Positions 1 through 64,000 of a stretch of 64,000 nucleotides of DNA are shown here, one piece after another (positions within the stretch are counted from its first letter, which is position 1; each line of letters starts with the position of its first letter). The notes below the pieces were generated by a model. That model was given only the letters and a program-made list of their open reading frames with translations, did not search any database and had not been told where the DNA came from. A program made the position numbers and the translations under genes. This DNA is from Pseudomonadota bacterium (GTDB lineage Bacteria; Myxococcota_A; Bradymonadia; UBA4248), in assembly GCA_017464085.1 (NCBI GenBank), contig JAFUEE010000163.1, positions 45 to 64,044 on the forward strand. Reading direction: 5' to 3'.

Positions 1-373
1 TTTAGCATATCGAACACCACAAGAAGTTTTGCTTGAATACCAAGCAGCCCTAACGTAAGCTAGTAATTACTGTCTACTAAAACAGGGATACCTCAATCCA
101 TAGGGGGGCCTGCGCTTCGGATATCCGGAAGCAGGCGCGCTGGAAGCACTGTCCGGGAGGATGACGGCTCATGCGCTGTGCCATTAAAGCCGCTTGGGGC
201 TGCACCATGAGGCACGGATGCCGGGCTGTGGGCCGGGATCGGGGGAGTTATGCTGTCTGTTCCTGAAAATCATAGACGCATCATGCTTTTTGTGAGAAAA
301 TAAGGAGCCCTGTTTTGGGGTATCACAGGCGCTGTTTTAAGGGCGTTGAGCGCGTCATTTTTAAGGATATCGT

Positions 374-1834
374 ATGATTGGACTGAAGATTTATGATACT
401 GCAGAGAAGAGCAAGGTCGATTTCAAGCCGCTTGTAGACGGCAAAGTGTCGATCTATGTGTGCGGACTGACGGTGTATGACCTGCCGCATATCGGCCATG
501 CGCGCACGTTTGTCGTGTTCGATGTGTTCCGCCGGTTTCTGAAGAAAGTGGGCTATGAAGTCAAGTTCGTGCGCAACCACACGGATATCGATGACAAGAT
601 CATCCGCCGTTCGTGCGAGGAAGGGACGACGCCGGAGGAGCTTGCGACGCGCATGATCGACGCGCTTCACGAGGACATGGCCTCGATCGATGTGGAACAG
701 GCGGACATCGAGCCGCGCGTGACGCAGCATATTCCCGACATCATCGCGTTCATACAGAAGCTGTTTGACAACGGCTATGCGTATCAGGCTGGCGGGGATG
801 TGTATTTCCGCGTGTCTGCGTTCAAGGATTACGGGAAGCTTTCTCACCGGAATCTCGACGAGATGATCAACGGCGTGCGCATCGAGGTGAATGAGGCGAA
901 GGAAGCTGCCGGGGATTTCGCGCTTTGGAAAGGGGAGCTTTCCGAGGACAAGCCTGCTTGGGATTCGCCGTGGGGCAGGGGGCGTCCGGGCTGGCATATC
1001 GAATGCTCGTGCATGAGCACCAAGTATCTTTCGCCGTCGTTCGACATTCACGGCGGGGGCCGCGACCTGATTTTCCCGCATCATGAGAACGAGATCGCGC
1101 AGGCCAAGGGCGCGCAGGAAGGTGATTTCGCGCGTTATTGGATGCATGTCGGCATGGTCGAGATCAATGGCGAGAAGATGAGCCACTCGCTGAAGAATTT
1201 CTGGACCGTGCGAGATATCCGCAAGCAGGTGCATCCCGAGGCGCTGCGTTATTTCTTCCTGACGACGCATTATCGCAACAACATCAATTTCTCGCACGAC
1301 ACGATTCAGGAAGCGACGCTCCGCATCACGTCGCTGTACCGAACGCTTGAGGCAGCCGACCGCATGTGCGCGCCGGCGCTTGCAAAAGACGCGTCGCTCG
1401 TGGCGGATGATGGATTTGTGGCTTCCCAGGTCGATCCTTTTGTCGAGGCGATGGCGGATGACCTGAACACCCCGAAGGCGCTTGCTGTGATGGCGCAGAC
1501 TGCCAAGCTCGCGAACGAGATCATTGATGCGCGCGGCAAGAAGAAGCCGGAACAGATCCGGATGCTGCTCGGCTGCCGCAAGGCGCTTCAGATCATGGGC
1601 GACCACTGCGGCCTTTTCAGCCGTGCGCCTGAGACTGCGCTGCTCGAGCTCCGCGAAAATGCTGTGCGCCGTCTCAACCTCGATGTCGCCGAGATCGAAA
1701 AGCTTCTCGCGGAGCGTGCTCAGGCGCGCCAGGAGAAGAATTGGGCGGTTTCCGACCAGATCCGCGACAGGCTTGCGGAAATGGGTGTTCAGATTCTGGA
1801 CCGCCCCGAGGGCACGACCTGGCAGGTGAGCTGA
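374..1834 (+). CDS. cysS: Cysteine--tRNA ligase
   Basis: 486 aa with a HIGH-type motif (PHIGHARTF) and a KMSKS-type motif (KMSHSLKNF). Length and layout are typical of class I CysRS. Confidence 0.95.
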   Translation: MIGLKIYDTAEKSKVDFKPLVDGKVSIYVCGLTVYDLPHIGHARTFVVFDVFRRFLKKVGYEVKFVRNHTDIDDKIIRRSCEEGTTPEELATRMIDALHEDMASIDVEQADIEPRVTQHIPDIIAFIQKLFDNGYAYQAGGDVYFRVSAFKDYGKLSHRNLDEMINGVRIEVNEAKEAAGDFALWKGELSEDKPAWDSPWGRGRPGWHIECSCMSTKYLSPSFDIHGGGRDLIFPHHENEIAQAKGAQEGDFARYWMHVGMVEINGEKMSHSLKNFWTVRDIRKQVHPEALRYFFLTTHYRNNINFSHDTIQEATLRITSLYRTLEAADRMCAPALAKDASLVADDGFVASQVDPFVEAMADDLNTPKALAVMAQTAKLANEIIDARGKKKPEQIRMLLGCRKALQIMGDHCGLFSRAPETALLELRENAVRRLNLDVAEIEKLLAERAQARQEKNWAVSDQIRDRLAEMGVQILDRPEGTTWQVS

Positions 1835-1943
1835 CTTTTTTGAGGCGCTGCGGCGGCTGATCGGGATGCCGCAGCGCATGTGATCGCCCCGGCTGGCCTG
1901 GATGCTGGCGCATGGGGCTTCTCTTTTATGGAAGGAGGAAAAA

Positions 1944-2405
1944 ATGAAAAGTGCTTATAAGATTCTGGCAAGTATAGGCATGATCGCGCTTTCGACCGCA
2001 GTGGGGCTCGGCGTGCGCCATCTTGTCGCTGCCCTCAAACGCCGCAAAGGCCAGGACTGCTGTGATGCGCCTGAAAATACGGATATCGTTGATTCACAGG
2101 GTGCTGAGGATGATGCCGAGTCTGAGGATGCCGAGGACGCTGAGGATAGCGCGGATGATGCTGCGGATGAGGCCGATGATGCCGAGGCGGATGAGGCCGA
2201 TGATGCCGAGGCGGATGAGGCCGACGAAGCCGAGGCGGATGACGCCGACGAAGCCGAGGCGGATGACGCCGATGATGCCGATGAAGATGCCAGCGAGATT
2301 CCGCCCATTTCTGAGGATGGGGAGATCATTGAGGCTGAGACGGAAATCCATCCGGACACGGTTTCGTCTTCGGATGACGCGGGTGCCTCGGATGCCGAAG
2401 CCTGA
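1944..2405 (+). CDS. Small membrane-anchored protein with an acidic (D/E/A) repeat tail
   Basis: ATG at 1944 follows a GGAAGGAGG RBS. One N-terminal hydrophobic helix, then repeats of the EADDAEAD type encoded by a 24-bp tandem DNA repeat. The minus-strand Ser/Ala ORF is its mirror image. Confidence 0.5.
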   Translation: MKSAYKILASIGMIALSTAVGLGVRHLVAALKRRKGQDCCDAPENTDIVDSQGAEDDAESEDAEDAEDSADDAADEADDAEADEADDAEADEADEAEADDADEAEADDADDADEDASEIPPISEDGEIIEAETEIHPDTVSSSDDAGASDAEA

Positions 2406-2485
2406 GCGTTTGTTTTCATATAGTGTTTTTGCGGGTTAGCCCGTTGTTTGAAAGGCCGGAGCTTTGAGTTTCGGCCTTTTTTAGG

Positions 2486-3640
2486 ATGGTAGAAATGCTC
2501 AAAGGCGCGGAACTGAACCTGTTGTTTTCGCAGGTATTCGGCTATTCGGCATCAGAGTTTGGCCACCGGATTGGATTTTTGGTGGATGTGCCTTCGGCTG
2601 CCTCGGAGGATACGCCGCAGTGGCGCGAACGCCGCATTCTTGCGATGCAGTGGGCACGCGCGCTTGCGAAGACATCGTTTCATGCGTGCATGGTGTATGC
2701 CTACGAGTCTGTGGGGCGCGGCAGCGATTTCATTCATCTGGTGTACAATATCCCGCTTTTGAGCGAGATTCCCGATCACGCGAGCCAGCTGGGATCTGTG
2801 GGGACAGAGATGGTTCCCGTGGGGGATGTGTATTCCCGGGCGGAATTCTGGATCGCGCTGACACAGGTTTCTGTGACGGGGATATTGAAGATAGCGGCGG
2901 CGCGTTACGGTTTTCGCGCGGCAGCGCTTCCAGGCTTTTCAAATGCGATGCTTCCGTCGCTCTGCGTGGATGTCTCTGTTGTGGATCTTCGCACGCGGAA
3001 GCTCGCGCAGGTGCTCACGGATGCGCAGTGGGCGTCGCTCGATTTCGATGTGAAAGGGCGGAAATACAGTCTGACGCTTGATTTGCGCTATCGCATGGGG
3101 TTCGCGTCGAACGGGCGTTTCCGGCGCAACGGTCAGACGGGCAATCTTCCGGGCGGGGAGGCTTATATCGTGCCTTACGAGGGGGAGAAGATCGGGATTG
3201 TGTCGATGACGGAGGGGATACTTCCGGTCAGCCATGAGGGCGATATCGCGCTCTGCGAGGTGTCTGAGAACCGTGTGGTGTGCATTGACGGGCGCAGCGC
3301 TTGGGCGGAGTCTCTCCGAAAGTCGATCGAGGAGGAGCCGGCGCGCGCGAATGTCGCGGAACTCGGACTCGGGATTCTCGGGGAATGGGACATCCGGCCT
3401 GTCGGGTATGCGATGCATGACGAGCTTCTCGGGATCCATGTCGCGCTCGGCCGTTCGGAGCATATCGGTGGCGTGACCTCTCCGGCGGATTTCAAGTCCC
3501 CGGGGCATGTGCAGCATGTCGATTACATCTTTCATCACTCGATCATGCCGGAAATCCGCATTGTGCGCGGCACGCTTGGGTACGAGGATCGCGAGGCTGT
3601 GTTTTACCTGAATGACCGGTATGTCTATGATGAGCTTTGA
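2486..3640 (+). CDS. Putative M29-family (AmpS/aminopeptidase T-like) aminopeptidase
   Basis: C-terminal motifs 'GNLPGGEAYIVPYEGE' and 'GIHVALGRSEHIGGV...HVDYIF' resemble the conserved M29 aminopeptidase blocks. I am relying on recall of these motifs, not an alignment. Confidence 0.5.
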   Translation: MVEMLKGAELNLLFSQVFGYSASEFGHRIGFLVDVPSAASEDTPQWRERRILAMQWARALAKTSFHACMVYAYESVGRGSDFIHLVYNIPLLSEIPDHASQLGSVGTEMVPVGDVYSRAEFWIALTQVSVTGILKIAAARYGFRAAALPGFSNAMLPSLCVDVSVVDLRTRKLAQVLTDAQWASLDFDVKGRKYSLTLDLRYRMGFASNGRFRRNGQTGNLPGGEAYIVPYEGEKIGIVSMTEGILPVSHEGDIALCEVSENRVVCIDGRSAWAESLRKSIEEEPARANVAELGLGILGEWDIRPVGYAMHDELLGIHVALGRSEHIGGVTSPADFKSPGHVQHVDYIFHHSIMPEIRIVRGTLGYEDREAVFYLNDRYVYDEL

Positions 3641-3678
3641 GTGATCTGTGTGCCCGCAGTCTGGGCATCTGTGGAAAA

Positions 3679-3750
3679 GGCCTATCCTTTCGGATACGGC
3701 CTTTGGCGTGCGTCGCTATCGGCCGGTGGCCGATACGCGCCGCTTTTTTT
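3679..3750 (+). terminator. Two tandem REP-like palindromes; the second ends in T7 and looks like an intrinsic terminator
   Basis: GGCCTATCC-tttc-GGATACGGCC (3679-3701) and CGCTATCGGCC-ggt-GGCCGATACGCG (3714-3739), followed by ccgc and TTTTTTT (3744-3750). Confidence 0.6.
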
Positions 3751-4156
3751 ATCTGTCTGTTATGTTTTCCTGGTGTTTCCTGCGGAAGACAAGTCTGCCA
3801 GGCAGGAAATCGTGGCGCGCGTATCCGCTCGCTTGAGAGAGAAGGATCCGAAGTATATCGTGATGATCAAGATCGAGCAGATTATATTTAAGCATCAGTG
3901 ATGGCAGACAGTCATGCGGCAAAAACTAGTCGTGCCGTGCGCTTTGCATTCTGGCGCAGGGATAGCGTGTCGGCGCGAATGTGAGGGATCGATGCGATTT
4001 TTTTTGATAAAATATGGGGATAACGACAAGATAAGCGTAAGAAAATCATGTAATGTGATATCTCTTGCGCTGGAAGTGTGTGAACTCCTGGCTGTTCTAG
4101 GGGGAAGGCTGATGTTTGGGTCGTATGGCGTACCTGATTAACGGGAGAAAGAGGCT

Positions 4157-6994
4157 GTGAGACGTGGATATATACTGAGTGTGGTGGCAGTGTCGTGGAT
4201 GTGCGGCGCATTTGTGACATCGTGCGGAGACGAGGGCGGGGAAAATAAAAAGGCGGAAGGCTGTGCATCGGGCAGCGTGATGTGCGGGGATGCATGCTGT
4301 GAATTCGAGTGCGTGGAGGGCGCCTGTATCGATGTGAAGACGGATCCTCAGAACTGCGGTTCAGCGGGCACGGTCTGTGACAAGGACGAGTCCTGCGAGT
4401 CCGGGAAATGTGTGAAACAGGGTGTTTCATGCACAGCGCCCTTGGAGCTTTGCGGTTCGGCGTGTGTGGATATGCAGACGGATGCGCTCCACTGCGGCAA
4501 GTGCGATCATGCGTGTCTCGGCAGTGAGTCTTGCGAGGGCGGCGAATGCGTGATCAAGTGCGCGGAAGGCTTGACGCTTCTGAAAGATGGCACATGCGTG
4601 GACCTGATGACGGACGGCGCGCATTGCGGGCGCGAAGGCAATGTATGCGCAGATCAGATGTACTGCAATGCCGGTGTCTGTGAATGCGTGGCAAATCATT
4701 ATGATTGCGATGGCGATCCATCGAATGGCTGCGAGTCAATCTTGATCTGCAAGGCCGGGTGTTCGGAAACGCAGACAGTCTGCGGTGATGCTTGCTGTGA
4801 TGATGGGATGATCTGCTGCGGGGATTCATGTATGGATGCGAGTGATCCGCGTCATTGCGGCGGCTGTGAGACGATATGCAGCCTTTCGCAGCGCTGCGAT
4901 GCCGGTACATGCGTGGACATGCCCGAGGGATTTGCCTGTGAGACGGCAGAAGCGCCGGATCTCTGTTGGGGGGCGTGTGTCGATCTTTCATCCGATGACA
5001 AGAATTGCGGCTCTTGCGGCGATGTCTGCGGCGAAAGCGAGACGTGCAAGGAAGGCGTGTGCCGTTCGAACAAAACTTCGAAATGCGGGGAAGATGAGCT
5101 CGAATGTTATGGCACGTGCCGAGCCGTGCTCGAGGATGACGATAACTGCGGCGCTTGCCTGAATGCCTGTGGCGCGAATGAGAAGTGCGTTCAGGGCAGC
5201 TGCGAGCTTCAGTGCGGCGATCTCATGAGATGCGGTCAGAAATGCGTGGACGCGCAGACAGATGCCAGTCATTGCGGAAACTGCGGGGAGGCCTGCAAGG
5301 CCGGAGAAGCTTGCAGCGGCGGCGTGTGCGGCTGCGCGGAAGGTCATTTTGATTGCGACGGCGATGCGTCGAATGGCTGTGAAGCCACTGAGGCGTGCCC
5401 GTGTTCTCCGGGCGCGGAACAGGCATGCTGGCGCGGTTCTGAGGCCAATATCGATCCGGAAACGAAGAAACCCTATGGCGAATGCCGGTTCGGCACGCAG
5501 AAATGCGATGCGTCAGGCAAGTTCTGGGGGCCTTGCGAGGGCGGTGTCTATCCGTCTGCGATCTCGTGCAATCAGTATGGCGACCTCAACGGCAAGGATA
5601 ATGACTGTGACGGCAAGATCGACACGGAATGCCGTTCGGAATGCGAGCTCAAGGCCGGGGAGATGTCGTATATCGGCTGCGAGTACTGGTCAGTCTATCT
5701 GTACAACCTCGTCACGACGAACCATACGCTCGTGTTCAGCAACCCGAGCGATACGGATACGGCGACGATCTATATTTATGACAAGAAACGCAACGAGAAT
5801 GTTTCCCAGCAGCCGGTTCACACGCTGGAGCTTGCGCCCAAGAAGGTGCTCGTGCAGCAGATGAATACCGGGAGCACGAATATGTGCGTCTCGACGAGCT
5901 ATATCCAGAATGCGTATCGCATCCGCTCGACATCTCCAATCACCGCCTATCAGTTCAACCCGTGGGACAAGGCGACGGCCAATTCGAACGATGCGTCATT
6001 GCTCTTGCCCGCGAATGTTCTCGGGAAAGACTATATCGGCATGACATGGCACAGCGAGAGCGGCGGCGACCATACGTCCTATCTGACGGTGGTGGCGACC
6101 TCTCCGGGCAAGACAAAGGTCAAGATCAAGACGACTGCGAATGTGGTGAAGGGCACGGCGATTGACGCGATGAAACCCGGAGAGGAACGCGAGTTCATGC
6201 TGGACCGTTATGGCGTTCTGACGCTCAACGCGCCCGCCAGTGAATCGGAAGAGCAGACGGGCACGCGAATCACTGCGGACAAGAATATCGCCGTGTTCGG
6301 CGGTTCGCGTTCGTCTTATGTGCCCAATGCGGCCAGTTCCGGGTGTTGCCGCGACCACATCGAGGAACAGCTCTTCCCGCTCCAGGCCTGGGGCAAATCG
6401 TATTATGCAGTTGCGGCGTATTCAAAGGGGAAGGCGGGGGACTTCTGGCGCATCATTGCGCGCGATGACGATACGAAAGTCACGATATCCGGGTCGCCGA
6501 CGATCCAGGACAAGACCTTCACGCTCAAGGCCGGGGAGGCCTATCCTGTGTTTGAGTCGCGCGGCGGCTTTATCGTCAAGGCGGACAAGCCGATCAGCCT
6601 CGGGCAGTTCTTGCCGAGCAAGGGCTATAACAAGCCCACGGACAATATCGGCGACCCGTCCTTTATCCTGACGGTTCCCTATGAGCAGTACCGCGATAAT
6701 TATGCTTTCCAGGTGCCGAATTCCTACAGCCAGAATTATATCACGATCATCTCTCCGGCAGATGCAAAGGTGAGTTTGGACGGAAAGATCTTGCAGGCCT
6801 CGAATTATGTGAACGGGGGCACGGAGAAGATCGGCTCGACGGGATTTGTCTATGGCTATGTCTCTGTGAGCGTGGGCGTGCACAGGGTTGAGGCGGATCA
6901 GCCGGTCGGGGTGTATGGCTATGGGTATCAGAACATCAGCTCTTACGGATATCCTGTGGGTCTTGACCTCAAAGATCTGAACAGTACGAACTGA
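4157..6994 (+). CDS. Giant Cys-rich repeat lipoprotein, paralog A, with a conserved C-terminal roughly 450-aa domain
   Basis: GTG at 4157 after a GAGAAAGAGG RBS; lipobox-like signal (VTSCG). About 10 repeats of D-x2-H-C-G-x-C-x3-C-x2-G/S-E-x-C-x2-G-x-C. The C-terminal region (YIGCEYW ... GYPVGLDLKDLNSTN) is shared with paralog B. Confidence 0.8.
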   Translation: MRRGYILSVVAVSWMCGAFVTSCGDEGGENKKAEGCASGSVMCGDACCEFECVEGACIDVKTDPQNCGSAGTVCDKDESCESGKCVKQGVSCTAPLELCGSACVDMQTDALHCGKCDHACLGSESCEGGECVIKCAEGLTLLKDGTCVDLMTDGAHCGREGNVCADQMYCNAGVCECVANHYDCDGDPSNGCESILICKAGCSETQTVCGDACCDDGMICCGDSCMDASDPRHCGGCETICSLSQRCDAGTCVDMPEGFACETAEAPDLCWGACVDLSSDDKNCGSCGDVCGESETCKEGVCRSNKTSKCGEDELECYGTCRAVLEDDDNCGACLNACGANEKCVQGSCELQCGDLMRCGQKCVDAQTDASHCGNCGEACKAGEACSGGVCGCAEGHFDCDGDASNGCEATEACPCSPGAEQACWRGSEANIDPETKKPYGECRFGTQKCDASGKFWGPCEGGVYPSAISCNQYGDLNGKDNDCDGKIDTECRSECELKAGEMSYIGCEYWSVYLYNLVTTNHTLVFSNPSDTDTATIYIYDKKRNENVSQQPVHTLELAPKKVLVQQMNTGSTNMCVSTSYIQNAYRIRSTSPITAYQFNPWDKATANSNDASLLLPANVLGKDYIGMTWHSESGGDHTSYLTVVATSPGKTKVKIKTTANVVKGTAIDAMKPGEEREFMLDRYGVLTLNAPASESEEQTGTRITADKNIAVFGGSRSSYVPNAASSGCCRDHIEEQLFPLQAWGKSYYAVAAYSKGKAGDFWRIIARDDDTKVTISGSPTIQDKTFTLKAGEAYPVFESRGGFIVKADKPISLGQFLPSKGYNKPTDNIGDPSFILTVPYEQYRDNYAFQVPNSYSQNYITIISPADAKVSLDGKILQASNYVNGGTEKIGSTGFVYGYVSVSVGVHRVEADQPVGVYGYGYQNISSYGYPVGLDLKDLNSTN

Positions 6995-7076
6995 GGTGGG
7001 CATATCTGGGGGATGAAATCAAGGGTTGTATTTGAAAAGAATCGGCAAGTGCCGGTCTGGTTTTAGAGGAGCAAAT

Positions 7077-10000
7077 ATGAACGTGAAGAAACAGGCGCGT
7101 GCTGCTGCCATATTTTTGGCTTCAGCGCTGGCATTCTATGGCTGTAGTGACAGTTCTGGCTCGGCTTCTGGCGGCGGAAGCGGAGATGCGTGCGACAAAG
7201 GCACGAAATGCGGCGATGTATGCTGCGAGGGCGCATGCGAGGGCGATGTGTGCATCGACACGTCTGCAGACCGCGAGAATTGCGGAGAAGTCGGTCATGC
7301 ATGTGAGTCCGGGGAGAAGTGCGAGTCCGGGGAATGTCAGCCGGAAAAAGTCACGTGCGGCACGGATGAGATGACGTGCGACGGCGTATGCGTCAATGTG
7401 AAGAATGATATCAATCACTGCGGCGGTTGCGGCCAGGCTTGCGAGGACAGCGAGGTGTGCGCGAACGGGCAGTGTTCGACGTCTTGCCCGGAGGGATATG
7501 CGCCGCTGAGCACTGGCGGCTGTGCCGATATGAAGACGGACAGCGACCATTGCGGTGCGGAGAACAACCGCTGCGAGACGAATTCGTTCTGCGAGGATGG
7601 CAGATGCGCGTGCACGGATGGCTGGTATGATTGCGACAATGTCAAGTCGAACGGCTGCGAATCGAACCGCACCTGCAATTTTGCTTGCGCGGAAGGGCTC
7701 AAGACTTGCGGGGAGCATTTGTGCTGCCCTGAAGCGGAAACGTGCTGTGGCGAAGGGTGCTGTGCGGTCGGGACGACCTGTTGTGGCGGCGATACGTGCT
7801 ACGACCTGCAGAATGATGCGGAGCATTGCGGCGGGTGTGATATCGGCTGCCGTGCCTCCGAAATCTGTGTGGAGGGGGCCTGCGTCGAGAATACGACGCC
7901 CTGCGAGACTGAAAATGAGATCGCCTGCTGGGGCAAGTGCACGGCCATTCAGAGCGATGTGAACAACTGCGGCGACTGCGGCAATGTCTGTCGCGAAGGC
8001 TGGTCTTGCGATGAAGGCATCTGCACGCTTCATTGCGAGGATCCGAAGACGCTTTGCGGCGATGCCTGCTATGACTTGTCCAATGACTTTTTGCACTGCG
8101 GAAGCTGCGAGACGGTCTGCGGACCGTCTCAGGTCTGCCAGGACAGCGCATGCGTGGAAATCTCCACGGTCATGCCAGACCTTGCGTGCGATCAGGAGAG
8201 CGGGGAGTCGTTATGCTGGGGCAGCTGTTACAAGCTTCAGGAAGACCGCGAGCACTGCGGCGCGTGCGATAACCGCTGCAATGAGGATCAGGATTGCACG
8301 GAAGGCAGCTGTGTCGATCGGATACCGCCCAACCCATACGGATGCGAGAATCAGGAAATTCTCTGTTATGGCAAATGCACCGATGTGTTCAGCGATGACA
8401 AGAACTGCGGGGCTTGCCTGAATGCATGTGGGGCAAATGAGAAATGCAGCCAGGGTATCTGCGAGATCCAGTGCGGGGAGCTGACGCGATGCGGCAGCAA
8501 GTGCGTGGATATACAGAGCGATGCGAAGTTCTGCGGCAGCTGTGAGACGGCCTGTGCCGATGGCCAGGTATGCACGGAGGGCGGCTGCGCCTGCGCGCCT
8601 GGCCGCTATGAGTGCGACAATGTTGCGGAAAATGGCTGCGAGTCGACGGAAGCGTGCAACTGTGTGCCGGGCTCGAAACAGGCATGCTGGCCTGGCTCCC
8701 CTGAGAATCGCCACAAAGGTATCTGCAAGGATGGCGAACAGGTCTGCGATGCATCCGGGCAGTTCTGGGGACCCTGTGTCGGCGGTGTGCTGCCTTCAAA
8801 AGTCACCTGCTCGGATGACGGCGTTCTCAACGGACTGGACAACGACTGCGACGGCAAGGTGGATGACGTGTGCTACACGACCTGCGACAATATCGCCGGC
8901 GAAAATTCCTACATCGGCTGCGAATATTGGCCCGTCTATCTCGAGAATTACTCCCCGTCCACGAAGAATCACGGGATCGTCATCAGCAACCCCAGCGAGA
9001 CGCGCACGGCGACGGTCAAGATTTTCAACCAGGCAGGCCAGAATGCCAAGCCGCCCAAGCCGCTCCATACGCTGAGCGTCAAGCCTGGCGGCCTTGCGTC
9101 CCTCGTCCTCTCCGAGGGCACGACAAACATGGTGATGAACACTGGCATCCAGGCAAAAGCGTATGTCGTCCGCACGAATACGCCGATCACGGTCTATCAG
9201 TTCAATCCCTGGGGCAAGGCATCCGTGTGCTCCAATGACGCATCGCTGCTGCTGCCAAGGAACGTGCTCGGCAAGAAATATCGCGGCATGACCTGGCAGA
9301 GCGAGAAGAGCTCGCTGCAGTCCTACCTGACTGTCGTTGCCGTGGAGCCCGGAAAGACAGCCGTTTCGTTCGACACGCGCTCGACGATCGTCGCAGGCAC
9401 CGGCGTCGCGCAGCTCGTTGCGAATGCGATCGGCAAATATGTCCTCAACCAGTTCGAGGTGCTCAATATGCTCTCGACGACGAATTCCGAGCAGACGGGC
9501 TCGTACATTGAGGCCGATCGCAAGATCGCCGTGTACGGCGGCTCGCAGTGCTCGTTCATTCCCAATAATATTTACGCATGCGACCATCTCGAGGAGCAGC
9601 TCTTCCCGATTCAGGCATGGGGCAAGTCGTATTTTGCAGTCCGCAGCGTCGCGCTCGGTGACAAGGGCGATTTCTGGCGCATCCTCGCGCATGAGGACAA
9701 CACGCAGGTCACTTTGCCCGCGAAGCTCGGCGGGACGATCACGCTTAAAGCCGGACAGTACAAGGAACTCGTCACGACCGATTCCTTCGAGATCGATGCG
9801 AACAAGCCGATCTTGGTCGGCCAGTTCTTCCCCGGCCTCGACTATCATACGAGCAATCCCAAGCACGAAGGCGATCCGGCATTCATCCTCGATGTGCCCT
9901 ATGAGCAGTATCGCTCGGAATATGCATTCATGATTCCCGACAGCTACCGCGACAACTATGTGACGATTATATCGCCAAAGGACAACGTCATCCACTACAC

Positions 10001-10328
10001 AGGGGAGGGCTATTGCAAGAGCGGCTGCAGCAACCTCGATCACTCCAAGCATGTGATGAACCCGTTCAGCAATGTCGATATCAATTCGCTGACGAGCATC
10101 GTCAAGCCGAAGAACGACAACGACGTTTCCTACACGTCTGAGAAATTGTTCACGGGCTTCAAGGAATTCGGCACGAAGGGCTATGTGTATGGCTATCTCA
10201 AGCTTGACGGCGGCACGCACAAGCTTGTCGGCGAGAAACCGTTCGGCGTCATCGGCTATGGGTTTTATGCATACACGTCCTATGGCTATCCGATCGGCCT
10301 CGACCTGAGGGTCCTCAATACCAACTGA
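7077..10328 (+). CDS. Giant Cys-rich repeat lipoprotein, paralog B
   Basis: ATG at 7077 after an AGAGGAG RBS; signal peptide with lipobox AFYGC. About 12 HCGxCG-type Cys repeats. The C-terminal domain aligns block-for-block with paralog A and ends GYPIGLDLRVLNTN. Confidence 0.8.
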   Translation: MNVKKQARAAAIFLASALAFYGCSDSSGSASGGGSGDACDKGTKCGDVCCEGACEGDVCIDTSADRENCGEVGHACESGEKCESGECQPEKVTCGTDEMTCDGVCVNVKNDINHCGGCGQACEDSEVCANGQCSTSCPEGYAPLSTGGCADMKTDSDHCGAENNRCETNSFCEDGRCACTDGWYDCDNVKSNGCESNRTCNFACAEGLKTCGEHLCCPEAETCCGEGCCAVGTTCCGGDTCYDLQNDAEHCGGCDIGCRASEICVEGACVENTTPCETENEIACWGKCTAIQSDVNNCGDCGNVCREGWSCDEGICTLHCEDPKTLCGDACYDLSNDFLHCGSCETVCGPSQVCQDSACVEISTVMPDLACDQESGESLCWGSCYKLQEDREHCGACDNRCNEDQDCTEGSCVDRIPPNPYGCENQEILCYGKCTDVFSDDKNCGACLNACGANEKCSQGICEIQCGELTRCGSKCVDIQSDAKFCGSCETACADGQVCTEGGCACAPGRYECDNVAENGCESTEACNCVPGSKQACWPGSPENRHKGICKDGEQVCDASGQFWGPCVGGVLPSKVTCSDDGVLNGLDNDCDGKVDDVCYTTCDNIAGENSYIGCEYWPVYLENYSPSTKNHGIVISNPSETRTATVKIFNQAGQNAKPPKPLHTLSVKPGGLASLVLSEGTTNMVMNTGIQAKAYVVRTNTPITVYQFNPWGKASVCSNDASLLLPRNVLGKKYRGMTWQSEKSSLQSYLTVVAVEPGKTAVSFDTRSTIVAGTGVAQLVANAIGKYVLNQFEVLNMLSTTNSEQTGSYIEADRKIAVYGGSQCSFIPNNIYACDHLEEQLFPIQAWGKSYFAVRSVALGDKGDFWRILAHEDNTQVTLPAKLGGTITLKAGQYKELVTTDSFEIDANKPILVGQFFPGLDYHTSNPKHEGDPAFILDVPYEQYRSEYAFMIPDSYRDNYVTIISPKDNVIHYTGEGYCKSGCSNLDHSKHVMNPFSNVDINSLTSIVKPKNDNDVSYTSEKLFTGFKEFGTKGYVYGYLKLDGGTHKLVGEKPFGVIGYGFYAYTSYGYPIGLDLRVLNTN

Positions 10329-10351
10329 TCCTTTGTGGTTTGTGTGGGTGC

Positions 10352-10417
10352 TGCTATCGGCCTTGGCCGATACGCAGCGCAAGGAAGCCGGCTATCTTGC
10401 GATACGCCGGCTTTTTT
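10352..10417 (+). terminator. Two tandem REP-like palindromes; the second ends in T6 (terminator after paralog B)
   Basis: GCTATCGGCC-tt-GGCCGATACGC (about 10352-10380) and GCCGGCTATC-ttgc-GATACGCCGGC (10387-10411), followed by TTTTTT (10412-10417). Confidence 0.6.
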
Positions 10418-10508
10418 ATTGTCCCCGTCGCCCTTGGTTTTCACACAGACGTTGAACACAGCCATAATCAAGGGGGGCATCTGACTCATTGCGTCAACAT
10501 TTGCGTGA

Positions 10509-10608
10509 TTTTTCCGTTTGCAGAAAATGGCCAAAGTGGGCTTACGGAATTTTTCCGTTTGCAGAAAATGGCCAAAGTGGGCTTACGGAATTTTTCCGTT
10601 TGCAGAAG
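10509..10608. repeat. 41-bp direct repeat, about 2.4 copies, each unit containing an inverted repeat TTCCGT...ACGGAA
   Basis: The unit TTTTTCCGTTTGCAGAAAATGGCCAAAGTGGGCTTACGGAA starts at 10509, 10550 and 10591 (the third copy is truncated). It is intergenic, about 200 bp upstream of the first YGPP gene. Confidence 0.8.
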
Positions 10609-10821
10609 GCTCTGTTCTGCATGCGTGGATATGAATTGAGTGCTTTTCGAATCCGTGATGTGTTATCATGCATGCGTGAGAAAGATGGGGAGGTGTAAGC
10701 GCGTGTAAAAAATCTGTGTAAACGGTCATCAGGCTTTTCTGGCATGGTTTTCTGGCCGAAGGTATTTCATCAGAGCCGATGATATGAGCTGCCGGATGAT
10801 GGGCAGCAAGCGGAGGGAGAG

Positions 10822-11247
10822 ATGAAGCGAATAACGCGAGTGATCAGCATGATCAGCGGTGCGGTTGCGTCGCTGTTCACTGTGGGATGTATGAAGCCTG
10901 CCGGGGATGTGTACGGTCCGCCCGACAGTTTCGACAGGTATCGTGAGACGGCCGAGAGCGATCAGGAGGCGCCAGGGGCGGAAGGCGAAGGAAAACTTGA
11001 CCGCGAGCCTGCGCCGGAATTTCCCCAGAGCGAGGAGGAGCCCAAGAAGATTTATGGGCCACCGGAGATGCTGGAGGTCATGCCGGAGCCGCAGGTCATG
11101 CCGGATGCGCCTGACAAGCAGGCGTCTGACAGTCAGGAGGCTGAGGATGAAAAGGCTCAGAAGAGGGACTTTGAGACGCTTAAAGAGATTAATAAGTATC
11201 GCAGGGAAGGCAAGAAGGTCTATGGCCCGCCGCCTGCTCGTAAATAA
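10822..11247 (+). CDS. YGPP-motif acidic lipoprotein 1
   Basis: Signal peptide MKRITRVISMISGAVASLFTVGC (lipobox). Contains VYGPPDSF, IYGPPEML and VYGPPPA motifs and a low-complexity acidic linker. Confidence 0.6.
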   Translation: MKRITRVISMISGAVASLFTVGCMKPAGDVYGPPDSFDRYRETAESDQEAPGAEGEGKLDREPAPEFPQSEEEPKKIYGPPEMLEVMPEPQVMPDAPDKQASDSQEAEDEKAQKRDFETLKEINKYRREGKKVYGPPPARK

Positions 11248-11298
11248 ATAATGATATCAGGAATGTCCTGATGACGATCTGTCGAAGGAGAGTGCGAC

Positions 11299-11778
11299 AT
11301 GAAACGGATCACGCGCGTGATCGGTATGATCACTGGGGCGATTTCTTCATTGTTTGTCATAGGGTGTGACAGGCCTGGGGGGAAGATTTATGGTCCGCCC
11401 GATATGCTGGACGAATATCAGAGAACTGGGGAGATCAAATCGGATGCACTGGATCGTGCGTCTGATGTGTCCGACAAGCCTGAAATCGAAGCGCCTCCGT
11501 CGGCGATCTATGGTCCGCCAGAGATGCTGGATGGCGGCTTGGAAAATGCGGATATTCCAGAGTCTGAGGGCGTGCCTGCCGATATCTATGGCCCGCCTGA
11601 GATGTTCGAGGCGCCCGTGGTGGAAACGGAGCCTTCCGGAGCTTCGATGGCTGCGCAAAATAAGGATGAATCCGAGGATGATGCGGATAAAAAGGTTCGA
11701 GACAAGGACTTTGAGACGCTCAAGAAAGTCAATCACAAGCAGGCAAAGAAAACAATCTATGGTCCGCCTAAGCGGTGA
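11299..11778 (+). CDS. YGPP-motif acidic lipoprotein 2 (paralog of the preceding gene)
   Basis: Near-identical signal peptide MKRITRVIGMITGAISSLFVIGC. Four (I/V)YGPP(D/E)ML motifs and a conserved C-terminal 'KDFETLKK' block shared with gene 1. Confidence 0.6.
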   Translation: MKRITRVIGMITGAISSLFVIGCDRPGGKIYGPPDMLDEYQRTGEIKSDALDRASDVSDKPEIEAPPSAIYGPPEMLDGGLENADIPESEGVPADIYGPPEMFEAPVVETEPSGASMAAQNKDESEDDADKKVRDKDFETLKKVNHKQAKKTIYGPPKR

Positions 11779-11960
11779 TGCTGCAGGGTTCATGCGGCCC
11801 ATGGGGCTGGGGGATTGGTACGAGGGCACCGAATATGGTGGCGCGGCGTATTGGCAATGCCAATAGCCGCGCCCGCGACACGTATGCGCCGCAGGCGCAT
11901 AGGGGCGCGTTAAAGACATGATACGGAACGTTTACTGACGCAGGGATATGAGGTGCAGTC

Positions 11961-12620
11961 ATGAAAGGGATAAAGTTTACATATTGCGGCGCAGATGGCG
12001 AAAAACATTCATTTTTATTTGACCGTTCAGTGACGGAAGCATGGATCGGGGCTGGTCCGGAATGCGCGATCTGCGTGTCGGGCAAGTCGGTTCTGGCGCG
12101 TCATGCGAGGCTGTTTTGGCGGAATGGTCATGTCTTTGCAGCCTGTGTGCCGGGATGCGACCGGACGCTTGCGCCCAAAGTCGATGGGATGAGGCTTGAT
12201 GAGGGCGGGGATGAAGTGTTTCTGTGCAGCGAGCTTGTGGTGGGGGACGTGGTGATTTTCGCGTGCGCGATGGAGGAGGGCTCGCAGGCGTCCGAGGCGG
12301 AAGCTCAGCCGCAGCCGGAGCCTCCATGCTGTATTTATGGCCCGCCGTCACGGCTTTCCTGCCCGAAGCCGACTGAAAGAGATGAGGAGGAGAATGCGCG
12401 CGTAATGAAGATGCTGCAGGAGATTCGGGATACGCCGATGGTGACTTATGGCCCGCCTCAGGCATTTGCTGACGCTTGGATAGGTCAGGGCATGAAGCCG
12501 GTGCCTGCGCAGGCGTCCGGGGATGAAGGGCGAGGCAAAAGATCCGGCAGACCCCGCAGAAGGCCTGCGCAGGCGTCCGGGGATGAAGGCGAAGGCCGGT
12601 CGGGAGACGGAAAGAAATAG
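11961..12620 (+). CDS. FHA-domain protein with YGPP motifs
   Basis: No signal peptide. The N-terminal FHA-like region ends in '...KVDGMRL', the same ending as the FHA domain at 21739. Then CCIYGPPSRL and MVTYGPPQAF, followed by a duplicated 'PAQASGDEG.G' block encoded by a 26-bp direct repeat. Confidence 0.5.
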   Translation: MKGIKFTYCGADGEKHSFLFDRSVTEAWIGAGPECAICVSGKSVLARHARLFWRNGHVFAACVPGCDRTLAPKVDGMRLDEGGDEVFLCSELVVGDVVIFACAMEEGSQASEAEAQPQPEPPCCIYGPPSRLSCPKPTERDEEENARVMKMLQEIRDTPMVTYGPPQAFADAWIGQGMKPVPAQASGDEGRGKRSGRPRRRPAQASGDEGEGRSGDGKK

Positions 12621-12662
12621 GCTTGCAGAGGCCGCGTTGCGGCTCCCTTTGGATGTTTGTGC

Positions 12663-12760
12663 CGGCAGTCCGTCAGACTGCCGATGAAAAAAATGCATTC
12701 AGCGGCTTGTCATTGGAAAGGATGTGCATACTCTGGGAAGCCGTTTGACGGAGGCAGCCG
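12663..12760 (+). promoter_or_regulatory. groES leader with two perfect hairpins; no CIRCE element
   Basis: CGGCAGTC-cgtca-GACTGCCG (12663-12683) and GGAGGCA-gccgaa-TGCCTCC (12741-12760) lie just upstream of the groES RBS (AAGGAGAA, 12785-12792). I could not find a TTAGCACTC-N9-GAGTGCTAA (CIRCE) match. Confidence 0.4.
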
Positions 12761-12800
12761 AATGCCTCCGCATTTTCATTCATCAAGGAGAATAAGCATT

Positions 12801-13088
12801 ATGTTGAAACCATTGAACGACCATATTGTTGTGCAGCGACTTGAGCAGGAATCCGTGAGCAAGGGCGGGATCATCATTCCTGACACGGCGAAAGAAAAAC
12901 CCGCGAAGGGCGTTGTGATGGCAGTGGGTTCTGGCAAGCGCGCAAAAGACGGTTCGCGCATCGCGATGGATGTCAAGGCCGGTGATGTCGTTCTGTTTGG
13001 CAAATATTCAGGGTCCGAAGTGAAGCTTAACGGCAAGGAATATATGATCCTGCGCGAGGATGATGTGCTTGCGGTTGTCGAAGAATAA
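12801..13088 (+). CDS. groES: Co-chaperonin GroES
   Basis: 95 aa, MLKPLNDHIVVQRLEQE...GDVVLFGKYSG...; ATG at 12801 follows an AAGGAGAA RBS. Confidence 0.95.
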   Translation: MLKPLNDHIVVQRLEQESVSKGGIIIPDTAKEKPAKGVVMAVGSGKRAKDGSRIAMDVKAGDVVLFGKYSGSEVKLNGKEYMILREDDVLAVVEE

Positions 13089-14759
<1,671 letters not shown>

Positions 14760-14782
14760 TCCTGAAACATCTCGCTTCAGTT

Positions 14783-14856
14783 GCCGCGCTATCGGCCGTT
14801 TGCCGATACGCGCGGCGTGAATGCCGCTATTCCTTCTGAATACGCGGCATTTTTTT
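14783..14856 (+). terminator. Two REP-like palindromes after groEL; the second ends in T7
   Basis: GCCGCGCTATCGGCCG-ttt-GCCGATACGCGCGGC (14783-14816) and GCCGCTATTCC-ttctg-AATACGCGGC (14823-14848), followed by T-run 14850-14856. Confidence 0.65.
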
Positions 14857-15132
14857 GGCTTTGTTCAACGGCTGAGGATATGGCAAATCGATGGCATCCT
14901 TTCTGGGGGGTGGCCTGGGGGCGATTGCAAATGCAAACTGCTCGTATGACACGCAGCATTTCAGCCCACGCAGATGGAACCTGGCTTTTTTCCGTTTTCC
15001 AGAAGCCAGATCTCGCCTCTTTATTGAACACGCTCGACGCGATATAATAAGCAGCGGGGAGATTGTGGCTTTTTATGGATATGAGGCCGGGATGTATGAA
15101 ACAGTTAAGTTCTGTGCATCGGTTCGGCGCAT

Positions 15133-15393
15133 TTGGGGATTTGGAAAATGAAGACCGGCTACTCACTGTATCGGACATTTGACACAGCGACGGACAAGGA
15201 ATTCCGGCATTTGAGGACACAGGGCGTGCGCGGGGATATCCGCTATGTTTCAGATTGTGCAGTCGCCTATCTGAAATATGCGGCTGAGGGGACGTATCGC
15301 GTGGCGGAGCTGTATCTGAGCGACGGGAAGTTCAGGTATGCGATCAGCGGCAAGAGCGGATCGGCGCAGTTCTGCGAGCGTCCCGAAAGATAG
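15133..15393 (+). CDS. Hypothetical small protein
   Basis: 86-aa ORF with no recognisable motifs. It lies in an otherwise unassigned region and coding status is uncertain. Confidence 0.2.
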   Translation: MGIWKMKTGYSLYRTFDTATDKEFRHLRTQGVRGDIRYVSDCAVAYLKYAAEGTYRVAELYLSDGKFRYAISGKSGSAQFCERPER

Positions 15394-15410
15394 ACGAGCG
15401 CCACATATAG

Positions 15411-15502
15411 CGCGCCATGAATCCCGATGTAACGCGACGTATACCGCATGTATAGACGCGCCATGAATCCCGATGTAACGCGACGTATGCCGCATGCGTA
15501 GG
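15411..15502. repeat. 46-bp tandem direct repeat, 2 copies
   Basis: CGCGCCATGAATCCCGATGTAACGCGACGTAT(A/G)CCGCATG appears twice (15411-15455 and 15457-15502), 3' of the Cys-rich lipoprotein gene. Confidence 0.8.
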
Positions 15503-15531
15503 CGCGCCCCCATACATGATATGCGTGGATA

Positions 15532-16233
15532 TTAAAGTTCCTGGCAGGTGCAGAGCCCGTCGGTGCAGATGGCCAGTGCGCCTGGTTTGAATTTGTCGCA
15601 GATTTTGCTGCATCTGGCGGCTGCGTCGTCGCCGGTGCATGCGAGCGTTTCGCGGCTGAGGCACTGGCACTTGTCGTTCTGGCAGACGGACATGACGGCG
15701 CCGATGGCCTGGCATGAGACTTCGCAGTCTGCGTCGGACTTGCAGTCGTTCGACTGGCATTCGCATGTGTTATTTTGGCAGATTGCAGTCGAGTTTGGCC
15801 GATAGATGTCGCAGATTGCGGCGCAGGCGGAGGAGATGCCTGAGCCTTCGCAGGAGAGTTCGGATGCCTGAATGCAGCTGCAGATGCCGTCGTTGCAAGC
15901 GGTCATGGCAGCATCCGGGCATTTGGCATCGCAGTCGGTATTTGCTGAACACTCGCGTGCCTGGCATTCGCAATAGCCTTCTGCGCAGACGCCCTTTGTT
16001 TCGGGCTGGTATGTGGCGCAGATCGTGTCGCATTTGTCTTCTGCGGTGCCGGTGCATGCGAGCGCGTCTTTCGAGATGCATTTGCAGGCATTGTCCTGGC
16101 AGTCGAACATGATGGTATTGAGATCGTAAGCGCGGCAGAAGACCTCGCAGTCTGCTTTGGCTTTGCAGAGGCTGTTGTCGTCACAGGCGGTCAGGAGAAG
16201 AAGGGGGATGAGGGGCAGCAGAAGTTTTTTCAT
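15532..16233 (-). CDS. Secreted Cys-rich lipoprotein with four roughly 57-aa modules
   Basis: Signal peptide MKKLLLPLIPLLLLTAC (lipobox). Four repeats of the pattern C-x-A/S-x-DC-EV/x-C-x...-C-x-N/D-x-C-x-C, about 35 Cys in 233 aa. Confidence 0.7.
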   Translation of the reverse strand: MKKLLLPLIPLLLLTACDDNSLCKAKADCEVFCRAYDLNTIMFDCQDNACKCISKDALACTGTAEDKCDTICATYQPETKGVCAEGYCECQARECSANTDCDAKCPDAAMTACNDGICSCIQASELSCEGSGISSACAAICDIYRPNSTAICQNNTCECQSNDCKSDADCEVSCQAIGAVMSVCQNDKCQCLSRETLACTGDDAAARCSKICDKFKPGALAICTDGLCTCQEL

Positions 16234-16259
16234 GTGAGATCAAGTGCTATGGCTGGCAG

Positions 16260-17864
16260 TCATTTGTAGAGAACAGATTCGATATCGTTCCAGTCGGTTC
16301 TGGGCTTATCGAGCAGATGTGCGGCGATATTCTGGATATGCGACTGGATCTGGTGGCAGTTGTCGCGGATGAGTTCGTTGAGGATGTTATTTTGGTGATC
16401 GAGCTCGCTTTGGAACGCGGATCTGAGGGATTCGGCATGAATGCTGATGTCTTTTTCCGCGAGTTTTCTGAGCATTTCCCGGCGCGGTCGTTCGGCGCGT
16501 CCGGAGAGCAGGATGGGGACCGGGGTGAAGAACATGGCGACATTCTCGGCGGTGTCGAAAGCGCCGGTGCGCGTCGGGGTGTTCAGGAGATTGCAGATTT
16601 TCTGGAGATGGAACTCAAATCGGGGAAGCGCGTCGGTATCTGGGATAAAGTCATTCCAGAGCTTGTGCATCAGGTCATCGAGGCTATCGAGGATGATGTG
16701 ATAAGTATTTCTGGCAAATTCGAGGCAGGAATCCCGGATGAAGTCTTCGAGGTATTTTTCGACATCTTCGAGGAAGACCTTGTTGATCTCCCGGGGAATT
16801 GCTTTGAGGAACGCCTGTTCGAAACGGTCGGTATCATCGGTGACGAGCTGTTTGAGGTGAGCGATGTGCTGTGAGATGCGGTGGAGGATATCCGCGATGA
16901 CAAGCGGTGTCATCTGTCGCTCGGGTGTCTGGTCGAGTTTTTTGAGCGCGCGCAATGCGGGGACGTCGAGCTGTTCAAGCGCACGGTAAATGGGGTAGAA
17001 GCCTTCGAGCGTGTTGGAGAGCTGGCTGCCGAGTTTTTCAGAATTTCTGGCTTCGTAAGACTGTTTTCCGGCCTCGATCTCGTCGTGTATGCGCTTGCGC
17101 AGGAGCGCCCAGTCGCCTGATTTTTTCTTGGAGGAAATCATGTAAAACGGCTCGTTTGCGACGGGAAAGTCGAGGCATGTTTCGATGTAGTGGCAGACTT
17201 CGAGGGTTTCTTCTTCGTCGAGCCTGTCGCATTTGTTGATGACGATTGCGCGAGCATGCGGCGGCTGATCGAGGGAGAGCTTCGAGAGGAGATTCTGTTC
17301 CGTGTGCGTCAAGGCCTGGTTGGCGTCGAGCAGGAAGAGGAGCAGGTCGGCTCTTCGGATGTAGCGGTTGAGGAAGCTTTCCCTGACGAAGGATGCCTCG
17401 TTCAGGCCAGGCGTGTCGATGAACACGCATTCGCGGTCAAAGATGTCGAGATCGAGGTCGATGTCAATCCTGTCGGCGGATTTTTTGATCAGGATATCCG
17501 GGAGCTTGTTTCGTGAGGCTTTTTGCCAGTCATCCCAGCGCCACTGCGCGATCTGTTCATTCCCGGCGCTGGCGGTGACTGCTCGCCTGCCAGTGCCGAA
17601 GTGCAGATAGGTGTCGATCTGAGTGGTCGGCGTGACGCCGTAGGGGAGGATATTTTCCCCGACGAGCGCATTGATCAGCGAAGATTTTCCGTGATTGAAC
17701 TCTCCGAGGAAAATCACGAAAATCTCTTTTTTGCTGAGCGTCTGTTCGAAGCTGTTCCGCCATTGCGAAGCGAAACTCGCTAGGCCCATATTTTCAGCAG
17801 TCGCGAGCAGTTCTCTGATGTGTTCGGGCATCTGGATGTCAGCAGACATGTTGAATGGATCCAT
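16260..17864 (-). CDS. Dynamin-family / LeoA-like large GTPase
   Basis: G1 GEFNHGKSSL, G2 TPTTQ, G3 DTPGL and G4 NKCD motifs in the N-terminal half, followed by a roughly 300-aa helical region. Its 5' end overlaps the recF stop by about 26 nt. Confidence 0.6.
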   Translation of the reverse strand: MDPFNMSADIQMPEHIRELLATAENMGLASFASQWRNSFEQTLSKKEIFVIFLGEFNHGKSSLINALVGENILPYGVTPTTQIDTYLHFGTGRRAVTASAGNEQIAQWRWDDWQKASRNKLPDILIKKSADRIDIDLDLDIFDRECVFIDTPGLNEASFVRESFLNRYIRRADLLLFLLDANQALTHTEQNLLSKLSLDQPPHARAIVINKCDRLDEEETLEVCHYIETCLDFPVANEPFYMISSKKKSGDWALLRKRIHDEIEAGKQSYEARNSEKLGSQLSNTLEGFYPIYRALEQLDVPALRALKKLDQTPERQMTPLVIADILHRISQHIAHLKQLVTDDTDRFEQAFLKAIPREINKVFLEDVEKYLEDFIRDSCLEFARNTYHIILDSLDDLMHKLWNDFIPDTDALPRFEFHLQKICNLLNTPTRTGAFDTAENVAMFFTPVPILLSGRAERPRREMLRKLAEKDISIHAESLRSAFQSELDHQNNILNELIRDNCHQIQSHIQNIAAHLLDKPRTDWNDIESVLYK

Positions 17865-18963
17865 TATCGACGGAGAACATCCTGGCTACGCTGTCGACGT
17901 GCACATGTTCGCGTGAGGTTGTGGTCAGGAATGTCTGAGTTGTCAGTTGGTTGAGGTATTCAAAAAGCCGTTTGTGCCGTACCGGGTCGAGTTCGCTGGA
18001 GACATCGTCGAGCAGGAAGACCGGTTCGATATCTGCTTCGGCCTTGAGGCATGCGATTTCTGCCATTTTGATCGCGAGGCTCATGGCGCGCTGCTGTCCC
18101 TGGCTGGCATAGAGTTTTGCAGGTCGTCCGTTGAGTGCGATGGACCAGTCGTCGCGGTGAGGTCCTTCGATCATCTGCTGTCGCGCGAGCTCTCTTTCGC
18201 GAGCTTTTGACATCGCATTTCGGTAGGCGTCGAGCACCTGAGCGAGCGGTATTTCGTGTCCGGAGCCGAGCTGGATGTCGTCGCGCATGTTCGCGTTGTG
18301 ATAGACCGGGAGGCATTCCAGGCTCTGATCGAATATCGAGGCGAAGACATGCCGGATGTGCGGGGCGATCAGCCGCAGGTAATCGTACCGCGCTTCGATG
18401 AGCCTGCATCCGATTGGCAGGAGCTGCGCGTCATAGACATCGAGGAGGGAAAGATCGGGTGTTTCGCTGCGAAGGACAGCGGATTTCTGTTTCTGGATTT
18501 TCTGATATTGCTCGAGGTCGATGAGGTATGCGGGTCTGAGGTTGAACACCATCCGGTCGAGGGCGGTTCTGCGGAGCTGTGGCGGAGCCTGCAGGAAGGC
18601 GACATCCATGGGGACGAAGAGGATGGTCCTGAGGATGCCGAGATAATCGCGCGCGCGGGCGCATGGCATGCCGTCGACGAATGGCCTGCGAAGTTTTTGG
18701 TCGAGCTCGAGCCCGAGCCTGACAGTGGCATGATTGTTCTGGACGACGGCCGCGAGCTGTGCCTTCTGTGCATCGAATTCGATGAGGTCGCAGAGCCTGT
18801 CGGCTCGGAATCCTTTGAGAAACGCGAGCGTGTAAATCGCCTCGAGCAGATTGCTTTTTCCCTGTGCATTTGCGCCATAGAAGACATTGAAGCCTTCGGA
18901 GAACTCCAGGCTGATCTGCGAGAGGTTGCGGAAGTGCAGGATATCGAGCGAAGCGAGGTGCAT
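17839..18963 (-). CDS. recF: DNA replication and repair protein RecF
   Basis: LDILHFRNLSQISLEF...FYGANAQGKSNLLEAIY Walker A and overall RecF layout. I chose the start at Met 18963, which has a GGAGGT RBS; the ORF itself extends to 18987. Confidence 0.88.
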   Translation of the reverse strand: MHLASLDILHFRNLSQISLEFSEGFNVFYGANAQGKSNLLEAIYTLAFLKGFRADRLCDLIEFDAQKAQLAAVVQNNHATVRLGLELDQKLRRPFVDGMPCARARDYLGILRTILFVPMDVAFLQAPPQLRRTALDRMVFNLRPAYLIDLEQYQKIQKQKSAVLRSETPDLSLLDVYDAQLLPIGCRLIEARYDYLRLIAPHIRHVFASIFDQSLECLPVYHNANMRDDIQLGSGHEIPLAQVLDAYRNAMSKARERELARQQMIEGPHRDDWSIALNGRPAKLYASQGQQRAMSLAIKMAEIACLKAEADIEPVFLLDDVSSELDPVRHKRLFEYLNQLTTQTFLTTTSREHVHVDSVARMFSVDNGSIQHVC

Positions 18964-18964
18964 A

Positions 18965-19513
18965 TCAGGGGGTGACCTCCACGCCATGTTCGATCACGTT
19001 TCCGTCGATTTCGATCGGTGCCGGGAGCGGGCGTGTAATGTCCGTTGGCAGTGCCTTGGGTTCGATGCGCGGCGGATAGGACTCGTGGACCTCGAGCCCG
19101 AAGCCTTCGTCTGTGATGGAGACGGTGACATCGGCGGCCGGCGCGGAGCCGCGCAGTCTGAACGTCCGGACGGCGCGCTGGCCTCTGACAGGTTTTTCGA
19201 GGTTCAGGTCTGGCGCGCCTTCGGTGAGTTCGGTGTCGCCTTTGAGATCTAGATGCATGCGCGGTGCGCTGTTGAGGTCATCGTGATAGGTAACAGTCGC
19301 AGTCAGCAGCGTGATGTCCGCTTCCTGTTTGGCGGACAGCTCAAGCGTGTATGGGAGCACGAGCGCAGGCATTTCAGCGGCTTGAGCTGCGGTCTCAGAC
19401 GGGGCAGTTGTCGGGGCGTTTGCTTCGGGCGTATCATTTTTTCCTGTGCAGCAGCTTGTGCATAGCAGGAGGGACAGCGCTGGGAGGATGACATATCTTT
19501 TCATGGTAGGCAT
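18965..19513 (-). CDS. Hypothetical lipoprotein
   Basis: Signal peptide MPTMKRYVILPALSLLLCTSCC. No recognisable domain. Abuts recF. Confidence 0.45.
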   Translation of the reverse strand: MPTMKRYVILPALSLLLCTSCCTGKNDTPEANAPTTAPSETAAQAAEMPALVLPYTLELSAKQEADITLLTATVTYHDDLNSAPRMHLDLKGDTELTEGAPDLNLEKPVRGQRAVRTFRLRGSAPAADVTVSITDEGFGLEVHESYPPRIEPKALPTDITRPLPAPIEIDGNVIEHGVEVTP

Positions 19514-19532
19514 ATCCGTGTCAATCTGTCAG

Positions 19533-20120
19533 TCATTTGGGGGCGTCTGCCCATCTGATGCGTGCGCGCGTCGCATCGGTCAGGCGCGTCCTGATTTCGT
19601 CTTCGAGGTCAGCTTCGAAGCTGAGCCGGAAGTCGACGCCGTTCGGCGTGTAAGACTCGCTTTCTTTTATCAGTTTTCTTTGCGCGATGATGCCATAAAC
19701 CGCATGCGTATCAGAAAAATCTACAGAAAACGCGAGTTCCGTGCGCATGACGCGGAGTTTTTTTTCGGCGGTCCGGAGGCATTCCGCGACAGTGTTTCCG
19801 TATGCGCGCACGAGGCCGCCCACGCCGAGCTTGATGCCTCCGAAATAGCGGACGACATGCGCGAGCACATTGTCGAATTCCTGCCCGTCTATTGCCGCGA
19901 GGATTGGCCTTCCCGCGCTGCCGCCGGGCTCCCCGTCGTCATTGAAGCGGTAAGCGCCGCCGATGCGGTAAGCCCAGCAGTTGTGCGTCGCATCTGGGCA
20001 TTCGAGGCGTTTGACGGCCTCGAGGGCGGCTTCTGGGGTGTCGACGTGGACGCATGTCGCGATGAAGCGCGATTTTTTGATCTCGACGGCAAGTTGAGGT
20101 TCTCCAAGGAGTTCGTACAT
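19533..20120 (-). CDS. yigZ: IMPACT/YigZ-family protein
   Basis: MYELLGEPQLAVEIKKSRFIA...HNCWAYRIGG...DDGEPGGSAG is the UPF0029/IMPACT signature. I placed the start at Met 20120, immediately after the upstream gene's stop; the longer ORF (to 20483) overlaps that gene. Confidence 0.8.
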   Translation of the reverse strand: MYELLGEPQLAVEIKKSRFIATCVHVDTPEAALEAVKRLECPDATHNCWAYRIGGAYRFNDDGEPGGSAGRPILAAIDGQEFDNVLAHVVRYFGGIKLGVGGLVRAYGNTVAECLRTAEKKLRVMRTELAFSVDFSDTHAVYGIIAQRKLIKESESYTPNGVDFRLSFEADLEDEIRTRLTDATRARIRWADAPK

Positions 20121-20127
20121 GAGGGCC

Positions 20128-21210
20128 TCAGTTCTGGACAGTGAATTTCCAGCACCTGTGTATGCGGTGCGCTTTGAAGTCTTCTGGGATGGAGCGTTCG
20201 GTGATATCCTGCACGTCGTATGTCCTGCCGGCAGCCTTTTCGGGGAGTCGTTCGCGGTCGAATGAGAGTTTGCGGCTGTTTGTCGAGAAGTATAGCGAGC
20301 CGCCGTCCGCGAGCAGCGCGAGGCAGCCTGAGACGAGCGAAGGCCACTGCCTGTTTGTGTCGAGCACGTCGTCAGTCTTTTTGGAATTGGAGAACGTCGG
20401 GGGATCGAGGAGGATGATGTCAAAGCCCGGTGCGTTGTGATGCGCGCGCTTTCGCGACTCGATCTGGAGGAATTCGACGACATCGAAACGCGTGCGGGGA
20501 TAACGCTTTGGATCGGTGAAGCCGTTGAGCTCGAGGTTGTGGCCAGCCCATTCGAGATAGGTGTTGGATAGGTCGACGGTTTGCACGAAGTCGGCGCCGC
20601 CCTTTGCCGCCGCGCAGCTCAGGGAGCCCGTATAGCCGAACAGGTTGAGGACGCGCTTGTGTTCGGAGATTTTGGTGAGTTGTTGCCTGAGCGGCCTGTG
20701 GTCGAGGAAAAGGCCTGTGTCGAGGTATTCGCTGAGGTTTACGCCGAATTCGAGGGTGTTTTCGCGCACGACGCCCGAGATGGCATCGCTGGTGCGCGTC
20801 CGGACGTATTGTTCAGATCCTTTCTGGCGTCTGCGTGTCCTGACGATGATGTGGTCGCTTGGGAGGCCGAGCGTCAGCGCGGCCTGTTCGCGCATGCGCG
20901 CGAGCCATGCGTCCTCTTCGAGCGGGTCTTTTTCGTAGGGGCGTTCAAAGAGCGCCATGCATGCATATTGGTCTGCGACGCTGCCGTCGTTTCCGATGAG
21001 CCCGTAGAGGTCGATGCACAGCGGGATTTCAGGGATGTCGCGGTCATAGACGCGATAGGCGGTAAGATTTTGGCGTGCGGCCCATTTTTTAAGGAAGAGG
21101 GCGCGTTTTTTGAGCCGGTTGGCGAACATGGTCGCCTGCGATTGAAGTTTGTCCATAAGATCCTTCCTGGCGTTGGACCGCATCTGGCGGCCGGAGGGGG
21201 AGACTATCAC
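20128..21210 (-). CDS. Class I SAM-dependent rRNA methyltransferase (RlmI/RlmK-like)
   Basis: LNLFGYTGSLSCAAAKGGA (motif I), DIILLDPPTFSNSK (motif IV, DPPxF), plus an N-terminal PUA-like region. Confidence 0.75.
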   Translation of the reverse strand: MIVSPSGRQMRSNARKDLMDKLQSQATMFANRLKKRALFLKKWAARQNLTAYRVYDRDIPEIPLCIDLYGLIGNDGSVADQYACMALFERPYEKDPLEEDAWLARMREQAALTLGLPSDHIIVRTRRRQKGSEQYVRTRTSDAISGVVRENTLEFGVNLSEYLDTGLFLDHRPLRQQLTKISEHKRVLNLFGYTGSLSCAAAKGGADFVQTVDLSNTYLEWAGHNLELNGFTDPKRYPRTRFDVVEFLQIESRKRAHHNAPGFDIILLDPPTFSNSKKTDDVLDTNRQWPSLVSGCLALLADGGSLYFSTNSRKLSFDRERLPEKAAGRTYDVQDITERSIPEDFKAHRIHRCWKFTVQN

Positions 21211-21248
21211 AAGATGGATGCAAATTTAAGTGGGATGACAGTTTCTTT

Positions 21249-21479
21249 GGGCGTCGCTATGGCCTGTGGCCATACGCGCCGTGTCTGGCGTCGCTATGGC
21301 CTGTGGCCATACGCGCCGCCTGTGTTTTGCGGTATCAGCAATATGGATGGTGCGGATATTCAATGGTGTGCATATTCATAGAGTTTCAGGGACGTGATGT
21401 GTGCGGCTGAGCGTATGCGCAGGGCGCATAGCGAAGCTCTGTGCGAGCGTATGCGCCCTGCGCATAGCGAGCGCTTTTT
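21249..21479. repeat. Four REP-like palindromes in the divergent intergenic region, including an exact 37-bp tandem duplication
   Basis: GGCGTCGCTATGGCC-tgt-GGCCATACGCGCC appears twice (21249-21280 and 21287-21320). GAGCGTATGCGC-agg-GCGCATAGCG (21408-21436) and GAGCGTATGCGCC-ctg-CGCATAGCGAGCGC followed by T5 (21444-21479) are in inverted orientation. Confidence 0.7.
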
Positions 21480-21738
21480 GATATGGAGGTTTTGGCGCTG
21501 CAAGACTTGTATGTGTCTTGTGCATGGCGCTGGTTCCGGAAAAGTCGTCTGTCCGAGGCTGTTCCTCGGGTGATTAAGCGCATGCTCTGAGCTGCGCGGA
21601 AGCAGTGTGGGGGGATTGGAATTTGTTGGATTGATAAGGATTGTCAATTCTGTTATGCGTTGCGGCTGATGTGGTCGCTCGGGAGACGGGGATGCAGTCA
21701 GGGCGAAAAAATGTAAATGACACTTTTTTCAACGCGAT

Positions 21739-23826
21739 GTGGACAAACAGACCGGAATTGCATTAAAACGGCATCAGGTTTCCTTTTGCGCGAACTTTGA
21801 GAACGCGAACTATGAAGAAGGAGAGAAGTCCTTGGTAAAGTTAGTTTACAGCGATCAGAGTGGTTGGGAGAAATCGGTAGAGGTCAATGAGCTCAATCCG
21901 ACGATAATGATTGGACGCAATCCGGACTGTGCGGTTCAGACCTCGAATGCTTCAGTATCGCGCGTTCATGCAATGGTGACCTGGAAGGGCGGGAAGGTTT
22001 ATGTTCAGGATCCGCCGAACAGCCATCCGACGAACGGGACGAAAGTCGATGGCATGCGTCTCCAGCCAGGCCAGGTGCTTGAGCTGATGGCAAACAGCGA
22101 GCTTTTGTGCGGCAATTTTGCGATACGCGTGGAGAGCGAGGGGCCAGGCGACCGCGTGTCACACATGGGGGATCAGGGGGCGCTTCCGCAGGGGGGCCCG
22201 ATGTATCAGCAGGGATATAATGGCTATCAGCCGCAGGGGCGTGGCGCGGCAGGCTGGATGCAGCCGGGGCAGGCGCAGCCGAATATACCGCAGCCGGGCG
22301 CGATGATACCGCCGCCGCAGCCTACTCAGATGCCGCAGCAGCAGCCGGTGATGCCGCAGCAGCAACCGGTGATGCCGCCGCAGCAGCCGGTGATGCCGCC
22401 GCAGCCGGCCCAGATGATGCCGCCGCAGCAGCAGGCGGCACAGAATCCGCCGGATTTGAACCGGAAGTCGCGGAGCAACAATGCGCGCGGCTATATGCAG
22501 GGGCGCGATCGCGGCGCGATGTCGGCGGGAGTCATTCCGCATGGCGGCGATGAGGCGCTCAGGCTTCAGGAAGAGATATCTCGACTTCAGGAAGAGAATT
22601 CCCGCCTGCAGGCCGACAATCAGCTTGCTCGCCAGGAGATTGAGGAGCTTCGCTCCAACGGGACTGGAGAGAATTCCGTGAAGGAGCTTCAGGACAAGCT
22701 GGAGGAGCGCGACCAGATATTGACGGATTATGAGCGCCGCATCGAATACCACGAGACAGTCGTGACTGGCCTCAAGGATATGATCGACAAGCTCAAGGAG
22801 CAGATCGACCACCAGAAAGACCAGTATCAGGAATGCCGCCGCGACCTTGTGGCGTCTCAGGAAGAGGCGGAGTCGCTCCGTATGGAACTGTCGACGCTCA
22901 AGGAGACGCTTGATTCGAAGGGGATGGCGACCTCGAATGCTGAGACGACGATCGCGGACTTGAAAGTCCAGCTTCAGCAGAAGAACCGTCTTCTTTCGGA
23001 TCTTCAGCGCGATCTGGATATCGCGCAGTATTCGTGCAAGGAAGAGCGCGACAATGTGGAGCACCTGAAGGAGAATGTGGACAAGCTGAATGCCGAGCTT
23101 GAGGAAAGCCAGCGTCGCAACCGCGACATGAAGAAGGTCGTGGAGCAGCATGAGATGATGTTCAATGAGCTCAAGGGCAACCTGAACGACCGTGCGCGTG
23201 AGATTCGGCAGCTTCAGGATGCGCTGAGAAAACAGGGCGGCGGAGACAACGCGGCGCTGATGCAGGAGCTTGCGCAGGTGCGCGACAGCCTGACGAAGCG
23301 CAACAGCGAGGCGGAGATGCTCCAGAAGCAGCTCGAGGAGGCGCTCAAGGCGGCATCTGGCGCGGAGGCGGCGAATGTGACGCTCAAGGCGCGCGTGTCG
23401 GAGCTTGAAAAGGATGCGGGCGGCGATGCCTCCTTGAAGGCGCGAGTCAGCGTCCTGGAACGTGAGAAAGCGGCGCTCGAAGAGAAGCTTTCCGCCGGAG
23501 CCGGTTCGGGCGGCGGCGTGGACAGCGGCCTGATGGAGCGCATCCGCGGGCTTTACAGCGACATGAATGATGTTGTGAGCCAGTGGCGCGAAGATCTGGG
23601 CATACTTGATTCCAGCCTTTCCGAGCTTCAGACAGTGTTCAAGGCGTATGTGAAGATCGACGTGTCGAAGCTTCAGGAAAAGGATCGCAAGAGGTTGGAC
23701 AAGATTGCCGATCTCGATCCTCGCCTGATTTTTGATGACATCGGGAATTCGCTCTATTCGAGCCAGAATTCATTAGCGTCGATTAAAGAGAAATTGAAAG
23801 ATTTGAGGGGTGCGCTTCAGGCATGA
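21739..23826 (+). CDS. FHA-domain protein with a Pro/Gln-rich linker and a long coiled-coil
   Basis: GTG start. FHA core 'IMIGRNPDCAVQ...VSRVHAMV...KVDGMRL'; the (QQQPVMP)n repeat is encoded by a 21-bp tandem repeat (about 22327-22395). The C-terminal roughly 400 aa has heptad-rich, SMC-like coiled-coil character. Confidence 0.75.
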   Translation: MDKQTGIALKRHQVSFCANFENANYEEGEKSLVKLVYSDQSGWEKSVEVNELNPTIMIGRNPDCAVQTSNASVSRVHAMVTWKGGKVYVQDPPNSHPTNGTKVDGMRLQPGQVLELMANSELLCGNFAIRVESEGPGDRVSHMGDQGALPQGGPMYQQGYNGYQPQGRGAAGWMQPGQAQPNIPQPGAMIPPPQPTQMPQQQPVMPQQQPVMPPQQPVMPPQPAQMMPPQQQAAQNPPDLNRKSRSNNARGYMQGRDRGAMSAGVIPHGGDEALRLQEEISRLQEENSRLQADNQLARQEIEELRSNGTGENSVKELQDKLEERDQILTDYERRIEYHETVVTGLKDMIDKLKEQIDHQKDQYQECRRDLVASQEEAESLRMELSTLKETLDSKGMATSNAETTIADLKVQLQQKNRLLSDLQRDLDIAQYSCKEERDNVEHLKENVDKLNAELEESQRRNRDMKKVVEQHEMMFNELKGNLNDRAREIRQLQDALRKQGGGDNAALMQELAQVRDSLTKRNSEAEMLQKQLEEALKAASGAEAANVTLKARVSELEKDAGGDASLKARVSVLEREKAALEEKLSAGAGSGGGVDSGLMERIRGLYSDMNDVVSQWREDLGILDSSLSELQTVFKAYVKIDVSKLQEKDRKRLDKIADLDPRLIFDDIGNSLYSSQNSLASIKEKLKDLRGALQA

Positions 23827-23925
23827 AGCCTGAGCGGCCTATGGGTTATGGGTGCGCTGTGTCGCATGAGTCATGGGTGCAGCGCGAGCCTGATTTGTGA
23901 AATATTAGACGGGAGCAGACGGATT

Positions 23926-25479
23926 ATGGAAGGAATTCGGGCGAATGTTTCTTCAGAAGAAGAAATCGAGTATTTGATTCGAGCGAGATATCCGCTTATG
24001 TATGTCACAAGTACGGAAGAGGAGCGCGTGGAGAAGAATCTGCGCATCATTTGCGAGCGCCGCAACCGTCGATTTGTGACGTGGTCCTGCACAGAAGGCT
24101 TCCAGGGCGGCGACGGAGACACGTTCAATGATATCCGTGACCCTCAGCGTGCGATGGAGCATATTTTCCGTTATGAGAACGACGCGCTGTTCTGCATGAG
24201 GGATTTTCATCCGTATCTTTCGGATCCGCAGGTCACGCGCCGTCTTCGCGATCTCAGCCGCGAATTCAAGACGAGCCGATACAAGAAGCACGTGCTCCTT
24301 CTGAGCCCGACGTTCAAGATTCCGGTCGAGCTTGAGAAAGAGATGAGCGTGATTGATTACGATCTCCCGAACAGGACGGTCATCAATGAGCTTGTCCTTC
24401 AGGTTCTCAAGAGCGTTCCCGATGAGCTTTGCCAGCAGGTCCGCAACGATCCTCTTTTCCGTGAGAAAGTCGTTGAAGCGGCGCTCGGCCTGACTGCTGT
24501 CGAGGCATCGAACGTGTTTTCCAAGTCTCTGATCATCAAGAAAGACTTTGATATCGAGACGATTGTCGATGAGAAGAAGAATCTGATCCGCAAGAACGGG
24601 TTGCTTGAGTTCTATCAGTCGGATCTGAAGCTTCGCGACATCGGCGGCCTTGAGATTCTCAAGAGCTGGCTCAAGACGCGTAACCTTGCGTTCAGCTCGA
24701 AAGCGCGCGAGTTCGGTCTGCCGCTTCCGAAGGGCATTCTTCTTCTCGGTCTTCCCGGCTGCGGCAAGTCTCTGACTGCAAAATCGGTCGGCGCGCTCTG
24801 GAAGATGCCGCTTCTCCGCCTGGATGTCGGCAAGGTCTTTTCATCGCTCGTCGGTTCGTCAGAAGAGAACATGCGCAAGGCCATTGCAACAGCAGAAGCG
24901 GTCGCGCCGTGCATTCTCTGGATGGATGAGCTTGAAAAAGGCTTCTCCGGCACGAAGTCTTCCGGCCAGACGGATGGCGGTACGGGCGCGCGTGTTTTCG
25001 GTTCGTTCATCACGTGGCTTCAGGAAAAGACGAGCCCTGTATTCGTTATCGCGACGGCAAACGACGTGTCGATGCTTCCGCCGGAACTTCTCCGTAAAGG
25101 CCGTTTTGATGAGATTTTCTTCGTCGATCTTCCGAGCCCCGCAGAGCGCAAGACAATCATCGAGATTCATATCATCAAGAAGAACCGCAAGGTTGCTGAT
25201 TTTGATATTCCTCGTATCGTTGCGGCCACACAGGGCTTTTCAGGGTCTGAAATCGAGCAGGCGATTGTATCCGCACTGTTCGATGCCTATGAGGCGAAAA
25301 AAGATATCGATACGGAAAGCGTGATCCGTTCATGCAACGAAATCATCCCGCTCTCCTATCAGATGAAGGAACGCATCGACTACATGCGTGACTGGGCGAA
25401 GAGCCGCGCTCGCCGTGCCTCTCTCGATGAAGAAGGCGCGCATGAAGAGGACAAACAGATCCGTCATCTTGAGATGTAA
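23926..25479 (+). CDS. Ycf46-like AAA+ ATPase (N-terminal roughly 280-aa domain plus one AAA module)
   Basis: Walker [12 protein letters not shown], Walker [10 protein letters not shown], sensor/arginine-finger region; ATG at 23926 after a GGGAG RBS. The architecture and the N-terminal '[13 protein letters not shown]' block resemble cyanobacterial and plastid Ycf46 (from recall). Confidence 0.8.
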
Positions 25480-25496
25480 TTCAGAGGGAGATAATT

Positions 25497-25892
25497 ATGA
25501 GTCACTTTTCAACCGTTGAATCCAAAATGAAAGACCTCGAGTGCATTCTTGAGGCGATCAAAGATCTAGGCATGGAATGCGTGCATTCCGAAGAAGGCGT
25601 GAATGTGCGCGGATATAATCAGCAGCTGGAAAAAGCTGATATCTCGATCAAAGTCAGCGGCAAATATGATGTCGGCATTCGCCTGACAGAAAATGGCTGC
25701 GAGCTTTTGGCGGACTGGTGGGGCGTGGAAGCGACGCGTGGCGTGAACGAACAGCAGTTCACGAATCAGCTTCAGCAGCGCTATGCCTATCACAAAGTCG
25801 TGAAAGAGCTCAAAGCGAAGCACTACACGCTTGATATGAACGAAGACAAGACCACGAACGTGATCAAGCTTACGGCTACCAAATGGGGCTGA
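25497..25892 (+). CDS. DUF1257 (Ycf35-like) protein
   Basis: 131 aa; 'LECILEAIKDLGMEC ... YDVGIRLTENG ... WWGVEA' matches my recollection of the DUF1257/Ycf35 family. It starts 17 bp after the AAA ATPase. Confidence 0.7.
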   Translation: MSHFSTVESKMKDLECILEAIKDLGMECVHSEEGVNVRGYNQQLEKADISIKVSGKYDVGIRLTENGCELLADWWGVEATRGVNEQQFTNQLQQRYAYHKVVKELKAKHYTLDMNEDKTTNVIKLTATKWG

Positions 25893-25924
25893 TGCCCGAT
25901 TGAAGCATTATTGAGGAAAATCAA

Positions 25925-26140
25925 ATGGCAACAAAACAGGAAATCGAATTTACCATCAATCCCGACGGCTCTGTGGAGATTCATCCTGTGGGCTTCAAAG
26001 GCAAGAAGTGCACGGAAGTGACCAAGGAGATTGAGGAAGCTCTCGGTATCGTTAAAAACGTCAATTACACGAGCGAGTACTATCAGCAGGAAGAAGAAGT
26101 CCATACCCAGATCAAGGTCGGTGGCGACAGCGACAAGTAA
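25925..26140 (+). CDS. DUF2997 mini-protein
   Basis: 71 aa; 'EIEFTINPDGSVEIHPVGFKGKKCTEVTKEIEEALG...YTSEYYQ' is the DUF2997 signature as I recall it. The family is characteristically encoded next to DUF1257. Confidence 0.7.
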   Translation: MATKQEIEFTINPDGSVEIHPVGFKGKKCTEVTKEIEEALGIVKNVNYTSEYYQQEEEVHTQIKVGGDSDK

Positions 26141-26144
26141 AGGG

Positions 26145-26178
26145 AAGCCTTTCGGGCATGCATGCGCCTGAAAGGCTT
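26145..26178 (+). terminator. Perfect 9-bp stem hairpin after the DUF2997 gene (terminator or attenuator)
   Basis: AAGCCTTTC-gggcatgcatgcgcc-GAAAGGCTT followed by gttattct. The T-tract is weak, so it may be an RNA processing or attenuation hairpin and not a strong terminator. Confidence 0.4.
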
Positions 26179-26197
26179 GTTATTCTGGAATAAGATC

Positions 26198-26962
26198 ATG
26201 ACGGAAGAAATTGCGGAAATGCTGGATCAGTCTTGTTTGGATCTGTCTATCGTTCAGATAGATCTCGGACCGGAGAAGTTTGTTCCGCATCAGAGACCGT
26301 CGAGCGGGTTTTGGCGTGCGTCTTATGCAGATGGCGATATGGCTGTCGGCGTGCGCCATTTGGTCGATATTCATATCGACAAGCCGATATCTCGCGATAT
26401 GAGCGGGTTTTGTGACCGGATTTTCGAGCTTCACAAGATGGATCTCGAATCTATTGCAGAGCCCGAAAATATCGAGCGCCCGAACGAAGTCGATGATCAG
26501 GTCGTCGAATGTACGCCTCAGTTTATATTGAGAAACATTCCGAAAATTGAACGATATTATGATCTTGACCGCGTTCTGCCGTTTGAAGTGACCGATATGC
26601 CTAAAATGGAGGCGGATGACCTCCTGGCAGATGCCAAGAAAGTGCATCTCGGGGATATTGAATTCATTGAGGTCGAAAGCGTCAACTTTATCAATGACTT
26701 CAGATCGTTCCTCGAAGAGATATTTTATTTGTGTCCGTGGGATCAGATCACACGTCAGGAACCGGATGAAGACAGCCCGTGGCATATCAAGAATTCAACT
26801 ACGAAGCTTGCCCAGGATTTGCTCTCGCGCAAGAATACCCTCTTTATCTTCAGTGCCAAGGGTATGACGCAGATGGGCATGAAAGCTTACAAGCCACGCG
26901 AGGAAAAGAATGAGCCTACCGAAGCGCGGCCGGATTTTGTGCGAAGCTACGGGCCGGGTTGA
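26198..26962 (+). CDS. Hypothetical protein
   Basis: ORF 26162-26962. I preferred ATG 26198 because the first 36 nt lie inside the upstream hairpin. No recognisable domain. Confidence 0.4.
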   Translation: MTEEIAEMLDQSCLDLSIVQIDLGPEKFVPHQRPSSGFWRASYADGDMAVGVRHLVDIHIDKPISRDMSGFCDRIFELHKMDLESIAEPENIERPNEVDDQVVECTPQFILRNIPKIERYYDLDRVLPFEVTDMPKMEADDLLADAKKVHLGDIEFIEVESVNFINDFRSFLEEIFYLCPWDQITRQEPDEDSPWHIKNSTTKLAQDLLSRKNTLFIFSAKGMTQMGMKAYKPREEKNEPTEARPDFVRSYGPG

Positions 26963-27031
26963 TGCTAAAAGTGCTCAGAGCTTGCTCTTTGTTGCTCGGA
27001 TGTTTGTCCGGCATGTGGGCTTTTTTGAATT

Positions 27032-27370
27032 GTGAACAGGGGATATAGGTGTACTGTTCATGGGGATGTTATTTTTAACGTGATGAATATTGACGGGCTT
27101 GTCGTTGCATTTGCTTCATTCTTTATTATTGGCCTGTTTCATCCGATTGTGATTAAGGCTGAATATCATTTTGGAACAAGATGCTGGCCGGTATTCTGTC
27201 TGGCTGGAATCTGTTCGATCGCGGTGTCGGTTTTTGTGACATCTACTTTTTTGTCTTCTGTGTTCGGCGTGCTCGGATGCACGTGTTTCTGGAGCATCCT
27301 TGAGCTGTTCCACCAGAAAAAAAGAGTGGAGAAAGGCTGGTTTCCTAAAAATCCGAATCGGAAATATTAA
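27032..27370 (+). CDS. Hypothetical small membrane protein
   Basis: Two or three predicted TM helices (LVVAFASFFIIGLF..., ICSIAVSVFVTSTFLSSVFGVLG). The start is uncertain, and the 3' end converges on and overlaps the TPR gene. Confidence 0.3.
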   Translation: MNRGYRCTVHGDVIFNVMNIDGLVVAFASFFIIGLFHPIVIKAEYHFGTRCWPVFCLAGICSIAVSVFVTSTFLSSVFGVLGCTCFWSILELFHQKKRVEKGWFPKNPNRKY

Positions 27371-30300
27371 ATTCTGGGTATTGGGCGTATATTTCCGTGA
27401 GCATGTTTTTGGGATATTGATGTTCCGGCAGGATATGAATGAGCGCGCGGTAGATTGTCGCGGCCTCTTTGGGCTGGTTGCATTTATGATATAGAATATC
27501 GGCATATTCGCGGAGCGAATTGCTGGCTGCCGAGATATTGGCATCATGGAGATGCTTTTCAAAATGTTCATGTATTTCAGCGCTGGGCTGTTTGAGCAGG
27601 CAGGCGATTTCGGTCTTTAGGATTTCCAGCAGCTCAGTCCATTCATCCCGTTCGCGGCAGAGATGTTTGTAAATCTCGATGATTGCAAGCTTGTCGACAA
27701 AATCATTGCTTTCGAGAAGTTTGTTGATCTCTGTTTTGGCCGTTTCTATATGCCCAGTTTCGATATGAAGCTTGAGCAGGCGGATCTGGTGCTGTGCCAT
27801 CTGCTTCGAGCCGGGCACGCGGTATTTGCTGATTTCGTTGAGAATCTGAATGGCATTTTCAAAATCCCTTGTGTCGATATAGATTTGCGCCAGAAGCTGC
27901 AGCGCTGTTTCATTGTCTGGAGTTTTGTTGATGATATTTTTGAGCGTTTGAATTGCGAGATCTGTTTCTTTGAGATGTTCATATCTGAGCTGTGCCAGTC
28001 GGAGTTCATATTTTTTGCATTCCTTGGATATCGTGAGTATTTTGCATTTTTTCTGATAGATATCAGCGAGTTCGTGGAAGCATTTGAGTGACTGGTAGAT
28101 GGCTTCAAGGGCGTTGAGCGTCTGTTCGCCGTTTGCGACTTCCGGGCTGATTTGGGATGCGCGTTCCAGAAAAATGCGTGCAGCCTGCGGATCGTGTCGA
28201 TCGTACAGATAAATGCAGCCGATTTCCTGGAGGATTCTTGGCGGCTGTTCCATTTCCGGTATGTCCGAAATGGACTGCAGGAGATGCGCAAGCAGGGCTT
28301 CCGTGTCTCCGCGCAGGCGGGCCCGCATGATCAGGTCTTGTATCGGGGAGGTTTCATCTGAGTCTTCGCTTGAGAGCGTAGATGTATCCGACTGGAAAGC
28401 TGTGGTGACGATCGCAGCCGAAGAAGAGGAGATAATTTCTGAAGATACGGATATGTCGGATGCAGGCAGCTGTGTATAGTCCTGAGTCTTAGGTGCGTTT
28501 GAAAGCGCCGGAATTTCTGAGATAGAGAGCGATCTGGAACTGAGCAGGATAGATGTGAGTGAGGATATGGGATCGAGCGTATTGGAACGGACGGAAAAGC
28601 CGGGTTTGATATCGTTCGGAATGAAGTCGAATTTGTCCGGGTTGATCGGACTGCAGAGTTGGGCTTCGTGATAGAGCGATTGCGCGAGCTGTGTATTGCC
28701 AAGCTTTTCGTTTGTTTCGCTTGCCTCGAGGAGAAGATTCTTTTTTGTCTGGAGATCTTTGGTCGCGCGCGCGAGCTTTTCCAGAACGATTGCAAGCTCG
28801 AAGAATTGGCCGCATTTTCTGAGATACTGGCGCAGCTCGAGAAGGATCGGCATCTGGTTGGGATATCTGTTGTTTACTTTCCTGAGGATGTCGAGAATTT
28901 TTTGTGATCTGGCATTGAGTGATTCCAGGAGTTTGACGAGTTCGAGCGTCTGTTCGACTGCTTTTGCGTTTGGAAGGCTATCGATCAGCTCGATCATTAA
29001 GGCGATCTGTTCATTTGGCTGGTTGTGGCGCTTGCAGCTTTCGATTTGTGTGAGCAGGACGCGAGGATCGTGTCTGGAGATTTTTTGTGCGGCTTCCAGG
29101 TGTTTCTGCGCCTCATCTGGCAGATTGAACTCGCAGTCATAGATATTGTGCAGCGTGAGATGGAGCGTGAGAGCGTCTTCCGGCTGGATGCTGTCCTGGT
29201 TGATTCGAAGGAAATCCAGGCAGGCTTGTATCATTTCAGGAAAGGCATGTTTTTGAGCGAGGATGTCCAGACGTTTGGATAGAAGTGTCATGTCGCCCGG
29301 AATGAGTTTTTGGTGAAGCCCTAAGATGCGGCTGTATGCGGGGTAATCTGGGAGCTTTTCGATCAGGTGTTCGAGCGCGATTGCGGCCTTGATCGCATTT
29401 TGTCTTGTCAGTTCCAGGGCCTGAGCATTGGCTTCAGAGGGGGAATGTTCATCGCGCAGCTTGGCCTGTTCCCAGATGGATATGAGCAAGTCGAAACAGA
29501 GGAGATAGGTATCGACAGCTTCTTCAAAGTTGTCAGAATTTTCGAGGCATTGTGCCAACAGCGAGAGCGTGTCCAGGTTTTGCGGGTCGACATCAAGGAC
29601 TTTTCGGCAGACATTGATGATGGACTGGAGCGGGTCGTTGTGCTCGAACATGGTGTGCGCAAGGCAGACACCGTATTTTGCGATCAGCCGGGGCTTGTCC
29701 GCCTGATTGAGCCAGAGCTGGAGATACTGAATGGCGGTATTGTGGTATTGTGCAAGACAATAGGCATTTGCGAAGGCGATTTTTTCCTCGGGTGTGGAGA
29801 CGCTCTGAATAAGCGGCTTGAGCGATTCGAGGATGGAAACGGCAGAATCGATGCGCTGGAAGCTCTGTGAGAGGATATTGGCGGCATCGAGCATAAGTCG
29901 GATGCGCATGTGAGGCGCATGGGCGCAATCGTGCGCGCGCTGTTGTATGAGAGCGAGCAGCATATCCTCGTCATTTTGCTGCTGGTAGATTTTTTTAAGG
30001 ATATCGAATGCCAGTGGAAACTGTGTAGTGGTGCTGGCTTTGTCGGTCAGCAGGTACAGGCGCACGAGATTTGCGGCATCCGGCGCCCATTTGTTGATGA
30101 AATAGAGCAGCACCTGAAGCCGGCACGGCGATTGAGAAGCTTGTGCTTCGCGGATGGCATTGAGGATGTCTGTTTCCGGCAATGGCTGTCGTGAGCTTGC
30201 CAGAGCATGAATGCGCTCGATGGCTGGGCTTTTGGAAGGCGTGGGCTTGAACTGGAGGGATGCTGTGGAGAACGCCTGTATCTGTGGTGTTTCTGGCAGA

Positions 30301-30968
30301 AAGCTTGTGATGCGGATTGGGGAGCGCGCGGAGCTTGACGCATGGCATTGTTTTCTGTCGAATCGGAGGCGCAGGCCGGAACTGCGCATTTGAAGGGAGA
30401 GCTGTCCTTGCGTGCAGTCGATCGTGCCGCATTCCAGGGCATTGAACAGCCATGCAATCAGATTGAGCGAGAACGTGGCTTTGTCAGGCTGGAAGCTGGC
30501 ATGGACAGCATTTGGCATATCGTGTTCGAAAGACTGCGCCATATTGGCGAGCAGGTCGCATGCGAGATCGTATGGAGCGCGAGGTGACAGGCCGAAAACC
30601 GTGATGGCGGATATGGCAAATGTGAGAACGGAGGGGGAGGGCGTTTTGATGTGCCATAGGATTTCCAGAGCGTAATCGCCGCAGATGCTGAGGCTGGCAA
30701 GCGCGTGATCGCGTGTGAGGTAAAATCGCGTGCTGGGGTGGAAATCGTCTATGGAGGAGTCTGTCAGCCGTTCATAAAGCTGTGAGATGAGGCCTGAAGC
30801 GAGTATTGCGTGAAAGGTGATGAGTCTTGGCGTATGCCCGGGCTTGTTCTCGACAGTCAGTTCCTGAATGAAGAGCTGCGGGGAGCATGCATAGTTCTGC
30901 AGGACTAGCCTTGGGATTGCTCTGTGGTGTTCTGTTCGGATCGGGAATGCTGGCGGGAATAGTGACAT
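27345..30968 (-). CDS. Large tetratricopeptide-repeat (TPR) protein
   Basis: 1207 aa. Many 34-residue TPR-like repeats with the W-LG-Y/A-F-A-P pattern throughout the C-terminal 800 aa, plus a Ser-rich linker. Confidence 0.7.
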   Translation of the reverse strand: MSLFPPAFPIRTEHHRAIPRLVLQNYACSPQLFIQELTVENKPGHTPRLITFHAILASGLISQLYERLTDSSIDDFHPSTRFYLTRDHALASLSICGDYALEILWHIKTPSPSVLTFAISAITVFGLSPRAPYDLACDLLANMAQSFEHDMPNAVHASFQPDKATFSLNLIAWLFNALECGTIDCTQGQLSLQMRSSGLRLRFDRKQCHASSSARSPIRITSFLPETPQIQAFSTASLQFKPTPSKSPAIERIHALASSRQPLPETDILNAIREAQASQSPCRLQVLLYFINKWAPDAANLVRLYLLTDKASTTTQFPLAFDILKKIYQQQNDEDMLLALIQQRAHDCAHAPHMRIRLMLDAANILSQSFQRIDSAVSILESLKPLIQSVSTPEEKIAFANAYCLAQYHNTAIQYLQLWLNQADKPRLIAKYGVCLAHTMFEHNDPLQSIINVCRKVLDVDPQNLDTLSLLAQCLENSDNFEEAVDTYLLCFDLLISIWEQAKLRDEHSPSEANAQALELTRQNAIKAAIALEHLIEKLPDYPAYSRILGLHQKLIPGDMTLLSKRLDILAQKHAFPEMIQACLDFLRINQDSIQPEDALTLHLTLHNIYDCEFNLPDEAQKHLEAAQKISRHDPRVLLTQIESCKRHNQPNEQIALMIELIDSLPNAKAVEQTLELVKLLESLNARSQKILDILRKVNNRYPNQMPILLELRQYLRKCGQFFELAIVLEKLARATKDLQTKKNLLLEASETNEKLGNTQLAQSLYHEAQLCSPINPDKFDFIPNDIKPGFSVRSNTLDPISSLTSILLSSRSLSISEIPALSNAPKTQDYTQLPASDISVSSEIISSSSAAIVTTAFQSDTSTLSSEDSDETSPIQDLIMRARLRGDTEALLAHLLQSISDIPEMEQPPRILQEIGCIYLYDRHDPQAARIFLERASQISPEVANGEQTLNALEAIYQSLKCFHELADIYQKKCKILTISKECKKYELRLAQLRYEHLKETDLAIQTLKNIINKTPDNETALQLLAQIYIDTRDFENAIQILNEISKYRVPGSKQMAQHQIRLLKLHIETGHIETAKTEINKLLESNDFVDKLAIIEIYKHLCRERDEWTELLEILKTEIACLLKQPSAEIHEHFEKHLHDANISAASNSLREYADILYHKCNQPKEAATIYRALIHILPEHQYPKNMLTEIYAQYPEFNISDSDF

Positions 30969-31110
30969 ATCGGGAGGAAAGTTTTGCCGGCCGAGGGCCG
31001 GATGTAAAAAAACGCGTTCGTATTGAGGCGGAACGCCGAAATAGAACGCGCAAAGCGCCGCGTATCGGGCATTGCCCGATAGCGGTGTACCAAAATCGAA
31101 ATGCGGATGA

Positions 31111-32598
31111 TCAGCGGATCGGCTTGCCCTGTGCGGACCAGAATTCTGGATCGGGGAGTTTGAGGTTGTCGATATCCTTGAGTTGTTCGAGGATGGCCGC
31201 CTTGTCGCCGACGAGTACGATCAATGCCTGATCGAGCGTTGGAAATTCGCGCGCAACGGCGTTGAATTCATCAGGCGTGAACGTTTCGATCTGGCGCGCG
31301 AAATCGTTGATTGCATTGACAGGCTTGCGGTTGAGATAGAGGCCGGCGATGGTCGTGAGCGCCCCGAAGTGTGTCTCGAAGGACTGCACGAATTCAGATT
31401 TCCAGGTTTCGCGGGCGCGCTCGAATTCTTCCTTGGTGAAGTCTCCGGTGGGGAGCTTTCCGAGCTCATAGATGAATTCGCGGAGCGCGAGGCCAGTGAC
31501 CTTGGTCTCGACAGAGGATGAGGAGAGCAGGACGCCAGAGAGTTTCATGGGGGAAACGGCTGAGTTGGCGCCGTATGCGAAGCCTTTGTCTTCGCGGATA
31601 TTCTGCATGAGCCTGCTGGTGAACGAGCCGCCGAACGGGATGTTGAGGAACTGCCATGGGAGCGTCTTGAGCGAAGTGGCGGGAATCGCGGGCTGATAGA
31701 TGCGGATGACGGTCTGTGGTGCGGCGGGCTTGTCCACGATGATCAGGCGCATTTTTTCCTGCCGGCTGACGAACATTTCTGGCTGGGACTGCGCGGGTTC
31801 GGGGAGCTTTTGAACGCCGAAGCGTTTGTCGAGCATGTCGCGCACGGTTTCTGCGGGCAGATTGCCGACAGCGAAGAATGCCGGGGGCGTGTTTTGGAAG
31901 ATGGCCTGATAATCGGCGCGGATATCCTCGATCGAGAGCGCGGCGATGCTGGCTTCGGTGCCGTCTGCGGATCGCGCATAGGGATGGCCTTCGAAATAGG
32001 CTGCATTGGAGACGATTTTGGCGATCGCGTTGGGATTGTCCTGCTGCTGTTTGAGGCCGTTGAGGACAAGTTTCTGGATGCGTTCGAAGGATTCCTGCGT
32101 GAAGTCCGGATGGTGCCAGATTTCGTCGAGGATATCGAGGGAACGCTCGAAGAACTGCGAGAGGACCTGGATGGTGATGTGCGCGTTGTCCTGGGTGACA
32201 TTCGGGGAGATGGTGGCGCCGATGAATTCGATATCGTCGGAAATCTGCTGGGCCGTCCTGCCGTTCGCGCCTTCCTTGAGCAGTGCGGCAGTCATGTTTG
32301 CGCAGCCGGTTTTTGCGGGATCGTCGCTTGAAGCGCCGCGCTCGAAGATGACGCGCATGGTCATGAGCGGCACGAGTTCGTTCTGGATGTACCAGAAGTG
32401 CGCGCCGTTGCTGAGTGTCATCTGGATCGGGAGCGGATGCTGAAACGTTTTTGCAGGCGGTATCTCGGGGAGGTCGAAATCTGTATTCTGAGTCATGGGT
32501 GCGGTTTCCTGAGTGGCATGTTGTGGAGACGGCTTGGCGGCGCATGCGCAGAGCAGCGCGCCGGAGATCATGAGGAGCGCAGCGGTCCTGAAGTTCAT
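31111..32598 (-). CDS. M16-family (pitrilysin-like) peptidase subunit, lipoprotein; no HxxEH motif (probably the non-catalytic partner)
   Basis: Signal peptide and lipobox LLCAC. M16 N- and C-domain architecture. I did not find an HxxEH zinc motif. Confidence 0.7.
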   Translation of the reverse strand: MNFRTAALLMISGALLCACAAKPSPQHATQETAPMTQNTDFDLPEIPPAKTFQHPLPIQMTLSNGAHFWYIQNELVPLMTMRVIFERGASSDDPAKTGCANMTAALLKEGANGRTAQQISDDIEFIGATISPNVTQDNAHITIQVLSQFFERSLDILDEIWHHPDFTQESFERIQKLVLNGLKQQQDNPNAIAKIVSNAAYFEGHPYARSADGTEASIAALSIEDIRADYQAIFQNTPPAFFAVGNLPAETVRDMLDKRFGVQKLPEPAQSQPEMFVSRQEKMRLIIVDKPAAPQTVIRIYQPAIPATSLKTLPWQFLNIPFGGSFTSRLMQNIREDKGFAYGANSAVSPMKLSGVLLSSSSVETKVTGLALREFIYELGKLPTGDFTKEEFERARETWKSEFVQSFETHFGALTTIAGLYLNRKPVNAINDFARQIETFTPDEFNAVAREFPTLDQALIVLVGDKAAILEQLKDIDNLKLPDPEFWSAQGKPIR

Positions 32599-34025
32599 GG
32601 CCTGTCCTCTCCTTTTTTCGGAATGACAGTGATGACCGCTCTCCGTGAATCATCGGAGAACATCATGCGGACGGTGTCCGTGAGCGTTTCGACGGAGGCG
32701 TTTCTGTACCTGTTGAGGTCGCCTGCGGGGAAATCGGTATCATGCGCGTAGAAATAATAGCTGTTGAAGTTGTCTGCGCGAGTGCCGATGGACTGGAGCT
32801 GCATGACGAAAGCGGTCTCGATCGAGTTTCGCGTGCGCGCGAATTCGTCTTTGGAGATGCCGTTTGCGAGCAGGTCTTTGAATTCCGCGAGGATTTCGGC
32901 TTCAAGCGTGTCTGTGGAGACTCCGGGAAGCGGAATCGCATCCACGATGAAGACGGATGCTTCGCCGGACATCTGCCCGCAAGAGAGGTTTGAAGCGAGC
33001 TGTTTGTCATAGATGAGGCGCTTGATGAGGCGAGAGTTTTTCCCCTTGCAGAGGATATTGGAGAGGATGTCGAGCTCGGCGTCGCCTTTTTCCATGATTG
33101 CCGGGGAATGGAAGAGCATGGTCAGTCGCGGGAGCTGGACCGTTTCGTCCTCGATGGTTGCGCGTGTTGTGACGGGCGCAGTGAGCTGCGGTATTGCGAC
33201 GGGCGCGGGTTTCGGCTTTTTGGGAATGGCGCCGAAATATTTTTCGATGAGCGCGCGCGCGTTTGCCTTGTCAAAATCGCCGCCGACGACGAGCGTGGCA
33301 TTGGCGGGGACATAATAGGTGTTGAAGAAATCGATGACATTTTCGAGCGTGGCGGCCTTGATATCTTCGACGGAGCCGATGACGGGATGCCCGTAGGGGT
33401 GCGATTCGGGATAGAGGATGCGGGGCATTTCGAGCCAGATTTTGCCATAGGGCTGATTTTCGTAAGATTCCCGGCGTTCGTTGAGGACGACATCGCGCTG
33501 TTTGTCGAGCTTTTCCTGAGTCATGGCATCGGGGAGATGTGCGAAGCGGTCTGCCTCGATGAACAGGACTGTCTCGAGCATATTTTCGGGGGCGACGGTG
33601 TAATAGTTCGTCACATCTTCGCGCGTGGACGCATTGTTGGAGCCGCCGCCGCTTTCGAGGAGCAGGTCGATGTTCGGGACTTTGTCGGTGCCCATGAACA
33701 TGAGGTGTTCGAAGAGGTGCGCGAAGCCGGTGCGGCCCGGCGCTTCATTCTTGGAGCCGACGTTGAACCAGAGGTTGACGGCGATGATAGGCAGTGAATT
33801 GTCCTGAAGCAGAAAGACTTTGAGACCATTTTCGAGCGTGAACTGATCAAATGGGATAGTGATATTTTCCTGGACCATTGGGATCTCCTGTGCGTCGGAT
33901 CTGGCCGTGATCCGGGCGTTCTGAGTCGTTGTGTCCGGCGCGGCGTGATCTGTGTCACCCGCGTGCGCCGGGGATGCAAGAGCGAGCGTTGCCATGAGGC
34001 TGAGCAGCAGGTGTTTGAGTTTCAT
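32595..34025 (-). CDS. M16-family zinc peptidase (HxxEH)
   Basis: GFAHLFEHLMFMGT is an inverted zincin HxxEH motif. I chose the start at Met 34025 (MKLKHLLLSLMATLALASPAHA signal peptide); the longer ORF (to 34142) would run through a REP-like element. Confidence 0.8.
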   Translation of the reverse strand: MKLKHLLLSLMATLALASPAHAGDTDHAAPDTTTQNARITARSDAQEIPMVQENITIPFDQFTLENGLKVFLLQDNSLPIIAVNLWFNVGSKNEAPGRTGFAHLFEHLMFMGTDKVPNIDLLLESGGGSNNASTREDVTNYYTVAPENMLETVLFIEADRFAHLPDAMTQEKLDKQRDVVLNERRESYENQPYGKIWLEMPRILYPESHPYGHPVIGSVEDIKAATLENVIDFFNTYYVPANATLVVGGDFDKANARALIEKYFGAIPKKPKPAPVAIPQLTAPVTTRATIEDETVQLPRLTMLFHSPAIMEKGDAELDILSNILCKGKNSRLIKRLIYDKQLASNLSCGQMSGEASVFIVDAIPLPGVSTDTLEAEILAEFKDLLANGISKDEFARTRNSIETAFVMQLQSIGTRADNFNSYYFYAHDTDFPAGDLNRYRNASVETLTDTVRMMFSDDSRRAVITVIPKKGEDRP

Positions 34026-34096
34026 AAAAATCCTTGAACGGTATGTATATTTTGTGCGGCTTGCTTTCTGCGCACGCGCAGATACGCTCGCCAGGT

Positions 34097-34124
34097 GGCG
34101 GCTATCACTTCGTGATACGCCGCC
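34097..34124. repeat. REP-like palindrome
   Basis: GGCGGCTATCAC-ttc-GTGATACGCCGCC, between xseB and the M16 gene. Confidence 0.6.
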
Positions 34125-34156
34125 ACTGAACATCCGGAACATCTGCCGGCTGGATG

Positions 34157-34366
34157 TCAGGCATCTTTCATGGCGTTGAGCTTATCGAGCGCCGCATTGA
34201 TCTTTATGCCTGTGCTGACGAGTTTGTTCTGGCATTTTTCGATGAGCGCGGTGGCTTCATTGACGAGCTCGAGCATTTTGTCGATATCGCAGTCTTTCTG
34301 CCCGAGGAGGTCAACGATCTGCTGGATTCGCTGTATATCCTGTGTGTAAGTCGATTGTTCTTCCAT
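34157..34366 (-). CDS. xseB: Exodeoxyribonuclease VII small subunit
   Basis: 69 aa, MEEQSTYTQDIQRIQQIVDLLGQ...LELVNEATALIEKCQNKL, matching the XseB helical-hairpin pattern. It starts at an internal Met of a longer ORF. Confidence 0.8.
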   Translation of the reverse strand: MEEQSTYTQDIQRIQQIVDLLGQKDCDIDKMLELVNEATALIEKCQNKLVSTGIKINAALDKLNAMKDA

Positions 34367-34443
34367 ATTTGTTCTCTGGTGCGTGGCCCGCAGAAACGCA
34401 CGTGTGGATGCGGGTGCGGGGCTGAAATCATGGTGTGTCTGAA

Positions 34444-36297
34444 TTAAGAGCGTTCGATTTGTTCGATGGTGACGCGCAGTTTTCCGTCCCTGAGGCGGAT
34501 GATCAGCGTATCGTTCTGCTTGACGTGTTCGACGGAGGCGACAGGGCGCCCGTCGGCCGTGCTGACGGCGGCGAAGCCCCTGACGAGTATCGCCTCGGGG
34601 CTGAGCTGTTTGATCGATCGGGCGCACTGCGCGAGTGTTTCTTCGGCGTTTGCGGAGCCTTTTTGGAGGCGTTCGGCGCACATGGCCGCGAGCTGGCAGG
34701 TCAGTCCGCGCGCAGCCTGCAGGCGATTGTCTGTGATATTCTTGATATCCGCGACGAGCGCATCGAGGTCATGCGCCTCGGATGTGCGTTTCTGGAATGC
34801 GAGCGATGCGATCTTGAATTTTACGTCCTGAAGCATGGCGCTCTGCATGTTGGCATGAGCAGTCACGTTGTCCCTGAGCCTGGCATTGCAGGTTCTGAGC
34901 TGCGTGTCTTTGGCGTGCAGCATGTCGAGCGTGGCAGTCCGGAGGTCGGACTGGAGCCTGGAGAGGGTTTGCTGTGCATAGAGGCGATGGTCTGCCAGCA
35001 TGCTTCTGCACTGGCTGGATAGGCTGTTGAGCCTGTTGGCGGTGTCTTCGAGTGCTTTGACGGTGCGATCCTCGATTTTATGGCGAGATTCGTCGAGCGT
35101 CTGTTTGACGGCGGATGCTTTGTCGATCAGGTAATTGCAGACCATGCTCGGCGTGGACATGCTGATTGAGATGTCGTCGATGATCGTCGTGTCTTTTTCG
35201 TGCCCGATGCCGCAGATGAACTTGAGATTGGATCGCGCGATATATTCTGCGACTTTGAGGTTGTTGAAATCCCAAAGGTCTGCAGAACTTCCGCCGCCGC
35301 GCAGGATGATGCCGTAGTCGAATTGCTGTATGCCGATTTTTTCGAGCAGTTCAAATGCGGCCAGAAAGCTCGGTTCGAGATCGGCGCCCTGGAGCGTGAC
35401 ATTGAATAGCGTGATTTCGAAATTATAGCCGCCGCGCCTGAGATTTTTGTAAAAATCTTCGTTTCCTGCCGCAGTCATGTTCGAAAAGACCGCGAGCCTG
35501 AGGGGCAGGTAGGGTTCGGACAGTGTCTTGTTTCGGTCGTAGATGCCGAGGCTGATGAGCCTGGCACGTATCTGTTCGCGTTGCCGGAGCTTTTCTTCAG
35601 TGGCGAAGGTCTCGTCAATTTCCTCGATATAGAAAGACATCTGGCCTCTGGCCGGATAATAGCCGAGCTTACCGAGCACGCGGATGGCTTCCCTGTCTTT
35701 GAATGGTCTCAGCTTTCCGGCGGAGATCCGTGACTGGAACTCGCTGTATTTGGAGCTCCAGATGACAGCATAGAGCTTGTCGGTCGTGGATGTATTGTGA
35801 GTGTCCAGCGTTTCGAGCTGATTGTCAGAATAATGGAGCATTGTCAGGTAGATATGCCCGTTGTTCTTGAAGTCAGTGACGATGCCTTTGATCCATACAG
35901 GTTTGGGGAATGATGTGGCGATGCAGTTTTTGATGAGGGTTGAGAGCTCCTGGATAGAATAGGTCCTGTCCGTCGTGCGTGGAGGCGGTTGCATGAGAGT
36001 TTTTGTTGCGGTAGTCCTGTATGCCGTCTGTGCCGGTGCATTGTGCTGTCCAGTCGGCGTGGCGGGGAGATATTCCGAATAGCCGGAAGCGTCCAGAATG
36101 ATTCTGAGCTGTTCAAATGCGGGAGGTTGTGCGCACCAGTAGCCTTTCTGGTTGTGTTCGTTGAATTTATATACGGCACCGGCAGCCTGAATGGCATTGA
36201 GCACGGTCTGGTCGTCGCAGCACGCGATGACCCAGACCTGTCCCTGGAGCATATATTTTCTACTGTCGTTAGATTTAATCCTGTCTGCCATGATCAT
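34444..36297 (-). CDS. xseA: Exodeoxyribonuclease VII large subunit, possibly with a roughly 100-aa N-terminal extension
   Basis: OB-fold start 'YSIQELSTLIKNCIATSFPKPVWIKGIVTDF', the catalytic region, and a long helical C-terminus. The ORF extends about 100 aa upstream of the canonical start (alternative Met at about 35994). Confidence 0.8.
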   Translation of the reverse strand: MIMADRIKSNDSRKYMLQGQVWVIACCDDQTVLNAIQAAGAVYKFNEHNQKGYWCAQPPAFEQLRIILDASGYSEYLPATPTGQHNAPAQTAYRTTATKTLMQPPPRTTDRTYSIQELSTLIKNCIATSFPKPVWIKGIVTDFKNNGHIYLTMLHYSDNQLETLDTHNTSTTDKLYAVIWSSKYSEFQSRISAGKLRPFKDREAIRVLGKLGYYPARGQMSFYIEEIDETFATEEKLRQREQIRARLISLGIYDRNKTLSEPYLPLRLAVFSNMTAAGNEDFYKNLRRGGYNFEITLFNVTLQGADLEPSFLAAFELLEKIGIQQFDYGIILRGGGSSADLWDFNNLKVAEYIARSNLKFICGIGHEKDTTIIDDISISMSTPSMVCNYLIDKASAVKQTLDESRHKIEDRTVKALEDTANRLNSLSSQCRSMLADHRLYAQQTLSRLQSDLRTATLDMLHAKDTQLRTCNARLRDNVTAHANMQSAMLQDVKFKIASLAFQKRTSEAHDLDALVADIKNITDNRLQAARGLTCQLAAMCAERLQKGSANAEETLAQCARSIKQLSPEAILVRGFAAVSTADGRPVASVEHVKQNDTLIIRLRDGKLRVTIEQIERS

Positions 36298-36557
36298 TGC
36301 CCATATTCAAATCTGTGAACAATCTAACTTATTTATATGAAAAGGACAATTTGAATCACGATGTGCGCGGATGTGGTACAGATGATTTGGGGATTATTTT
36401 GCTGTGCGAAAACGATGATTTCATATTGCGTGCGTTTGTAGAGATATGATAATACAGTAATGCTATATAGGTTGCGGCCTGGATTTGGGCCGTAGAAAGG
36501 TTGCGGCTTAAGGTATGGCCGTATTTATTTGACACGAGAAAGGAAGTTTAGAGGTTC

Positions 36558-37202
36558 ATGAGGCGGCGTCAGACAGGCCCCGGCGTTCCGGGCGAGGAGA
36601 ATCAGTACAGAATCAACCACCAGATTCGCATCGCGCAGATTCTGGTTATTGGCCCAGAGGGGGACAAGCTTGGTGTGATGAGTCCCGATGAGGCGCGTTC
36701 AATTGCGTCCGAGCACGGGCTTGATCTTGTAGAAGTCGCGCCGAATGCCAAGCCGCCAGTCTGCCGAATCATGGATTTTGGCAAGTTTAGATATGAGCAG
36801 GCCAAAAAAGCTTCCAGCTCGAAGGCTGCGAAAGTCGACTTGAAAGAGCTTCGTCTCCGTCCCAAGACGGATGACCACGATATGGAAACTATGGTTCGCA
36901 AGGCCAAAGGGTTCATCGCGCATGGCGACCGTGTGCGCCTCGTCATGAGACTGCGCGGGCGTGAGCAGTCCCATGCGGAGCTCTGGCTCGACAAAATGGT
37001 CGAGATCATCAATATGTTCACCGATTGCGCCTCTGTCGCTCAGCCGGCCAAAGTCGAAGGCAAAATGATCACGGCGACAATCGAGCCCATGAATAATGCC
37101 GATAAGGACAAGGCTGAAAAAGCCGCGAAGGCTGACAAGCCTGCTGTGTCTGAAAAATCAGACAAGCCGGCGAAAACGCCTGAAAAAACGGACGGCAAGT
37201 AG
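36558..37202 (+). CDS. infC: Translation initiation factor IF-3 with a Lys/Ala-rich C-terminal tail
   Basis: RINHQIRIAQILVIGPEGDKLGVMSPDEARSIASEHGLDLVEVAP...; C-terminal 'DKDKAEKAAKADKPAVSEKSDKPAKTPEKTDGK'. The exact start is uncertain (infC often uses AUU); ATG 36558 has a GAAAGGAAG RBS. Confidence 0.85.
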   Translation: MRRRQTGPGVPGEENQYRINHQIRIAQILVIGPEGDKLGVMSPDEARSIASEHGLDLVEVAPNAKPPVCRIMDFGKFRYEQAKKASSSKAAKVDLKELRLRPKTDDHDMETMVRKAKGFIAHGDRVRLVMRLRGREQSHAELWLDKMVEIINMFTDCASVAQPAKVEGKMITATIEPMNNADKDKAEKAAKADKPAVSEKSDKPAKTPEKTDGK

Positions 37203-37223
37203 CTTTTCAGAGCCATTCATCCA

Positions 37224-37262
37224 GAAGCCCTCTCGCATTGTGAGAGGGCTTCTTTCTTAGTG
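37224..37262 (+). terminator. Intrinsic terminator after infC
   Basis: AGAAGCCCTCTC-gcattgt-GAGAGGGCTTCT followed by TTCTT. Confidence 0.6.
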
Positions 37263-37341
37263 TGCTTGACGTCTGTGCGTTTTTATGGGGTGAGGCTATT
37301 GTGAATGCGCTCCTGAGCCGCCTGAGTTGTGATGTGTATCA

Positions 37342-39537
37342 TCAGGCAGCTGAAAATGTCGCGATGACGATGCTTGTCGGCCAGTCGCATGTCTGACCGC
37401 GCAGATTTATCTGTGCCCATTGCGTGATTGACTCGCACGATTCACGTGACAGATACTGTCCAAGACGGTCGATATAGCTCGGCGTTTCGGCATTGTGGCT
37501 GAACCAGTAAGTGAAAATGGATGGCGTGATTGTCATGCGTCCCGAAAGGTCGAGCTTGCGTATATGCATGTGCATGTCGGATTCTCGGCAGGCCTGTTCG
37601 AGAACCTGCAATGAGAAAATGCGTTCGTGGTCTTGGCTCAGGAGCGTCTCTTCAGCATTTTTCCATGCCGTGACGAGATGCTGGTCGAGTTTTCCTGTGG
37701 GATCGGCCAGGCTGTATATGCGTGGCATTTCAGAGGGCAGCGTGTTCGCGAACGCGATCTTTCCTGTGGGAGATAGGCGAGCCTGTGCGGCGCGCAGTAA
37801 CTCGCCCAGGTCATGGCAGGTGTGCATGAAATTGCGCCCGATGATCGCATCGAATTCGATGTCACCGAACGCGTTGAGCGCATCCGGGGTGATATCGTCC
37901 ACGCGCGCGATTGCGGCGCGTTCGAGTTCAGGACGTTTTGATATGAGTGCTTCAAAGCTGTCTGCCATTGCGGACGGTGTGATGACGGAGAACACGCCGC
38001 CATCCGGACATCTTCTGAGTGCTTCGAATGAAAGCAGTCCGGAGGCTGCATTCAGGTCGAGGATGCGTGCGTTCGGTTGTGGGGAGACGAAGTCGAAGAG
38101 CTCGTTCCGGACGAGGTCGGCGCGCGCGGCTGCGCCGTCAAATGTCCTTCCGATCCATTTTTCTTCGGATGTCGATCGTGCGTCGAGTTCTCTCCGCTCT
38201 TCAAACAGCGCGAGCTGAGCCTCGCGGTTCCGCGAGACTTTTGCGGCAATGGTTGCCTCATACCCGATGTCTGTCGGATGATAGAATATACGTCCCTGAA
38301 GGCCGTCAGGGAGGTATTGCTGTGCGACCCAGTGGTCGCGGTAGGCATGCGGATAGAGATAGCCCTGCCCGTGCCCGAGTCCGTCCTTGTCGCGCGAGGC
38401 ATCCTTGAGCGGGTCAGGGATGTCATAAGAAGCTTCTTTCTGGACGACAGAGAGCGCGTCAAAAAAGGCCATTGCGGAGTTCGATTTGGGCGCGGTGGAG
38501 AGATAGATCGTGGCATGCGCGAGGTGGTAACGGCCTTCGGGCAGCCCGATGCGATCAAACGCCTGAGCGCAGGATTCCACGACGGAAACGGCATGTGGGT
38601 CTGCCATGCCGATATCTTCGCACGCGCTGATGAGCAGCCTGCGGAAGATGAAGTTAGGGGATTCCCCGGCCTGTACCATTCTCGCGAGCCAGTAGAGCGC
38701 GGCATCCGGGTCGCTTCCACGGATGCTTTTGATAAAAGCGCTGATCGTGTCGAAGTGCGCGTCACCTTCTTTGTCATAGAGGACTGCGCGCTGCTGTATG
38801 GATTCCTCGGCGACAGCGAGCGTGATTTCGATCTGTCCGGAACTGTCGGGCTCCGTGGTGACGACTGCGAGCTCGAGGGCATTGAGCAGCGCGCGTGCAT
38901 CGCCGTTTGCGACATTGACAAGATGCGCCAGGGCTTCTTCTCGCATATTGATGTTGAGCAGCCCGAAGCCCCTGTCGGGATCGCTGAGTGCCTGGAGCGC
39001 GATTCCGCGCAGATCGGAAGTTCCGAGCGGCCTGAGCTGGAAGATTCTGGATCGGCTGACGAGCGCCTTGTTGACTTCGAAATACGGATTTTCAGTTGTG
39101 GCGCCGATCAGGGTGATCGTGCCATTTTCGACCCACGGGAGAAGCGCGTCCTGCTGGCTTTTGTTAAAGCGGTGCACTTCGTCGACGAACAGGATGCTCT
39201 TTCGGTTGACCAGAGAGAAGTTCTGTTTGGCGGAGTCGATGGCTTCGCGGATATCCTTGACGCCCGCGAGCACGGCGTTGAGCGACAGGAACTTGCATCG
39301 CGTTGTGTTTGCGATGATGCGCGCGAGCGTTGTTTTTCCCGTTCCGGGCGGGCCGTAAAAGATGACGCTTGAGAGCTGGTCGGCTTCGATTGCTCTGCGG
39401 AGCAGCCTGCCTTTCGCAAGTATGTGCGCCTGTCCCCAGAATTCGTCCAGCGAGCGTGGGCGCATTCTGGCTGCAAGGGGTTCATGGGGTCTGTCGGGGA
39501 CGGGCTTGGGGGCAGGGCGGTCAAAAAGGGAGGGCAT
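37342..39537 (-). CDS. rarA: Replication-associated recombination protein A (RarA/MgsA) fused to a C-terminal class I SAM-methyltransferase-like domain
   Basis: N-terminal roughly 440 aa = RarA (FYGPPGTGKTTLARIIA Walker A, ILFVDEVHRFNK Walker B, MgsA C-terminal helical domain). The C-terminal roughly 290 aa carries 'ARILDLNAASGLLS' (motif I-like), 'VFSVI' and 'FDAIIGRNF' (motif IV-like). Confidence 0.8.
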   Translation of the reverse strand: MPSLFDRPAPKPVPDRPHEPLAARMRPRSLDEFWGQAHILAKGRLLRRAIEADQLSSVIFYGPPGTGKTTLARIIANTTRCKFLSLNAVLAGVKDIREAIDSAKQNFSLVNRKSILFVDEVHRFNKSQQDALLPWVENGTITLIGATTENPYFEVNKALVSRSRIFQLRPLGTSDLRGIALQALSDPDRGFGLLNINMREEALAHLVNVANGDARALLNALELAVVTTEPDSSGQIEITLAVAEESIQQRAVLYDKEGDAHFDTISAFIKSIRGSDPDAALYWLARMVQAGESPNFIFRRLLISACEDIGMADPHAVSVVESCAQAFDRIGLPEGRYHLAHATIYLSTAPKSNSAMAFFDALSVVQKEASYDIPDPLKDASRDKDGLGHGQGYLYPHAYRDHWVAQQYLPDGLQGRIFYHPTDIGYEATIAAKVSRNREAQLALFEERRELDARSTSEEKWIGRTFDGAAARADLVRNELFDFVSPQPNARILDLNAASGLLSFEALRRCPDGGVFSVITPSAMADSFEALISKRPELERAAIARVDDITPDALNAFGDIEFDAIIGRNFMHTCHDLGELLRAAQARLSPTGKIAFANTLPSEMPRIYSLADPTGKLDQHLVTAWKNAEETLLSQDHERIFSLQVLEQACRESDMHMHIRKLDLSGRMTITPSIFTYWFSHNAETPSYIDRLGQYLSRESCESITQWAQINLRGQTCDWPTSIVIATFSAA

Positions 39538-39594
39538 GTCGTATCACGTCTTGTGAGCGATTGTGTTGGGTTGTCGTTGGCTTCGGCTATCGCG

Positions 39595-39621
39595 CTTAGG
39601 CGCGATACGCCTTCGCGCCGG
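39595..39621. repeat. REP-like palindrome
   Basis: GGCTATCGCGC-tta-GGCGCGATACGCC, between rarA and the PFOR-like gene. Confidence 0.6.
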
Positions 39622-39647
39622 CGCTTTTCTGGCGAATGCGCGCCGGC

Positions 39648-42600
39648 CTATTCGCAGTGTATGCATCCGGCCGGGCATGTGTCAGCCGCGTCGCGGCAGT
39701 CTTCTGGTGTCGCATCGTCTCTGAGGATTACAGCCTGGCCGTCGTCATTGAAGCCGAAAGTCCTGTCGTCCAGCGAGATGCATGCGCCGCATGAGAGGCA
39801 TTTTGCAGAGTCCAGCCAAGGGGCGCGAGGTTTGTCTTCAGCAGATGCTGCACGTGCATCTTGTGTCTGCGGGCTTTGCGTCGGCACGAGTGATTGATGC
39901 GTATCTTGAGCAGGTGTGGCCGTTATGGCGATCTGTGCGGGCGGTTCGCCTGCCAGCCCTTCGATATATGCAGATTCATCGCGAATGGCTTCGTTGAAAT
40001 CTGGCTCGGAAGCAGTAGGATGTCCGAGATGTGCGTGCAGAGAGCTGAGGCATTGCTCAAGGGTTTCGGCTGTTTTTCGGATGATTTCCTGAGACGCATC
40101 GTATTGCATGGAAGCCTGTTCGACAGCCTTCTGCGAGGCTTCGAGCTGCTTGAGATGGAGAGCGGTGCGGGCATCTTGCGCGAGCTGAAGCTGAGCTTTT
40201 GTGGAGAGCGAAAGTTCTCGCAGGGTCTTCCAACGCTGCATGCGGTCGATGCATGCATTGACGACATCGCGTGTCATGATGCATTTGCGGAGCGTGGAGT
40301 CGACGACGCCCCAGATGAACGGGATATGCGGCCTGTCGAAGGATGGGGATTTTAGAAATTCGCCGATCTCGACGAGTTCGTCATTCCATGCGTCATTTGG
40401 GAGGATACGGAAATACTGATGATATCCAGGTTCGAGCGCAAGCGCGTGCGCGTAGGTGAATGTTCCGGACATCTGCCTGATATTGCCGTCTGCATCGATA
40501 TAGGAGAACTGGCAGGTCGGCCAGACCTGGTCGATCTGCGGATTTTCGTCGACGTTGAAGCGTTCGACGCGAGTTTCTCCGATGCTCGGGTCATACTGGA
40601 ACATGGGAGCGGTGCGCGCGTAGTGCGCGGCTTCGAGCTGGACACGCGGCGGGAGTCGCCAGGACCATGTCGGACAAGCGACGACAGTGATTGCGGGGCG
40701 CAGCATTCGGTTCATGCGCGTGAGGGTTTTGACGAGATGTTCCGGACGCGCGAGCGATGACTGCGCGACGAATGCTTCGCGGAATGCCGTTGCGAGGTAG
40801 CTGAAGCCGGGGTCGTAGTTTGCGTGGTCTTTGCTGTTGCCTGTATTTTGCGAAGTTGATTCGAACGCGAGCACGACGATGGGCTTTCCTGCGCGGATGA
40901 TGCGCGAGAGCGGGGAGAGCTGCGCGTAGATCCGTTCTGTTGTTTCTGCGATGCAGAGAACGGGCAGCAGCCTGAGTTCGTCTTCAGACAGATCCTGCCA
41001 CGTGAATTGCTCGAGGATGTCTGCATGAAAGACCGGATCGTATGCATTGTCGATATCAAGTCTCGCCATGCGCATGGCTTTGAACGCCTCGACATGTTTC
41101 TGGCTGATTGCGTCGAAGAGTCCGGTCGCGACGGCGATGGGCTCTTCGTGGCAGATGCTTCGCACGCGGTCATAGGAGGTTTTGACCTGGACTTCTGGCG
41201 GATAGATAAAGATGAGGTCGTCTGAGGAGTCGAGGTGCTTGAGGAAGTTTTCGAGCGTGTCGAGGGATGCGGTCATTCTGCTGATGCGCTCGGGGTCGTG
41301 CTGGACGTGTCCTCTGTGCTGATGCGAGAGGTCTTTGGAGATTTCGTGGATGTCTAGCAGTCCATCGGCAGCATCCCCAAACGCATCTCTGAGCGCGTCT
41401 TCGGACATGCCGAACGGGCCGTATGCGTCGTCGAGCCTGAGTGATTCGCGCAGCTGCGTGATGAGTCCTCGTATTTCTGCGCGAACATCACGGATGCGGC
41501 TTCTCCGCGCAGCGCGTACTGCAAGGACATAAAGGTCGAGCAGGGTGTGCGTGTTGAGCCCGATAAGATAGCACTCATCGGGCAGGGCTGTGATGAATTC
41601 TCGGATGCTGCTTCGTATAGCAGGTGAAAATCCCGGATCGGCAGTCGTTGAAGCTGTCAAAGCCTCGTCGAGGAGTTTTCTTGCCGGGGTGATGAGCAGT
41701 GTGTCGTCGGAGATTTTTTCGGCATACGCGAGGAAGCTCGTCAGGCTTCGCTCTGCGGTGGAATCATCGGGGAGTGTTGAGAATTTTTGGCGGAGCGCTT
41801 CGTCGAGCCGGCTGGCCTGCAGTGAGGGATTGCCCGAGATGCGGGTCGCAAGCAGCGGGTAGTGATGTTCCTGATTGAGCGCTTCGAGGTAGGGATTGAG
41901 CGCAGCCGGACGGATGGAGAGACCTGGGAGCGGATGATGGTGCGCGTCTGAGGATTGGCCGCGCACGAAGAAATTACGTATGATTGTTCGCCATGTAGAG
42001 GCATCTGAACGGTTTTGTACGGCAGGCAGCATTCTGGGGAGCTTGATCTGCGGGGCGAAATAGGGGTCAAACCTGTCGGAATACTGAATGGAGCGGTCGA
42101 CTTCTCGAACTTCCTGCATGCCGGTCATAAGCCGTGCGTAAGCATCTTTTGATATGAGACGGTTCTGAAGTATCTCGTCAGAATTGATTTGTGCGCCAGT
42201 ATGTATCTGAATGAGTCTGAGAAGCGCGCCGTGGACGGCATAGCTGCCGTACCTGTCGATTGTGCTGTATTCGTCGATGAGCGCGCCCGCGAGCGAGTAA
42301 ATGCCGATCTGTTTTTTCTCGATGAAGGTCTGCATGGCGGGGCTGAAAAGCGGCCAGATGGAGGCTTCTTCGACGCTTCTCCCAAGGACGAGGACAATCG
42401 CGTGATCGGAGAGCGGCTGGAGTATATTTTCAATGTCAAGAAGGCCCGGATGCGAGAGGAAGAGCACGTCAATTGGCAAATTTTCGCGTTCAGAGTGTTC
42501 GACATGGACTTTTTCCAGCCCGAGCGCGCTGATCTGCGGGTGAGTGCATTTGACAGGAAATGCGGAGAGTCCGTTTGATTTTTCGAGGTATGATGCGAGA

Positions 42601-43586
42601 TCGAACAGCAGGCCTCGGCTCATCTGGCCGCCTGGCGCGGCGCCGATGACGAGCGGTCTGTCTTCTTTTGGGCTTGTGAACGTGATGGAATCCTCAACAG
42701 CTTGCGCGTCGATGCCGACAGTTTCTGCAATTGTCTCGATCGAGTCGTCAGACGGCATGCTGATATAGCGGAATGAGCGGTTTGAGAGCGCCTGCGCGAG
42801 AGGCGCATGAAAGTCTGACTGTTCGTATGTGTCAGTTTCATCGAGGATGAGGATTATCTTCTGATTTGCGAGGCAGTCCAGGACTGTTTTTTCAGGGAAG
42901 GGGCGCATGACTTTCGGACAGACATAGCTTGCGCAGAGGTTATGTTTTTCAAGCAAGCCTGTGAGCGCGCGGGCTTCATCGATGTATCGTCCTGAGGAGA
43001 GTATGCAGATGCCGTGGGGGCTGGCATGGCTGGCTTCAACGCTGGCGATGGGGAGGCCGAATCTGTTCTGGAAGCGCGTGAAGCTTTCCTCGATTGTCCT
43101 GAGTATCAGCGCATCATCGAGGATGTCTCGTGTTTTGGCGCCAATGGGGGAGATGGCGTCGAGCATTTCTCGGGAGATCATGCGAGCGCCTTCGAGGCGC
43201 GCGGCATGCCTGTCGTCGATGGTGCAGAGGCCTGGCAGACCGAGCCGTGCGGCGACATCATGGGCGATAAGGCAGTGATAGACTGCTTCCTGAGCGGAGG
43301 TCGCCTGAAGTTCGAAAGGCAGGCGGATTCTGAGCGGATCGGCGCATTTGCGTTCCCTGTGGCAGACGAGCGTGGAAGGCATGGAAGGCAGCGTGAGATC
43401 TGGATTATTCTTGTCGCTGAAAAGCGCGGCGGCGCGCTGGTTGAGCAGTGCAAAACCTTCGGCTTCGGCGATTGAAAATCTGGCGCCGGAGCGGCAGATC
43501 AGCGCTTCGGAGATGTTGATGTGCCTGCGCGTAGCGCGGACTAGCCATTTGTCGAGCAGTTCGAATGATTCCATGACGAAACGCAC
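39648..43586 (-). CDS. Highly divergent pyruvate:ferredoxin oxidoreductase (PFOR/NifJ)-like protein with a C-terminal single-cluster ferredoxin domain
   Basis: 1312 aa. A PFOR domain II / transketolase-C-like block (GICILSSGRYIDEARALTGLLEKHNLCASYVCPKVMRPFPE...ILILDETD). A POR domain III block (VIGAAPGGQMSRGLL...IDVLFLSHPGLL...AIVLVLGRS). A domain VI-like block (PIVVLAFESTSQNTGNSKDHANYDPG...RPAITVVACPTW) with no GDG TPP/Mg motif. A C-terminal CLSCGACI...CPAGCIHCE 4Fe-4S motif. Confidence 0.45.
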   Translation of the reverse strand: MRFVMESFELLDKWLVRATRRHINISEALICRSGARFSIAEAEGFALLNQRAAALFSDKNNPDLTLPSMPSTLVCHRERKCADPLRIRLPFELQATSAQEAVYHCLIAHDVAARLGLPGLCTIDDRHAARLEGARMISREMLDAISPIGAKTRDILDDALILRTIEESFTRFQNRFGLPIASVEASHASPHGICILSSGRYIDEARALTGLLEKHNLCASYVCPKVMRPFPEKTVLDCLANQKIILILDETDTYEQSDFHAPLAQALSNRSFRYISMPSDDSIETIAETVGIDAQAVEDSITFTSPKEDRPLVIGAAPGGQMSRGLLFDLASYLEKSNGLSAFPVKCTHPQISALGLEKVHVEHSERENLPIDVLFLSHPGLLDIENILQPLSDHAIVLVLGRSVEEASIWPLFSPAMQTFIEKKQIGIYSLAGALIDEYSTIDRYGSYAVHGALLRLIQIHTGAQINSDEILQNRLISKDAYARLMTGMQEVREVDRSIQYSDRFDPYFAPQIKLPRMLPAVQNRSDASTWRTIIRNFFVRGQSSDAHHHPLPGLSIRPAALNPYLEALNQEHHYPLLATRISGNPSLQASRLDEALRQKFSTLPDDSTAERSLTSFLAYAEKISDDTLLITPARKLLDEALTASTTADPGFSPAIRSSIREFITALPDECYLIGLNTHTLLDLYVLAVRAARRSRIRDVRAEIRGLITQLRESLRLDDAYGPFGMSEDALRDAFGDAADGLLDIHEISKDLSHQHRGHVQHDPERISRMTASLDTLENFLKHLDSSDDLIFIYPPEVQVKTSYDRVRSICHEEPIAVATGLFDAISQKHVEAFKAMRMARLDIDNAYDPVFHADILEQFTWQDLSEDELRLLPVLCIAETTERIYAQLSPLSRIIRAGKPIVVLAFESTSQNTGNSKDHANYDPGFSYLATAFREAFVAQSSLARPEHLVKTLTRMNRMLRPAITVVACPTWSWRLPPRVQLEAAHYARTAPMFQYDPSIGETRVERFNVDENPQIDQVWPTCQFSYIDADGNIRQMSGTFTYAHALALEPGYHQYFRILPNDAWNDELVEIGEFLKSPSFDRPHIPFIWGVVDSTLRKCIMTRDVVNACIDRMQRWKTLRELSLSTKAQLQLAQDARTALHLKQLEASQKAVEQASMQYDASQEIIRKTAETLEQCLSSLHAHLGHPTASEPDFNEAIRDESAYIEGLAGEPPAQIAITATPAQDTHQSLVPTQSPQTQDARAASAEDKPRAPWLDSAKCLSCGACISLDDRTFGFNDDGQAVILRDDATPEDCRDAADTCPAGCIHCE

Positions 43587-43871
43587 CTCCTGGATGATGC
43601 GGCAGGACCTGGCCGCAGGGTGTGAGGGGTTTAATCCTTTTAAAGAAGTGTGTGAACAGAAAAAAGCGCACTCAGAGACGCGGCAAAGGTGAGGAGCATG
43701 AGTGGCGAAACCGTGACTGATGACTGGGCATCTGTGTGCCCGTTGCGTGCAAGCGTGAGCGTGTGTCGTTTGTCGTATCTGGGTGATGTAAAAAAATCAC
43801 ATGTCGGAGGCTGCCGCGCTTGAGTGTAAGCGATGGCGCCGGCGTATTGAGCGCAGCGAGGAGCCGGCGCC

Positions 43872-43905
43872 CGCGCGCGTATCGCCATGGGGCGATAGCG
43901 CGCGG
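43872..43905. repeat. REP-like palindrome (inverted orientation)
   Basis: CGCGCGCGTATCGCC-atgg-GGCGATAGCGCGCGG, in the 640-bp ORF-free region upstream of the kinase gene. Confidence 0.6.
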
Positions 43906-44230
43906 ATAAGGAAATGAATGCAGATGCGTATGAGAAACAGATGCGGAAAAAAAGATCGTCAGGCAAATGTCAGAAAAAGTAAGATTTTGGTGCTTAGATG
44001 TCTGATGTGGCATGAAATGTGCTTGGAAATATCGTTTGGTGTGCGGAAATTGCCGCATTTCGTGTTTCAAATTTGTCCCATTATGCCTCGTATGCGTGAG
44101 TTTGCGATTAGAAGTGGAAAATGCATGCGAGATAAGTTACAAAGCAGACGGTTATGTGTCTTTGTGATGCTGAATCGTTATAGAGCGCATGTTATGGCTT
44201 TCTGACGGCGCGTGATGCAGGTAGTTTTGG

Positions 44231-46234
44231 ATGTTTCAACGATATGGGCAGTTTCCTGGCTATACGATTCAGGAAAGGGTTGATTCGCCGCGATATTACG
44301 AGCGATTTTTGGCGACAGAGAATTCAGATCCCCGCAATTGGTGCATGATCAGGTGTTTGAACAAGGAACTTGCGGGAACAGCGGAGCTTCGCCTGTGCTA
44401 CCAGGATGCGTGCCGTCACTATGCTCACTTTCATCTGGATGGATTGGTGCCGGTCCGCGAGATGGGTATGAGCCGGACGCACGGTTTTTATATCGCGTAT
44501 GCGTATGATTTCAGCTATCTGTCGCTTGGGGAGATATCAGCGCTGTTTCAGCGAGATGAGATTCGCGTGAATCCGGCATTTATGATGAGCGTTCTTCTGG
44601 ATGCGGTGCGAATTTTGGAGACTGCGCATGCGAACAGGCTCGATCATTTTGGCGTGCTTCCGCCCGACATCATTGTGTCGCCGAATGGCGAGGTGTATGT
44701 GAAGGGCTTTGTGGAAGTGGCGATGCGCCGTCGGTATCATTTTGAGACGGAGATGCTGGAGAAATTTGAAGCGCCCGAATGGCGTCGTCACGAGACGGTG
44801 GGTGTTGAGAGCGATGTGTATGCGATCTCATCATTTTTGTATCAGAGCCTGACGAACGAGCTTCAGCCTGACGAATGGGAGCCGCGCTGGATGGGCATGA
44901 TGGATGTGCTGAACCGATCCGGTGTGCCCGGGGAAGCCTTGAGCGCGATGATGTCGTTTTTCCAGCACACGCTTGCGGAGCGCCCGCAGCAGAGGCTTTC
45001 GAGTTATGGTCAGCTCGCGCAGTCTCTGGAGCGTCTTGTCGGGGAGTTTGGCGGTTATCAGCCGCGTGAGGTGCGCGCGGAGGTTCTTGATGGGCATTTT
45101 GATGATTTTCCGCCGCGCATGCGCGCTGACAGCTGCGAGTTCCGCAGCGATGTGATCAACCTGATTACCGGGGAGTTGCCGACGATCTCGGCGGAGATTC
45201 CGGAGCCCAGCGAGGAACATGCGGTGCTGACTGGCCTGACGGGCATGCAGCGCCGGGAGGCGCCGCCGGAGTCTTCAGGCGGCAGCGGCGGGGATATCAG
45301 TTTTGAAGAGACGCTCACGTCTTCGCCGATCATGGAGGGGATCGAGACGCGCGTGCTTCACCGGAGCTCGAACAGTTTCCGGACGATCAATCCGAATTTG
45401 CGCGCGTCGATTCATGCATCGCCGCTGGAAGTCCTGGCGCGTTCGCGCTATCAGATTCTGGACGAGCTTGGATCGGGTGGGACTGGGACGGTGTACAAGG
45501 TGCTCGACACGACGCTGACGGAAGTGCTCGCGCTCAAGGTGCTCAAGCCGGAACTGGTGTCGGACGCGGCATGGCTGCAGAGGTTCAAGCGCGAGCTGAA
45601 GATCACGCGCGACCTGGAGCATGCGTATATTCTTCCCGCATACCACCTGGAACAGCTCGAAGGCTTGTATTTCTTCACGATGCGCTATATCGACGGGAAG
45701 AATCTGAGCGAGCATCTGCATGAATCGTCGCTTCCGCTGATGATGAGCATGCGGATACTGACGCAGGTCGCGGAGGCGCTTGTCGCGGCGCACGACCGAG
45801 GTGTGATCCATCGCGATCTCAAGCCTGCCAACATCATGGTGGAAACGGGGACATATCATCCATATCTGATGGATTTCGGCATCGCGAGCACGCTGGACAT
45901 GCCTTCGCTCACGATCGAGGGCCAGGGCATCGGCACGCCGTACTATATGGCGCCGGAGCAGTCGCGCGGGGAGCAGATCACGATTCAGGCGGATGTCTAT
46001 TCGTTCGGCGTGGTGTGCTATGAGTGTTTCACTCAGAAGCTTCCTTTTACAGGATCGACGGCTGTGGCGATTTATACGGCGCAGCAGTCTGGGATATTTG
46101 AGCCGATCCGGAACCTGAATCCGATGGTCCCGCCCTCGATTGCGAAGGTGGTGGAGAGCTGTCTTGCGCCGCAGGCGCAGAACAGGCCGGCCTCGATGCG
46201 CGTGGTTCTGGATGGCCTTGGACGAATGGGATAA
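44231..46234 (+). CDS. Ser/Thr protein kinase with an N-terminal degenerate kinase-like (pseudokinase) domain
   Basis: The C-terminal domain has GSGGTGTVYKV (Gly loop), ALKVLK (VAIK), HRDLKPANIMV, DFGIA and APE. The N-terminal roughly 330 aa is kinase-like (..GVLPPDIIVSPNGEVYVKGF..) but lacks the canonical catalytic motifs. Confidence 0.8.
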   Translation: MFQRYGQFPGYTIQERVDSPRYYERFLATENSDPRNWCMIRCLNKELAGTAELRLCYQDACRHYAHFHLDGLVPVREMGMSRTHGFYIAYAYDFSYLSLGEISALFQRDEIRVNPAFMMSVLLDAVRILETAHANRLDHFGVLPPDIIVSPNGEVYVKGFVEVAMRRRYHFETEMLEKFEAPEWRRHETVGVESDVYAISSFLYQSLTNELQPDEWEPRWMGMMDVLNRSGVPGEALSAMMSFFQHTLAERPQQRLSSYGQLAQSLERLVGEFGGYQPREVRAEVLDGHFDDFPPRMRADSCEFRSDVINLITGELPTISAEIPEPSEEHAVLTGLTGMQRREAPPESSGGSGGDISFEETLTSSPIMEGIETRVLHRSSNSFRTINPNLRASIHASPLEVLARSRYQILDELGSGGTGTVYKVLDTTLTEVLALKVLKPELVSDAAWLQRFKRELKITRDLEHAYILPAYHLEQLEGLYFFTMRYIDGKNLSEHLHESSLPLMMSMRILTQVAEALVAAHDRGVIHRDLKPANIMVETGTYHPYLMDFGIASTLDMPSLTIEGQGIGTPYYMAPEQSRGEQITIQADVYSFGVVCYECFTQKLPFTGSTAVAIYTAQQSGIFEPIRNLNPMVPPSIAKVVESCLAPQAQNRPASMRVVLDGLGRMG

Positions 46235-46237
46235 GTG

Positions 46238-46768
46238 ATGTCAAAACCGAGCGTGATATGTATCGATCTGGACGGTGTCCTTGTGGACATGCATTGGGGG
46301 CTTGTGCGCCTGTTTGGGGATGATCCCGATAAGTACACGGAGACGCAGTGGGCGGAAGTCGGCGAATGGGGGCTTTCGATTCCGAAGGGGGATTTCTGGG
46401 GGAAAGTCCGAAGCCAGGGCATCCAGTGGTGGCTCAACCTTCCGAAGCTTCCGTGGACGGATGAGCTCTGGGCGGCAGCCCAGGCGACGGGCGCGACATG
46501 CGTGGTGCTGACGACCCCCGCGCCGTTTCCCGAGTCCTCGTATGGCAAATGGCAGTGGGTGAATGAGAACCTTCACACGCAGAACATATTGATCGGCAGG
46601 CCGAAGGAAATCTGCGCGCAGCCGGGGACATGGCTGATCGATGACCGCGCTGGGTATGGCCCGCGCTGGGAAGGCCGGGGCGGCCGGCTGTTGTCTTTGA
46701 AACGTCCGTGGAACAAGGACGGTCTGTCGATTGGGGAAATATTGAAGATTTTGAAGGAGGCCTGTTGA
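46238..46768 (+). CDS. HAD-superfamily 5'(3')-deoxyribonucleotidase-like protein (NT5C family)
   Basis: ICIDLDGVLVD DxDG(T/V) motif at the N-terminus, size about 176 aa. It starts 3 nt after the kinase stop. Confidence 0.55.
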   Translation: MSKPSVICIDLDGVLVDMHWGLVRLFGDDPDKYTETQWAEVGEWGLSIPKGDFWGKVRSQGIQWWLNLPKLPWTDELWAAAQATGATCVVLTTPAPFPESSYGKWQWVNENLHTQNILIGRPKEICAQPGTWLIDDRAGYGPRWEGRGGRLLSLKRPWNKDGLSIGEILKILKEAC

Positions 46769-46769
46769 T

Positions 46770-47627
46770 ATGACCGCTGAATTACTCGATGGCAAGGCCG
46801 TATCTGCCGCCATACAGGCGGAGATCCGCGAGCGTGTGAACGCGCATTTCACGCCGGAAACGGCGCCGAGGCTTTGCGTGATTTTGGTGGGTGACAATCC
46901 CGCGAGCGCAAGCTATGTGCGCACGAAGTGCAGGATGGCGGAAAAGCTCGGTTTCCGCCATGAAATCTATCACTTTGATGCCGATGTGTCGCAGGCTGAG
47001 GTTGAGGCGCGCATCGATGCATGCAATGCGGATCCGATGTGTGACGCGGTGTTCGTGCAGCTTCCGCTGCCCAGGCATCTGGATGCGGTCGCGCTTCCCA
47101 ACAGGGTGCGCGCGGACAAGGATGCGGACGGCCTGACACGCGCGGCGATGGGCGCGCTGCTTTTGGGCGAAACGAATGCCTTTCAGCCATGCACGCCTCG
47201 CGGGATCATCCGGCTGCTCGATGCCTATCATATCGATATGACCGGGATGGATGCGGTCGTGATCGGGCGCAGCAATATCGTCGGCAAGCCGATGAGCCTG
47301 ATGCTCCAGCGGCGCAACGCGACCGTGACGATGTGCCACACGCGCACGAAAGACCTCGCATCTCATGTCATGCGCGCGGATCTGCTCGTCGTCGCTGCCG
47401 GAAGCCCCGAACTCGTCAAGGGGGAATGGATCAAGCCGGGCGCGGTCATCGTCGATGCCGGGTTTACCAAAACGCCTGACGGCGTCATTCACGGCGATGT
47501 CGAGTTTGAACCTGCGCGCGAGCGTGCGAGCTATATCACCCCGGTGCCGGGGGGCGTCGGCCCTATGACCGTGATCAGCCTCATGGAACAGACGCTTGAA
47601 AGCGCGCTCGCACATCGGTGTAGGTAA
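46770..47627 (+). CDS. folD: Bifunctional methylenetetrahydrofolate dehydrogenase/cyclohydrolase
   Basis: MTAELLDGKAVSAAIQAEIRERV..., the PRGIIRLL...GRSNIVGKP...VVAAGSPELVKGEWIKPGAVIVDAG Rossmann region, and the GGVGPMTV motif. Confidence 0.9.
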   Translation: MTAELLDGKAVSAAIQAEIRERVNAHFTPETAPRLCVILVGDNPASASYVRTKCRMAEKLGFRHEIYHFDADVSQAEVEARIDACNADPMCDAVFVQLPLPRHLDAVALPNRVRADKDADGLTRAAMGALLLGETNAFQPCTPRGIIRLLDAYHIDMTGMDAVVIGRSNIVGKPMSLMLQRRNATVTMCHTRTKDLASHVMRADLLVVAAGSPELVKGEWIKPGAVIVDAGFTKTPDGVIHGDVEFEPARERASYITPVPGGVGPMTVISLMEQTLESALAHRCR

Positions 47628-47773
47628 ATGTGCGGCATTGTGCGCGAAATGCTGCATGAATCCTTGATTTGGCATTGTTTTTTTGTTGTTTCGTTTGAGA
47701 AAAAAGCCCTATAAAAGGTCTCGTTGTCTTGCGCATCAGCGCATTTTTTACTCTTTTTTCAGGAGCAGGGAAC

Positions 47774-48511
47774 ATGAGCGATACTTTTGATCACATCATT
47801 ATCAATGGACGTCCCGGCGGTGGCAAATCTGAATTGATTGATTTCATCCGCAATACGCCGCTCGAAAAGCGCAAGGAGCTTTTCCATATCGGGGAGATGG
47901 TGTTCGAGGATGACTTTGTCTGGCTTTGGGAAAAATTCCAGGAAGATGATATGTGGGAATCGCTCGGCTATGAACGCCTTTACTCCCGTACGCACAAGCT
48001 CGGCTATGTCCAGTTTGACGATCAGAAGTCTGGCCATCCGCTTCTCGACCTCTGCTGCCAGAAATTCAACGTCGCGATCAAGAAAAAATACCTTTCCAAT
48101 CCCGATTTCTACAAAGATCACACGCTGTTCATCGAGTTCGCGCGCGGCATGGCGGATGGCGGCTACAAGCATGTCTATGACCTGCTGGATGACGAGATTC
48201 TGAAACGCTCCGTGATTCTCTACATCAAGGTTTCATTTGAAGAATCGAAGCGCAAGAATGATGCGCGTTACAAAGAGTGGGAAAAAGGTTCGATCCTTTC
48301 GCACAGCCTTCCCGAAGAGAGCCTGCTTCGCTTCAGCAGCGCGGACGACTGGGAAGAGCTGACCGGCGGCAAAGAGACCGGTTTCATCAATATCCGTGGC
48401 ATCGAGATCCCGTTTGTGACGATGCCGAACGAGCCAGAACTCACCAGCGGTCCGGAGCTTGACGCGCGTTACAGTCGCGCCCTGACGCTTCTCAAGAATC
48501 TCGTCAAGTAA
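47774..48511 (+). CDS. P-loop NTPase/kinase-like hypothetical protein
   Basis: Walker A IINGRPGGGKSELID near the N-terminus; ATG 47774 after an AGGAGCAGGGAAC RBS. No further assignable family. Confidence 0.5.
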   Translation: MSDTFDHIIINGRPGGGKSELIDFIRNTPLEKRKELFHIGEMVFEDDFVWLWEKFQEDDMWESLGYERLYSRTHKLGYVQFDDQKSGHPLLDLCCQKFNVAIKKKYLSNPDFYKDHTLFIEFARGMADGGYKHVYDLLDDEILKRSVILYIKVSFEESKRKNDARYKEWEKGSILSHSLPEESLLRFSSADDWEELTGGKETGFINIRGIEIPFVTMPNEPELTSGPELDARYSRALTLLKNLVK

Positions 48512-48527
48512 GCAGCTGCGCTGTATT

Positions 48528-48555
48528 TTAAGCCCCCGCATGGGGGCTTTTTTTA
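48528..48555 (+). terminator. Intrinsic terminator
   Basis: AGCCCCC-gcat-GGGGGCT followed by TTTTTTT. Confidence 0.7.
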
Positions 48556-48568
48556 TGTCTTTTTTTGA

Positions 48569-49717
48569 GTGATCAGTATGATTCATAAATTCTGGCCGTT
48601 CCTGTTCTTTCTGACGGGATGTGCGTCTGTGACAGCAAGCTCCCCGGATGCCTTTGAAACACCGACGTCTGCGCTCGGACAGTCATTGTCTGAGTCATCC
48701 GAGCCTGATTCGATGATGATTCCCGAGGGGGCCAGGCGCACGCCGTCCGGATATGCCTACGTGACGCTCCGCGCGGGGCGCGAAAAGCCTCTGGCGACGG
48801 ATGCGGTTCGCGTGCATCTCAAGGTCCTCACGGTCGAGGGCGCAGTCGTCGACGAGAACGATGCGACGCTCGCGGTTTCCCATTCGACGCCTTTTTTTGA
48901 AGAGTTTCTTCCGCAGATGGCGATCGGGGAGAAAATCCGCGTATGGGGCGACCGCGCGAGGATCTGGGAGATAGAGATGCTGTCTGTCGATGAGCATTTC
49001 CGGGCGCCTGAAGATGTCGCGTCTGCGCCTGCGGATGCGCTGACTGTTCCCGGCACGGAGGAGGTCCGCTATCGGATCCTGGAGCCCGGACATGGCGCAA
49101 AGCCGAAGGCTGGGCAGGCGTTGCGCGTGCAGGCGACGCGCTGGAAAGATTCCGGGGAAATTTTGGAAAGCAACCGGGATAGCAGGGGGATGGTCATCTT
49201 TCTGACGCAGGAGGCCACGCAGGTCGATCCAGTGCATGATGCCGTGCTGCGCGAACTGAATGAGGGGGCGCATGCGCGGCTTTGGATACCTGCATCGATG
49301 CTCGGGGCTGAGTTCGGCATGACGGAAGATCTTTGGCTAGTGGAGTTTTTGCATGATCTGGATGTGCCAGCTGAGCTTGAAGCGCCAGACGATGCTCAGA
49401 TTGTCGAGCCTGATGCCGCCTGGATGCGCTTTGAAGCGCGCTCCGAGAGCGCTGATGCGGCAAAACTTGCTGAAAATGAAGCTGTCGCCGTCGAGATGAC
49501 TTGCTGGAACGGTCAGACCGGTGCGCTTGTCGATTCCAGTCTTATCCGTGACAAACATGATATTATGGAAATCAAGCCAGCGCTCGGTATTTGGCAGAAG
49601 ATTATGATGACGGCATCCGTGGGGGATATATTTATGGCTTGGATTAAGGCTGCGGCATTGCCGGAACAGGTGAATATGGACCTGGTCTGCCGCGTGAAAA
49701 TATTTGAAAAAGTATAA
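48569..49717 (+). CDS. Hypothetical lipoprotein (possibly degenerate FKBP-like repeats)
   Basis: Signal peptide and lipobox FLTGC. Two internally similar segments; no firm domain call. Confidence 0.45.
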   Translation: MISMIHKFWPFLFFLTGCASVTASSPDAFETPTSALGQSLSESSEPDSMMIPEGARRTPSGYAYVTLRAGREKPLATDAVRVHLKVLTVEGAVVDENDATLAVSHSTPFFEEFLPQMAIGEKIRVWGDRARIWEIEMLSVDEHFRAPEDVASAPADALTVPGTEEVRYRILEPGHGAKPKAGQALRVQATRWKDSGEILESNRDSRGMVIFLTQEATQVDPVHDAVLRELNEGAHARLWIPASMLGAEFGMTEDLWLVEFLHDLDVPAELEAPDDAQIVEPDAAWMRFEARSESADAAKLAENEAVAVEMTCWNGQTGALVDSSLIRDKHDIMEIKPALGIWQKIMMTASVGDIFMAWIKAAALPEQVNMDLVCRVKIFEKV

Positions 49718-49726
49718 TTTGTGGGC

Positions 49727-49787
49727 GCGGGCTATGCCTGCGGCATACGCCCTGCGCGCGCGGCTATTGCTTCGCAATACGCCGCGC
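49727..49787. repeat. Pair of REP-like palindromes at the high-GC/low-GC boundary
   Basis: GCGGGCTATGCC-tgc-GGCATACGCCC (49727-49752) and GCGCGGCTATTGC-ttc-GCAATACGCCGCGC (49757-49787). They are immediately followed by a 40-bp run of tandem ATTAAT palindromes (49793-49832). Confidence 0.7.
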
Positions 49788-50002
49788 GTGGTTATTAATA
49801 TAATTAATATTAATATTAATAATATTAATTAAGTGTGTCCAGAGGCGTTGATAAATCGTTTTGTATGTAAAAAAAACAGTAGAGTTACTGTTGATTTATG
49901 CAATTTAATATACTATATACTTTATTGATGGTTCTCATCGCTAGATATTGATGTCAGTTGAGTGATGAGATTATCTCTTACTTTTATAAGGAGAGAAAAA
50001 AT

Positions 50003-50416
50003 ATGATTTTCGATGGTTACAAAATAAAAATTGGTGAGGTGGTAATCGGTAAAAAGGTCGTGCCAATATTTGTTAAAGGCGGTGAACATAACCCACCACA
50101 TGTTCATGTCGATGTGGACAAGAAATTTGGACTTGTCGAGATTAAGAATGGTAATTTGTACAGAGGGAATCTAACGCCTAAACAATTGGATGTCGTATCT
50201 GGTTGGCCTAAGAAGAATAGGAAGAAAGCAAAAGAAGTTTGGAATTCGATAAATCCGTCGCTACGACTTGATTCCTTGTCGCGAATGATTAGCACACTTG
50301 AATATCAGATGGCGCATGTCAAACGATTAAGGCAGAGTGGGGGAAGAACACAATTAGTTAAAGCGATGTGTCAGTTGGCTCGTACATTGAATATGGTTAC
50401 AAAATTAGGAGGCTGA
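50003..50416 (+). CDS. DUF4160-family protein
   Basis: 'GEHNPPHVHV' is the DUF4160 hallmark. ATG 50003 after an AAGGAGAG RBS. Low-GC codon usage. Confidence 0.6.
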   Translation: MIFDGYKIKIGEVVIGKKVVPIFVKGGEHNPPHVHVDVDKKFGLVEIKNGNLYRGNLTPKQLDVVSGWPKKNRKKAKEVWNSINPSLRLDSLSRMISTLEYQMAHVKRLRQSGGRTQLVKAMCQLARTLNMVTKLGG

Positions 50417-50417
50417 T

Positions 50418-50798
50418 ATGGGCAAAATCATATATGCACCCAAAAGAGAGGGGAAAGAACGTAAAATTTGGCTTAAATCATTTGCGCAATACAAAGAATG
50501 GAAAGAATGTGTGGACTATCATCACAACATTGTTTCCGTGGAAGTCATTGAGCCGTTAGTTCTTCGCGTGACGTTTGATGATGGCAAAGTAACCAGATAT
50601 CATGTCATCGATACAGCTAGAAAATCTGGTGGGTACATACCGGATAACATTGAGATACTGAGTGAAGACCCGGAGCTGTTTAACAGTATGAAAGTTACAT
50701 GCTGGGACGTTGACTGGACGGAAGATATTGGTCTTGGCTGTGAGGAGTTGTATCACAGTGGCGAAGAACTCGTGCCGCCCAGGGCGAAAAATCATTGA
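50418..50798 (+). CDS. DUF2442-like protein (partner of DUF4160)
   Basis: Starts 1 nt after the upstream stop, with an AGGAGG RBS. The core 'VSVEVIEPLVLRVTFDDGKVTRYHV' fits the DUF2442 beta-rich pattern. It carries a roughly 30-aa N-terminal extension. Confidence 0.55.
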   Translation: MGKIIYAPKREGKERKIWLKSFAQYKEWKECVDYHHNIVSVEVIEPLVLRVTFDDGKVTRYHVIDTARKSGGYIPDNIEILSEDPELFNSMKVTCWDVDWTEDIGLGCEELYHSGEELVPPRAKNH

Positions 50799-50844
50799 TG
50801 GCGTTTGTTATTATGTGATAAAATTAAAAAGCTGTCTGGTAGTT

Positions 50845-50876
50845 GGCGTATTGCTTTGCAATACGCCGCGTTTTTT
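50845..50876 (+). terminator. Fully symmetric REP-like palindrome followed by T6 (terminator of the DUF4160/DUF2442 pair)
   Basis: GGCGTATTGC-ttt-GCAATACGCC, then gcg and TTTTTT. Confidence 0.65.
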
Positions 50877-50926
50877 CGGTGATAGCCTAAACTTATGGCT
50901 AGGTGATTTTAGGAGTGAGCAAATTC

Positions 50927-53884
50927 ATGAATAAGAGTGGCAAACGAGTATTAGTCTTGGCGTTGTGTGCTGGAATCATCGGGTTTTCTGGCTGTGCCAA
51001 AAAAAGTGGCGATTTGAATGTACAGGATCCTGCAAATGAGGCGAACGCTGCTGGACAGGAGGCTGTTGCTTCAGGAAAGCTGAGTGATACCGATGGAAAG
51101 CCTTGCACATCTCACAAGATGTGTTCGCCTGGTTCTGCCTGTGTTCAGGATAAATGCGTGAGGATTGATGCAATTTCGTGTAAAACGAATCTCGACTGTC
51201 CGGAATTTGATAAGTGTAGCAATGGGCATTGCGTGGGATGTGTATCCGATAACGATTGTACAAAAGATTTTACATGCAACAGTCATGAGGTATGTGTGCC
51301 GAAACATTTTGGTGTTCCGCTTTGCAGTTCATCTATGGATTGTAACAATGGCGAAGTCTGTCGCGATGGCATGTGTCAGGCTTTTTGTACGAGTTCTTGG
51401 GGGGATTGCGAAGATGGCGCTACATGCATATCCGAGAATAATATGCTTATCGGGGTGTGTCTCAATCAGAATATCATAAGCCATAGCTCAATGTGTGGTG
51501 CTGAGGATTGTGAATATCAATGCGGTGAGGGGAAATTCTTATCAAATGGGGTTTGTTATCCTGAAAATTGCAGATCAGATTCTGATTGTGATGAAGAAAA
51601 ATATTGTGCAGATAACACCTGCAAGAAAAAAGAGTGTGAATCTGATGATGACTGTAGCGAAGGTGTTTGTCGGCATTTTGTCTGTGGATGCAATACGAAT
51701 GCTGACTGTTCTGAAGAACAATATTGTGATAAGGGAAAATGTCAGGACTATCAGTGTGAAACCGATGACGACTGTTCGTTCTATGATATGGTATGCCATG
51801 ACCGAAAGTGTGTAGGTTGTCGGAGTGATAATGACTGTGAAGAAGGCAAACACTGCAGGGAAATATATTCGTATTCATCAAGAAGCTGTGGGAATCACGG
51901 CTGTAAGTTTGGTGGAAAGTCAGAAAAGCCAGACAGTGTGAAATGTGTGGAATGTAAGGAAGATAAGGATTGTCCGAGTGAACGGTCACATTGTGATTTA
52001 ATGGAAAATGTCTGTGTTGCATGTATGACGGATAGTGATTGTCAGGAGGGATATGAATGCGAGATAGATCATACATGCGTTAAAGATGAGAATGCACAGC
52101 CTCGTAAACAGGAGCAGACATGTTCGGTCAATGCAGATTGCGGAGAAGGAAATTATTGCTCGTATGAGCAAAAATGTAGCCCGATGGCGAAAAAATGCGC
52201 TTCAGATAGCGATTGCGAGGATGGTGTGTCCTGTAATCGACATGGTTATTGCAGTGCAAAACCGATCAAATTTTGGGGATTTCCGTTGCCCGAAATATGT
52301 TCGACAGATGAGCATTGCGGGCGTATGGGCGGATCTGTGTGCACAGCGCGCTTGAGAAAGGTCTATGATCCTGTGAAAGGTGAAAACATAAACGGACACG
52401 CCTGTGGCTATGTATGTACCAAGTCAGCGGATTGTGAAAAGGGCGAAACTTGTATATTTGGGGAATGCGCTTTAGATTATGAGCGTCATTTCTGTGATGC
52501 AACATCGGACTGTCCGAGCGGATATGAATGCAATACATTCTATCATGAATGCATTACGCCCAAGAAGGTCGATGAGACAATGGATATGGAAAAAGCCATG
52601 AGTCTCATGAATGATATGAAGAAGTATTTCCATGTGGCGAAGACACCTGTTGAATGTATGCAAAACAGTGAGTGCAAGGATGGTTTGGTCTGTTTGGCCG
52701 ATGGTAGTTGTGGATGTACAACAAATGAACAATGTCCAGATGGCAATATGTGCAATGCACAATTATCATGTGAATGTATTTCTGACAACGGTTGTCATCC
52801 CGGTTTTACCTGTGTGGAAAAGAAGTCAAGCAGTATGAGTTCGAGTCGGGTATGTGTTTGTGGTAGTGATGACGTATGCGGCGAAAATAAGATTTGTAAT
52901 ATGGAGGGCGTATGTGTTGACAGCAACGACGTGCGTGAAACGTATGCACGAGCCTTGGATTATCATTATGGCTATGTCCATGTTGCCGATCTTAAGAAAG
53001 CGGTTGAATACTATCAGAAATCTGAATCGCTTGGAAATTCATTTGCAACCATACAGTTGGCTCTGATTGATTTTGAAAAAACCAAGGATGCTAAAAAGTG
53101 GAATGATAAAGTTAAGAGTGCACTTGATACTATTAATGCGCAAGAAAATTCATCTGACACTTCTTCGGATGATCCAATCACATCGTTATTCAAATCTTTG
53201 TTGAGAAACAAGAGCCATATTAATTATTTGAAAGCCATGCTCATGATATATGGTATTGGGGTAAATAAGGATGTGAACAAGGGTATCCAGACGCTGACGG
53301 AGGCTTCGGAGCATTATTCTGTATTTGCCAGAGCTGAACTTGTCGATTTATATGTTTCGGGGAATTTCGTTCCTAAGAATCTGGAAAAGGCGAAGAAAAT
53401 TCTCGAAGATTCTCAGGGTAATTATGTTAATCCAGAATCAGGATATGGCTACTACAGAATTGCCAAAATACTTGCTAAAACGCCCAAACTTATGGGGGAT
53501 AAAGCGTCTGAAAAGTTCGTGGAATACTTGGCTCAAGCTTCATCCATGGGTCTTCTTGAAGCAAAATATCAGATTTCTGCATTTTATGGCGTAAATGATT
53601 TGAGACGTTGGGATCTTGATCGGGATGCCGATAGCAAAAAACTATTAGAATATGCTAAAAAAATGGGACACCCCGAAGCCGCAAAGCGACTTGAAATCGT
53701 GAAGACTTTTAGCGTCGAGGATGGCGATAGCGATGCATCTAAAGACGTGCTTTTGAAAGAGGCAAAACAAGGGAATGCGGTTGCCTGCTATTTACTACAG
53801 AAAAAATATAAAGACAGTAAATGTGCTCAGGCGCTTTCAAAACAGGGGTTGCTTGTCGGTGATTATCTTATGATGCTGAAATAG
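50927..53884 (+). CDS. Secreted Cys-rich repeat protein with C-terminal Sel1/TPR-like repeats (low-GC gene)
   Basis: ATG 50927 after an AGGAGTGAG RBS; signal and lipobox (FSGC). About 20 modules of C-x-SD-x-DC-x5-C-x4-C-x-C. C-terminal Sel1-like units (…GYVHVADLKKAVEYYQKSESLGN…, …IYGIGVNKDVNKGIQTLTEASEH…). Confidence 0.75.
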   Translation: MNKSGKRVLVLALCAGIIGFSGCAKKSGDLNVQDPANEANAAGQEAVASGKLSDTDGKPCTSHKMCSPGSACVQDKCVRIDAISCKTNLDCPEFDKCSNGHCVGCVSDNDCTKDFTCNSHEVCVPKHFGVPLCSSSMDCNNGEVCRDGMCQAFCTSSWGDCEDGATCISENNMLIGVCLNQNIISHSSMCGAEDCEYQCGEGKFLSNGVCYPENCRSDSDCDEEKYCADNTCKKKECESDDDCSEGVCRHFVCGCNTNADCSEEQYCDKGKCQDYQCETDDDCSFYDMVCHDRKCVGCRSDNDCEEGKHCREIYSYSSRSCGNHGCKFGGKSEKPDSVKCVECKEDKDCPSERSHCDLMENVCVACMTDSDCQEGYECEIDHTCVKDENAQPRKQEQTCSVNADCGEGNYCSYEQKCSPMAKKCASDSDCEDGVSCNRHGYCSAKPIKFWGFPLPEICSTDEHCGRMGGSVCTARLRKVYDPVKGENINGHACGYVCTKSADCEKGETCIFGECALDYERHFCDATSDCPSGYECNTFYHECITPKKVDETMDMEKAMSLMNDMKKYFHVAKTPVECMQNSECKDGLVCLADGSCGCTTNEQCPDGNMCNAQLSCECISDNGCHPGFTCVEKKSSSMSSSRVCVCGSDDVCGENKICNMEGVCVDSNDVRETYARALDYHYGYVHVADLKKAVEYYQKSESLGNSFATIQLALIDFEKTKDAKKWNDKVKSALDTINAQENSSDTSSDDPITSLFKSLLRNKSHINYLKAMLMIYGIGVNKDVNKGIQTLTEASEHYSVFARAELVDLYVSGNFVPKNLEKAKKILEDSQGNYVNPESGYGYYRIAKILAKTPKLMGDKASEKFVEYLAQASSMGLLEAKYQISAFYGVNDLRRWDLDRDADSKKLLEYAKKMGHPEAAKRLEIVKTFSVEDGDSDASKDVLLKEAKQGNAVACYLLQKKYKDSKCAQALSKQGLLVGDYLMMLK

Positions 53885-53897
53885 GCTAGTAAGCACA

Positions 53898-53947
53898 TGC
53901 ATTGAGGTTTTTCTGGCTTTGGTTGTATAGAACAGGAAACCTCAATG
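53898..53947. terminator. Long-stem hairpin between convergent genes (candidate bidirectional terminator)
   Basis: GCATTGAGGTTT ... AAACCTCAATGC, a 12-bp perfect stem with a 26-nt loop. Confidence 0.45.
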
Positions 53948-54040
53948 CTATGTGTATTGTTTGCAAAAATGGCAAGCGCGTGGTTGCGTAATACCTGTTG
54001 TCATCTTTAGAATAAGTTTCTGGTTGATATCGAGCATCCG

Positions 54041-55150
54041 TTAATTTGTAATCTGTATTTCCTCGCGATAGGGCGACCACCAAGGTTCGGTATTCTTGGG
54101 CGCATTTAAGTCAATGATATCTCCAATGACTGGCGTTAAGAGATGATACGGCTTTTCTTTAGACGCAAGATATATATTTTCGAGGGGATCATACCAGTTG
54201 TGGTTGGAAAGTGTGAATTTTGCGTGGTGATAGGTCATGACATATTGGGGAGCTAATATATCTATCGCTTTGACGAGACCATCGGGCAGCAGATGTATCT
54301 GATTCCAGGATTGGTTATATTGTCCATTCTCCATGATGGCGAAATCGATAGATTTGAATTGCTCGCTAATTTTTTGGAAATGATCTCCAAAACCTGTGTC
54401 GCCAGATATATATATATTTCTTGGGCCGGCAATCATAAAGGATGCCCAGAGCGTCGGATTGCCCGACAGACGCCCGGAAAAATGGCGCGCTTCGAGCGCA
54501 TAGAGTTTTGTATCTTTGTCGATATCGATAGATTCGCCCCAGTCAAGCTCGTGTATTTTTTCTAATGGATAGCCCCAATACTCAAAGTGCTGGCCGACGC
54601 CAAGGCCGCATACGACATGCTTGACGCGGTCTTTGAGTTCGAGAACGGTCTTGTAGTCGAGATGATCCCAATGGTCATGCGTGATGATGAGATAATCGAT
54701 GTCGGGAATGTCCTCGGCGGTGTAAATTTCAGTGCCCTTGTATGGCTTGAGAGAAAAATTGATCGGAAATCTGTAGTTAAAGACTGGGTCTATCAGATAT
54801 CGGATGCCGTCTTGTTGTATTAATACCGAGGAATGACCGAACCAGATGACGAGATCTCTGTCGCGCTCGAGAGTTTTGAGGTCTGTTTTGATGGCTGGCA
54901 GCGGCTTTGAGGGGGCTTTTTCGACGCGGCCGGTTGGAGGTTCACGCATTTGAGATGAATCGCCTGATGTAAACATCTTGGAGGGCGGATCATTCTGAAA
55001 AGCGCCATCCTTATAATTCGGTGATTGCTGAATGCGCGCAAGGCGCTTCCCTTTGGGACGTTGGCCGAGCTCTTTCCACATGAGGATGCCGATAATCGTG
55101 AGGAAAAGGACGATGAGGAGGAGCAGGGCGAGGAGTATTTTTTTGATCAT
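54041..55150 (-). CDS. Membrane-anchored MBL-fold metallo-hydrolase
   Basis: N-terminal TM helix (ILLALLLLIVLFLTIIGILMW) and the HxHxDH motif 'ITHDHWDHLD'. Confidence 0.75.
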   Translation of the reverse strand: MIKKILLALLLLIVLFLTIIGILMWKELGQRPKGKRLARIQQSPNYKDGAFQNDPPSKMFTSGDSSQMREPPTGRVEKAPSKPLPAIKTDLKTLERDRDLVIWFGHSSVLIQQDGIRYLIDPVFNYRFPINFSLKPYKGTEIYTAEDIPDIDYLIITHDHWDHLDYKTVLELKDRVKHVVCGLGVGQHFEYWGYPLEKIHELDWGESIDIDKDTKLYALEARHFSGRLSGNPTLWASFMIAGPRNIYISGDTGFGDHFQKISEQFKSIDFAIMENGQYNQSWNQIHLLPDGLVKAIDILAPQYVMTYHHAKFTLSNHNWYDPLENIYLASKEKPYHLLTPVIGDIIDLNAPKNTEPWWSPYREEIQITN

Positions 55151-55420
55151 TGATGCTTTTTTGAAAGGATTTTGTTGAGGTATTGAGGATGGCTGTGTTC
55201 AACGTCTGTGGATATGAAATGCAAGGCAGTAGGCAATAGAAGGTAGGCAGTAGTGCGCATGATAACGGCTATAGTTTTTATGCAGAGTACAGTCGTTGCT
55301 CGATTGCGACAATACATGGCTATTTTATCCACTCTTGTTGAACAGAGCCTTGAAGATTCTAGGCGGTAGTGCGTGTAATTGAGGACTGAATGCGAATAGG
55401 TGCTTGGAGGTTATGATTTG

Positions 55421-56860
55421 TTAACTCTCTGTTTGCATGAGGCGTTCGAGGCGCTTTTGGGAAGCGCGCGCGATGATGGCTTTCTCGCCACGGATTTCGA
55501 CTTTGCCATCGGGTGCGCCTTTGGGTTTGCGCACATATTTGACCTGTGTGAGATGCACTTCGGCAGCTTCTGACTTCGAGCGTTTGGAATAGTGCATTGC
55601 GAGCAGGGCTGCATCCAGGATTGTCTCCTGTGAAGGCTCTGCGGATTTGATGACGATATGCGATCCGGGTATGCCCGACACATGGAGCCAGTAGTCATTG
55701 CCGCGCGTGTGATGGAACGTGAGGTCGTCGTTGTCTTTTGCAGATTTGCCAACGAGGATGAGCGTGCCATCGGCCGATTTGAATGTCTTATAGGGCTTAT
55801 GTACGGTGACTTTTGGCTTTTTGGGCTGTGCGGGGGCTGGTTTGCCGTCTGTGCCGCAGAGCTCGTCGATCTGTGTGCCAAGCTCGAGGATTTGTGAGGA
55901 ATCTTTGGCGTTGAGGACTGTTTTTTCGAGATCTTCAAGCGCGGCGCGCTTTTGGAAAGTCTGGTCGAGGCGTGCTTTGACCTGCTCGCGTGAGCGCGTC
56001 ATGCGCTTGCTGTGGGCGTATCGCTTTTCGATATTCTCGCGGATGGATATGGCCGGATCGAGCGTGATTCGCATAGGTTCGCCGGTTTCGAAGTCTGGGA
56101 GTTCCGCGTAGATCATGCCCTGTTTGAGTTTGTAGGCATAAGCGTTGAGCAGGTCTGCTTCGGCGCGCTCTCGCTCGGCATTGTCTGCGCGCATCAGCTC
56201 TTTGGAAAGGTTTTCGTAGAGCTTGTTTGCGCGAGCGAGCGTCTTGCGTATGCGCTTGAGCGCCTGATTTCTGTGAAAGTCTATCCGCTCTTTTTCATCT
56301 CTTGCGGCAAACTCGCCATCGAGCGCGGTATAAAGGTCTTCGCGATCGAGACTGTCAAAACGGTCCGTGTCGCTTTTGCGCGCCGGCGGTTCGGGCGGCG
56401 TATAGATGCCGTGAATCTTTCGCGTGTCATCCTGACCGATCATGCCCAGAACCTTTCGGGATTCGGATTCGATGAGGAAGATATGGGGGGAGCGCCCAGT
56501 GAGTTCGGCAATGAACTCGAAGAACGGGGCATTGTCAAAGCCGAACTCGAAGGTGACAATGCGGTCGTCGTCGGCGATGCGCAGCCCTGTGAGCATCGTG
56601 TTGCCGATGTATTTGCGCAGAAGCATCGTGAATGCCTGAGGCACAGGCGGCGCTTTTTTAGGCCGCGTGGTGGGATAGATGTCGAGATGTGCCGGCAAAA
56701 AATCAATGACGAGGAAAAACCGCGCGCGCGTATCTTCATCGCCATATTTTTTGAACGTGAACTGGAGTTTGTTCTCCCCGTCCGCGATGTGTTCCAGGCG
56801 CGCGTCCATGAGGTCGAAGGAAAGCTTTTCGATGAGATGGCGAAGTTCTGGGTAGTTCAT
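55421..56860 (-). CDS. NFACT-family (RqcH/FbpA-like) protein
   Basis: NFACT-N region (MNYPELRHLIEKL...), a coiled-coil middle, and the C-terminal NFACT-R/DUF814 motif 'YWLHVSGIPGSHIVIK'. I chose the start at Met 56860; the ORF extends to 56986. Confidence 0.65.
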   Translation of the reverse strand: MNYPELRHLIEKLSFDLMDARLEHIADGENKLQFTFKKYGDEDTRARFFLVIDFLPAHLDIYPTTRPKKAPPVPQAFTMLLRKYIGNTMLTGLRIADDDRIVTFEFGFDNAPFFEFIAELTGRSPHIFLIESESRKVLGMIGQDDTRKIHGIYTPPEPPARKSDTDRFDSLDREDLYTALDGEFAARDEKERIDFHRNQALKRIRKTLARANKLYENLSKELMRADNAERERAEADLLNAYAYKLKQGMIYAELPDFETGEPMRITLDPAISIRENIEKRYAHSKRMTRSREQVKARLDQTFQKRAALEDLEKTVLNAKDSSQILELGTQIDELCGTDGKPAPAQPKKPKVTVHKPYKTFKSADGTLILVGKSAKDNDDLTFHHTRGNDYWLHVSGIPGSHIVIKSAEPSQETILDAALLAMHYSKRSKSEAAEVHLTQVKYVRKPKGAPDGKVEIRGEKAIIARASQKRLERLMQTES

Positions 56861-57125
56861 AGTTTTTAGGCAGTATGCAATAGGCAGCAATAGCCGCGTA
56901 AAGGTGTGTTGAGGTATTGAGGCGTTTAAGGCAGTGGTGAGCGTGATGGATGTGTTTGCAAGGGTCTGATGATTTCCTTGGCGCATTTTGCGCCGCCCTT
57001 TCCTTTGGAAGGGATTTGGGTTCGCTTGTGCGCGACTGGCTTATAGCTGTGTGCACGGAAGAGCGTCAATCATTTTGCCAGATTGAGGTGTGGTGATGAA
57101 ATTTGGTACATAGTGTAAAAAAAAG

Positions 57126-57154
57126 TTGACAATTGAATTTGATTGTCATATGGA
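57126..57154 (+). promoter_or_regulatory. Predicted sigma70-type promoter with an overlapping 7-bp inverted repeat, upstream of the S8 protease gene
   Basis: TTGACA (57126-57131), then a 17-nt spacer, then TATGGA. The inverted repeat TGACAAT...ATTGTCA (57127-57133 / 57142-57148) spans the spacer and could be an operator. Confidence 0.35.
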
Positions 57155-57211
57155 TGGAGATAGGTATTGAGCCATCAATGATGGCTAAGGTGTGTAAGAC
57201 AAGGAGGATGT

Positions 57212-59155
57212 ATGACGCGAGTTTTTATACCCTGTGTAGTTGGAATGTTGCTTTTTGGGGAAGTTGCGTGGGCTGAGGATGTTGATATTGTTTCTCGTGC
57301 GGGAACAGAGGGACTAAGGCAACAGTTGGTTGATAGAGATAAAAGTGTTGAGACTGATGGGGTTGTCTTTTGGAAAGATGGAAATGGTAATAAGGGAAGT
57401 TATCGATTAGATAATTATGTTCCCAAGAGAGCATCGGTTCCTGATTATAATGATTTAGTAAAAAATAGTAGCCATAGGACTGTAAAAGAGAGAGCAAGTG
57501 AGGAATTGCTGAGCAAATTAGCAAATAGTAAGGATGATGATGAAATTGAAGTGTTGGTCTTGTTTGTGGATGATGTTCCGATTCCAAAATTGGCTTCATA
57601 TCATGAAACTGAACCAGAGACCTCTGTTTTTAATCTTAGTACGAAATTGTATAATGAAAAAACGTTAGATATCCTTTTGGATGTTAGAAAAAAAGAAATA
57701 CCTGTTCACTTGGAATTAGCTGGAATTGATAGTTATGAGATGGTGAATGTTTATACAGTTATCAACGCCTGTATTATTCGGACAAGTGTTAGAAATGTTA
57801 AATTGCTTGTAAAACAGGGTGATGTTCAATATATAGCATTGCCAGATGAATCAAGCCCTGCTTTCTTTCTTGATGGGGGGGATAAGCAGCTTTCAGTAAA
57901 AGCACCAACTGATACATTGGATTATATATCGAATGCACGTGCGCTTATTAAAACAGATCCATATTATAGTTATGGTTCTGGGTATATTGCACAATTGGAT
58001 GGTGGGGCTGATACGACTGGTCATGTTTTGTTGACAAATGTATACCATATTACACACGATTGTTATCATGGTACGGGGACTTTGTGTTCAGGAACTAATT
58101 TAGATCCAAGTGATTCAACTCGACATGGTCCAGCGGTTGCTTCAATTTTATCGGGAACATCTGCTTTAGGAAATGCATCAAGAGGTATGACGAATATGCA
58201 GCTTGATAGTTACAAGATTACATATTTTAATACATCAACTAATGACTGGCGTGTCTCAAGCCAAGCTGTTTTAAATGCATATAATGCATTAATTCATAGG
58301 AATGCAATGACAGTAATTGCTGAGATGCAGCAAAATGAACCTTATTATGGAACTGTTTCTACTTTGGCAAGTGGTGCGTTTTTATTAGGTTTTGCAACAA
58401 TTGCGGCAGCTGGTAACTTTGGAAGTACTGCTATGAGTGTGAGGGCTCCGGGAAATTCCAAAAATGCGATTGCTGTTGGGGCATATCATGTCCTTTCGCC
58501 ATATAACTTAGAGGATTATTCTGGGCGTGGACCCACAACTGATTCACGTATGAAGCCAGAAGTTACGGCACCTACATGGACGAGAGCAGCCAATCCTCTT
58601 GTTTCAACAACATATATAAGTCCGTTTAATGGAACAAGCGGGGCAACGCCTTATGTCGCTGGAGCGGCTGCACTCTTTAGAGGTTGGAATTCTAATTATA
58701 GTATTAATAACAATGAACCAGGTGCTATTTATGCAACATTGATTAATGCAGCAACTAGACGGCAGTCTACTCAATTTGATAATAATGAGGGTGCGGGAAG
58801 GGCAAGATTGCCGTTGTCTGCCAAGGCGTGGACTGGTAAGGCTACTGTTAATCAGAACTATGTTAGCGTGACAATTCCTATTGGAACGACTTCTTATCAA
58901 GATATTGCATTCACAATTTGGTGGCCGGAAAATCCTTCGGAAACACATAAATCATTTAGAATGGGACTCATGAATTATAATTGCGGAAGTTGGATGGGAT
59001 ATTTTCCTAATTATATTGAAGATAATAATTGGCAAAAGTATGTGATTAGTCAACAATGCACTGGAGATTGGAAATTGCGCATTATTCCTGAGAATGATGT
59101 GGATCGTGATCAGACTGTTTACTATAGTGTTATAGCATGGCAGAATGGTCACTAA
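57212..59155 (+). CDS. Secreted subtilisin-family (S8) serine peptidase (low-GC gene)
   Basis: Signal peptide MTRVFIPCVVGMLLFGEVAWA. Asp (AQLDGGAD), His (RHGPAVASIL) and Ser (NGTSGATPYVAGAAAL) catalytic-triad blocks. GC about 38%, against about 60% for the flanks. Confidence 0.85.
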   Translation: MTRVFIPCVVGMLLFGEVAWAEDVDIVSRAGTEGLRQQLVDRDKSVETDGVVFWKDGNGNKGSYRLDNYVPKRASVPDYNDLVKNSSHRTVKERASEELLSKLANSKDDDEIEVLVLFVDDVPIPKLASYHETEPETSVFNLSTKLYNEKTLDILLDVRKKEIPVHLELAGIDSYEMVNVYTVINACIIRTSVRNVKLLVKQGDVQYIALPDESSPAFFLDGGDKQLSVKAPTDTLDYISNARALIKTDPYYSYGSGYIAQLDGGADTTGHVLLTNVYHITHDCYHGTGTLCSGTNLDPSDSTRHGPAVASILSGTSALGNASRGMTNMQLDSYKITYFNTSTNDWRVSSQAVLNAYNALIHRNAMTVIAEMQQNEPYYGTVSTLASGAFLLGFATIAAAGNFGSTAMSVRAPGNSKNAIAVGAYHVLSPYNLEDYSGRGPTTDSRMKPEVTAPTWTRAANPLVSTTYISPFNGTSGATPYVAGAAALFRGWNSNYSINNNEPGAIYATLINAATRRQSTQFDNNEGAGRARLPLSAKAWTGKATVNQNYVSVTIPIGTTSYQDIAFTIWWPENPSETHKSFRMGLMNYNCGSWMGYFPNYIEDNNWQKYVISQQCTGDWKLRIIPENDVDRDQTVYYSVIAWQNGH

Positions 59156-59170
59156 TTATAGGAGGCGATT

Positions 59171-59656
59171 ATGAAAAAATTAGTATCACTGCTGGCGATC
59201 ACGTTAGGTTTGGGACTGACGGCATGCGGTTCGGACGGCGCAAATGGTGTAGATAACGGTACTAAAGCCAACAAAGCGCAGGCAATAACTTCGGATGTTA
59301 TCACTTGTTATAATGTTGAAGATAATTGCCCTGCTGGGTATGCTTGCATCAATCATATTTGCGTGCAAGTCGATTTTGATCCTTTGCCAGAACAGCCAAA
59401 ACCGGTACCAGAAGATGAAGATCGCATTCGCTGCGATGAGTTTTCGTGCGAATGTGATGAGACCACATGTAACAATAAAGATTCATGTTGGCAGGTTGCC
59501 AATTACCAACCCAATATGATTTGTGTGGATGACGGACGAATTATAGATGCCGTTTGTGAGGGAAAAGCTTGGACCTGTGGCACCGGTGGCGAGTGTGATG
59601 TCAGCAAGTGCCATAGTGGAGAAGTCTGCAAAGACGGCAAGTGCGTAGAAGAGTAA
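59171..59656 (+). CDS. Small Cys-rich lipoprotein
   Basis: Signal and lipobox LGLTACGS; 18 Cys in the mature part (CYNVEDNCPAGYACINHICV...). Confidence 0.55.
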   Translation: MKKLVSLLAITLGLGLTACGSDGANGVDNGTKANKAQAITSDVITCYNVEDNCPAGYACINHICVQVDFDPLPEQPKPVPEDEDRIRCDEFSCECDETTCNNKDSCWQVANYQPNMICVDDGRIIDAVCEGKAWTCGTGGECDVSKCHSGEVCKDGKCVEE

Positions 59657-59787
59657 TAATGTCGGCTGGCCAGATTGCCAGCCGACAGCGAAGCTTTGCT
59701 TTCTTGTTTTGATTTTGTATCTGTGAGGATTTGCCTTTTGTGATTTGCTTGCGCGTATGTTCATCATAGCTGCGTGCATAGAGAGAG

Positions 59788-59852
59788 GCGCCGGCGTATC
59801 GCGGAAGCGATAGGCGGCGCGAATCGGCGCGCGTATTGTTCAATAGCGCGCC
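59788..59852. repeat. Pair of REP-like palindromes (inverted orientation) at the low-GC/high-GC boundary
   Basis: GCGCCGGCGTATCGC-gga-AGCGATAGGCGGCGC (59788-59820) and GGCGCGCGTATTG-ttc-AATAGCGCGCC (59826-59852). Confidence 0.65.
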
Positions 59853-59960
59853 CCAAAAGGAAAATTATATTTGTATGTTTGAATATTGTTGTATATGTGT
59901 TTATAAATTTTTAAATGTTTATATAAAATATAAGATTCAAGTTGCAAATTGTGCAGATAT

Positions 59961-59987
59961 AAAAAAGCCCGCTCGGAGGGAGCGGGC
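59961..59987 (-). terminator. Intrinsic terminator of ackA (minus strand)
   Basis: GCCCGCTC-ggagg-GAGCGGGC hairpin, preceded on the plus strand by AAAAAA (that is, followed by a U-run on the minus-strand transcript). Confidence 0.7.
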
Positions 59988-60008
59988 AGCGATGGCTATA
60001 TATAATTA

Positions 60009-61199
60009 TTATTTATTGACGAGCGCGTAGGTCTGCTGAGCGATTGCGAGCTCTTCGTTTGTCGGGACAATCCAGACTTCGACTTTGGATTTGTCCGTGG
60101 AGATTTTGCGTTCTTTGCCGTGGCAGTCGTTGGCGGCGAGGTCGATATCGACGCCGAGGAGGCCGAGCTTCTTGCATACAGCTTCGCGGACGTAGGGGCT
60201 GTTCTCCCCGATGCCGGCGGTGAAGATGATGGCATCGACGTGGCCGAGGACCATCGCGTAAGCGCCGATGTACTTGACGATGCGATAGACGAAGACGTCC
60301 ATGGCGCGGATGCAGGCGGGATTGTTTTCGGCGACGCCGTCTTCGATGACGCGGCAGTCATTGGAGATGCCGGAGAGGCCGAGGAGGCCGGACTGTTTGT
60401 TGATGAGGTTGTCAAGCTGGTCGGCGTTCATGCCTTTGGTGCGGCCGAGATAGGTGAGGACGGCGGGGTCGATGTCGCCGCAGCGCGTGCCCATGCAGAG
60501 GCCTTCGAGCGGCGTGAGTCCCATCGAGGTGTCGACGGATTTGCCGCCCTGGACGGCCGTGATCGAGGAGCCGCTGCCGAGGTGGCAGCTGATGATGTTC
60601 ATGTCCTTGATGTCGCGGCCCAGGAGGTTCGCGAGGCGGTTCGAGACGAACTCATGGGACGTGCCGTGCGCGCCGTAACGGCGGATGTGGTCTTCCGTGT
60701 AGAGTTTGTAGGGAATCGCATAGAGATAGGCGTATTCGGGGATTGTCTGATGGAAAGACGTGTCGAAGACGGTGACGTTCGGAACGCCGGGAAGTAGCTT
60801 CTGGGCGACTTTGAGGCCGATGACATGCGCGGGGACATGGAGCGGATCGAGGGGATAGACGCGCTCGATTTCGTCGATGATGCTCTGGTCGACGAGGCAG
60901 GTTTTGGTGAGTTTTTCGCCGCCGTGAACGACGCGGTGACCGACGGCCTTGATTTCGTCGAGGGATTTGATCGTGCCGTCGAGGAGGAGTTCGAAGACGC
61001 GCTTGAGGCCGGCTTCGTGGGTCGGGAAGACTTCGTCGGTGATCTCGACTTTTTTGCCGTCGGCTGTCTTGTGCTTGAGGATGCCGACTTCTTCGCCGAT
61101 GCGCTCGACGTTGCCCTTGGCGAGCACGTCGCCGGCAGGCATATCGAGGAGCTGATATTTGACTGTAGAGGAACCGCAGTTGATGACGAGTAATTTCAT
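60009..61199 (-). CDS. ackA: Acetate kinase
   Basis: MKLLVINCGSSTVKYQLLDM..., with the HLGSGSS and FTAGIGEN motifs. Confidence 0.93.
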   Translation of the reverse strand: MKLLVINCGSSTVKYQLLDMPAGDVLAKGNVERIGEEVGILKHKTADGKKVEITDEVFPTHEAGLKRVFELLLDGTIKSLDEIKAVGHRVVHGGEKLTKTCLVDQSIIDEIERVYPLDPLHVPAHVIGLKVAQKLLPGVPNVTVFDTSFHQTIPEYAYLYAIPYKLYTEDHIRRYGAHGTSHEFVSNRLANLLGRDIKDMNIISCHLGSGSSITAVQGGKSVDTSMGLTPLEGLCMGTRCGDIDPAVLTYLGRTKGMNADQLDNLINKQSGLLGLSGISNDCRVIEDGVAENNPACIRAMDVFVYRIVKYIGAYAMVLGHVDAIIFTAGIGENSPYVREAVCKKLGLLGVDIDLAANDCHGKERKISTDKSKVEVWIVPTNEELAIAQQTYALVNK

Positions 61200-61268
61200 G
61201 GTTTTCCTTGGGGAAGCACGCGCGGTCGCGCGCGCGCTGTTTAAGGGGCTGAGAGCAGCCGGTTGATA

Positions 61269-62045
61269 TTAGTTTGCAGATGTTTCGGTCGATTGAGAAT
61301 TATTCATCTCAAGCAGGACGCCGGGAATTTCAAGCTCCATTTCTTCAAGCTCGCCGGTGTCGAAATTTAGCATGCGAGCGCGGACGAAGCCGGGCTTTTC
61401 TGGGATTCTCTCGACCGGAATATATGGATGTTCGCGCAAATATTCGGTGTTGACATCGAGCGGCGGTATAAACATCTCGTACCAGCCGCCTTTTTTGTAG
61501 GTCAGGACGTGATATGCCTGCCAGACACTTGACCACCATTCGGGGATCGCGCCGAGTTCGTCATTGCCATCGCCATCGAGATCGCCGAGATTCGTGAGGT
61601 CGAGGTTGAGGCTGTTGACGACATGGGCTGGCGCAATCGTTTCGTCTTCAAAGTGGATCGTGCTGCCGCAGACATTGTTGGCGCAGGTTTGGTTCTGTAC
61701 GTCCGTGATGATGGCGGCGGCTGTCGCGGCGTGCGTGAACTTGCCGTCCAGCTTGAGCTCGACCTGATTGTAGAAAGCTTCTTTGACCGGGCGAGCTGTA
61801 TAGGACGGATTGAAGTGTGCCTCGAAATACTCGCGATTTTTCTGGTCTCGCGATTTATCGCTGTTTTGCGAATCGTCCGTTTGGGCGTCGTTTGCCTGAG
61901 GCTCAATGTTTGAGGCAGCTTCGGCCTGTGCGTTCGCGGCGGTTGCCGGGGAAGCCCCGTCAGCGGGCTCAGCATGTTTGCAACCCGTCATGCCAGCAAG
62001 CGCGAGCATGGCTGCGAGTGATAAAGCGAGTGTTGTAAGTTTCAC
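61269..62045 (-). CDS. Hypothetical lipoprotein inserted between pta and ackA
   Basis: Signal and lipobox LAGMTGC; a low-complexity N-terminus; a 'DLDGDGNDELG' Ca-binding-like loop. Confidence 0.5.
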   Translation of the reverse strand: MKLTTLALSLAAMLALAGMTGCKHAEPADGASPATAANAQAEAASNIEPQANDAQTDDSQNSDKSRDQKNREYFEAHFNPSYTARPVKEAFYNQVELKLDGKFTHAATAAAIITDVQNQTCANNVCGSTIHFEDETIAPAHVVNSLNLDLTNLGDLDGDGNDELGAIPEWWSSVWQAYHVLTYKKGGWYEMFIPPLDVNTEYLREHPYIPVERIPEKPGFVRARMLNFDTGELEEMELEIPGVLLEMNNSQSTETSAN

Positions 62046-62117
62046 TGCGGGTCTTCCTTATATTAATGATGTCGCGTGCGGCAGCCCGCGCTTTTGGCGC
62101 GGGCACTATCGAGGCGA

Positions 62118-63662
62118 TCAGCCCTGAGCCTGGATGGCTGTGACGATGACGGTGTTGACGATATCGGCAACAGTGGCGCCGCGGCTGAGGTCATTGACGG
62201 GCTTGTTGAGGCCCTGGAGGAGCGGGCCGATCGCGAGCGCGTTTGCGGAGCGCTGGACGGCTTTGTAGCCGATATTGCCGGCGTTGAGCGTCGGGAACAC
62301 GAAGACATTGGCCTTGCCTGCGACGGGGCTGTCGGGGAGCTTGGTCTTTGCGACGGAAGGGACGACGGCGGCATCGTATTGGATGGGGCCTTCAACGGCG
62401 AGATCCGGCGCGGCTTCGCGGACTTTCTCGGTGGCTTCGCGGACGGCATCGACATCTGGGCCGGAGCCGGATGTGCCGGTGGAGTAGGAGAGCATCGCGA
62501 TTTTGGGATCGATGCCGAAGGCTTTTGCCGTGGCTGCGGATGCGATCGCGACATCGCGGAGCTGGTCGGTCGTCGCATTGGGGATGACCGCGCAGTCGCC
62601 ATAAATATAGACGCGGTCCGCGAGGCTCATCAGGAACACGCCGGAAACAGTCTTGATGCCGGGTTTCGTCTTGATGAACTGGAGTGCCGGGCGGATGGTG
62701 TCGGCAGTCGAGGTCGTCGCGCCGGAGACCAGGCCGTCTGCAACGCCTTTATAGACCATCATCGTGCCGAAATAGGTCTTGTCGGCCATGAGCTTGCGTG
62801 CTTTGTCGAGCTCCATGCCTTTGGCTTTGCGGAGTTCGTAGAGCGTGTTGGCATAGTCTTCGAGGTCTGCGGATTTAGCGGGGTCGATAATCTTGATGCC
62901 GTCGAGGGAGACGCCGAGTTCTGCTGCATTGCGTTTGATCTCATCTTCGTTGCCGAGCAGGATGAGGTTGACGAGATCCTGAGCGCGGAGCTCAGCGGCG
63001 GCCTTGAGGATTCGGTCGAGCGCGCCTTCGGGGAGGACGATAGTCTTCTTGTCGGCGCGGCATTTGTCGTGCAGGCTGCGCATGAATTTGGTCGGCGTCG
63101 TGATGCTGCTGGAGGCGACGATCTTGTCTGCCGCGAGCTTGGCTGCGGACGGTTTGATGACTGTGAGCCCTTTGGCTTCGATGAGTTTGACGGCTGCATC
63201 GGAGCAGTTGGAGGCGACGACGGTCACGGTGATGCCGTCCTGCGCGAGCAGCTTGACATTGAGTTCAGCCGATGCGGCGACCTGCTCGTCGGTCTTGTCT
63301 TTGGCGCAGATTGCCGGAATGACGCAGGCATCGATATTTTTCGCGAGTGCGATGTTGAGACCATAGGCATCGCGGAGCGCGCCTTCATCGGCGATCGGAT
63401 GGAGAATGACGACATCGGCGTCTTTGCCGGCGGCTTCCACGCGGTCCACGAGAATCGACAGAAGCGCGTCTTTTTTGCCGTCCGCGATCATCTTGAGGGC
63501 TTCGCATTTGCAGAAGGAATCTCCGCAAGCTTCATCTTTGCAGCCCGCGAGCGGCGCGAGCAGGGCAACACGTTTTCCCTGAGCTTCGAGGTCGGCCTTG
63601 ATGCCGGCCGCCAGTTTCGGGGAACATGAATCACAGCACATGAGCAGGATCGATTTTGCCAT
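62118..63662 (-). CDS. pta: Phosphate acetyltransferase (N-terminal extra domain plus PTA_PTB domain)
   Basis: The C-terminal roughly 330 aa is a Pta catalytic domain (…SGVFLM…, GDCAVIPN, VFVFPTLNAGNIGYKAVQRS…). The N-terminal roughly 180 aa is a Cys-containing accessory domain. I chose the start at Met 63662 (GGAGAT RBS). Confidence 0.85.
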   Translation of the reverse strand: MAKSILLMCCDSCSPKLAAGIKADLEAQGKRVALLAPLAGCKDEACGDSFCKCEALKMIADGKKDALLSILVDRVEAAGKDADVVILHPIADEGALRDAYGLNIALAKNIDACVIPAICAKDKTDEQVAASAELNVKLLAQDGITVTVVASNCSDAAVKLIEAKGLTVIKPSAAKLAADKIVASSSITTPTKFMRSLHDKCRADKKTIVLPEGALDRILKAAAELRAQDLVNLILLGNEDEIKRNAAELGVSLDGIKIIDPAKSADLEDYANTLYELRKAKGMELDKARKLMADKTYFGTMMVYKGVADGLVSGATTSTADTIRPALQFIKTKPGIKTVSGVFLMSLADRVYIYGDCAVIPNATTDQLRDVAIASAATAKAFGIDPKIAMLSYSTGTSGSGPDVDAVREATEKVREAAPDLAVEGPIQYDAAVVPSVAKTKLPDSPVAGKANVFVFPTLNAGNIGYKAVQRSANALAIGPLLQGLNKPVNDLSRGATVADIVNTVIVTAIQAQG

Positions 63663-63818
63663 TCCTATATCTCCATTTGAAAAGCGCCAGATTTGGAAAA
63701 TATCTGGCAGTGTAAAGACGTTATGAGCCATTTCTGAGAAAACATGCCCAAAAATGGCGCAAGGCTTTTACTCCAAATCAAGCATTTGAGCGAGATATTT
63801 TATATATATTGTGTCGGG

Positions 63819-63947
63819 GCGCGGCTATCTGCGATACGCCGCTTGCGCTCGCCTATGCCTGACGGCATACGGCGCTCGGCGGCATGTGGGCGCGGCTATC
63901 TGCGATACGCCGCTTGGCGCGCGCCTATGCCTGACGGCATACGGCGC
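63819..63947. repeat. Four REP-like palindromes arranged as an approximately 71-bp tandem duplication
   Basis: The unit GCGCGGCTATC-tgc-GATACGCCGC + CGCCTATGCC-tgac-GGCATACGGCG occurs at 63819-63874 and is repeated at 63890-63947. Confidence 0.7.
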
Positions 63948-64000
63948 GTGAATCCCAGGGCGTCGACTGCGTGTACACCATTGGTGATGAATACAGAGGA

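Follow-up and report, generated by a model that had tools for sequence, protein, structure and literature searches.

Intergenic hairpin repeats with an invariant bulged core in a gut bacterium related to Myxococcota, and their possible kinship with REP elements

The 64-kb window analysed here, i.e. the whole 64,000-nt stretch of DNA, derives from an uncultured gut bacterium related to Myxococcota and carries numerous similar short palindromes, which raises the question of whether these form one repeat family, which of their features are under selection, and what might read them. The original prediction had described a dispersed intergenic family of at least 23 copies, in which conserved flanks, GCTAT(C) and (G)ATACGC(C), enclose a variable self-complementary stem, and had proposed a REP/BIME-type element.

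Copies of the repeat in the window

A scan for CTAT...ATACG with stem tests, followed by a covariance model, identified 28 hairpin copies in 15 intergenic clusters, all 28 of them within the ~7.9 kb of intergenic DNA that make up 12% of the window. The pattern GCTAT-N6-30-ATACGC matched 20 times versus 0.43 ± 0.70 times in dinucleotide shuffles, a clear excess over shuffled expectation at window scale, and the covariance model returned ~30 matches of at least 20 bits in the window, while 1.59 Mb of unrelated genomes gave nothing scoring higher than 15.5 bits. The dispersed family is thus real, and the copies proposed at 3679, 3714, 10352, 10387, 11882, 14783, 14823, 21249, 21287, 21408, 21444, 34097, ~39585, 43872, 49727, 49757, 59788, 59826 and, fourfold, at 63817-63951 were upheld by the stem-tested scan and the covariance model. 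The hairpin listed at 50845 likewise belongs to the repeat, but as a symmetric GGCGTAT...ATACGCC variant rather than in the usual bulged form. Overlooked had been 11840-11873(-), 31011-31052(-) and 31053-31090(-), as well as two degenerate copies, 15430-15463(-) and 15476-15509(-). The copies, with strand and score, are:

3676..3704, + strand: doublet A, first; 3' of a 384-aa gene; AAAGGC-CTAT-CC-tttc-GG-ATACG-GCCTTT; 25.4 bits
3710..3743, + strand: doublet A, second; then T7, putative intrinsic terminator; minimum-energy fold retains the bulged C; 43.1 bits
10348..10380, + strand: doublet B, first; 3' of the second Stig1/IgGFc-binding gene; 42.1 bits
10381..10417, + strand: doublet B, second; A-tract and T6 lengthen the outer stem, hence read as a putative terminator; 31.9 bits
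11840..11873, - strand: doublet C; antisense between two + strand genes; 47.6 bits, the window's best
11875..11908, - strand: doublet C; outer stem imperfect; 26.3 bits
14782..14817, + strand: doublet D, first; 3' of groEL; kept in relative L083 with compensated stems; 41.9 bits
14819..14852, + strand: doublet D, second; then a T-run, putative terminator; outer stem GAAyGCCG/CGGCrTTT common to L083 and L191; 37.0 bits
15430..15463, - strand: degenerate copy in a 45-46-bp tandem repeat 3' of a 233-aa gene; intact copy at the matching site of relative L188; 22.6 bits
15476..15509, - strand: degenerate copy in the same tandem repeat; core now CTAC; 20.9 bits
21249..21284, + strand: cluster F, unit 1 of an exact 37-bp tandem duplication; divergent promoter region; 42.5 bits
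21286..21321, + strand: cluster F, unit 2 of the 37-bp duplication; 43.7 bits
21404..21439, - strand: cluster G; inner part GCGC-cct-GCGC; 35.1 bits
21440..21475, - strand: cluster G; inner stem of the 21404 copy, loop reverse-complemented (agg); 33.6 bits
31011..31052, - strand: copy with long imperfect apical part; T7 follows on the - strand; putative terminator of the M16 peptidase gene; conserved in L188; 14 bits
31053..31090, - strand: doublet H, first; conserved at the matching L188 site; 35.6 bits
34094..34127, + strand: single copy, antisense between the - strand genes xseA and M16 peptidase; 39.3 bits
39579..39617, + strand: single copy, antisense between two - strand genes; 31.1 bits
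43870..43906, - strand: single copy, divergent intergenic region; 40.7 bits
49724..49757, + strand: doublet L, first; 3' of a 382-aa FKBP-like gene, left edge of the low-GC block; 22.1 bits
49756..49789, + strand: doublet L, second; 43.4 bits
50845..50867, no strand assigned: symmetric variant GGCGTAT-TGC-ttt-GCA-ATACGCC, no bulge; then T6, putative terminator; 15.6 bits
59787..59821, - strand: doublet N; 3' of ackA; one mismatch at the first outer pair; 28.0 bits
59824..59854, - strand: doublet N; 29.8 bits
63817..63846, + strand: array O, type a, first 71-bp unit; upstream of pta; 20.5 bits
63845..63879, + strand: array O, type b, first unit; 33.6 bits
63888..63917, + strand: array O, type a, second unit; 21.0 bits
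63917..63951, + strand: array O, type b, second unit; 35.9 bits

In all ten doublets or arrays of the window, the copies are arranged as direct repeats that abut or lie 0-10 nt apart; copies in both orientations, as originally described, do exist, but the paired ones are direct and not inverted. Both tandem duplications noted before (37 bp at 21249/21286 and 71 bp at 63817/63888) were borne out, and a third, with a 45-46-bp unit, spans 15406-15508. The hairpin pairs at the borders of the low-GC block are sited where they had been placed.

An invariant bulged core between two variable stems

Each copy consists of a variable outer stem, C-TAT, a variable inner stem-loop, ATA-[C]-G and the complement of the outer stem, and folds into an outer helix, a C-G pair, one extrahelical base, three A-T pairs and an apical hairpin. 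The extra C of the 3' arm is unpaired in every bulged copy. Across the lineage, 37 bulged-C copies stand against a single symmetric variant, and no compensated core, no other bulge base and no bulge-less CTAT...ATAG form was counted. Invariance is confined to the nine core bases (CTAT / ATACG), the other stem columns showing 2-5 pair types, such that the palindrome has no family-wide sequence consensus apart from these internal positions. The pair next outward of the core is G-C in most copies and C-G in some, and it covaries; of the proposed conserved flanks, CTAT and ATACG are therefore fixed but the adjoining outward pair is not. The predicted variable stem corresponds to the inner one and covaries strongly, but a second variable paired stem, the outer one, had escaped notice.

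Changes on both sides of the stems were found in 112 cells versus 43.5 ± 4.8 in shuffles, with a covariation score of 0.437 compared with 0.07-0.13 when partners were slid; 86% of stem cells are paired, total stem length amounts to ~12-17 bp, and arm-to-arm spacing varies from 5 to ~60 nt. The core is selected as sequence, while the stems are selected for pairing and may vary in sequence provided that Watson-Crick pairing is retained. The earlier notion of selection acting on the hairpin rather than on the primary sequence thus holds for the stems, given their covariation, but not for the core with its nine invariant bases.

Our best reading, which we regard as an evenly balanced judgement, is a lineage-specific family of REP-like extragenic palindromes with a putative hairpin-specific protein reader. 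The core would serve as the docking site of a putative sequence- and structure-specific protein, and the element would be read in folded single-stranded form, by analogy with RAYT (TnpA-REP), IS200/IS605 TnpA and integron integrases, all of which read hairpins with extrahelical bases. The likeliest substrate would be the CGTAT...ATAG strand as DNA. G-N(N)-A loops occur on this complementary strand in 22 hairpins versus 1 on the CTAT strand (p = 6e-6), and C-G closes the loop in 41 of 49 hairpins; this combination is that of the extra-stable DNA mini-hairpin type (PMC3201870, PMC13037366). Sister genera have this hairpin embedded in a larger composite element, and about 8 of 12 composite copies from sister genera and phage carry GTAG beside the hairpin on the complementary strand, i.e. 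on the strand with the G-N(N)-A loops. Recognition by the E. coli RAYT depends on an irregular stem and involves contact with a bulged C (PMC8266576), which, together with the GTAG of the sister-genus copies, favors the link to REPs.

Counting against our best reading, the stems differ in nearly all copies, and such near-unique stems are unlike the product of recent copy-and-paste mobility. The direct arrangement of the doublets and the even distribution over the two replication strands count against it as well. An end tag, GTAG or CGTC, was lacking from the flank profiles of 41 hairpins, where T at position +1 alone was enriched (23/41). REP-bearing genomes have a cognate RAYT (Y1 HUH) gene, usually with REPs beside it; Pfam revealed no PF01797 (RAYT / Y1 transposase) among 40 window proteins, and the E. 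coli TnpA-REP query (identical to PDB 4ER8) detected no RAYT in 297.5 kb of lineage DNA, a sample too small to exclude a RAYT. The consensus, already described as unfamiliar, fits no described GTAG or CGTC REP family (PMC3733652); Rfam returned no match for the window at the gathering threshold, and five loci from relatives brought up nothing at E <= 1 beyond tRNAs and spurious miRNA-like matches.

Persistence, gene context and termination

The motif is specific to one lineage, being found in every relative sampled (44 to 57% GC) and on two phage contigs and being absent from the nearest outgroup locus. Copies persist for long at a given intergenic location and are under purifying selection: at three sites, 3' of groEL, the M16 peptidase gene and the 233-aa gene, they have kept position, orientation and core between window and relatives. 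Seven stem pairs in L083 differ from those of the window on both sides, and three lineages have the same outer stem next to groEL, with an apical part of 9 to 27 nt. Arrays grow locally by tandem duplication, loops flip occasionally, and entire clusters come and go. Strains 0.5% apart differ by the duplication of a 78-bp doublet, neighbors in cluster G share the inner stem but have flipped loops (cct vs agg), syntenic L188 lacks clusters F and G, and relative L199 has no array O upstream of pta.

The copies occupy all classes of intergenic regions, including divergent ones, and favor neither GC-skew (replication) strand, with 8 clusters on + and 6 on -. A run of T5-T7 follows about a quarter of the copies (7/28), which lie just past stop codons and several of which also have an upstream A-tract; these are 3710, 10381, 14819, 31011 and 50845, along with 21440 on the opposite reading only and, weakly, 3676. 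Most of the copies originally proposed to double as terminators on account of T6-7 do precede such a T-run, but the run at 21475 is T5 only and the hairpin is reverse-sense on that strand. As judged from sequence, it is partly shown that the last, T-run-bearing hairpin of an array acts as an intrinsic terminator and that sense copies at gene 3' ends are 3'-UTR hairpins. Several clear terminators in the window are of the ordinary kind and lack the core, indicating that it is not needed for termination.

These features bring up the possibility, which we entertain only tentatively, of a pure RNA element, in which a CUAU/AUA[C]G hairpin in mRNA 3' UTRs would be bound by a putative lineage-specific RNA-binding protein or nuclease that sets termination efficiency, 3'-end protection or processing; arrays would then act as stacked exonuclease barriers, the last hairpin being the terminator. 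In line with this, 19 of 24 clusters in tandem-gene settings (window plus relatives) are sense to the upstream gene (p = 0.007), and sense arrays have a T-run after the last hairpin, often with an A-tract before it, both in the window and among its relatives. The compensatory stem changes in copies retained at gene 3' ends, a doublet between groES and groEL in L005, L084 and L087 that has no T-run, resembling REPs inside operons, and the presence of the element between genes on phage contigs would also be in accord with an RNA function. However, the remaining five of the 24 clusters are antisense, at least four clusters lie in divergent promoter regions, the two copies in one phage operon have opposite orientations, and the core is dispensable for termination. 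Moreover, the stable G-N(N)-A loops reside on the strand absent from the mRNA. The two signals conflict: sense bias and T-runs single out CTAT...ATACG, in RNA form, as the strand that matters, whereas loop polarity singles out its complement. Base pairing likewise speaks against RNA, as G-T pairs are absent from the 413 internal stem pairs, yet 7 A-C/C-A mismatches occur; at the stem ends, G-T juxtapositions outnumber A-C ones (13 versus 5), which weakens this mismatch argument.

Further readings and relation to known systems

A second departure from our best reading, which we consider doubtful, is that the bulged core is the operator of a putative novel non-RAYT hairpin reader common to a deep-branching Myxococcota-related gut lineage and its phages. 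The core may then mark intergenic hairpins as a kind of tag, and the tagged hairpin may be the central module of the larger three-hairpin element of sister genera, which reads GGGGG-loop-CCCCC / tag hairpin / GCGGGG-loop-CCCCGC-AACGCCCC. If true, this would amount to a new class of structured repeats whose spread or function is tied to an internal extrahelical-base motif and not to an end tag.

It appears unlikely that the repeat is a site for double-stranded or cruciform DNA, at which a nucleoid-associated or topology protein would bind the extruded cruciform or bent palindrome and organize supercoiling domains. Gyrase, IHF and Pol I bind E. coli BIMEs, and the strict Watson-Crick symmetry of both stems, the occurrence in both orientations and all intergenic classes including divergent ones, the lack of a GC-skew strand bias, and the loop flips between neighbors, a DNA-level event, would be compatible with such a site. 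A symmetric cruciform binder would impose no polarity, though, so the strand polarity seen in loops, bulge and gene-relative orientation counts against it, as does the lack of a known candidate protein; stems this short would also make cruciform extrusion unfavorable.

Very improbable, and close to refuted, is an uptake signal of the DUS/USS type, according to which ATACGC itself is selected and forms hairpins since terminators tolerate inverted pairs. Neisseria DUS pairs do form terminator hairpins, and ATACGC occurs 60 times in the window versus 26 ± 5 expected, but ~25 of these 60 belong to hairpin copies, leaving ~35, near expectation; furthermore, the bulge asymmetry of the arms is kept (37 copies versus 1), arm spacing is far from constant, and no copy lies within a gene. 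Chance hairpins or leftovers of one duplicated segment have a negligible probability and are ruled out despite the recent tandem duplicates at 21249/21286, 63817/63888 and 15406-15508, in view of the enrichment, the 15 separate clusters with unrelated stems and flanks, the stem covariation, the silence of the covariance model above 15.5 bits across 1.59 Mb of unrelated DNA, and the presence of the motif in relatives only ~61% identical in a housekeeping methyltransferase.

Among known systems, intrinsic (Rho-independent) terminators resemble the 7 of 28 copies in which a GC-rich hairpin precedes T5-T7, but terminators share no sequence core, three quarters of our copies lack a T-run, and some are antisense or in promoter regions. 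The subterminal hairpins of IS200/IS605 are likewise imperfect and contain an extrahelical base, and an HUH Y1 enzyme reads them as DNA in a strand-specific manner, but they border a transposase gene and do not vary from copy to copy, whereas here there is neither an associated gene nor a replication-strand bias. Integron attC sites also keep structure more than sequence and vary in length in their central part, and their extrahelical bases give strand selectivity to a protein that reads folded single-stranded DNA, to which the present element may be likened by analogy. It is much shorter and dispersed, however; no copy contains attC boxes (R''/L'', L'/R'; RYYYAAC / GTTRRRY), a cassette array is missing, and the window proteins that were scanned include no integrase.

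The closest resemblance is to REP/BIME elements, especially those of E. coli group 2, which are lineage-specific, GC-rich imperfect palindromes of 25-40 nt in high copy number, lie mostly at gene 3' ends with some copies acting in termination or mRNA stability, and conserve a stem irregularity while loop and upper stem tolerate change. Our short imperfect palindromes are similarly numerous and exclusively intergenic (28 in 64 kb) with an invariant single-base bulge, the kind of stem irregularity that gives strand-specific recognition in group 2 REPs (PMC8266576). One end of a REP bears an unpaired, conserved tetranucleotide, GTAG or CGTC (PMC3733652, PMC8266576); sister-genus copies do have GTAG beside the hairpin on one strand, but the window copies lack it, and their fixed bases are inside the helix between two variable stems instead of at an end. 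Stems are almost unique to each copy in place of a family consensus, and doublets are direct and abutting, not inverted as in BIMEs/REPINs. The earlier REP/BIME assignment thus stands as regards an extragenic, structure-selected, lineage-specific element with some copies as putative terminators, but the end tag, palindrome consensus and inverted pairs of that class are absent from the window. Compared with the GTAG/CGTC superfamilies (PMC3733652), which combine an unpaired terminal tetranucleotide with a stem consensus, neither of them present in the window, and in which G-T pairs, essentially absent inside our stems, are common, the likeness lies in palindromes forming sub-families with complementary stem changes, mainly 3' of genes and many probably transcribed. 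Under our best reading, the repeat would therefore represent an unusual variant of the REP repeats known from other bacteria.

The hairpin family and its invariant core

The pattern GCTAT-N6-30-ATACGC gave 20 matches in the window against 0.43 expected, and the palindrome family is therefore real. A scan for CTAT...ATACG that measured pairing on both sides, together with a covariance model built from 34 copies, brought the total to 28 hairpins in 15 clusters, all of them intergenic, with intergenic DNA accounting for only ~12% of the window. Every copy listed in the original prediction was recovered, although the list lacked five (11840, 31011, 31053 and the degenerate copies at 15430 and 15476). 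A simple consensus terminator scan, which disallows bulges, missed most copies, and sliding RNAfold windows were too noisy at 57% GC for a clean census of all hairpins; we used the latter for two points only, the retention of the bulge in minimum-energy folds and the existence of core-less terminators. Rfam returned nothing relevant for the window at the gathering threshold or for five loci of relatives by E-value. Identification as attC sites, CRISPR repeats, an IRE-like, K-turn, UNCG or GNRA RNA motif on the mRNA strand, or a TadA-type UACG loop was rejected after inspection.

Each copy is laid out as 5'-outer stem (2–11 bp)-C-TAT-inner stem (1–6 bp)-loop (3–5 nt)-inner stem'-ATA-[C]-G-outer stem', in which the bracketed C has no partner and stays bulged in minimum-energy folds. 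The variation first noticed in the inner stem is borne out; the outer stem, not described at that time, varies and pairs equally well. Among the 34 aligned copies, CTAT and ATACG are the only invariant columns and each remaining stem column holds 2–5 Watson-Crick pair types. Changes on both sides of a pair amounted to 112 cells versus 43.5 ± 4.8 in shuffles, and the covariation score was 0.437 versus 0.07–0.13 with slid partners. The earlier notion that the hairpin, and not the primary sequence, is under selection is thus well founded for the stems but fails for the core, which is conserved as sequence beyond mere structure: the lineage DNA contains 37 bulged-C copies and none with a compensated core (e.g., CTAC/GTACG), with another base in the bulge or with a bulge-less CTAT...ATAG. 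One symmetric variant, GCGTAT...ATACGC, is present at window position 50845. Since the ATACGC half-motif is not enriched outside hairpins, an uptake-signal reading can be set aside. Between two strains differing by 0.5% (L193:742-777 versus L192:4470-4505; L-numbers denote loci of relatives or phage, with coordinates within the locus), the bulged C is replaced by T in one copy (ATACG to ATATG), which offers a natural test of the importance of C in the bulge.

Distribution, composite form and turnover

Over the 21.6 kb compared, the window is 100% identical to an ENA ruminant-gut metagenome scaffold, XIEF21-1_SAMN15829977_METAG-scaffold_467. It encodes housekeeping genes (cysS, groES/EL, infC, xseA, folD, ackA-pta) and many lineage-specific proteins (Stig1/IgGFc-binding giants, FHA, Ser/Thr kinase, dynamin-like GTPase, NFACT). 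The giants are two adjacent paralogues (4157-10328; 945 and about 1083–1100 aa) with Stig1-like Cys-rich repeats and a C-terminal IgGFc-binding domain, and L191 carries a similar protein near a methyltransferase. Three neighbouring small proteins (10822-12620; 141, 159 and 219 aa) have (I/T)YGPP repeats in common and are all without a Pfam match; the 141- and 159-aa proteins begin with near-identical lipoprotein-type signal peptides (MKRITRVI...GC). A perfect intergenic 41-bp tandem repeat (10508-10607, 2.4 copies) and a 24-bp in-frame coding repeat (2163-2281, 5 copies) differ in copy number between the window and the otherwise identical assembly L186.

By GroEL, the closest GTDB genomes (84–86% identity) are MAGs of uncultured gut bacteria that bear the label Myxococcota, Myxococcales or "Proteobacteria bacterium", every other GTDB genome being at ≤65%; for AckA, a Bradymonadales MAG is the nearest named relative (59%). 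The density of strict hairpins is 0.36 per kb in the window and ranges from 0.07 to 0.76 per kb across ten GroEL-anchored relatives; three such hairpins were found in 2.18 Mb of unrelated loci. In 126 kb from relatives, the covariance model detected 17 distinct copies, whereas its scores across 1.59 Mb of unrelated genomes never exceeded 15.5 bits. With a methyltransferase and AckA as further anchors, we found the motif in relatives with methyltransferase identities of 79%, 66% and 61% and AckA identities of 90% and 83%, in genomes of 44 to 57% GC; it was absent from the next outgroup locus (51%). Of two related phage contigs, one of 43 kb with genes for portal, terminase and Mu-F proteins contains four copies and the other two. 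When viral sequences were scanned for the bare hairpin, most hits were single matches attributable to chance, and one phage type was the only true carrier.

In sister genera and two phage contigs, the bulged hairpin also forms the middle module of a composite element of 85–130 nt, arranged as GGGGG-N4-7-CCCCC, NNC, GNNG-CTAT-[apical hairpin 9–60 nt]-ATACG-CNNC, (TA)CCCCC, N3-5, GCGGGG-loop-CCCCGC-AACGCCCC. Its G and C runs allow alternative pairings and its 13-nt tail is invariant. The element has no Rfam match and is absent from the window; the twelve copies and one partial form are as follows.

Composite three-hairpin elements in relatives and phage (coordinates within each locus)
L003:4491-4575, composite element
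L003:266-362, minus strand, composite element
L006:826-941, composite element
L085:2526-2654, composite element
L086:9346-9445, composite element
L086:13542-13637, minus strand, composite element
L106:8403-8519, composite element
L176:4574-4671, composite element
L176:3014-3100, minus strand, composite element
L183:2207-2296, minus strand, composite element
L196:5733-5813, composite element
L197:3073-3184, minus strand, composite element
L199:4155-4215, partial form, 3' of ackA in the closest AckA relative

In a tblastn search with the window proteins, synteny with the GroEL-anchored relatives was limited to groES-groEL, and matching sites were therefore taken from L083 and the methyltransferase-anchored L188. 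On the 3' side of groEL, the window and L083 (93% GroEL identity) have a doublet at the equal position, in which seven stem pairs changed on both sides and zero on one side only; one L083 copy shows an A>T change in the core. The outer stem of the second hairpin, GAAyGCCG/CGGCrTTT, is common to the window, L083 and the much more distant L191, while its apical part varies in sequence and length (9 to 27 nt). Two sites are kept in L188, a doublet flanked by the M16 peptidase and TPR genes and a copy 3' of a 233-aa gene, but the four copies of the divergent region (21249-21475) are absent there despite a near-identical adjacent leader. The four-copy array upstream of pta is absent in L199, and in the near-identical assemblies L186, L001 and L002 all hairpins are unchanged. 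As to the leader, ~130 nt upstream of the FHA-domain gene (window ~21700-21850) are almost identical in L188, although the flanking proteins share only ~79% identity and the remaining intergenic sequence does not align; this segment possibly represents a conserved leader or a small RNA.

Tandem duplication enlarges the arrays: the units in the window are 37 bp (21249), 71 bp (63817) and 45–46 bp (15406), and a 78-bp doublet was duplicated between two strains differing by 0.5%. In two cases (window 21411/21447 and L005 9746/9781), neighbours with an equal inner stem carry reverse-complemented loops, which suggests inversion of the apical palindrome at the DNA level. The loops concerned are CCT versus AGG (window 21411-21468) and TTGC versus GCAA (L005:9746-9808), with the orientation of the bulge kept.

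Strand polarity and relation to transcription

On the strand opposite CTAT...ATACG (the complementary strand), the loop is G-N-A or G-N-N-A in 22 of the 49 distinct hairpins (GCA 9, GAA 5, GCAA, GTCA, GAAA and others), compared with a single loop on the CTAT strand (p = 6e-6), and the loop-closing pair is 5'-C...G-3' in 41 of the 49. DNA mini-hairpins with C(GNA)G or C(GNNA)G loops are of the extra-stable kind (PMC3201870, PMC13037366). The 413 internal stem pairs include no G-T and seven A-C/C-A mismatches, which become G-T wobbles on the complementary strand; this argument is weak because G-T juxtapositions outnumber A-C at stem ends (13 versus 5). Taken together, loops and mismatches point to the complementary strand as a folding strand. 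TAC follows the hairpin on the CTAT strand in ~8 of the 12 composite copies, so that the complementary strand, the one with the G-N-A loops, has GTAG directly 5' of the hairpin. GTAG is the hallmark tag of REPs associated with RAYT (TnpA-REP, a Y1 HUH nuclease) (PMC3733652, PMC8266576); the window copies are without it. The 3' junction (last stem base plus first flanking base, CTAT strand) reads CT in 16 of the 49 distinct hairpins from window and relatives, and CT is the cleavage dinucleotide of the E. coli RAYT beside REPs (PMC8266576). With 8 clusters on plus and 6 on minus, hairpin orientation does not follow the strongly positive GC skew. The skew itself is unusually strong and uniform, being positive in all 2-kb bins of window 1-64000 (0.02 to 0.29), independent of gene strand.

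The main rival to reading at the DNA level is a purely RNA-level role of the hairpins. In its favor, 19 clusters between tandem genes across all lineage loci are sense to the upstream gene versus 5 antisense (p = 0.007), and in sense arrays a T-run usually lies directly 3' of the last hairpin (window 3710, 10381, 14819, 31011 and 50845; likewise L083, L086, L191 and L192). Intrinsic termination by these copies, as the original prediction had it for several, is plausible judging from their sequence. Ordinary core-less terminators coexist in the window (e.g., 2450 and 48530), and other copies lie in divergent promoter regions (window 21249-21475 and 43870; L200 14757) or singly and antisense within minus-strand gene pairs (34094, 39579); the core is therefore neither required for termination nor confined to it. 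Besides these copies outside 3' UTRs, loop polarity and strict Watson-Crick pairing speak against the RNA-level role.

The pairs at the borders of the low-GC block were confirmed in position (49724-49789 and 59787-59854). Each lies in sense directly 3' of the flanking gene, FKBP-like and ackA, respectively, so that their location is explicable without a link to an insertion. The closest ackA locus, L199, is not syntenic with the window downstream of ackA. The block itself (49790-60010; 35–46% GC versus 57% elsewhere) begins with an AT-only 15-bp repeat (49793-49829) and is not uniform, as an NFACT/RqcH-like gene (55421-56986) has 55% GC; it also encodes a DUF4160 protein, a 993-aa protein, an MBL-fold protein and a subtilase.

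A putative reader and resemblance to REPs

We prefer a mechanism in which a putative protein would read the folded core, most likely on single-stranded DNA, with copies at gene ends possibly co-opted as 3'-UTR hairpins and terminators. Searches with E. coli TnpA-REP (phmmer and tblastn; probe verified as identical to PDB 4ER8) detected no RAYT, either in the window or across the 297.5 kb of lineage DNA searched, a sample far too small for exclusion. Two small genes flanked by the inverted hairpin doublets at 10348-10417 (plus) and 11840-11908 (minus) were dismissed as nuclease candidates, as they encode IYGPP-repeat lipoproteins.

REP-type repeats are abundant, their mode of spread and function are still debated, and in the well-studied families the defining features are a conserved palindrome and an end tag. 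The present family requires no more sequence than nine internal bases surrounding a single extrahelical base, and its two stems can covary freely. Its motif is conserved across a whole uncultured lineage and also occurs in the phages of that lineage. The family is thus a clean natural experiment on what a hairpin-reading protein needs for recognition. Folded DNA or RNA oligonucleotides used as bait offer a route to the putative binding protein: a RAYT would widen the known range of REP recognition, and any other protein would represent a new protein-hairpin system. The motif may further serve as a simple diagnostic for contig binning and phage-host linking in this gut lineage.

The proposed assignment as a REP/BIME-type element holds insofar as the family resembles REPs in size, copy number, location and lineage specificity, as well as in its putative partial terminator function and strand-specific stem irregularity. 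We regard the family as a REP variant and not as an established member of the RAYT-REPs. It departs from described REPs in that its fixed bases lie inside the helix, its stems are almost copy-specific, its doublets are direct instead of inverted, an end tag is missing in the window organism, and G-T pairs, common in REP stems (PMC3733652), are lacking. The closest mechanistic precedent for the bulged core is REP recognition by the E. coli RAYT, which requires the stem irregularity and contacts a bulged C but ignores the sequence of loop and upper stem (PMC8266576).

Follow-up and report, generated by a model that had tools for sequence, protein, structure and literature searches.

The closest known relatives of the two proteins considered here belong to Pfam family PF17517 (IgGFc_binding, also called FCGBP_N). 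Its bacterial members, known as "IgGFc-binding proteins," are typically ~640 to 720 amino acids long in Myxococcota and Bradymonadales, and the same Pfam family includes the N-terminal (N1) domain of human FCGBP, with PSI-BLAST E values between human and bacterial FCGBP_N of down to 1e-90 (Lang et al. 2016, PMC4948705). In that work, bacterial FCGBP_N was found to co-occur with the cell surface domains PKD, SprB, and CHU_C, the proteins were judged likely to be secreted, and 103 FCGBP_N proteins were counted in one myxobacterium. Neither native FCGBP nor a human construct that included the N-terminal domain was found to bind IgG (PMC8267560), and hence IgG Fc binding is an unreliable property of the family; the role of human N1 is itself stated to be unclear (PMC11796319). 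For the proteins described below, "IgGFc-binding" is a family name that says nothing about function. A second set of relatives, the MXAN_6577-like (NF041328) and Stig1 (PF04885) families, shares with them a Cys module of 33 amino acids. In plants, STIG1 is a small secreted peptide that acts in pollen-tube signaling. Literature searches found no paper mentioning MXAN_6577 and no functional study of PF17517, MXAN_6577, or bacterial IgGFc-binding lipoproteins.

The window, i.e., the whole 64,000-nucleotide stretch of DNA that was analyzed, comes from an uncultured member of the Myxococcota with a probable relationship to Bradymonadia and contains two adjacent genes on the same strand, here referred to as A and B (ORFs 4157-6994 and 7026/7077-10328), in which these two kinds of sequence are joined. 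Gene A starts with a GTG codon preceded by GGGAGAAAGAGG. The gene B ORF could open at 7026; starting at the ATG at 7077, with the ribosome binding site AGAGGAG, the product has 1,083 amino acids, which corrects the 1,084 given in a first-pass annotation of the locus. The products are identical to GenBank MBQ9244095.1 (IJ165_12915) and MBQ9244096.1 (IJ165_12920), respectively, both of which are labeled "hypothetical protein." The features of the pair are as follows.

4157..6994, + strand: gene A, 945-aa predicted lipoprotein (ORF; ribosome binding site and GTG start; exact GenBank match; Pfam and NCBIfam matches)
4157..4225, + strand: A predicted signal peptide and lipobox, residues 1-23, VTS-C23 (read from the sequence; Cys23 invariant in family alignments)
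4316..5329, + strand: A stalk, 7 modules, residues 54-85, 99-131, 144-175, 221-252, 270-302, 317-349, and 359-391 (module HMM; NF041328; PF04885; AF2)
4679..4735, + strand: A first cap, "C-x-C..DCDGDxSNGCE," residues 175-193 (DNA/protein repeat families D2 and D4)
5327..5383, + strand: A second cap copy, residues 391-409 (repeat families D2 and D4; nearly invariant columns)
5384..5644, + strand: A Cys-rich linker with "DNDCDGKID," residues 410-496 (conserved alignment columns)
5645..6991, + strand: A C-terminal domain, predicted all-beta, residues 497-945 (PF17517; AF2; orthologue comparison)
7077..10328, + strand: gene B, 1,083-aa predicted lipoprotein (ORF; ribosome binding site AGAGGAG and ATG; GenBank match; Pfam and NCBIfam matches)
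7077..7145, + strand: B predicted signal peptide and lipobox, residues 1-23, FYG-C23 (read from the sequence; aligned to the invariant Cys)
7242..8588, + strand: B stalk, 9 canonical Cys modules, residues 56-504 (module HMM; NF041328; PF04885)
8589..8891, + strand: B second cap and "DNDCDGKVD" linker, residues 505-605 (BLASTP collinearity with A; repeat families D2 and D4)
8892..10325, + strand: B C-terminal PF17517-containing domain, residues 606-1083 (PF17517; BLASTP; orthologue comparison)

Both proteins are predicted lipoproteins with a type II signal peptide and a lipidatable Cys23, as had been proposed. The N termini, MRRGYILSVVAVSWMCGAFVTS-C23 in A and MNVKKQARAAAIFLASALAFYG-C23 in B, each combine a basic n-region, a hydrophobic h-region, and a lipobox of the form [LVI..][ASTVI..][GAS]-C, the features by which signal peptidase II substrates were recognized, and Cys23 is unchanged throughout the family alignments (31 and 35 members). 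A and B would be located at the outer membrane or the cell surface.

The proteins contain 83 (A) and 104 (B) cysteines, nearly all of them N-terminal to the last ~450 amino acids. By an HMM made from the modules, A has 7 canonical copies and B has 9 (i-E values of 1e-9 to 1e-16), each following the pattern C-x3-C-x-D-x3-D-x3-C-G-x-C-x3-C-x5-C-x2-G-x-C. The repeated module described by the first-pass annotation is thus present in both proteins, but its count of 10 to 12 is reached only by adding two "CxC..DCDxDxxNGCE" caps per protein plus degenerate Cys clusters. In the second cap, columns C393, C400, D401, N406, G407, C408, and E409 are nearly invariant in the family. NF041328 (MXAN_6577-like cysteine-rich protein; curated cutoff of 100 bits) matched A with 225.3 bits in 5 stretches and B with 215.5 bits in 4 stretches, and PF04885 (gathering threshold of 24.1 bits) matched A with 72.2 bits in 7 stretches and B with 92.2 bits in 6 stretches. 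The repeat is therefore of the myxobacterial type, as suspected, but the guess of TIGR02232 found no support: NF041328 was the only NCBIfam match at E values of ≤0.1, on the assumption that the TIGR model is included in the NCBIfam library scanned. Among the Pfam matches of A and B at E values of ≤0.1, there was no EGF or laminin-type model. TIGR02232 and EGF/laminin modules are likewise small disulfide-rich repeats of secreted proteins, and the AF2 model of A shows EGF-like paired beta-hairpins; however, the Cys spacing and the D-x2-x-C-G-x-C signature set the A/B module apart. In the full-length AF2 model, each module of A is predicted as paired short beta-hairpins with a pLDDT of 70 to 83, and the overall pTM is 0.58, a combination that fits beads on a string. 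The linker of A, whose pLDDT is low when modeled without the stalk, reaches 71 to 91 in the full-length model. A sequence search of the PDB with the stalk found nothing.

The shared, Cys-poor C-terminal domain of ~450 amino acids proved to be collinear and homologous between the two proteins, with 49% identity, and BLASTP aligned A and B end to end (41% identity; E = 0). Both are members of PF17517 (297 model positions; gathering threshold of 25.6 bits). In A, the match spans residues 612-923 (5990-6925) and model positions 1-297 of 297 (235.3 bits; E = 1.2e-69). In B, the best stretch covers model positions 1-243 (223.6 bits; E = 4.4e-66) and is interrupted by a B-specific insertion of ~50 amino acids near 9996-10150, which appears as a gap in A in the BLASTP alignment and after which the C-terminal motifs resume. 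The bacterial PF17517 proteins share with A and B the same ~450-aa core, including the preceding "DNDCDG" segment, which also lies N-terminally in the consensus of the ~650-aa family members; identity is 33 to 40% over 96 to 100% of the domain, and the common motifs are YIGCEYW, PITAYQFNP, SNDASLLLP, DHxEEQxFP, GDPxF, and SYGYPxGLDL. Unlike the usual PF17517 proteins, A and B carry an additional N-terminal stalk of 400 to 500 amino acids built of Stig1/MXAN_6577-type modules. In human FCGBP, the domain stands at the N terminus of a VWD-C8-TIL mucus protein, whereas in A and B it stands at the C terminus of a predicted lipoprotein. As the curated models NF041328, PF04885, and PF17517 cover both parts of the proteins, the earlier portrayal of them as novel is largely moot.

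AF2 predicts an all-beta fold for the C-terminal domain of A (pLDDT mostly above 85; pTM of 0.83), apparently built of three to four beta-sandwich units that carry conserved polar motifs. Invariant or near-invariant polar residues (SNDAS, (C)C-x-D-H-x-E-E-Q, G-D-P, and R) recur at equivalent places in these units; B retains only one Cys of the CC pair, which is otherwise well conserved. An internal triplication was considered and rejected: hhalign backed units 2 and 3 only (probability of 85%; E = 7e-6), and the other pairs were weak. Sequence and profile searches of the PDB with the C-terminal domain or the A2 profile returned nothing meaningful and detected no solved structure of FCGBP_N. 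The sole high-probability Foldseek match was the small protein TM1070, in a local alignment of ~100 to 130 columns; the other neighbors, all with a TM score of <0.2 and low probability, were beta-sandwich parts of GH2, GH101, and an alpha-1,6-glucosyltransferase and cupin/jelly-roll proteins.

PF17517 is a widespread family, with 14,325 cluster representatives (at 50% identity) in our search and more than 500 loci in Myxococcota genomes. The combination of a Stig1 stalk with FCGBP_N was found in about 35 of the clusters returned, and for the few relatives whose habitat could be traced, the samples were from animal guts. Other Myxococcota proteins of the NF041328/Stig1 type have the same stalk, but their distal domains differ from that of A and B and include choice-of-anchor L, RCC1, NHL/SMP-30, and fibrinogen-like domains. 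In a scan of a genome collection, the window's own species was not among the matches listed, the best of which was 36% identical. Among 80 distant loci compared for conserved neighbors, 15 have a gene for an IPT/TIG domain protein as the direct upstream neighbor of the PF17517 gene; there is no such gene within this window, and hence the pattern has no functional leverage here. A 968/971-aa gene upstream of family genes in two loci (L004 and L005) was tried as a third paralogue and discarded (no PF17517, no module, and a BLASTP E value of 0.01). The window does contain three further Cys-rich ORFs with a lipobox, as had been noted (15532-16233, 50927-53884, and 59171-59656, with 15.8%, 9.5%, and 10.5% Cys, respectively). 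Their grouping with the pair did not hold, as none carries the module at an E value of <1e-3; searches for module and C-terminal domain led to their rejection as relatives, the ORF at 59171 being marginal (E = 0.0016). Two of the three lie in a low-GC island.

The first-pass annotation had described A and B as a recently duplicated, diverging adhesin locus with ongoing expansion and contraction of its repeats. They are indeed tandem paralogues, and the difference between 7 and 9 modules, together with a range of 5 to 12 modules across the whole family, would be in keeping with such a model. However, A and B are only 41% identical and their synonymous sites are saturated (dS of 1.4 to 2.4), the same pair in the same order is found in at least three other MAGs, and A-type and B-type proteins form separate clades in a distance tree; on these grounds, a recent duplication is rejected. 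Another Bradymonadia MAG has two adjacent family genes. The closest A-type proteins, P0001 and P0002 (81 to 86% identical to A), have 7 modules each, and B-type orthologues retain 9. Modules within one protein are only 21 to 59% identical to each other, and no DNA repeat in the pair exceeds 80% identity over 30 nucleotides. The number of modules changes across the family, but slowly. Strong purifying selection also speaks against a fast-diverging locus: dN/dS against A and B orthologues is 0.03 to 0.10, and the C-terminal domain is the most constrained part (91% identity and dN/dS of 0.065 for A; 96% and 0.03 for B). We therefore give the model of a young, fast-changing locus hardly any credence. 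By sequence comparison, A and B are old, independently conserved, constrained paralogues, and a domain that is nearly unchanged within each paralogue, yet only 49% identical between them, suggests that each has a stable ligand of its own or that the two address different faces of one partner.

On balance, we favor, with some reserve, the view that A and B are two anciently duplicated envelope lipoproteins, probably displayed on the surface, that bind macromolecules via FCGBP_N with paralogue-specific ligands. After lipidation and Lol-type sorting, both would be tethered to the outer membrane. The disulfide-knotted modules, broken by the two "DCD..NGCE" caps, would form a rigid but jointed stalk, followed by the Cys-rich "DNDCDG" linker and an all-beta head of ~450 amino acids containing FCGBP_N. 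The stalk may hold this domain off the membrane and, most probably, expose it at the cell surface, where the head could bind a glycan, a matrix or mucus polymer, or the surface of another cell. An adhesin or receptor role, as first proposed, is plausible.

Binding rather than catalysis is suggested by the absence of any enzyme family match for A and B in Pfam, NCBIfam, or PADLOC, by the swapping of the stalk among many distal domains, and by the surface association reported by Lang et al. (PMC4948705); the PADLOC anti-phage defense models did not match A or B either. It is nevertheless conceivable, although unlikely, that FCGBP_N is a polysaccharide or peptidoglycan hydrolase or lyase, or a metal-dependent enzyme, that the stalk positions in the envelope or on the surface. 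Polar residues that are invariant or nearly so at equivalent places in the beta-sandwich units, the very low dN/dS of the domain, and the glycoside hydrolase parts and cupin/jelly-roll proteins among the Foldseek neighbors point in this direction, but those fold matches are all poor, the one high-probability match is local and to TM1070, no catalytic family was matched in Pfam or NCBIfam, and B lacks one Cys of the CC pair. Equally doubtful is a role as periplasm-facing structural or tethering lipoproteins that span the periplasm or organize the envelope, with no part in surface binding. Many Gram-negative lipoproteins do face the periplasm, where disulfide-rich modules would be oxidized, and no dedicated surface export partner gene was seen beside the pair; however, a stalk of 7 to 9 modules with a ~450-aa head, judged from the full-length AF2 model, would be long for a periplasmic protein, and FCGBP_N proteins elsewhere were judged likely to be secreted and tied to cell surface domains (PMC4948705).

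Lang et al. (PMC4948705) also speculated on a link between FCGBP_N and gliding motility, in which A and B would be a component or an adhesin. The domain is enriched in Bacteroidota and Myxococcota, both of them gliding lineages, and is found together with SprB-type domains. On two related MAG contigs, the gene immediately upstream encodes a large, Cys-rich protein that has Ca-binding TSP3-like repeats or gives a weak VWA match. This upstream gene is absent from the window, though, no motility genes were recognized beside the pair, in the window or in the closest relative, and the published correlation is taxonomic, without a functional link, so that we regard a gliding role as quite improbable. 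A long shot among the binding roles is that the FCGBP_N head on its disulfide stalk engages host mucus, by binding a ligand shared with host FCGBP or as its mimic or competitor, with the paralogues targeting two mucus or microbial ligands.

In summary, the locus is real and a fairly ordinary surface protein locus that encodes no new kind of protein. What had looked like giant Cys-repeat lipoproteins of a novel kind combine two domains that are already cataloged. The finding is of modest importance, and in evolutionary terms it replaces the picture of a recent, dynamic duplication with that of an old pair under constraint. The "stalk plus FCGBP_N" architecture is restricted to a lineage and is kept there as a conserved two-gene pair. 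Residues 497-945 of A and 606-1083 of B offer well-behaved, strongly conserved constructs for probing what FCGBP_N binds or does and, should the mucus reading be true, the pair would make the function of the FCGBP N1 domain accessible through a tractable bacterial system.

Region 4157-10328 contains two long ORFs on the same strand, here referred to as A and B.

Gene A, 4157-6994, plus strand: 945 aa, GTG start seven bases past GGGAGAAAGAGG
Gene B, 7077-10328, plus strand: 1083 aa, best start an ATG at 7077, with AGAGGAG ahead of it

The products are exact matches to GenBank entries MBQ9244095.1 and MBQ9244096.1 (IJ165_12915 and IJ165_12920), both labeled "hypothetical protein"; the contig that carries them is 87 kb long and belongs to "MAG: Proteobacteria bacterium." Each product begins with a basic and hydrophobic signal peptide whose end is a lipobox, VTS-C23 for A and FYG-C23 for B, and the lipobox cysteine is invariant in family alignments of 31 and 35 members. 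A and B align from end to end with 41% identity (E = 0). The view taken in the first-pass annotation that these are paralogous tandem lipoproteins is upheld, with lipidation predicted from the lipobox.

The cysteines lie mostly in the N-terminal half, with 77 of 83 located within residues 24 to 496 of A and 97 of 104 within residues 24 to 605 of B. By an HMM built from the repeat, significant modules of 33 aa number 7 in A and 9 in B (i-E values of 1e-9 to 1e-16), and the 10 to 12 modules counted previously are reached only when the two "C-x-C..DCDxDxxNGCE" caps found in each protein and degenerate cysteine clusters are included. These stalk repeats match Pfam PF04885 (Stig1) and NCBIfam NF041328 ("MXAN_6577-like cysteine-rich protein"; 225 bits for A and 215 bits for B, with a cutoff of 100 bits), while no match to the TIGR02232, EGF, or laminin models was reported for either protein in the Pfam and NCBIfam scans. 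The module is widespread in Myxococcota, where it is joined to many different distal domains. In A and B, a cysteine-rich linker with a "DNDCDGKxD" motif sits ahead of a cysteine-poor C-terminal region of ~450 aa.

Identification of this C-terminal region, or head, as Pfam PF17517 (IgGFc_binding, also named FCGBP_N) is near certain, as is the identification of the stalk repeats; the head has scores of 235 bits for A, covering the full model from position 1 to 297, and 224 bits for B, against a cutoff of 25.6 bits. A framing of the pair as novel is in part moot, since modules and head both belong to families that are already catalogued. A profile of the C-terminal core retrieved 14,325 representatives (50%-identity clusters) at an E value of ≤1e-3 and 4,676 at ≤1e-30, and the species-representative genomes yielded at least 517 confirmed PF17517-type loci, almost entirely from Myxococcota, with cultured Sorangium among the sources. 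The commonest bacterial form is ~640 to 720 aa long and is named "IgGFc-binding protein" by PGAP. FCGBP_N was defined by Lang et al. in 2016, who reported 564 such proteins from bacteria (Labilithrix luteola by itself has 103) and raised, as speculation, a tie to gliding (PMC4948705). The IgG binding behind the family name could not be reproduced, either for native FCGBP or for a human construct that included the N-terminal domain (PMC8267560), and the role of the N1 domain in FCGBP has been described as unclear (PMC11796319).

Several features of individual heads are of note. A vicinal Cys-Cys pair, perhaps disulfide bonded or serving as a metal site, directly precedes an invariant D-H-x-E-E-Q motif in A (residues 730 to 738; window 6344-6370); the pair is ≥90% conserved in the wider family, and B has A-C at the equivalent position near 9580. 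B carries a specific insertion of ~50 aa in the last beta-sandwich of the domain (residues ~974 to 1024; window ~9996-10150), which holds two cysteines (981 and 985) and breaks up the Pfam match; B-type orthologues are similar to B in overall length. Multiple FCGBP_N-type stretches are also found in giant proteins among the representatives retrieved with the C-terminal profile, namely, P0364 (2,768 aa) and P0265 (7,017 aa), the latter with 18 stretches matching the C-terminal profile.

An AF2 model of the linker and C-terminal region, with 56 sequences as the input, gave a pTM of 0.83 and pLDDT values mostly above 85 and consisted of several all-beta sandwich units, of which only units 2 and 3 were supported as homologous by hhalign (probability of 85%; E = 7e-6). 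In the full-length model, every cysteine module was predicted as paired short beta-hairpins (pLDDT of 70 to 83), and the overall pTM of 0.58 is consistent with a jointed stalk. A Foldseek search of the PDB returned no analogue of the whole domain (TM < 0.2), the sole high-probability match being local, to the small beta-sandwich TM1070 (probability of 0.98 to 0.99), and searching the PDB by sequence or by profile gave no match.

The first-pass annotation described a recently duplicated pair with ongoing expansion and contraction of the repeats. Although its description of the feature is mostly correct, including the homology of the C-terminal domains (49% identity between A and B), these two proposals are not supported by the comparisons. 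dS between A and B is saturated (1.4 to 2.4), the two genes occur in the same order in the closest relatives (GCA_017555665.1, with 949 and 1,078 aa, and MAGs II180 and II767), and A-type and B-type proteins form separate clades in a distance tree. Two neighboring family genes (1,107 and 936 aa) also occur in a Bradymonadia MAG that is more distantly related. Module counts range from 5 to 12 across the family but are constant among close orthologues, at 7 in A, P0001, and P0002 and 9 in B, P0016, and the gene at L001, the locus of the closest relative. Furthermore, the modules of one protein are only 21 to 59% identical to one another and correspond by position between paralogues (A6 and B8, for example, at 75%), and there is no DNA repeat with >80% identity over 30 nt. 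Between the window and L001, identity is 72% (A) and 71% (B) in the stalk and 91% (A) and 96% (B) in the C-terminal domain, with dN/dS values of 0.03 to 0.10. Taken together, the saturated dS, stable counts, diverged modules, and low dN/dS indicate that the duplication is old, as are the repeats, and that both are under purifying selection.

On either side of the pair, synteny is shared with the closest relative, with a 384-aa gene upstream and small "(I/V)YGPP" lipoproteins and an FHA-like protein downstream, but these flanking genes gave no informative family match. The downstream genes are three consecutive small ORFs (141, 159, and 219 aa; window 10822-12620), all with repeated "(I/V)YGPP" and with homologues at the equivalent place in L001 and in another locus, L002; the first two have lipoboxes and the third a weak FHA-like N-terminus, the only Pfam or NCBIfam match among them. 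Upstream of A lies a 516-nt noncoding gap (3641-4156), whereas L001 has a CDF cation-efflux gene and a 64- to 77-aa ORF in its place (8536-9903), a difference that reflects a recent gain or loss.

An IPT/TIG-domain protein of ~716 aa is encoded directly upstream of the PF17517 gene at 15 of 80 distant Myxococcota loci (L066, 2644-4794, and 14 others among L007 to L086), and the two may form a conserved gene pair; this gene is absent upstream of A and B. In two related MAG contigs, the gene for a cysteine-rich protein of ~970 aa with EB-module matches (L004, 6839-9751; L005, 6936-9839) immediately precedes the gene or genes for FCGBP_N lipoproteins, one copy having a TSP3-like Ca-binding repeat match and the other a weak VWA match. 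It falls outside the A/B family and is missing from the window.

The three other cysteine-rich ORFs previously noted in the window are likewise predicted lipoproteins but have neither the stalk module nor the C-terminal domain. Two of them lie within a low-GC island at about 49.9 to 60 kb.

49958-50798: two small ORFs
50903-53884: cysteine-rich lipoprotein of ~985 aa, C-terminal part with weak Sel1-type matches
57212-59155: subtilase S8
59171-59656: cysteine-rich lipoprotein of 161 aa

This island (49900-60000) has a GC content of 0.42 to 0.48, versus 0.55 to 0.59 elsewhere, and a GC3 of 0.26 to 0.44, versus ~0.65 to 0.75, and was probably acquired horizontally. From 1 to 64000, no 2-kb block departs from a positive GC skew, despite genes on both strands, and the cumulative skew rises steadily to +5.6.

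A and B combine a lipobox, a disulfide-rich modular stalk, and a conserved all-beta globular FCGBP_N head in an old paralogue pair under strong constraint. Both are likely to be tethered to the outer membrane by lipid and to hold the head away from this membrane, probably at the surface, where the head would bind a macromolecular ligand. Judging from heads that are 91 to 96% conserved within a paralogue and only 49% alike between paralogues, A and B would have different specificities, each of them stable. We consider this display-and-bind model moderately probable. One main alternative is that the head is an enzyme, in favor of which are the invariant SNDAS, DHxEEQ, and GDP motifs; the others are a structural role in the periplasm and a gliding-associated adhesin.

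The combination of stalk and FCGBP_N head has a narrow distribution. About 35 clusters among the matches listed have it, with sources, where given, named as "Proteobacteria bacterium" or "Bradymonadia bacterium" MAGs, and a genome scan added one MAG named "Myxococcales bacterium UBA4248" and another, with an SGB label, named "Myxococcota bacterium"; UBA4248 has been recorded as a genus among pig-feces MAGs (PMC8772591). In summary, A and B are a real feature, already public as hypothetical proteins, in which known families are joined in a lineage-restricted architecture.

Follow-up and report, generated by a model that had tools for sequence, protein, structure and literature searches.

What is the same short peptide doing nine times in three consecutive genes, two of which seem to encode exported lipoproteins and one a cytoplasmic protein? 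The question is raised by positions 10822 to 12620 of a 64,000-nucleotide stretch of DNA (that whole stretch is called the window here), which comes from an uncultured ruminant-gut bacterium. The peptide is Tyr-Gly-Pro-Pro (YGPP), and the answer that we put forward, with some doubt, is that it may belong to a tag read by a radical SAM (rSAM)/SPASM enzyme.

The motif in the window

The genes lie in a row on the + strand, where a sequence-only reading of the window had placed them: ORF A at 10822..11247, ORF B at 11299..11778 and ORF C at 11961-12620. They are real genes and are called identically in independent assemblies. ORF A has three copies of YGPP, ORF B four and ORF C two, nine in all. 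Translated in six frames, the whole 64 kb has ten; the one outside these genes is an AAA+ Walker A sequence, YGPPGTGKT, at 39357(-). Base composition predicts 0.46 copies in the six frames. Shuffling the residues of A, B and C gave a mean of 0.012 copies, and nine were reached in 0 of 100,000 shuffles. Nine of the 13 tyrosines in the three proteins fall within the motif.

The sequence-only reading had claimed a non-random motif common to these genes, and both the shuffles and the six-frame counts agree with it. It had also named what would undo the claim, namely a compositional origin or unrelated orthologs elsewhere; as it turned out, no shuffle reaches the count, and in the orthologs found elsewhere the motif and the gene pairing are both retained. 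The idea that YGPP is a product of chance or of Pro/Gly-rich coding in a high-GC genome, or that the ORFs are not genes, is already refuted by these counts and by the motif-keeping homologs in many MAGs. With the identical gene calls also against it and nothing found in its favor, we regard its probability as negligible.

Lipoproteins A and B

ORF A encodes a 141-aa acidic protein with YGPP at nt 10912-10923, 11053-11064 and 11221-11232, and ORF B a 159-aa acidic protein with YGPP at nt 11389-11400, 11509-11520, 11587-11598 and 11758-11769. For a lipoprotein we required a basic n-region, a hydrophobic h-region and a lipobox of the form [LVI][ASTVI][GAS]C whose Cys falls near residue 15-35. By inspection, both N-termini have all of these. 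They consist of MKRITRVI, a hydrophobic stretch and [TV/VI]GC, with the Cys at residue 23 (nt 10888-10890 in A, nt 11365-11367 in B), and processing and acylation by Lgt/LspA are predicted. The signal region is MKRITRVISMISGAVASLFTVGC in ORF A and MKRITRVIGMITGAISSLFVIGC in ORF B, and the Kyte-Doolittle profiles (15-residue window) peak at residue 7, at 2.0-2.2.

The C-termini share the pattern KDFETLK(K/E)(V/I)N...KK(V/I)YGPP, which includes a helix, DFETLKEIN in A (nt 11167-11193) and DFETLKKVN in B (nt 11707-11733). The AF2 model of ORF B has no globular fold (pTM 0.15), with helices only at residues 2-18, 35-43 and 127-150. A and B are paralogous acidic lipoproteins, as had been proposed from their similar signal peptides and common C-terminus, and are predicted to be disordered. 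Orthologs or paralogs of ORF A include P0005, P0010, P0011 and P0013. Across 15 lipoprotein homologs (35-60% identity), the lipobox Cys is invariant and YGPP and its flanking positions are kept, while the spacers diverge.

ORF C

The N-terminus of ORF C is not hydrophobic and has no signal peptide; the only hydrophobic peak lies inside the core of an FHA-fold domain. This domain spans residues 1-105 (11961..12275) and is modeled by AF2 with pLDDT >90. The top Foldseek matches of the model are the FHA domains of OdhI, GarA, CT664 and Ki67, at a target-normalized TM of about 0.8, and the 50 best matches listed are all FHA domains or the FHA-like cytoplasmic domains of T3SS YscD-type proteins (4d9v, 6uid). 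A PDB sequence search with the N-terminus gave one kind of match only, to the RNF4 RING, and this was spurious. The Pfam FHA profile (PF00498) gives only a partial match, at residues 29-59, with E 0.006 and 17.5 bits, under the gathering threshold of 20.7. Homology to FHA proteins is nevertheless indicated by a BLASTP match (E 2e-11, 32% identity) to the FHA protein at 21739, a protein that reaches 47 bits against Pfam FHA. The two have KVDGMRL in common, as had been pointed out before, and the proposal of a cytoplasmic FHA member stands; from the models, we are confident of the fold.

We doubt the further suggestion that ORF C provides a phospho-peptide-binding context. In the alignment ORF C reads IGA, LARHA and LAPKVDG where its paralogs read IGR, VSRxHA and TNGxKVDG. 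It keeps the FHA Gly and His and lacks the Gly-Arg, Ser-x-x-His and Asn-Gly set for phosphothreonine binding. Because the canonical Arg, Ser and Asn, which the paralogs retain, are replaced, phospho-dependent binding by ORF C appears doubtful.

The rest of ORF C (12276..12620) is a disordered tail with both YGPP motifs, at nt 12336-12347 (in CCIYGPPSRL) and nt 12447-12458 (in MVTYGPPQAF). Between them the AF2 model has a helix at residues 140-156 (about nt 12378-12428) that includes ARVMKMLQEIR (nt 12396-12428), so that the tail reuses the "helix + (V/T/I)YGPP" module of A and B. A word-indexed homology search with ORF C returned only ORF C itself, and relatives were found by an exhaustive HMMER scan. 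One of them, P0142, is an ortholog with 36% identity and the same architecture, including both motifs and the helix between them; similar tails occur in P0144, P0146, P0148 and P0140. The contigs of P0144 and P0148 are short, and their gene context yielded nothing further. Since P0142 keeps these elements and the lipoproteins keep YGPP while their spacers diverge, the motif is, judging by these alignments, under selection.

DNA upstream of the genes

A perfect 41-bp tandem repeat lies in the intergenic region upstream of ORF A. TRF reports 2.4 copies, 100% identical, at 10508..10607, one base off the 10509-10608 given earlier, so the repeat itself stood and its coordinates did not. The suggestion that it is an operator failed. 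A strain variant with near-identical groEL (L011) has 1.4 copies, one unit fewer, and the repeat is absent from the same intergenic region of the congener RGIG7731 (L007), whose GroES is 100% identical. As its copy number varies between strains and it is missing in a congener, the repeat is a strain-variable duplication and not a conserved operator. A promoter and terminator scan of 10300-13200 gave nothing above shuffle expectation, and no CIRCE-like element was seen by eye upstream of groES.

A conserved operon in a gut lineage

The pairing of one or more lipoproteins with an FHA-YGPP protein is kept in related gut "Myxococcota" MAGs. In one from human gut (L082) and one from cattle colon (L029), the gene for a YGPP lipoprotein runs into the start of the FHA-YGPP gene. 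RGIG7731 has three lipoproteins, then a giant multi-FHA protein that ends in LIYGPPEML...VTYGPPPML, and then groES/groEL. A, B and C therefore form an operon that is conserved in an uncultured "Myxococcota" lineage associated with the gut, with one to three disordered acidic lipoproteins first and a cytoplasmic FHA-fold protein after them.

The motif across phyla

We scanned for IYGPPEM[LF] in one genome from each of 185,579 GTDB species and found 60 loci in four phyla, nearly all of them in rumen or gut MAGs; a scan of metagenomes added eight loci. The full pattern is 11 residues long, P-x-x-[IV]-Y-G-P-P-[ED]-M-[LF], and spans Firmicutes, Bacteroidota and Spirochaetota as well as the lineage of the window. 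Four of its positions are invariant and at least four more are strongly preferred. Logos built from 59 instances of the window's lineage and from 102 rSAM-adjacent instances agree at -4 P, -1 I/V, YGPP, +4 E, +5 M/W, +6 L/F and +7 D/E.

The carriers are lipoproteins, the tails of DUF805 proteins and small cytoplasmic proteins, and some folded enzymes (NUDIX, PNP and FolP) bear the motif singly, as a terminal tag. In clostridia there are cassettes of a small YGPP protein without a signal peptide, a YGPP lipoprotein and an rSAM gene, which mirror the mix of cytoplasmic and exported members in the window.

No described family had been recognized for the motif from the sequence, and we found none either. 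When A, B, C and eleven related YGPP proteins were scanned against Pfam and NCBIfam, no family came up, and the fused NUDIX, PNP and DHPS proteins match only their own enzyme families. A literature search for a YGPP-type motif gave no relevant paper, as its matches were NMR pulse-sequence names and unrelated eukaryotic peptides.

Linkage to rSAM/SPASM genes

To assess neighboring genes outside the Myxococcota, we set aside 11 of the 60 loci that belong to the window's lineage, 12 enzyme fusions, 6 probable chance matches and 4 with a short flank (<1.3 kb downstream). In 22 of the remaining 27, a TIGR04133-type rSAM/SPASM gene lies immediately downstream. Beyond these, L013 also has an rSAM/SPASM gene of about 360 aa directly downstream, and half of the metagenome loci (4/8) have an rSAM gene in this position. 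The gene is typically about 360 aa long, on the same strand as the YGPP gene, and often overlaps it. It is the only recurrent neighbor across the YGPP loci; no binding-protein, protease or exporter/transporter gene recurs beside YGPP genes in the neighborhoods of the loci. The motif is thus genetically linked to an rSAM gene across phyla. Whereas a peptidyl-prolyl isomerase or the FHA proteins had been suggested as its partner, this evidence points to an rSAM/SPASM enzyme.

The best NCBIfam match of the Firmicute and Spirochaete enzymes is TIGR04133 ("rSAM_w_lipo"), with E values of 1e-80 to 1e-91, and for the YGPP-adjacent enzymes its score exceeds that of the next family by >100 bits. The Firmicute enzymes reach 270-306 bits, under the cut-off of 425. 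The Bacteroidales enzyme of L059 is a true member (561 bits against the same cut-off), and its gene directly follows three lipoproteins that carry VYGSPEII, IYGPPEML and CIYGGPDL. At L058, the YGPP protein is followed by a second kind of rSAM enzyme, one like TIGR04103, the family that we take to correspond to PlpX, at 237 bits against a cut-off of 725; the other YGPP-associated enzymes score 114-130 bits to this family. The rSAM family comprises at least 5,333 clusters at E <= 1e-40. Our literature search found no published chemistry for TIGR04133, which is annotated as a "hypothetical equivalog". We understand that its partner family, TIGR04134, carries a YG-x-P motif; no YGPP protein that we scanned matched TIGR04134.

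In the window's own lineage the picture is different from that in the other phyla. We found no rSAM homolog in the 64-kb window (no CxxxCxxC ORF, and none by tblastn), none in the part of the same scaffold that we fetched beyond the window end, and no rSAM gene near about 14 loci of the lineage. The NUDIX, PNP and FolP tags also have no adjoining rSAM gene. Among the best 120 matches listed in an rSAM profile search, all those with a named organism are Firmicutes.

Possible explanations

In the explanation that we favor, to which we would give a probability of roughly 45%, a TIGR04133-type rSAM/SPASM protein maturase recognizes and modifies the motif. Tyr-directed rSAM enzymes, the XYG spliceases among them, suggest by analogy that the invariant Tyr-Gly would be the likely site of reaction, and all nine copies in A, B and C fit [IVT]-Y-G, the X-Tyr-Gly requirement of spliceotide substrates. 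The portable 11-residue motif is carried by every member of the operon, and A, B and C also appear to have a short helix ahead of a terminal YGPP. Enzymes of the rSAM kind work in the cytoplasm and are sensitive to oxygen, which would place the reading of the tag ahead of Sec/Lol export, and the same motif could therefore be found on exported lipoproteins, membrane-protein tails and cytoplasmic FHA, NUDIX, PNP and FolP proteins. The enzyme would act on the motif itself, and we infer that the window's lineage encodes such an enzyme elsewhere in its genome. What we count against this explanation is that there is no rSAM gene near the lineage loci or the enzyme-fusion tags, and that the Firmicute enzymes are below the TIGR04133 cut-off and outside the splicease clade.

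More tentatively, the motif could be a portable natural protein tag of an uncharacterized rSAM/SPASM family that is very abundant in gut microbiomes. The family would install a Tyr-centered modification, possibly splicease-like backbone editing or a cross-link, on lipoproteins at the surface, on the tails of membrane proteins and on cytoplasmic proteins, among which would be housekeeping enzymes and FHA-fold proteins. The set of tagged proteins would, in the window's lineage, have grown into a conserved operon of lipoproteins and an FHA-fold protein.

The absence of a nearby rSAM gene in a lineage where the motif is so strongly conserved would be easier to understand if YGPP were a short linear motif serving as the docking site of a conserved partner, for example a PPIase, a chaperone/targeting factor or a polyproline-binding domain. 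The rSAM enzyme of other phyla would then be an add-on, and the lipoproteins and the FHA protein would bind one partner, or the FHA protein would be a cytoplasmic decoy. Repeated, multivalent copies along a disordered acidic chain are typical of docking motifs, and the conserved pairing of lipoprotein and FHA protein also fits. However, the proteins with the motif are split between the cytoplasm and the periplasm or cell surface, so that a single partner can meet them all only by acting before export, and no candidate binder recurs in the neighborhoods, where the rSAM gene is alone in doing so. The groESL genes and the upstream Cys-rich giants, which we rejected as functional partners, adjoin only in close relatives. 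We consider docking unlikely, if worth keeping in mind.

An intrinsic physical role would need no dedicated partner and would work in any compartment. The motif could be an aromatic/proline "sticker" or a rigid PPII or turn element for self-association or spacing in disordered tethers, and it is regularly spaced within acidic spacers; A and B are both predicted to be non-globular. An 11-residue pattern common to four phyla is, however, far more specific than sticker models need, and neither the single terminal copies on folded enzymes nor the operonic rSAM linkage would be explained, so we think this quite improbable. Polyproline sequences also cause EF-P-dependent ribosome stalling, and each copy has Pro-Pro, mostly followed by Glu or Asp, so G-P-P-[ED] might tune expression during translation. 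We give this very little weight, as it does not account for the invariant Tyr-Gly, the -4 Pro, the -1 Ile/Val, the +5/+6 Met-Leu/Phe or the rSAM linkage. Pro-Pro endopeptidase sites, host tyrosine-kinase (EPIYA-like) motifs and degrons were rejected because they do not fit the conserved positions or the ecology.

Significance

If a TIGR04133-type maturase does modify the motif, then YGPP marks out the substrates of a large rSAM/SPASM family in anaerobes of the rumen and the human gut. Chemistry of the rSAM "RiPP type" would be native on full-length, anchored and even housekeeping proteins, and we would be looking at no peptide natural product but at a new modification of bacterial proteins with a wide distribution. 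Engineered splice tags have raised the question of whether bacteria themselves edit proteins through short leader-independent tags, and this question would become testable. A naturally optimized 11-residue tag with its enzyme would also be a candidate tool for protein engineering. For the organism of the window, we have identified a conserved, unannotated operon of lipoprotein(s) and a degenerate FHA protein. The cross-phylum distribution of the motif and its linkage to rSAM genes are a new finding, and the motif may be an undescribed tag for the modification of proteins by an enzyme. Even if the rSAM link fails in this lineage, a linear motif that has no described function, is found in four phyla and is restricted by habitat is worth following up.

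Comparison with known systems

With its single FHA fold and disordered tail, ORF C resembles FHA regulators of the GarA/OdhI type, but its tail is C-terminal and has YGPP motifs in place of a phospho-Thr site.

Several SPASM/RiPP systems are defined by motifs, such as ranthipeptides/PapB, GDL-motif, ACGX and His-Xaa-Ser systems, and PqqE, MftC and RrrB are Tyr-directed enzymes (review PMC8326336). The YGPP loci are like these in having a small repeated-motif gene with an rSAM/SPASM gene directly downstream, and motif-defined SPASM families appear among the weaker NCBIfam matches of the YGPP-adjacent enzymes. Unlike leader-core RiPPs, the YGPP proteins are either anchored, as lipoproteins or DUF805 membrane proteins, or are whole enzymes. 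With Sec/lipoprotein signals, DUF805 domains or enzyme domains, and with no protease or transporter recurring nearby, they are not classical RiPP precursors.

PlpXY spliceases act on XYG within a leader-independent tag of 10-11 residues, GPIRP-L-YG-LPI, which works at the N-terminus, at the C-terminus, internally and in multiple copies (PMC10533398, PMC5995677, PMC11414181). Like spliceotides, the YGPP loci combine an rSAM/SPASM enzyme with a short X-Tyr-Gly motif and a Pro-containing segment (LYGLPI compared with [IV]YGPPEM), and the tag is likewise 10-11 residues long, present in multiple copies, free in its position and without a leader. In spliceotides, docking on the enzyme is through an alpha-helix that belongs to the leader or the Y protein; a helix also stands before the terminal motif in the AF2 models of B and C, and ORF A shares the DFETLK helix sequence of B. 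Tyramine excision in spliceotides costs the substrate C8H9NO (-135 Da) per motif and leaves an alpha-keto-beta-amino amide. Among the differences, neither a Nif11/NHLP leader nor a Y protein goes with the YGPP proteins, which have export signals of their own, and their enzymes are mostly outside the splicease-like family. The window has no rSAM gene of the PlpX clade, and elsewhere the partners are TIGR04133-like, with only the enzyme of L058 being TIGR04103-like, below the cut-off.

The TIGR04133 and lipoprotein system of Bacteroidales differs from the window and from all loci of its lineage in the adjacent rSAM gene, which these do not have, and the window adds an FHA-domain member. In the lipoproteins themselves the systems are alike, as A and B are also lipoproteins with a hydrophobic-Y-G-x-P-[ED] motif, and the Bacteroidales lipoproteins of L059 carry [AC][IV]YG[SPG]P[ED]-hydrophobic motifs that include an exact IYGPPEML.

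Three genes with a shared motif

ORFs A (10822-11247, + strand, 141 aa), B (11299-11778, + strand, 159 aa) and C (11961-12620, + strand, 219 aa) run in the same direction and are followed by groES and groEL. As the sequence-only reading had stated, they contain three, four and two copies of YGPP, which is nine of the ten found when the 64-kb window is translated in six frames; the remaining one belongs to the Walker A loop YGPPGTGKT. We expected 0.46 YGPP from composition over six frames, and residue shuffles of A, B and C gave 0.012, with nine reached in 0 of 100,000. Motif tyrosines make up nine of the 13 tyrosines in these proteins. Because both the shuffles and the composition expectation fall far below the observed count, Pro/Gly composition does not account for the motif, and the artefact that the same reading had considered is ruled out.

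A and B are lipoprotein paralogues, as had been proposed, with 44% identity and near-identical signal peptides that place the lipoprotein cysteine at Cys23 in both. The first YGPP lies a few residues past this cysteine, the spacers are acidic, and the internal copies come after (F)PES(E/D)GxP. Both proteins conserve a DFETLK(K/E)(V/I)N segment and have a basic C-terminus that ends K-K-x-[IV]-YGPP. An AlphaFold2 model of B, built with 15 homologues, had no globular fold (pTM 0.15) and only three helices: the signal peptide, a short one past the first motif and the C-terminal DFETLKK helix. Most of B's 18 homologues, all hypothetical proteins, come from MAGs that bear the label "Proteobacteria bacterium" or "Myxococcota bacterium"; one is from Lachnospiraceae.

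C has no signal peptide, and the suggestion that it is an FHA protein is borne out by its AlphaFold2 model, in which residues 1-105 form a beta-sandwich (pLDDT >90); FHA domains account for all of its best matches in the PDB (OdhI, GarA, CT664 and Ki67; target-normalised TM about 0.8). It is 32% identical (E 2e-11) to the FHA protein at 21739, and the two do have KVDGMRL in common. Pfam FHA is under threshold for C and clear for this paralogue, which is 695 aa long and has its canonical FHA domain at the N-terminus, then a Gln/Pro-rich linker and a long coiled coil. The paralogue's gene is immediately followed by one for a 543-aa AAA+ ATPase (both in 21739-25479, + strand). FHA domains canonically bind phosphothreonine through an Arg, a Ser and an Asn. 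In our alignment C has IGA, LARHA and LAPKVDG in place of its relatives' IGR, VSRxHA and TNGxKVDG, so these three residues are missing from it. This makes phospho-dependent binding by C doubtful, and the proposed phospho-peptide-binding context is not supported. In the model the tail of C is disordered apart from one helix (140-156) ahead of the second motif, and C shares this "helix then (V/T/I)YGPP" module with A and B.

Relatives of C are few: an exhaustive HMMER search through 1.84 billion representatives gave only 16, among them several small FHA proteins whose tails carry (I/G)YGPP. An 86-aa fragment (P0141) is 77% identical to the tail of C, with the first motif degenerate (RRIYRSPAHL) and the second intact (MVTYGPPQAF); it may be a truncated or frameshifted copy from another strain.

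Gene neighbourhood and upstream region

The window is matched by a ruminant gastro-intestinal metagenome scaffold, and none of the nine motifs is lost in a strain variant. The congener MAG RGIG7731, whose GroES is 100% and GroEL 98.5% identical to those of the window (the latter over the first 522 residues), has the order two Cys-rich giants, three YGPP lipoproteins, FHA gene, groES, groEL. Its FHA gene, split across two contigs, encodes a giant multi-FHA protein that ends with LIYGPPEML, the last FHA domain, a helix and VTYGPPPML. In two more distant loci, from human gut (L082, GC 46%) and cattle colon (L029), the gene for a 121-123-aa YGPP lipoprotein overlaps the start of an FHA-YGPP gene, whose product (P0142) shares 36% identity with C, along with both motifs and the helix. 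Orthologues elsewhere are thus not unrelated, which was the other possibility that had been raised. Since the pairing is kept in these loci and the remaining neighbours differ from the window's, the conserved unit is the lipoprotein(s) plus the FHA-YGPP protein, and groESL and the Cys-rich giants are incidental.

The upstream region contains a 41-bp tandem repeat (10508-10607, 2.4 perfect copies), which had been noted as a possible operator. The repeat is present, but its proposed role did not stand: the strain variant is one unit shorter, and in RGIG7731 the sequence is absent altogether although the terminator hairpins upstream and the ribosome-binding site are preserved there, so the repeat is a recent, variable duplication and not a conserved operator. 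Two consecutive hairpins at 10340-10418, the second followed by a T-run, are nearly identical between the window and RGIG7731, unlike the remaining intergenic sequence, and are probably the terminator of the upstream Cys-rich gene.

Several other features were observed around these genes. The two Cys-rich giants (7026-10328 and the preceding gene, + strand; about 950-1100 aa each, with CGxCxxxC-type repeats; Pfam IgGFc_binding and weak Stig1) immediately precede the YGPP genes both in the window and in RGIG7731 (L006/L007, 1315-7737), and do not do so in more distant relatives. GroEL (13134-14759, + strand) has a Cys-rich C-terminal tail instead of the usual Gly-Gly-Met repeats, and a 233-aa Cys-rich lipoprotein with repeated C..C...C...C modules and no Pfam hit on record lies at 15532-16233 (- strand). 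GC content is 0.42-0.48 at about 50000-60000, versus 0.55-0.59 in the rest of the window, and this region may be a horizontally acquired island. Past the window, on its scaffold, a PBP_dimer/transpeptidase gene beside ftsL (L084, 2146-4182) has a PASTA domain, which is typical of Gram-positives and unusual in a genome labelled Myxococcota/Proteobacteria. Elsewhere in the lineage (L012, 553-7651), a 251-aa YGPP lipoprotein (P0015) with YGPP, YGMP and YGIP variants is encoded between PrmC methyltransferase and Ser/Thr protein kinase-like genes, with another kinase gene farther upstream; this context suggests a possible link with Ser/Thr signalling, which would suit an FHA partner.

Distribution across gut bacteria

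A scan of one genome per species over 185,579 GTDB species found IYGPPEM[LF] at 60 loci. About six look like chance matches in unrelated environmental bacteria, and the others are in rumen and gut MAGs of Lachnospiraceae, Ruminococcus, other Clostridia, Bacteroidales/Prevotella, Spirochaetales and the window's lineage. Exported and cytoplasmic proteins both carry the motif in these bacteria, so the mix first seen in the window is general. Carriers include acidic lipoproteins (2-5 copies), DUF805 membrane proteins with 3-5 copies in C-terminal tails that would be extracellular by the positive-inside rule, and small proteins without a signal peptide (MKLFGKK...CIYGPPEML). The motif also occurs on enzymes: once at the N-terminus of Bacteroidales NUDIX/MutT-like proteins, three times in an N-terminal extension of a Ruminococcus purine nucleoside phosphorylase, and once at the C-terminus of a Lachnospiraceae dihydropteroate synthase.

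Pfam and NCBIfam have no model that recognises a YGPP protein as such, and our literature search found no paper that mentions the motif, in agreement with the initial impression that no family had been described.

A recurrent radical SAM neighbour

All-against-all clustering of ORFs from the YGPP loci gave a single recurrent neighbour, a radical SAM/SPASM protein of about 360 aa. Its gene comes next downstream in the same orientation, often with an overlap, and we see it at 22 of the 60 genome loci, plus L013, plus four of eight metagenome loci. This is 22 of 27 assessable genome loci once 11 from the window's lineage, 12 enzyme fusions, six probable chance matches and four with <1.3 kb of downstream flank are set aside. 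Two Lachnospiraceae DUF805-YGPP genes (L016, L061) are exceptions, with 2-4 kb of downstream sequence and no such gene in it.

The best NCBIfam model for these enzymes is TIGR04133 "rSAM_w_lipo" (E 1e-80 to 1e-91), with scores under the curated cut-off, yet >100 bits over any other family. A Bacteroidales enzyme (L059) is a true member at 561 bits and comes after three tandem lipoproteins with VYGSPEII, CYYGPPP, EIYGPPEML, CIYGGPDL and LYGSPDL; L058 has a TIGR04103-like enzyme instead. The sole prior trace of the system is the uncharacterised NCBIfam "hypothetical equivalog" for the Bacteroidales enzyme. The enzyme profile matches at least 5,333 clusters in public data at E <= 1e-40.

Clostridial cassettes (L022, L024, L028, L041, L053, L080) have in a row a small YGPP protein of 60-105 aa without a signal peptide, a Thr/Ser-rich YGPP lipoprotein and the radical SAM/SPASM enzyme. 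Their compartment mix is the same as the window's, and the small cytoplasmic member may serve as substrate, activator or decoy.

Interpretation of the motif

We propose, as the best-supported reading, that the motif is a tag that a TIGR04133-type radical SAM/SPASM enzyme would recognise and modify. Such enzymes depend on SAM and on reduced Fe-S clusters and would therefore act in the cytoplasm. They would modify lipoproteins and membrane tails ahead of export, and cytoplasmic carriers where these reside, which would resolve the two-compartment paradox without two partners. For this window we put the probability of the tag reading at about 45%; for the cassettes of Firmicutes, Bacteroidales and Spirochaetes we would put it higher. 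Its chief weakness is that we saw no radical SAM gene in the window, in the examined part of the scaffold beyond its end, or in about 14 related loci of the lineage. Either the enzyme is encoded elsewhere in the genome, and precursors of other maturases can lie scattered from the enzyme gene, or the motif has a role here that is independent of radical SAM chemistry, such as docking of a partner. Its strong conservation in the lineage's sequences shows that it is functional there. The logos from the window's lineage (59 instances) and from radical SAM-adjacent loci (102) agree at -4 P, -1 I/V, Y-G-P-P, +4 E, +5 M/W, +6 L/F and +7 D/E, numbered from the tyrosine, where the search pattern forced one copy per locus and most copies are free of it.

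On this reading the YGPP proteins would be a motif-defined substrate family of SPASM maturases. They would be unusual in that anchored or full-length proteins serve as substrates, among them an FHA-fold partner from a conserved operon. Because the partner enzymes mostly lie outside the splicease-like family, the modification itself may be splicing, but also a Tyr cross-link or another reaction. Other Tyr-directed radical SAM enzymes are reviewed in PMC8326336. The closest characterised analogy is tyramine splicing by PlpXY, which acts on X-Tyr-Gly in a leader-independent tag of 10-11 residues (GPIRP-L-YG-LPI) that is active at termini, internally and in multiple copies, with the enzyme activated by a helix of the leader or of the Y protein (PMC5995677, PMC10533398, PMC11414181). 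The YGPP tag is similar in having [IV]-Y-G-P-P within 11 residues, in its terminal, internal and repeated use, and in the conserved helix beside the terminal motif.
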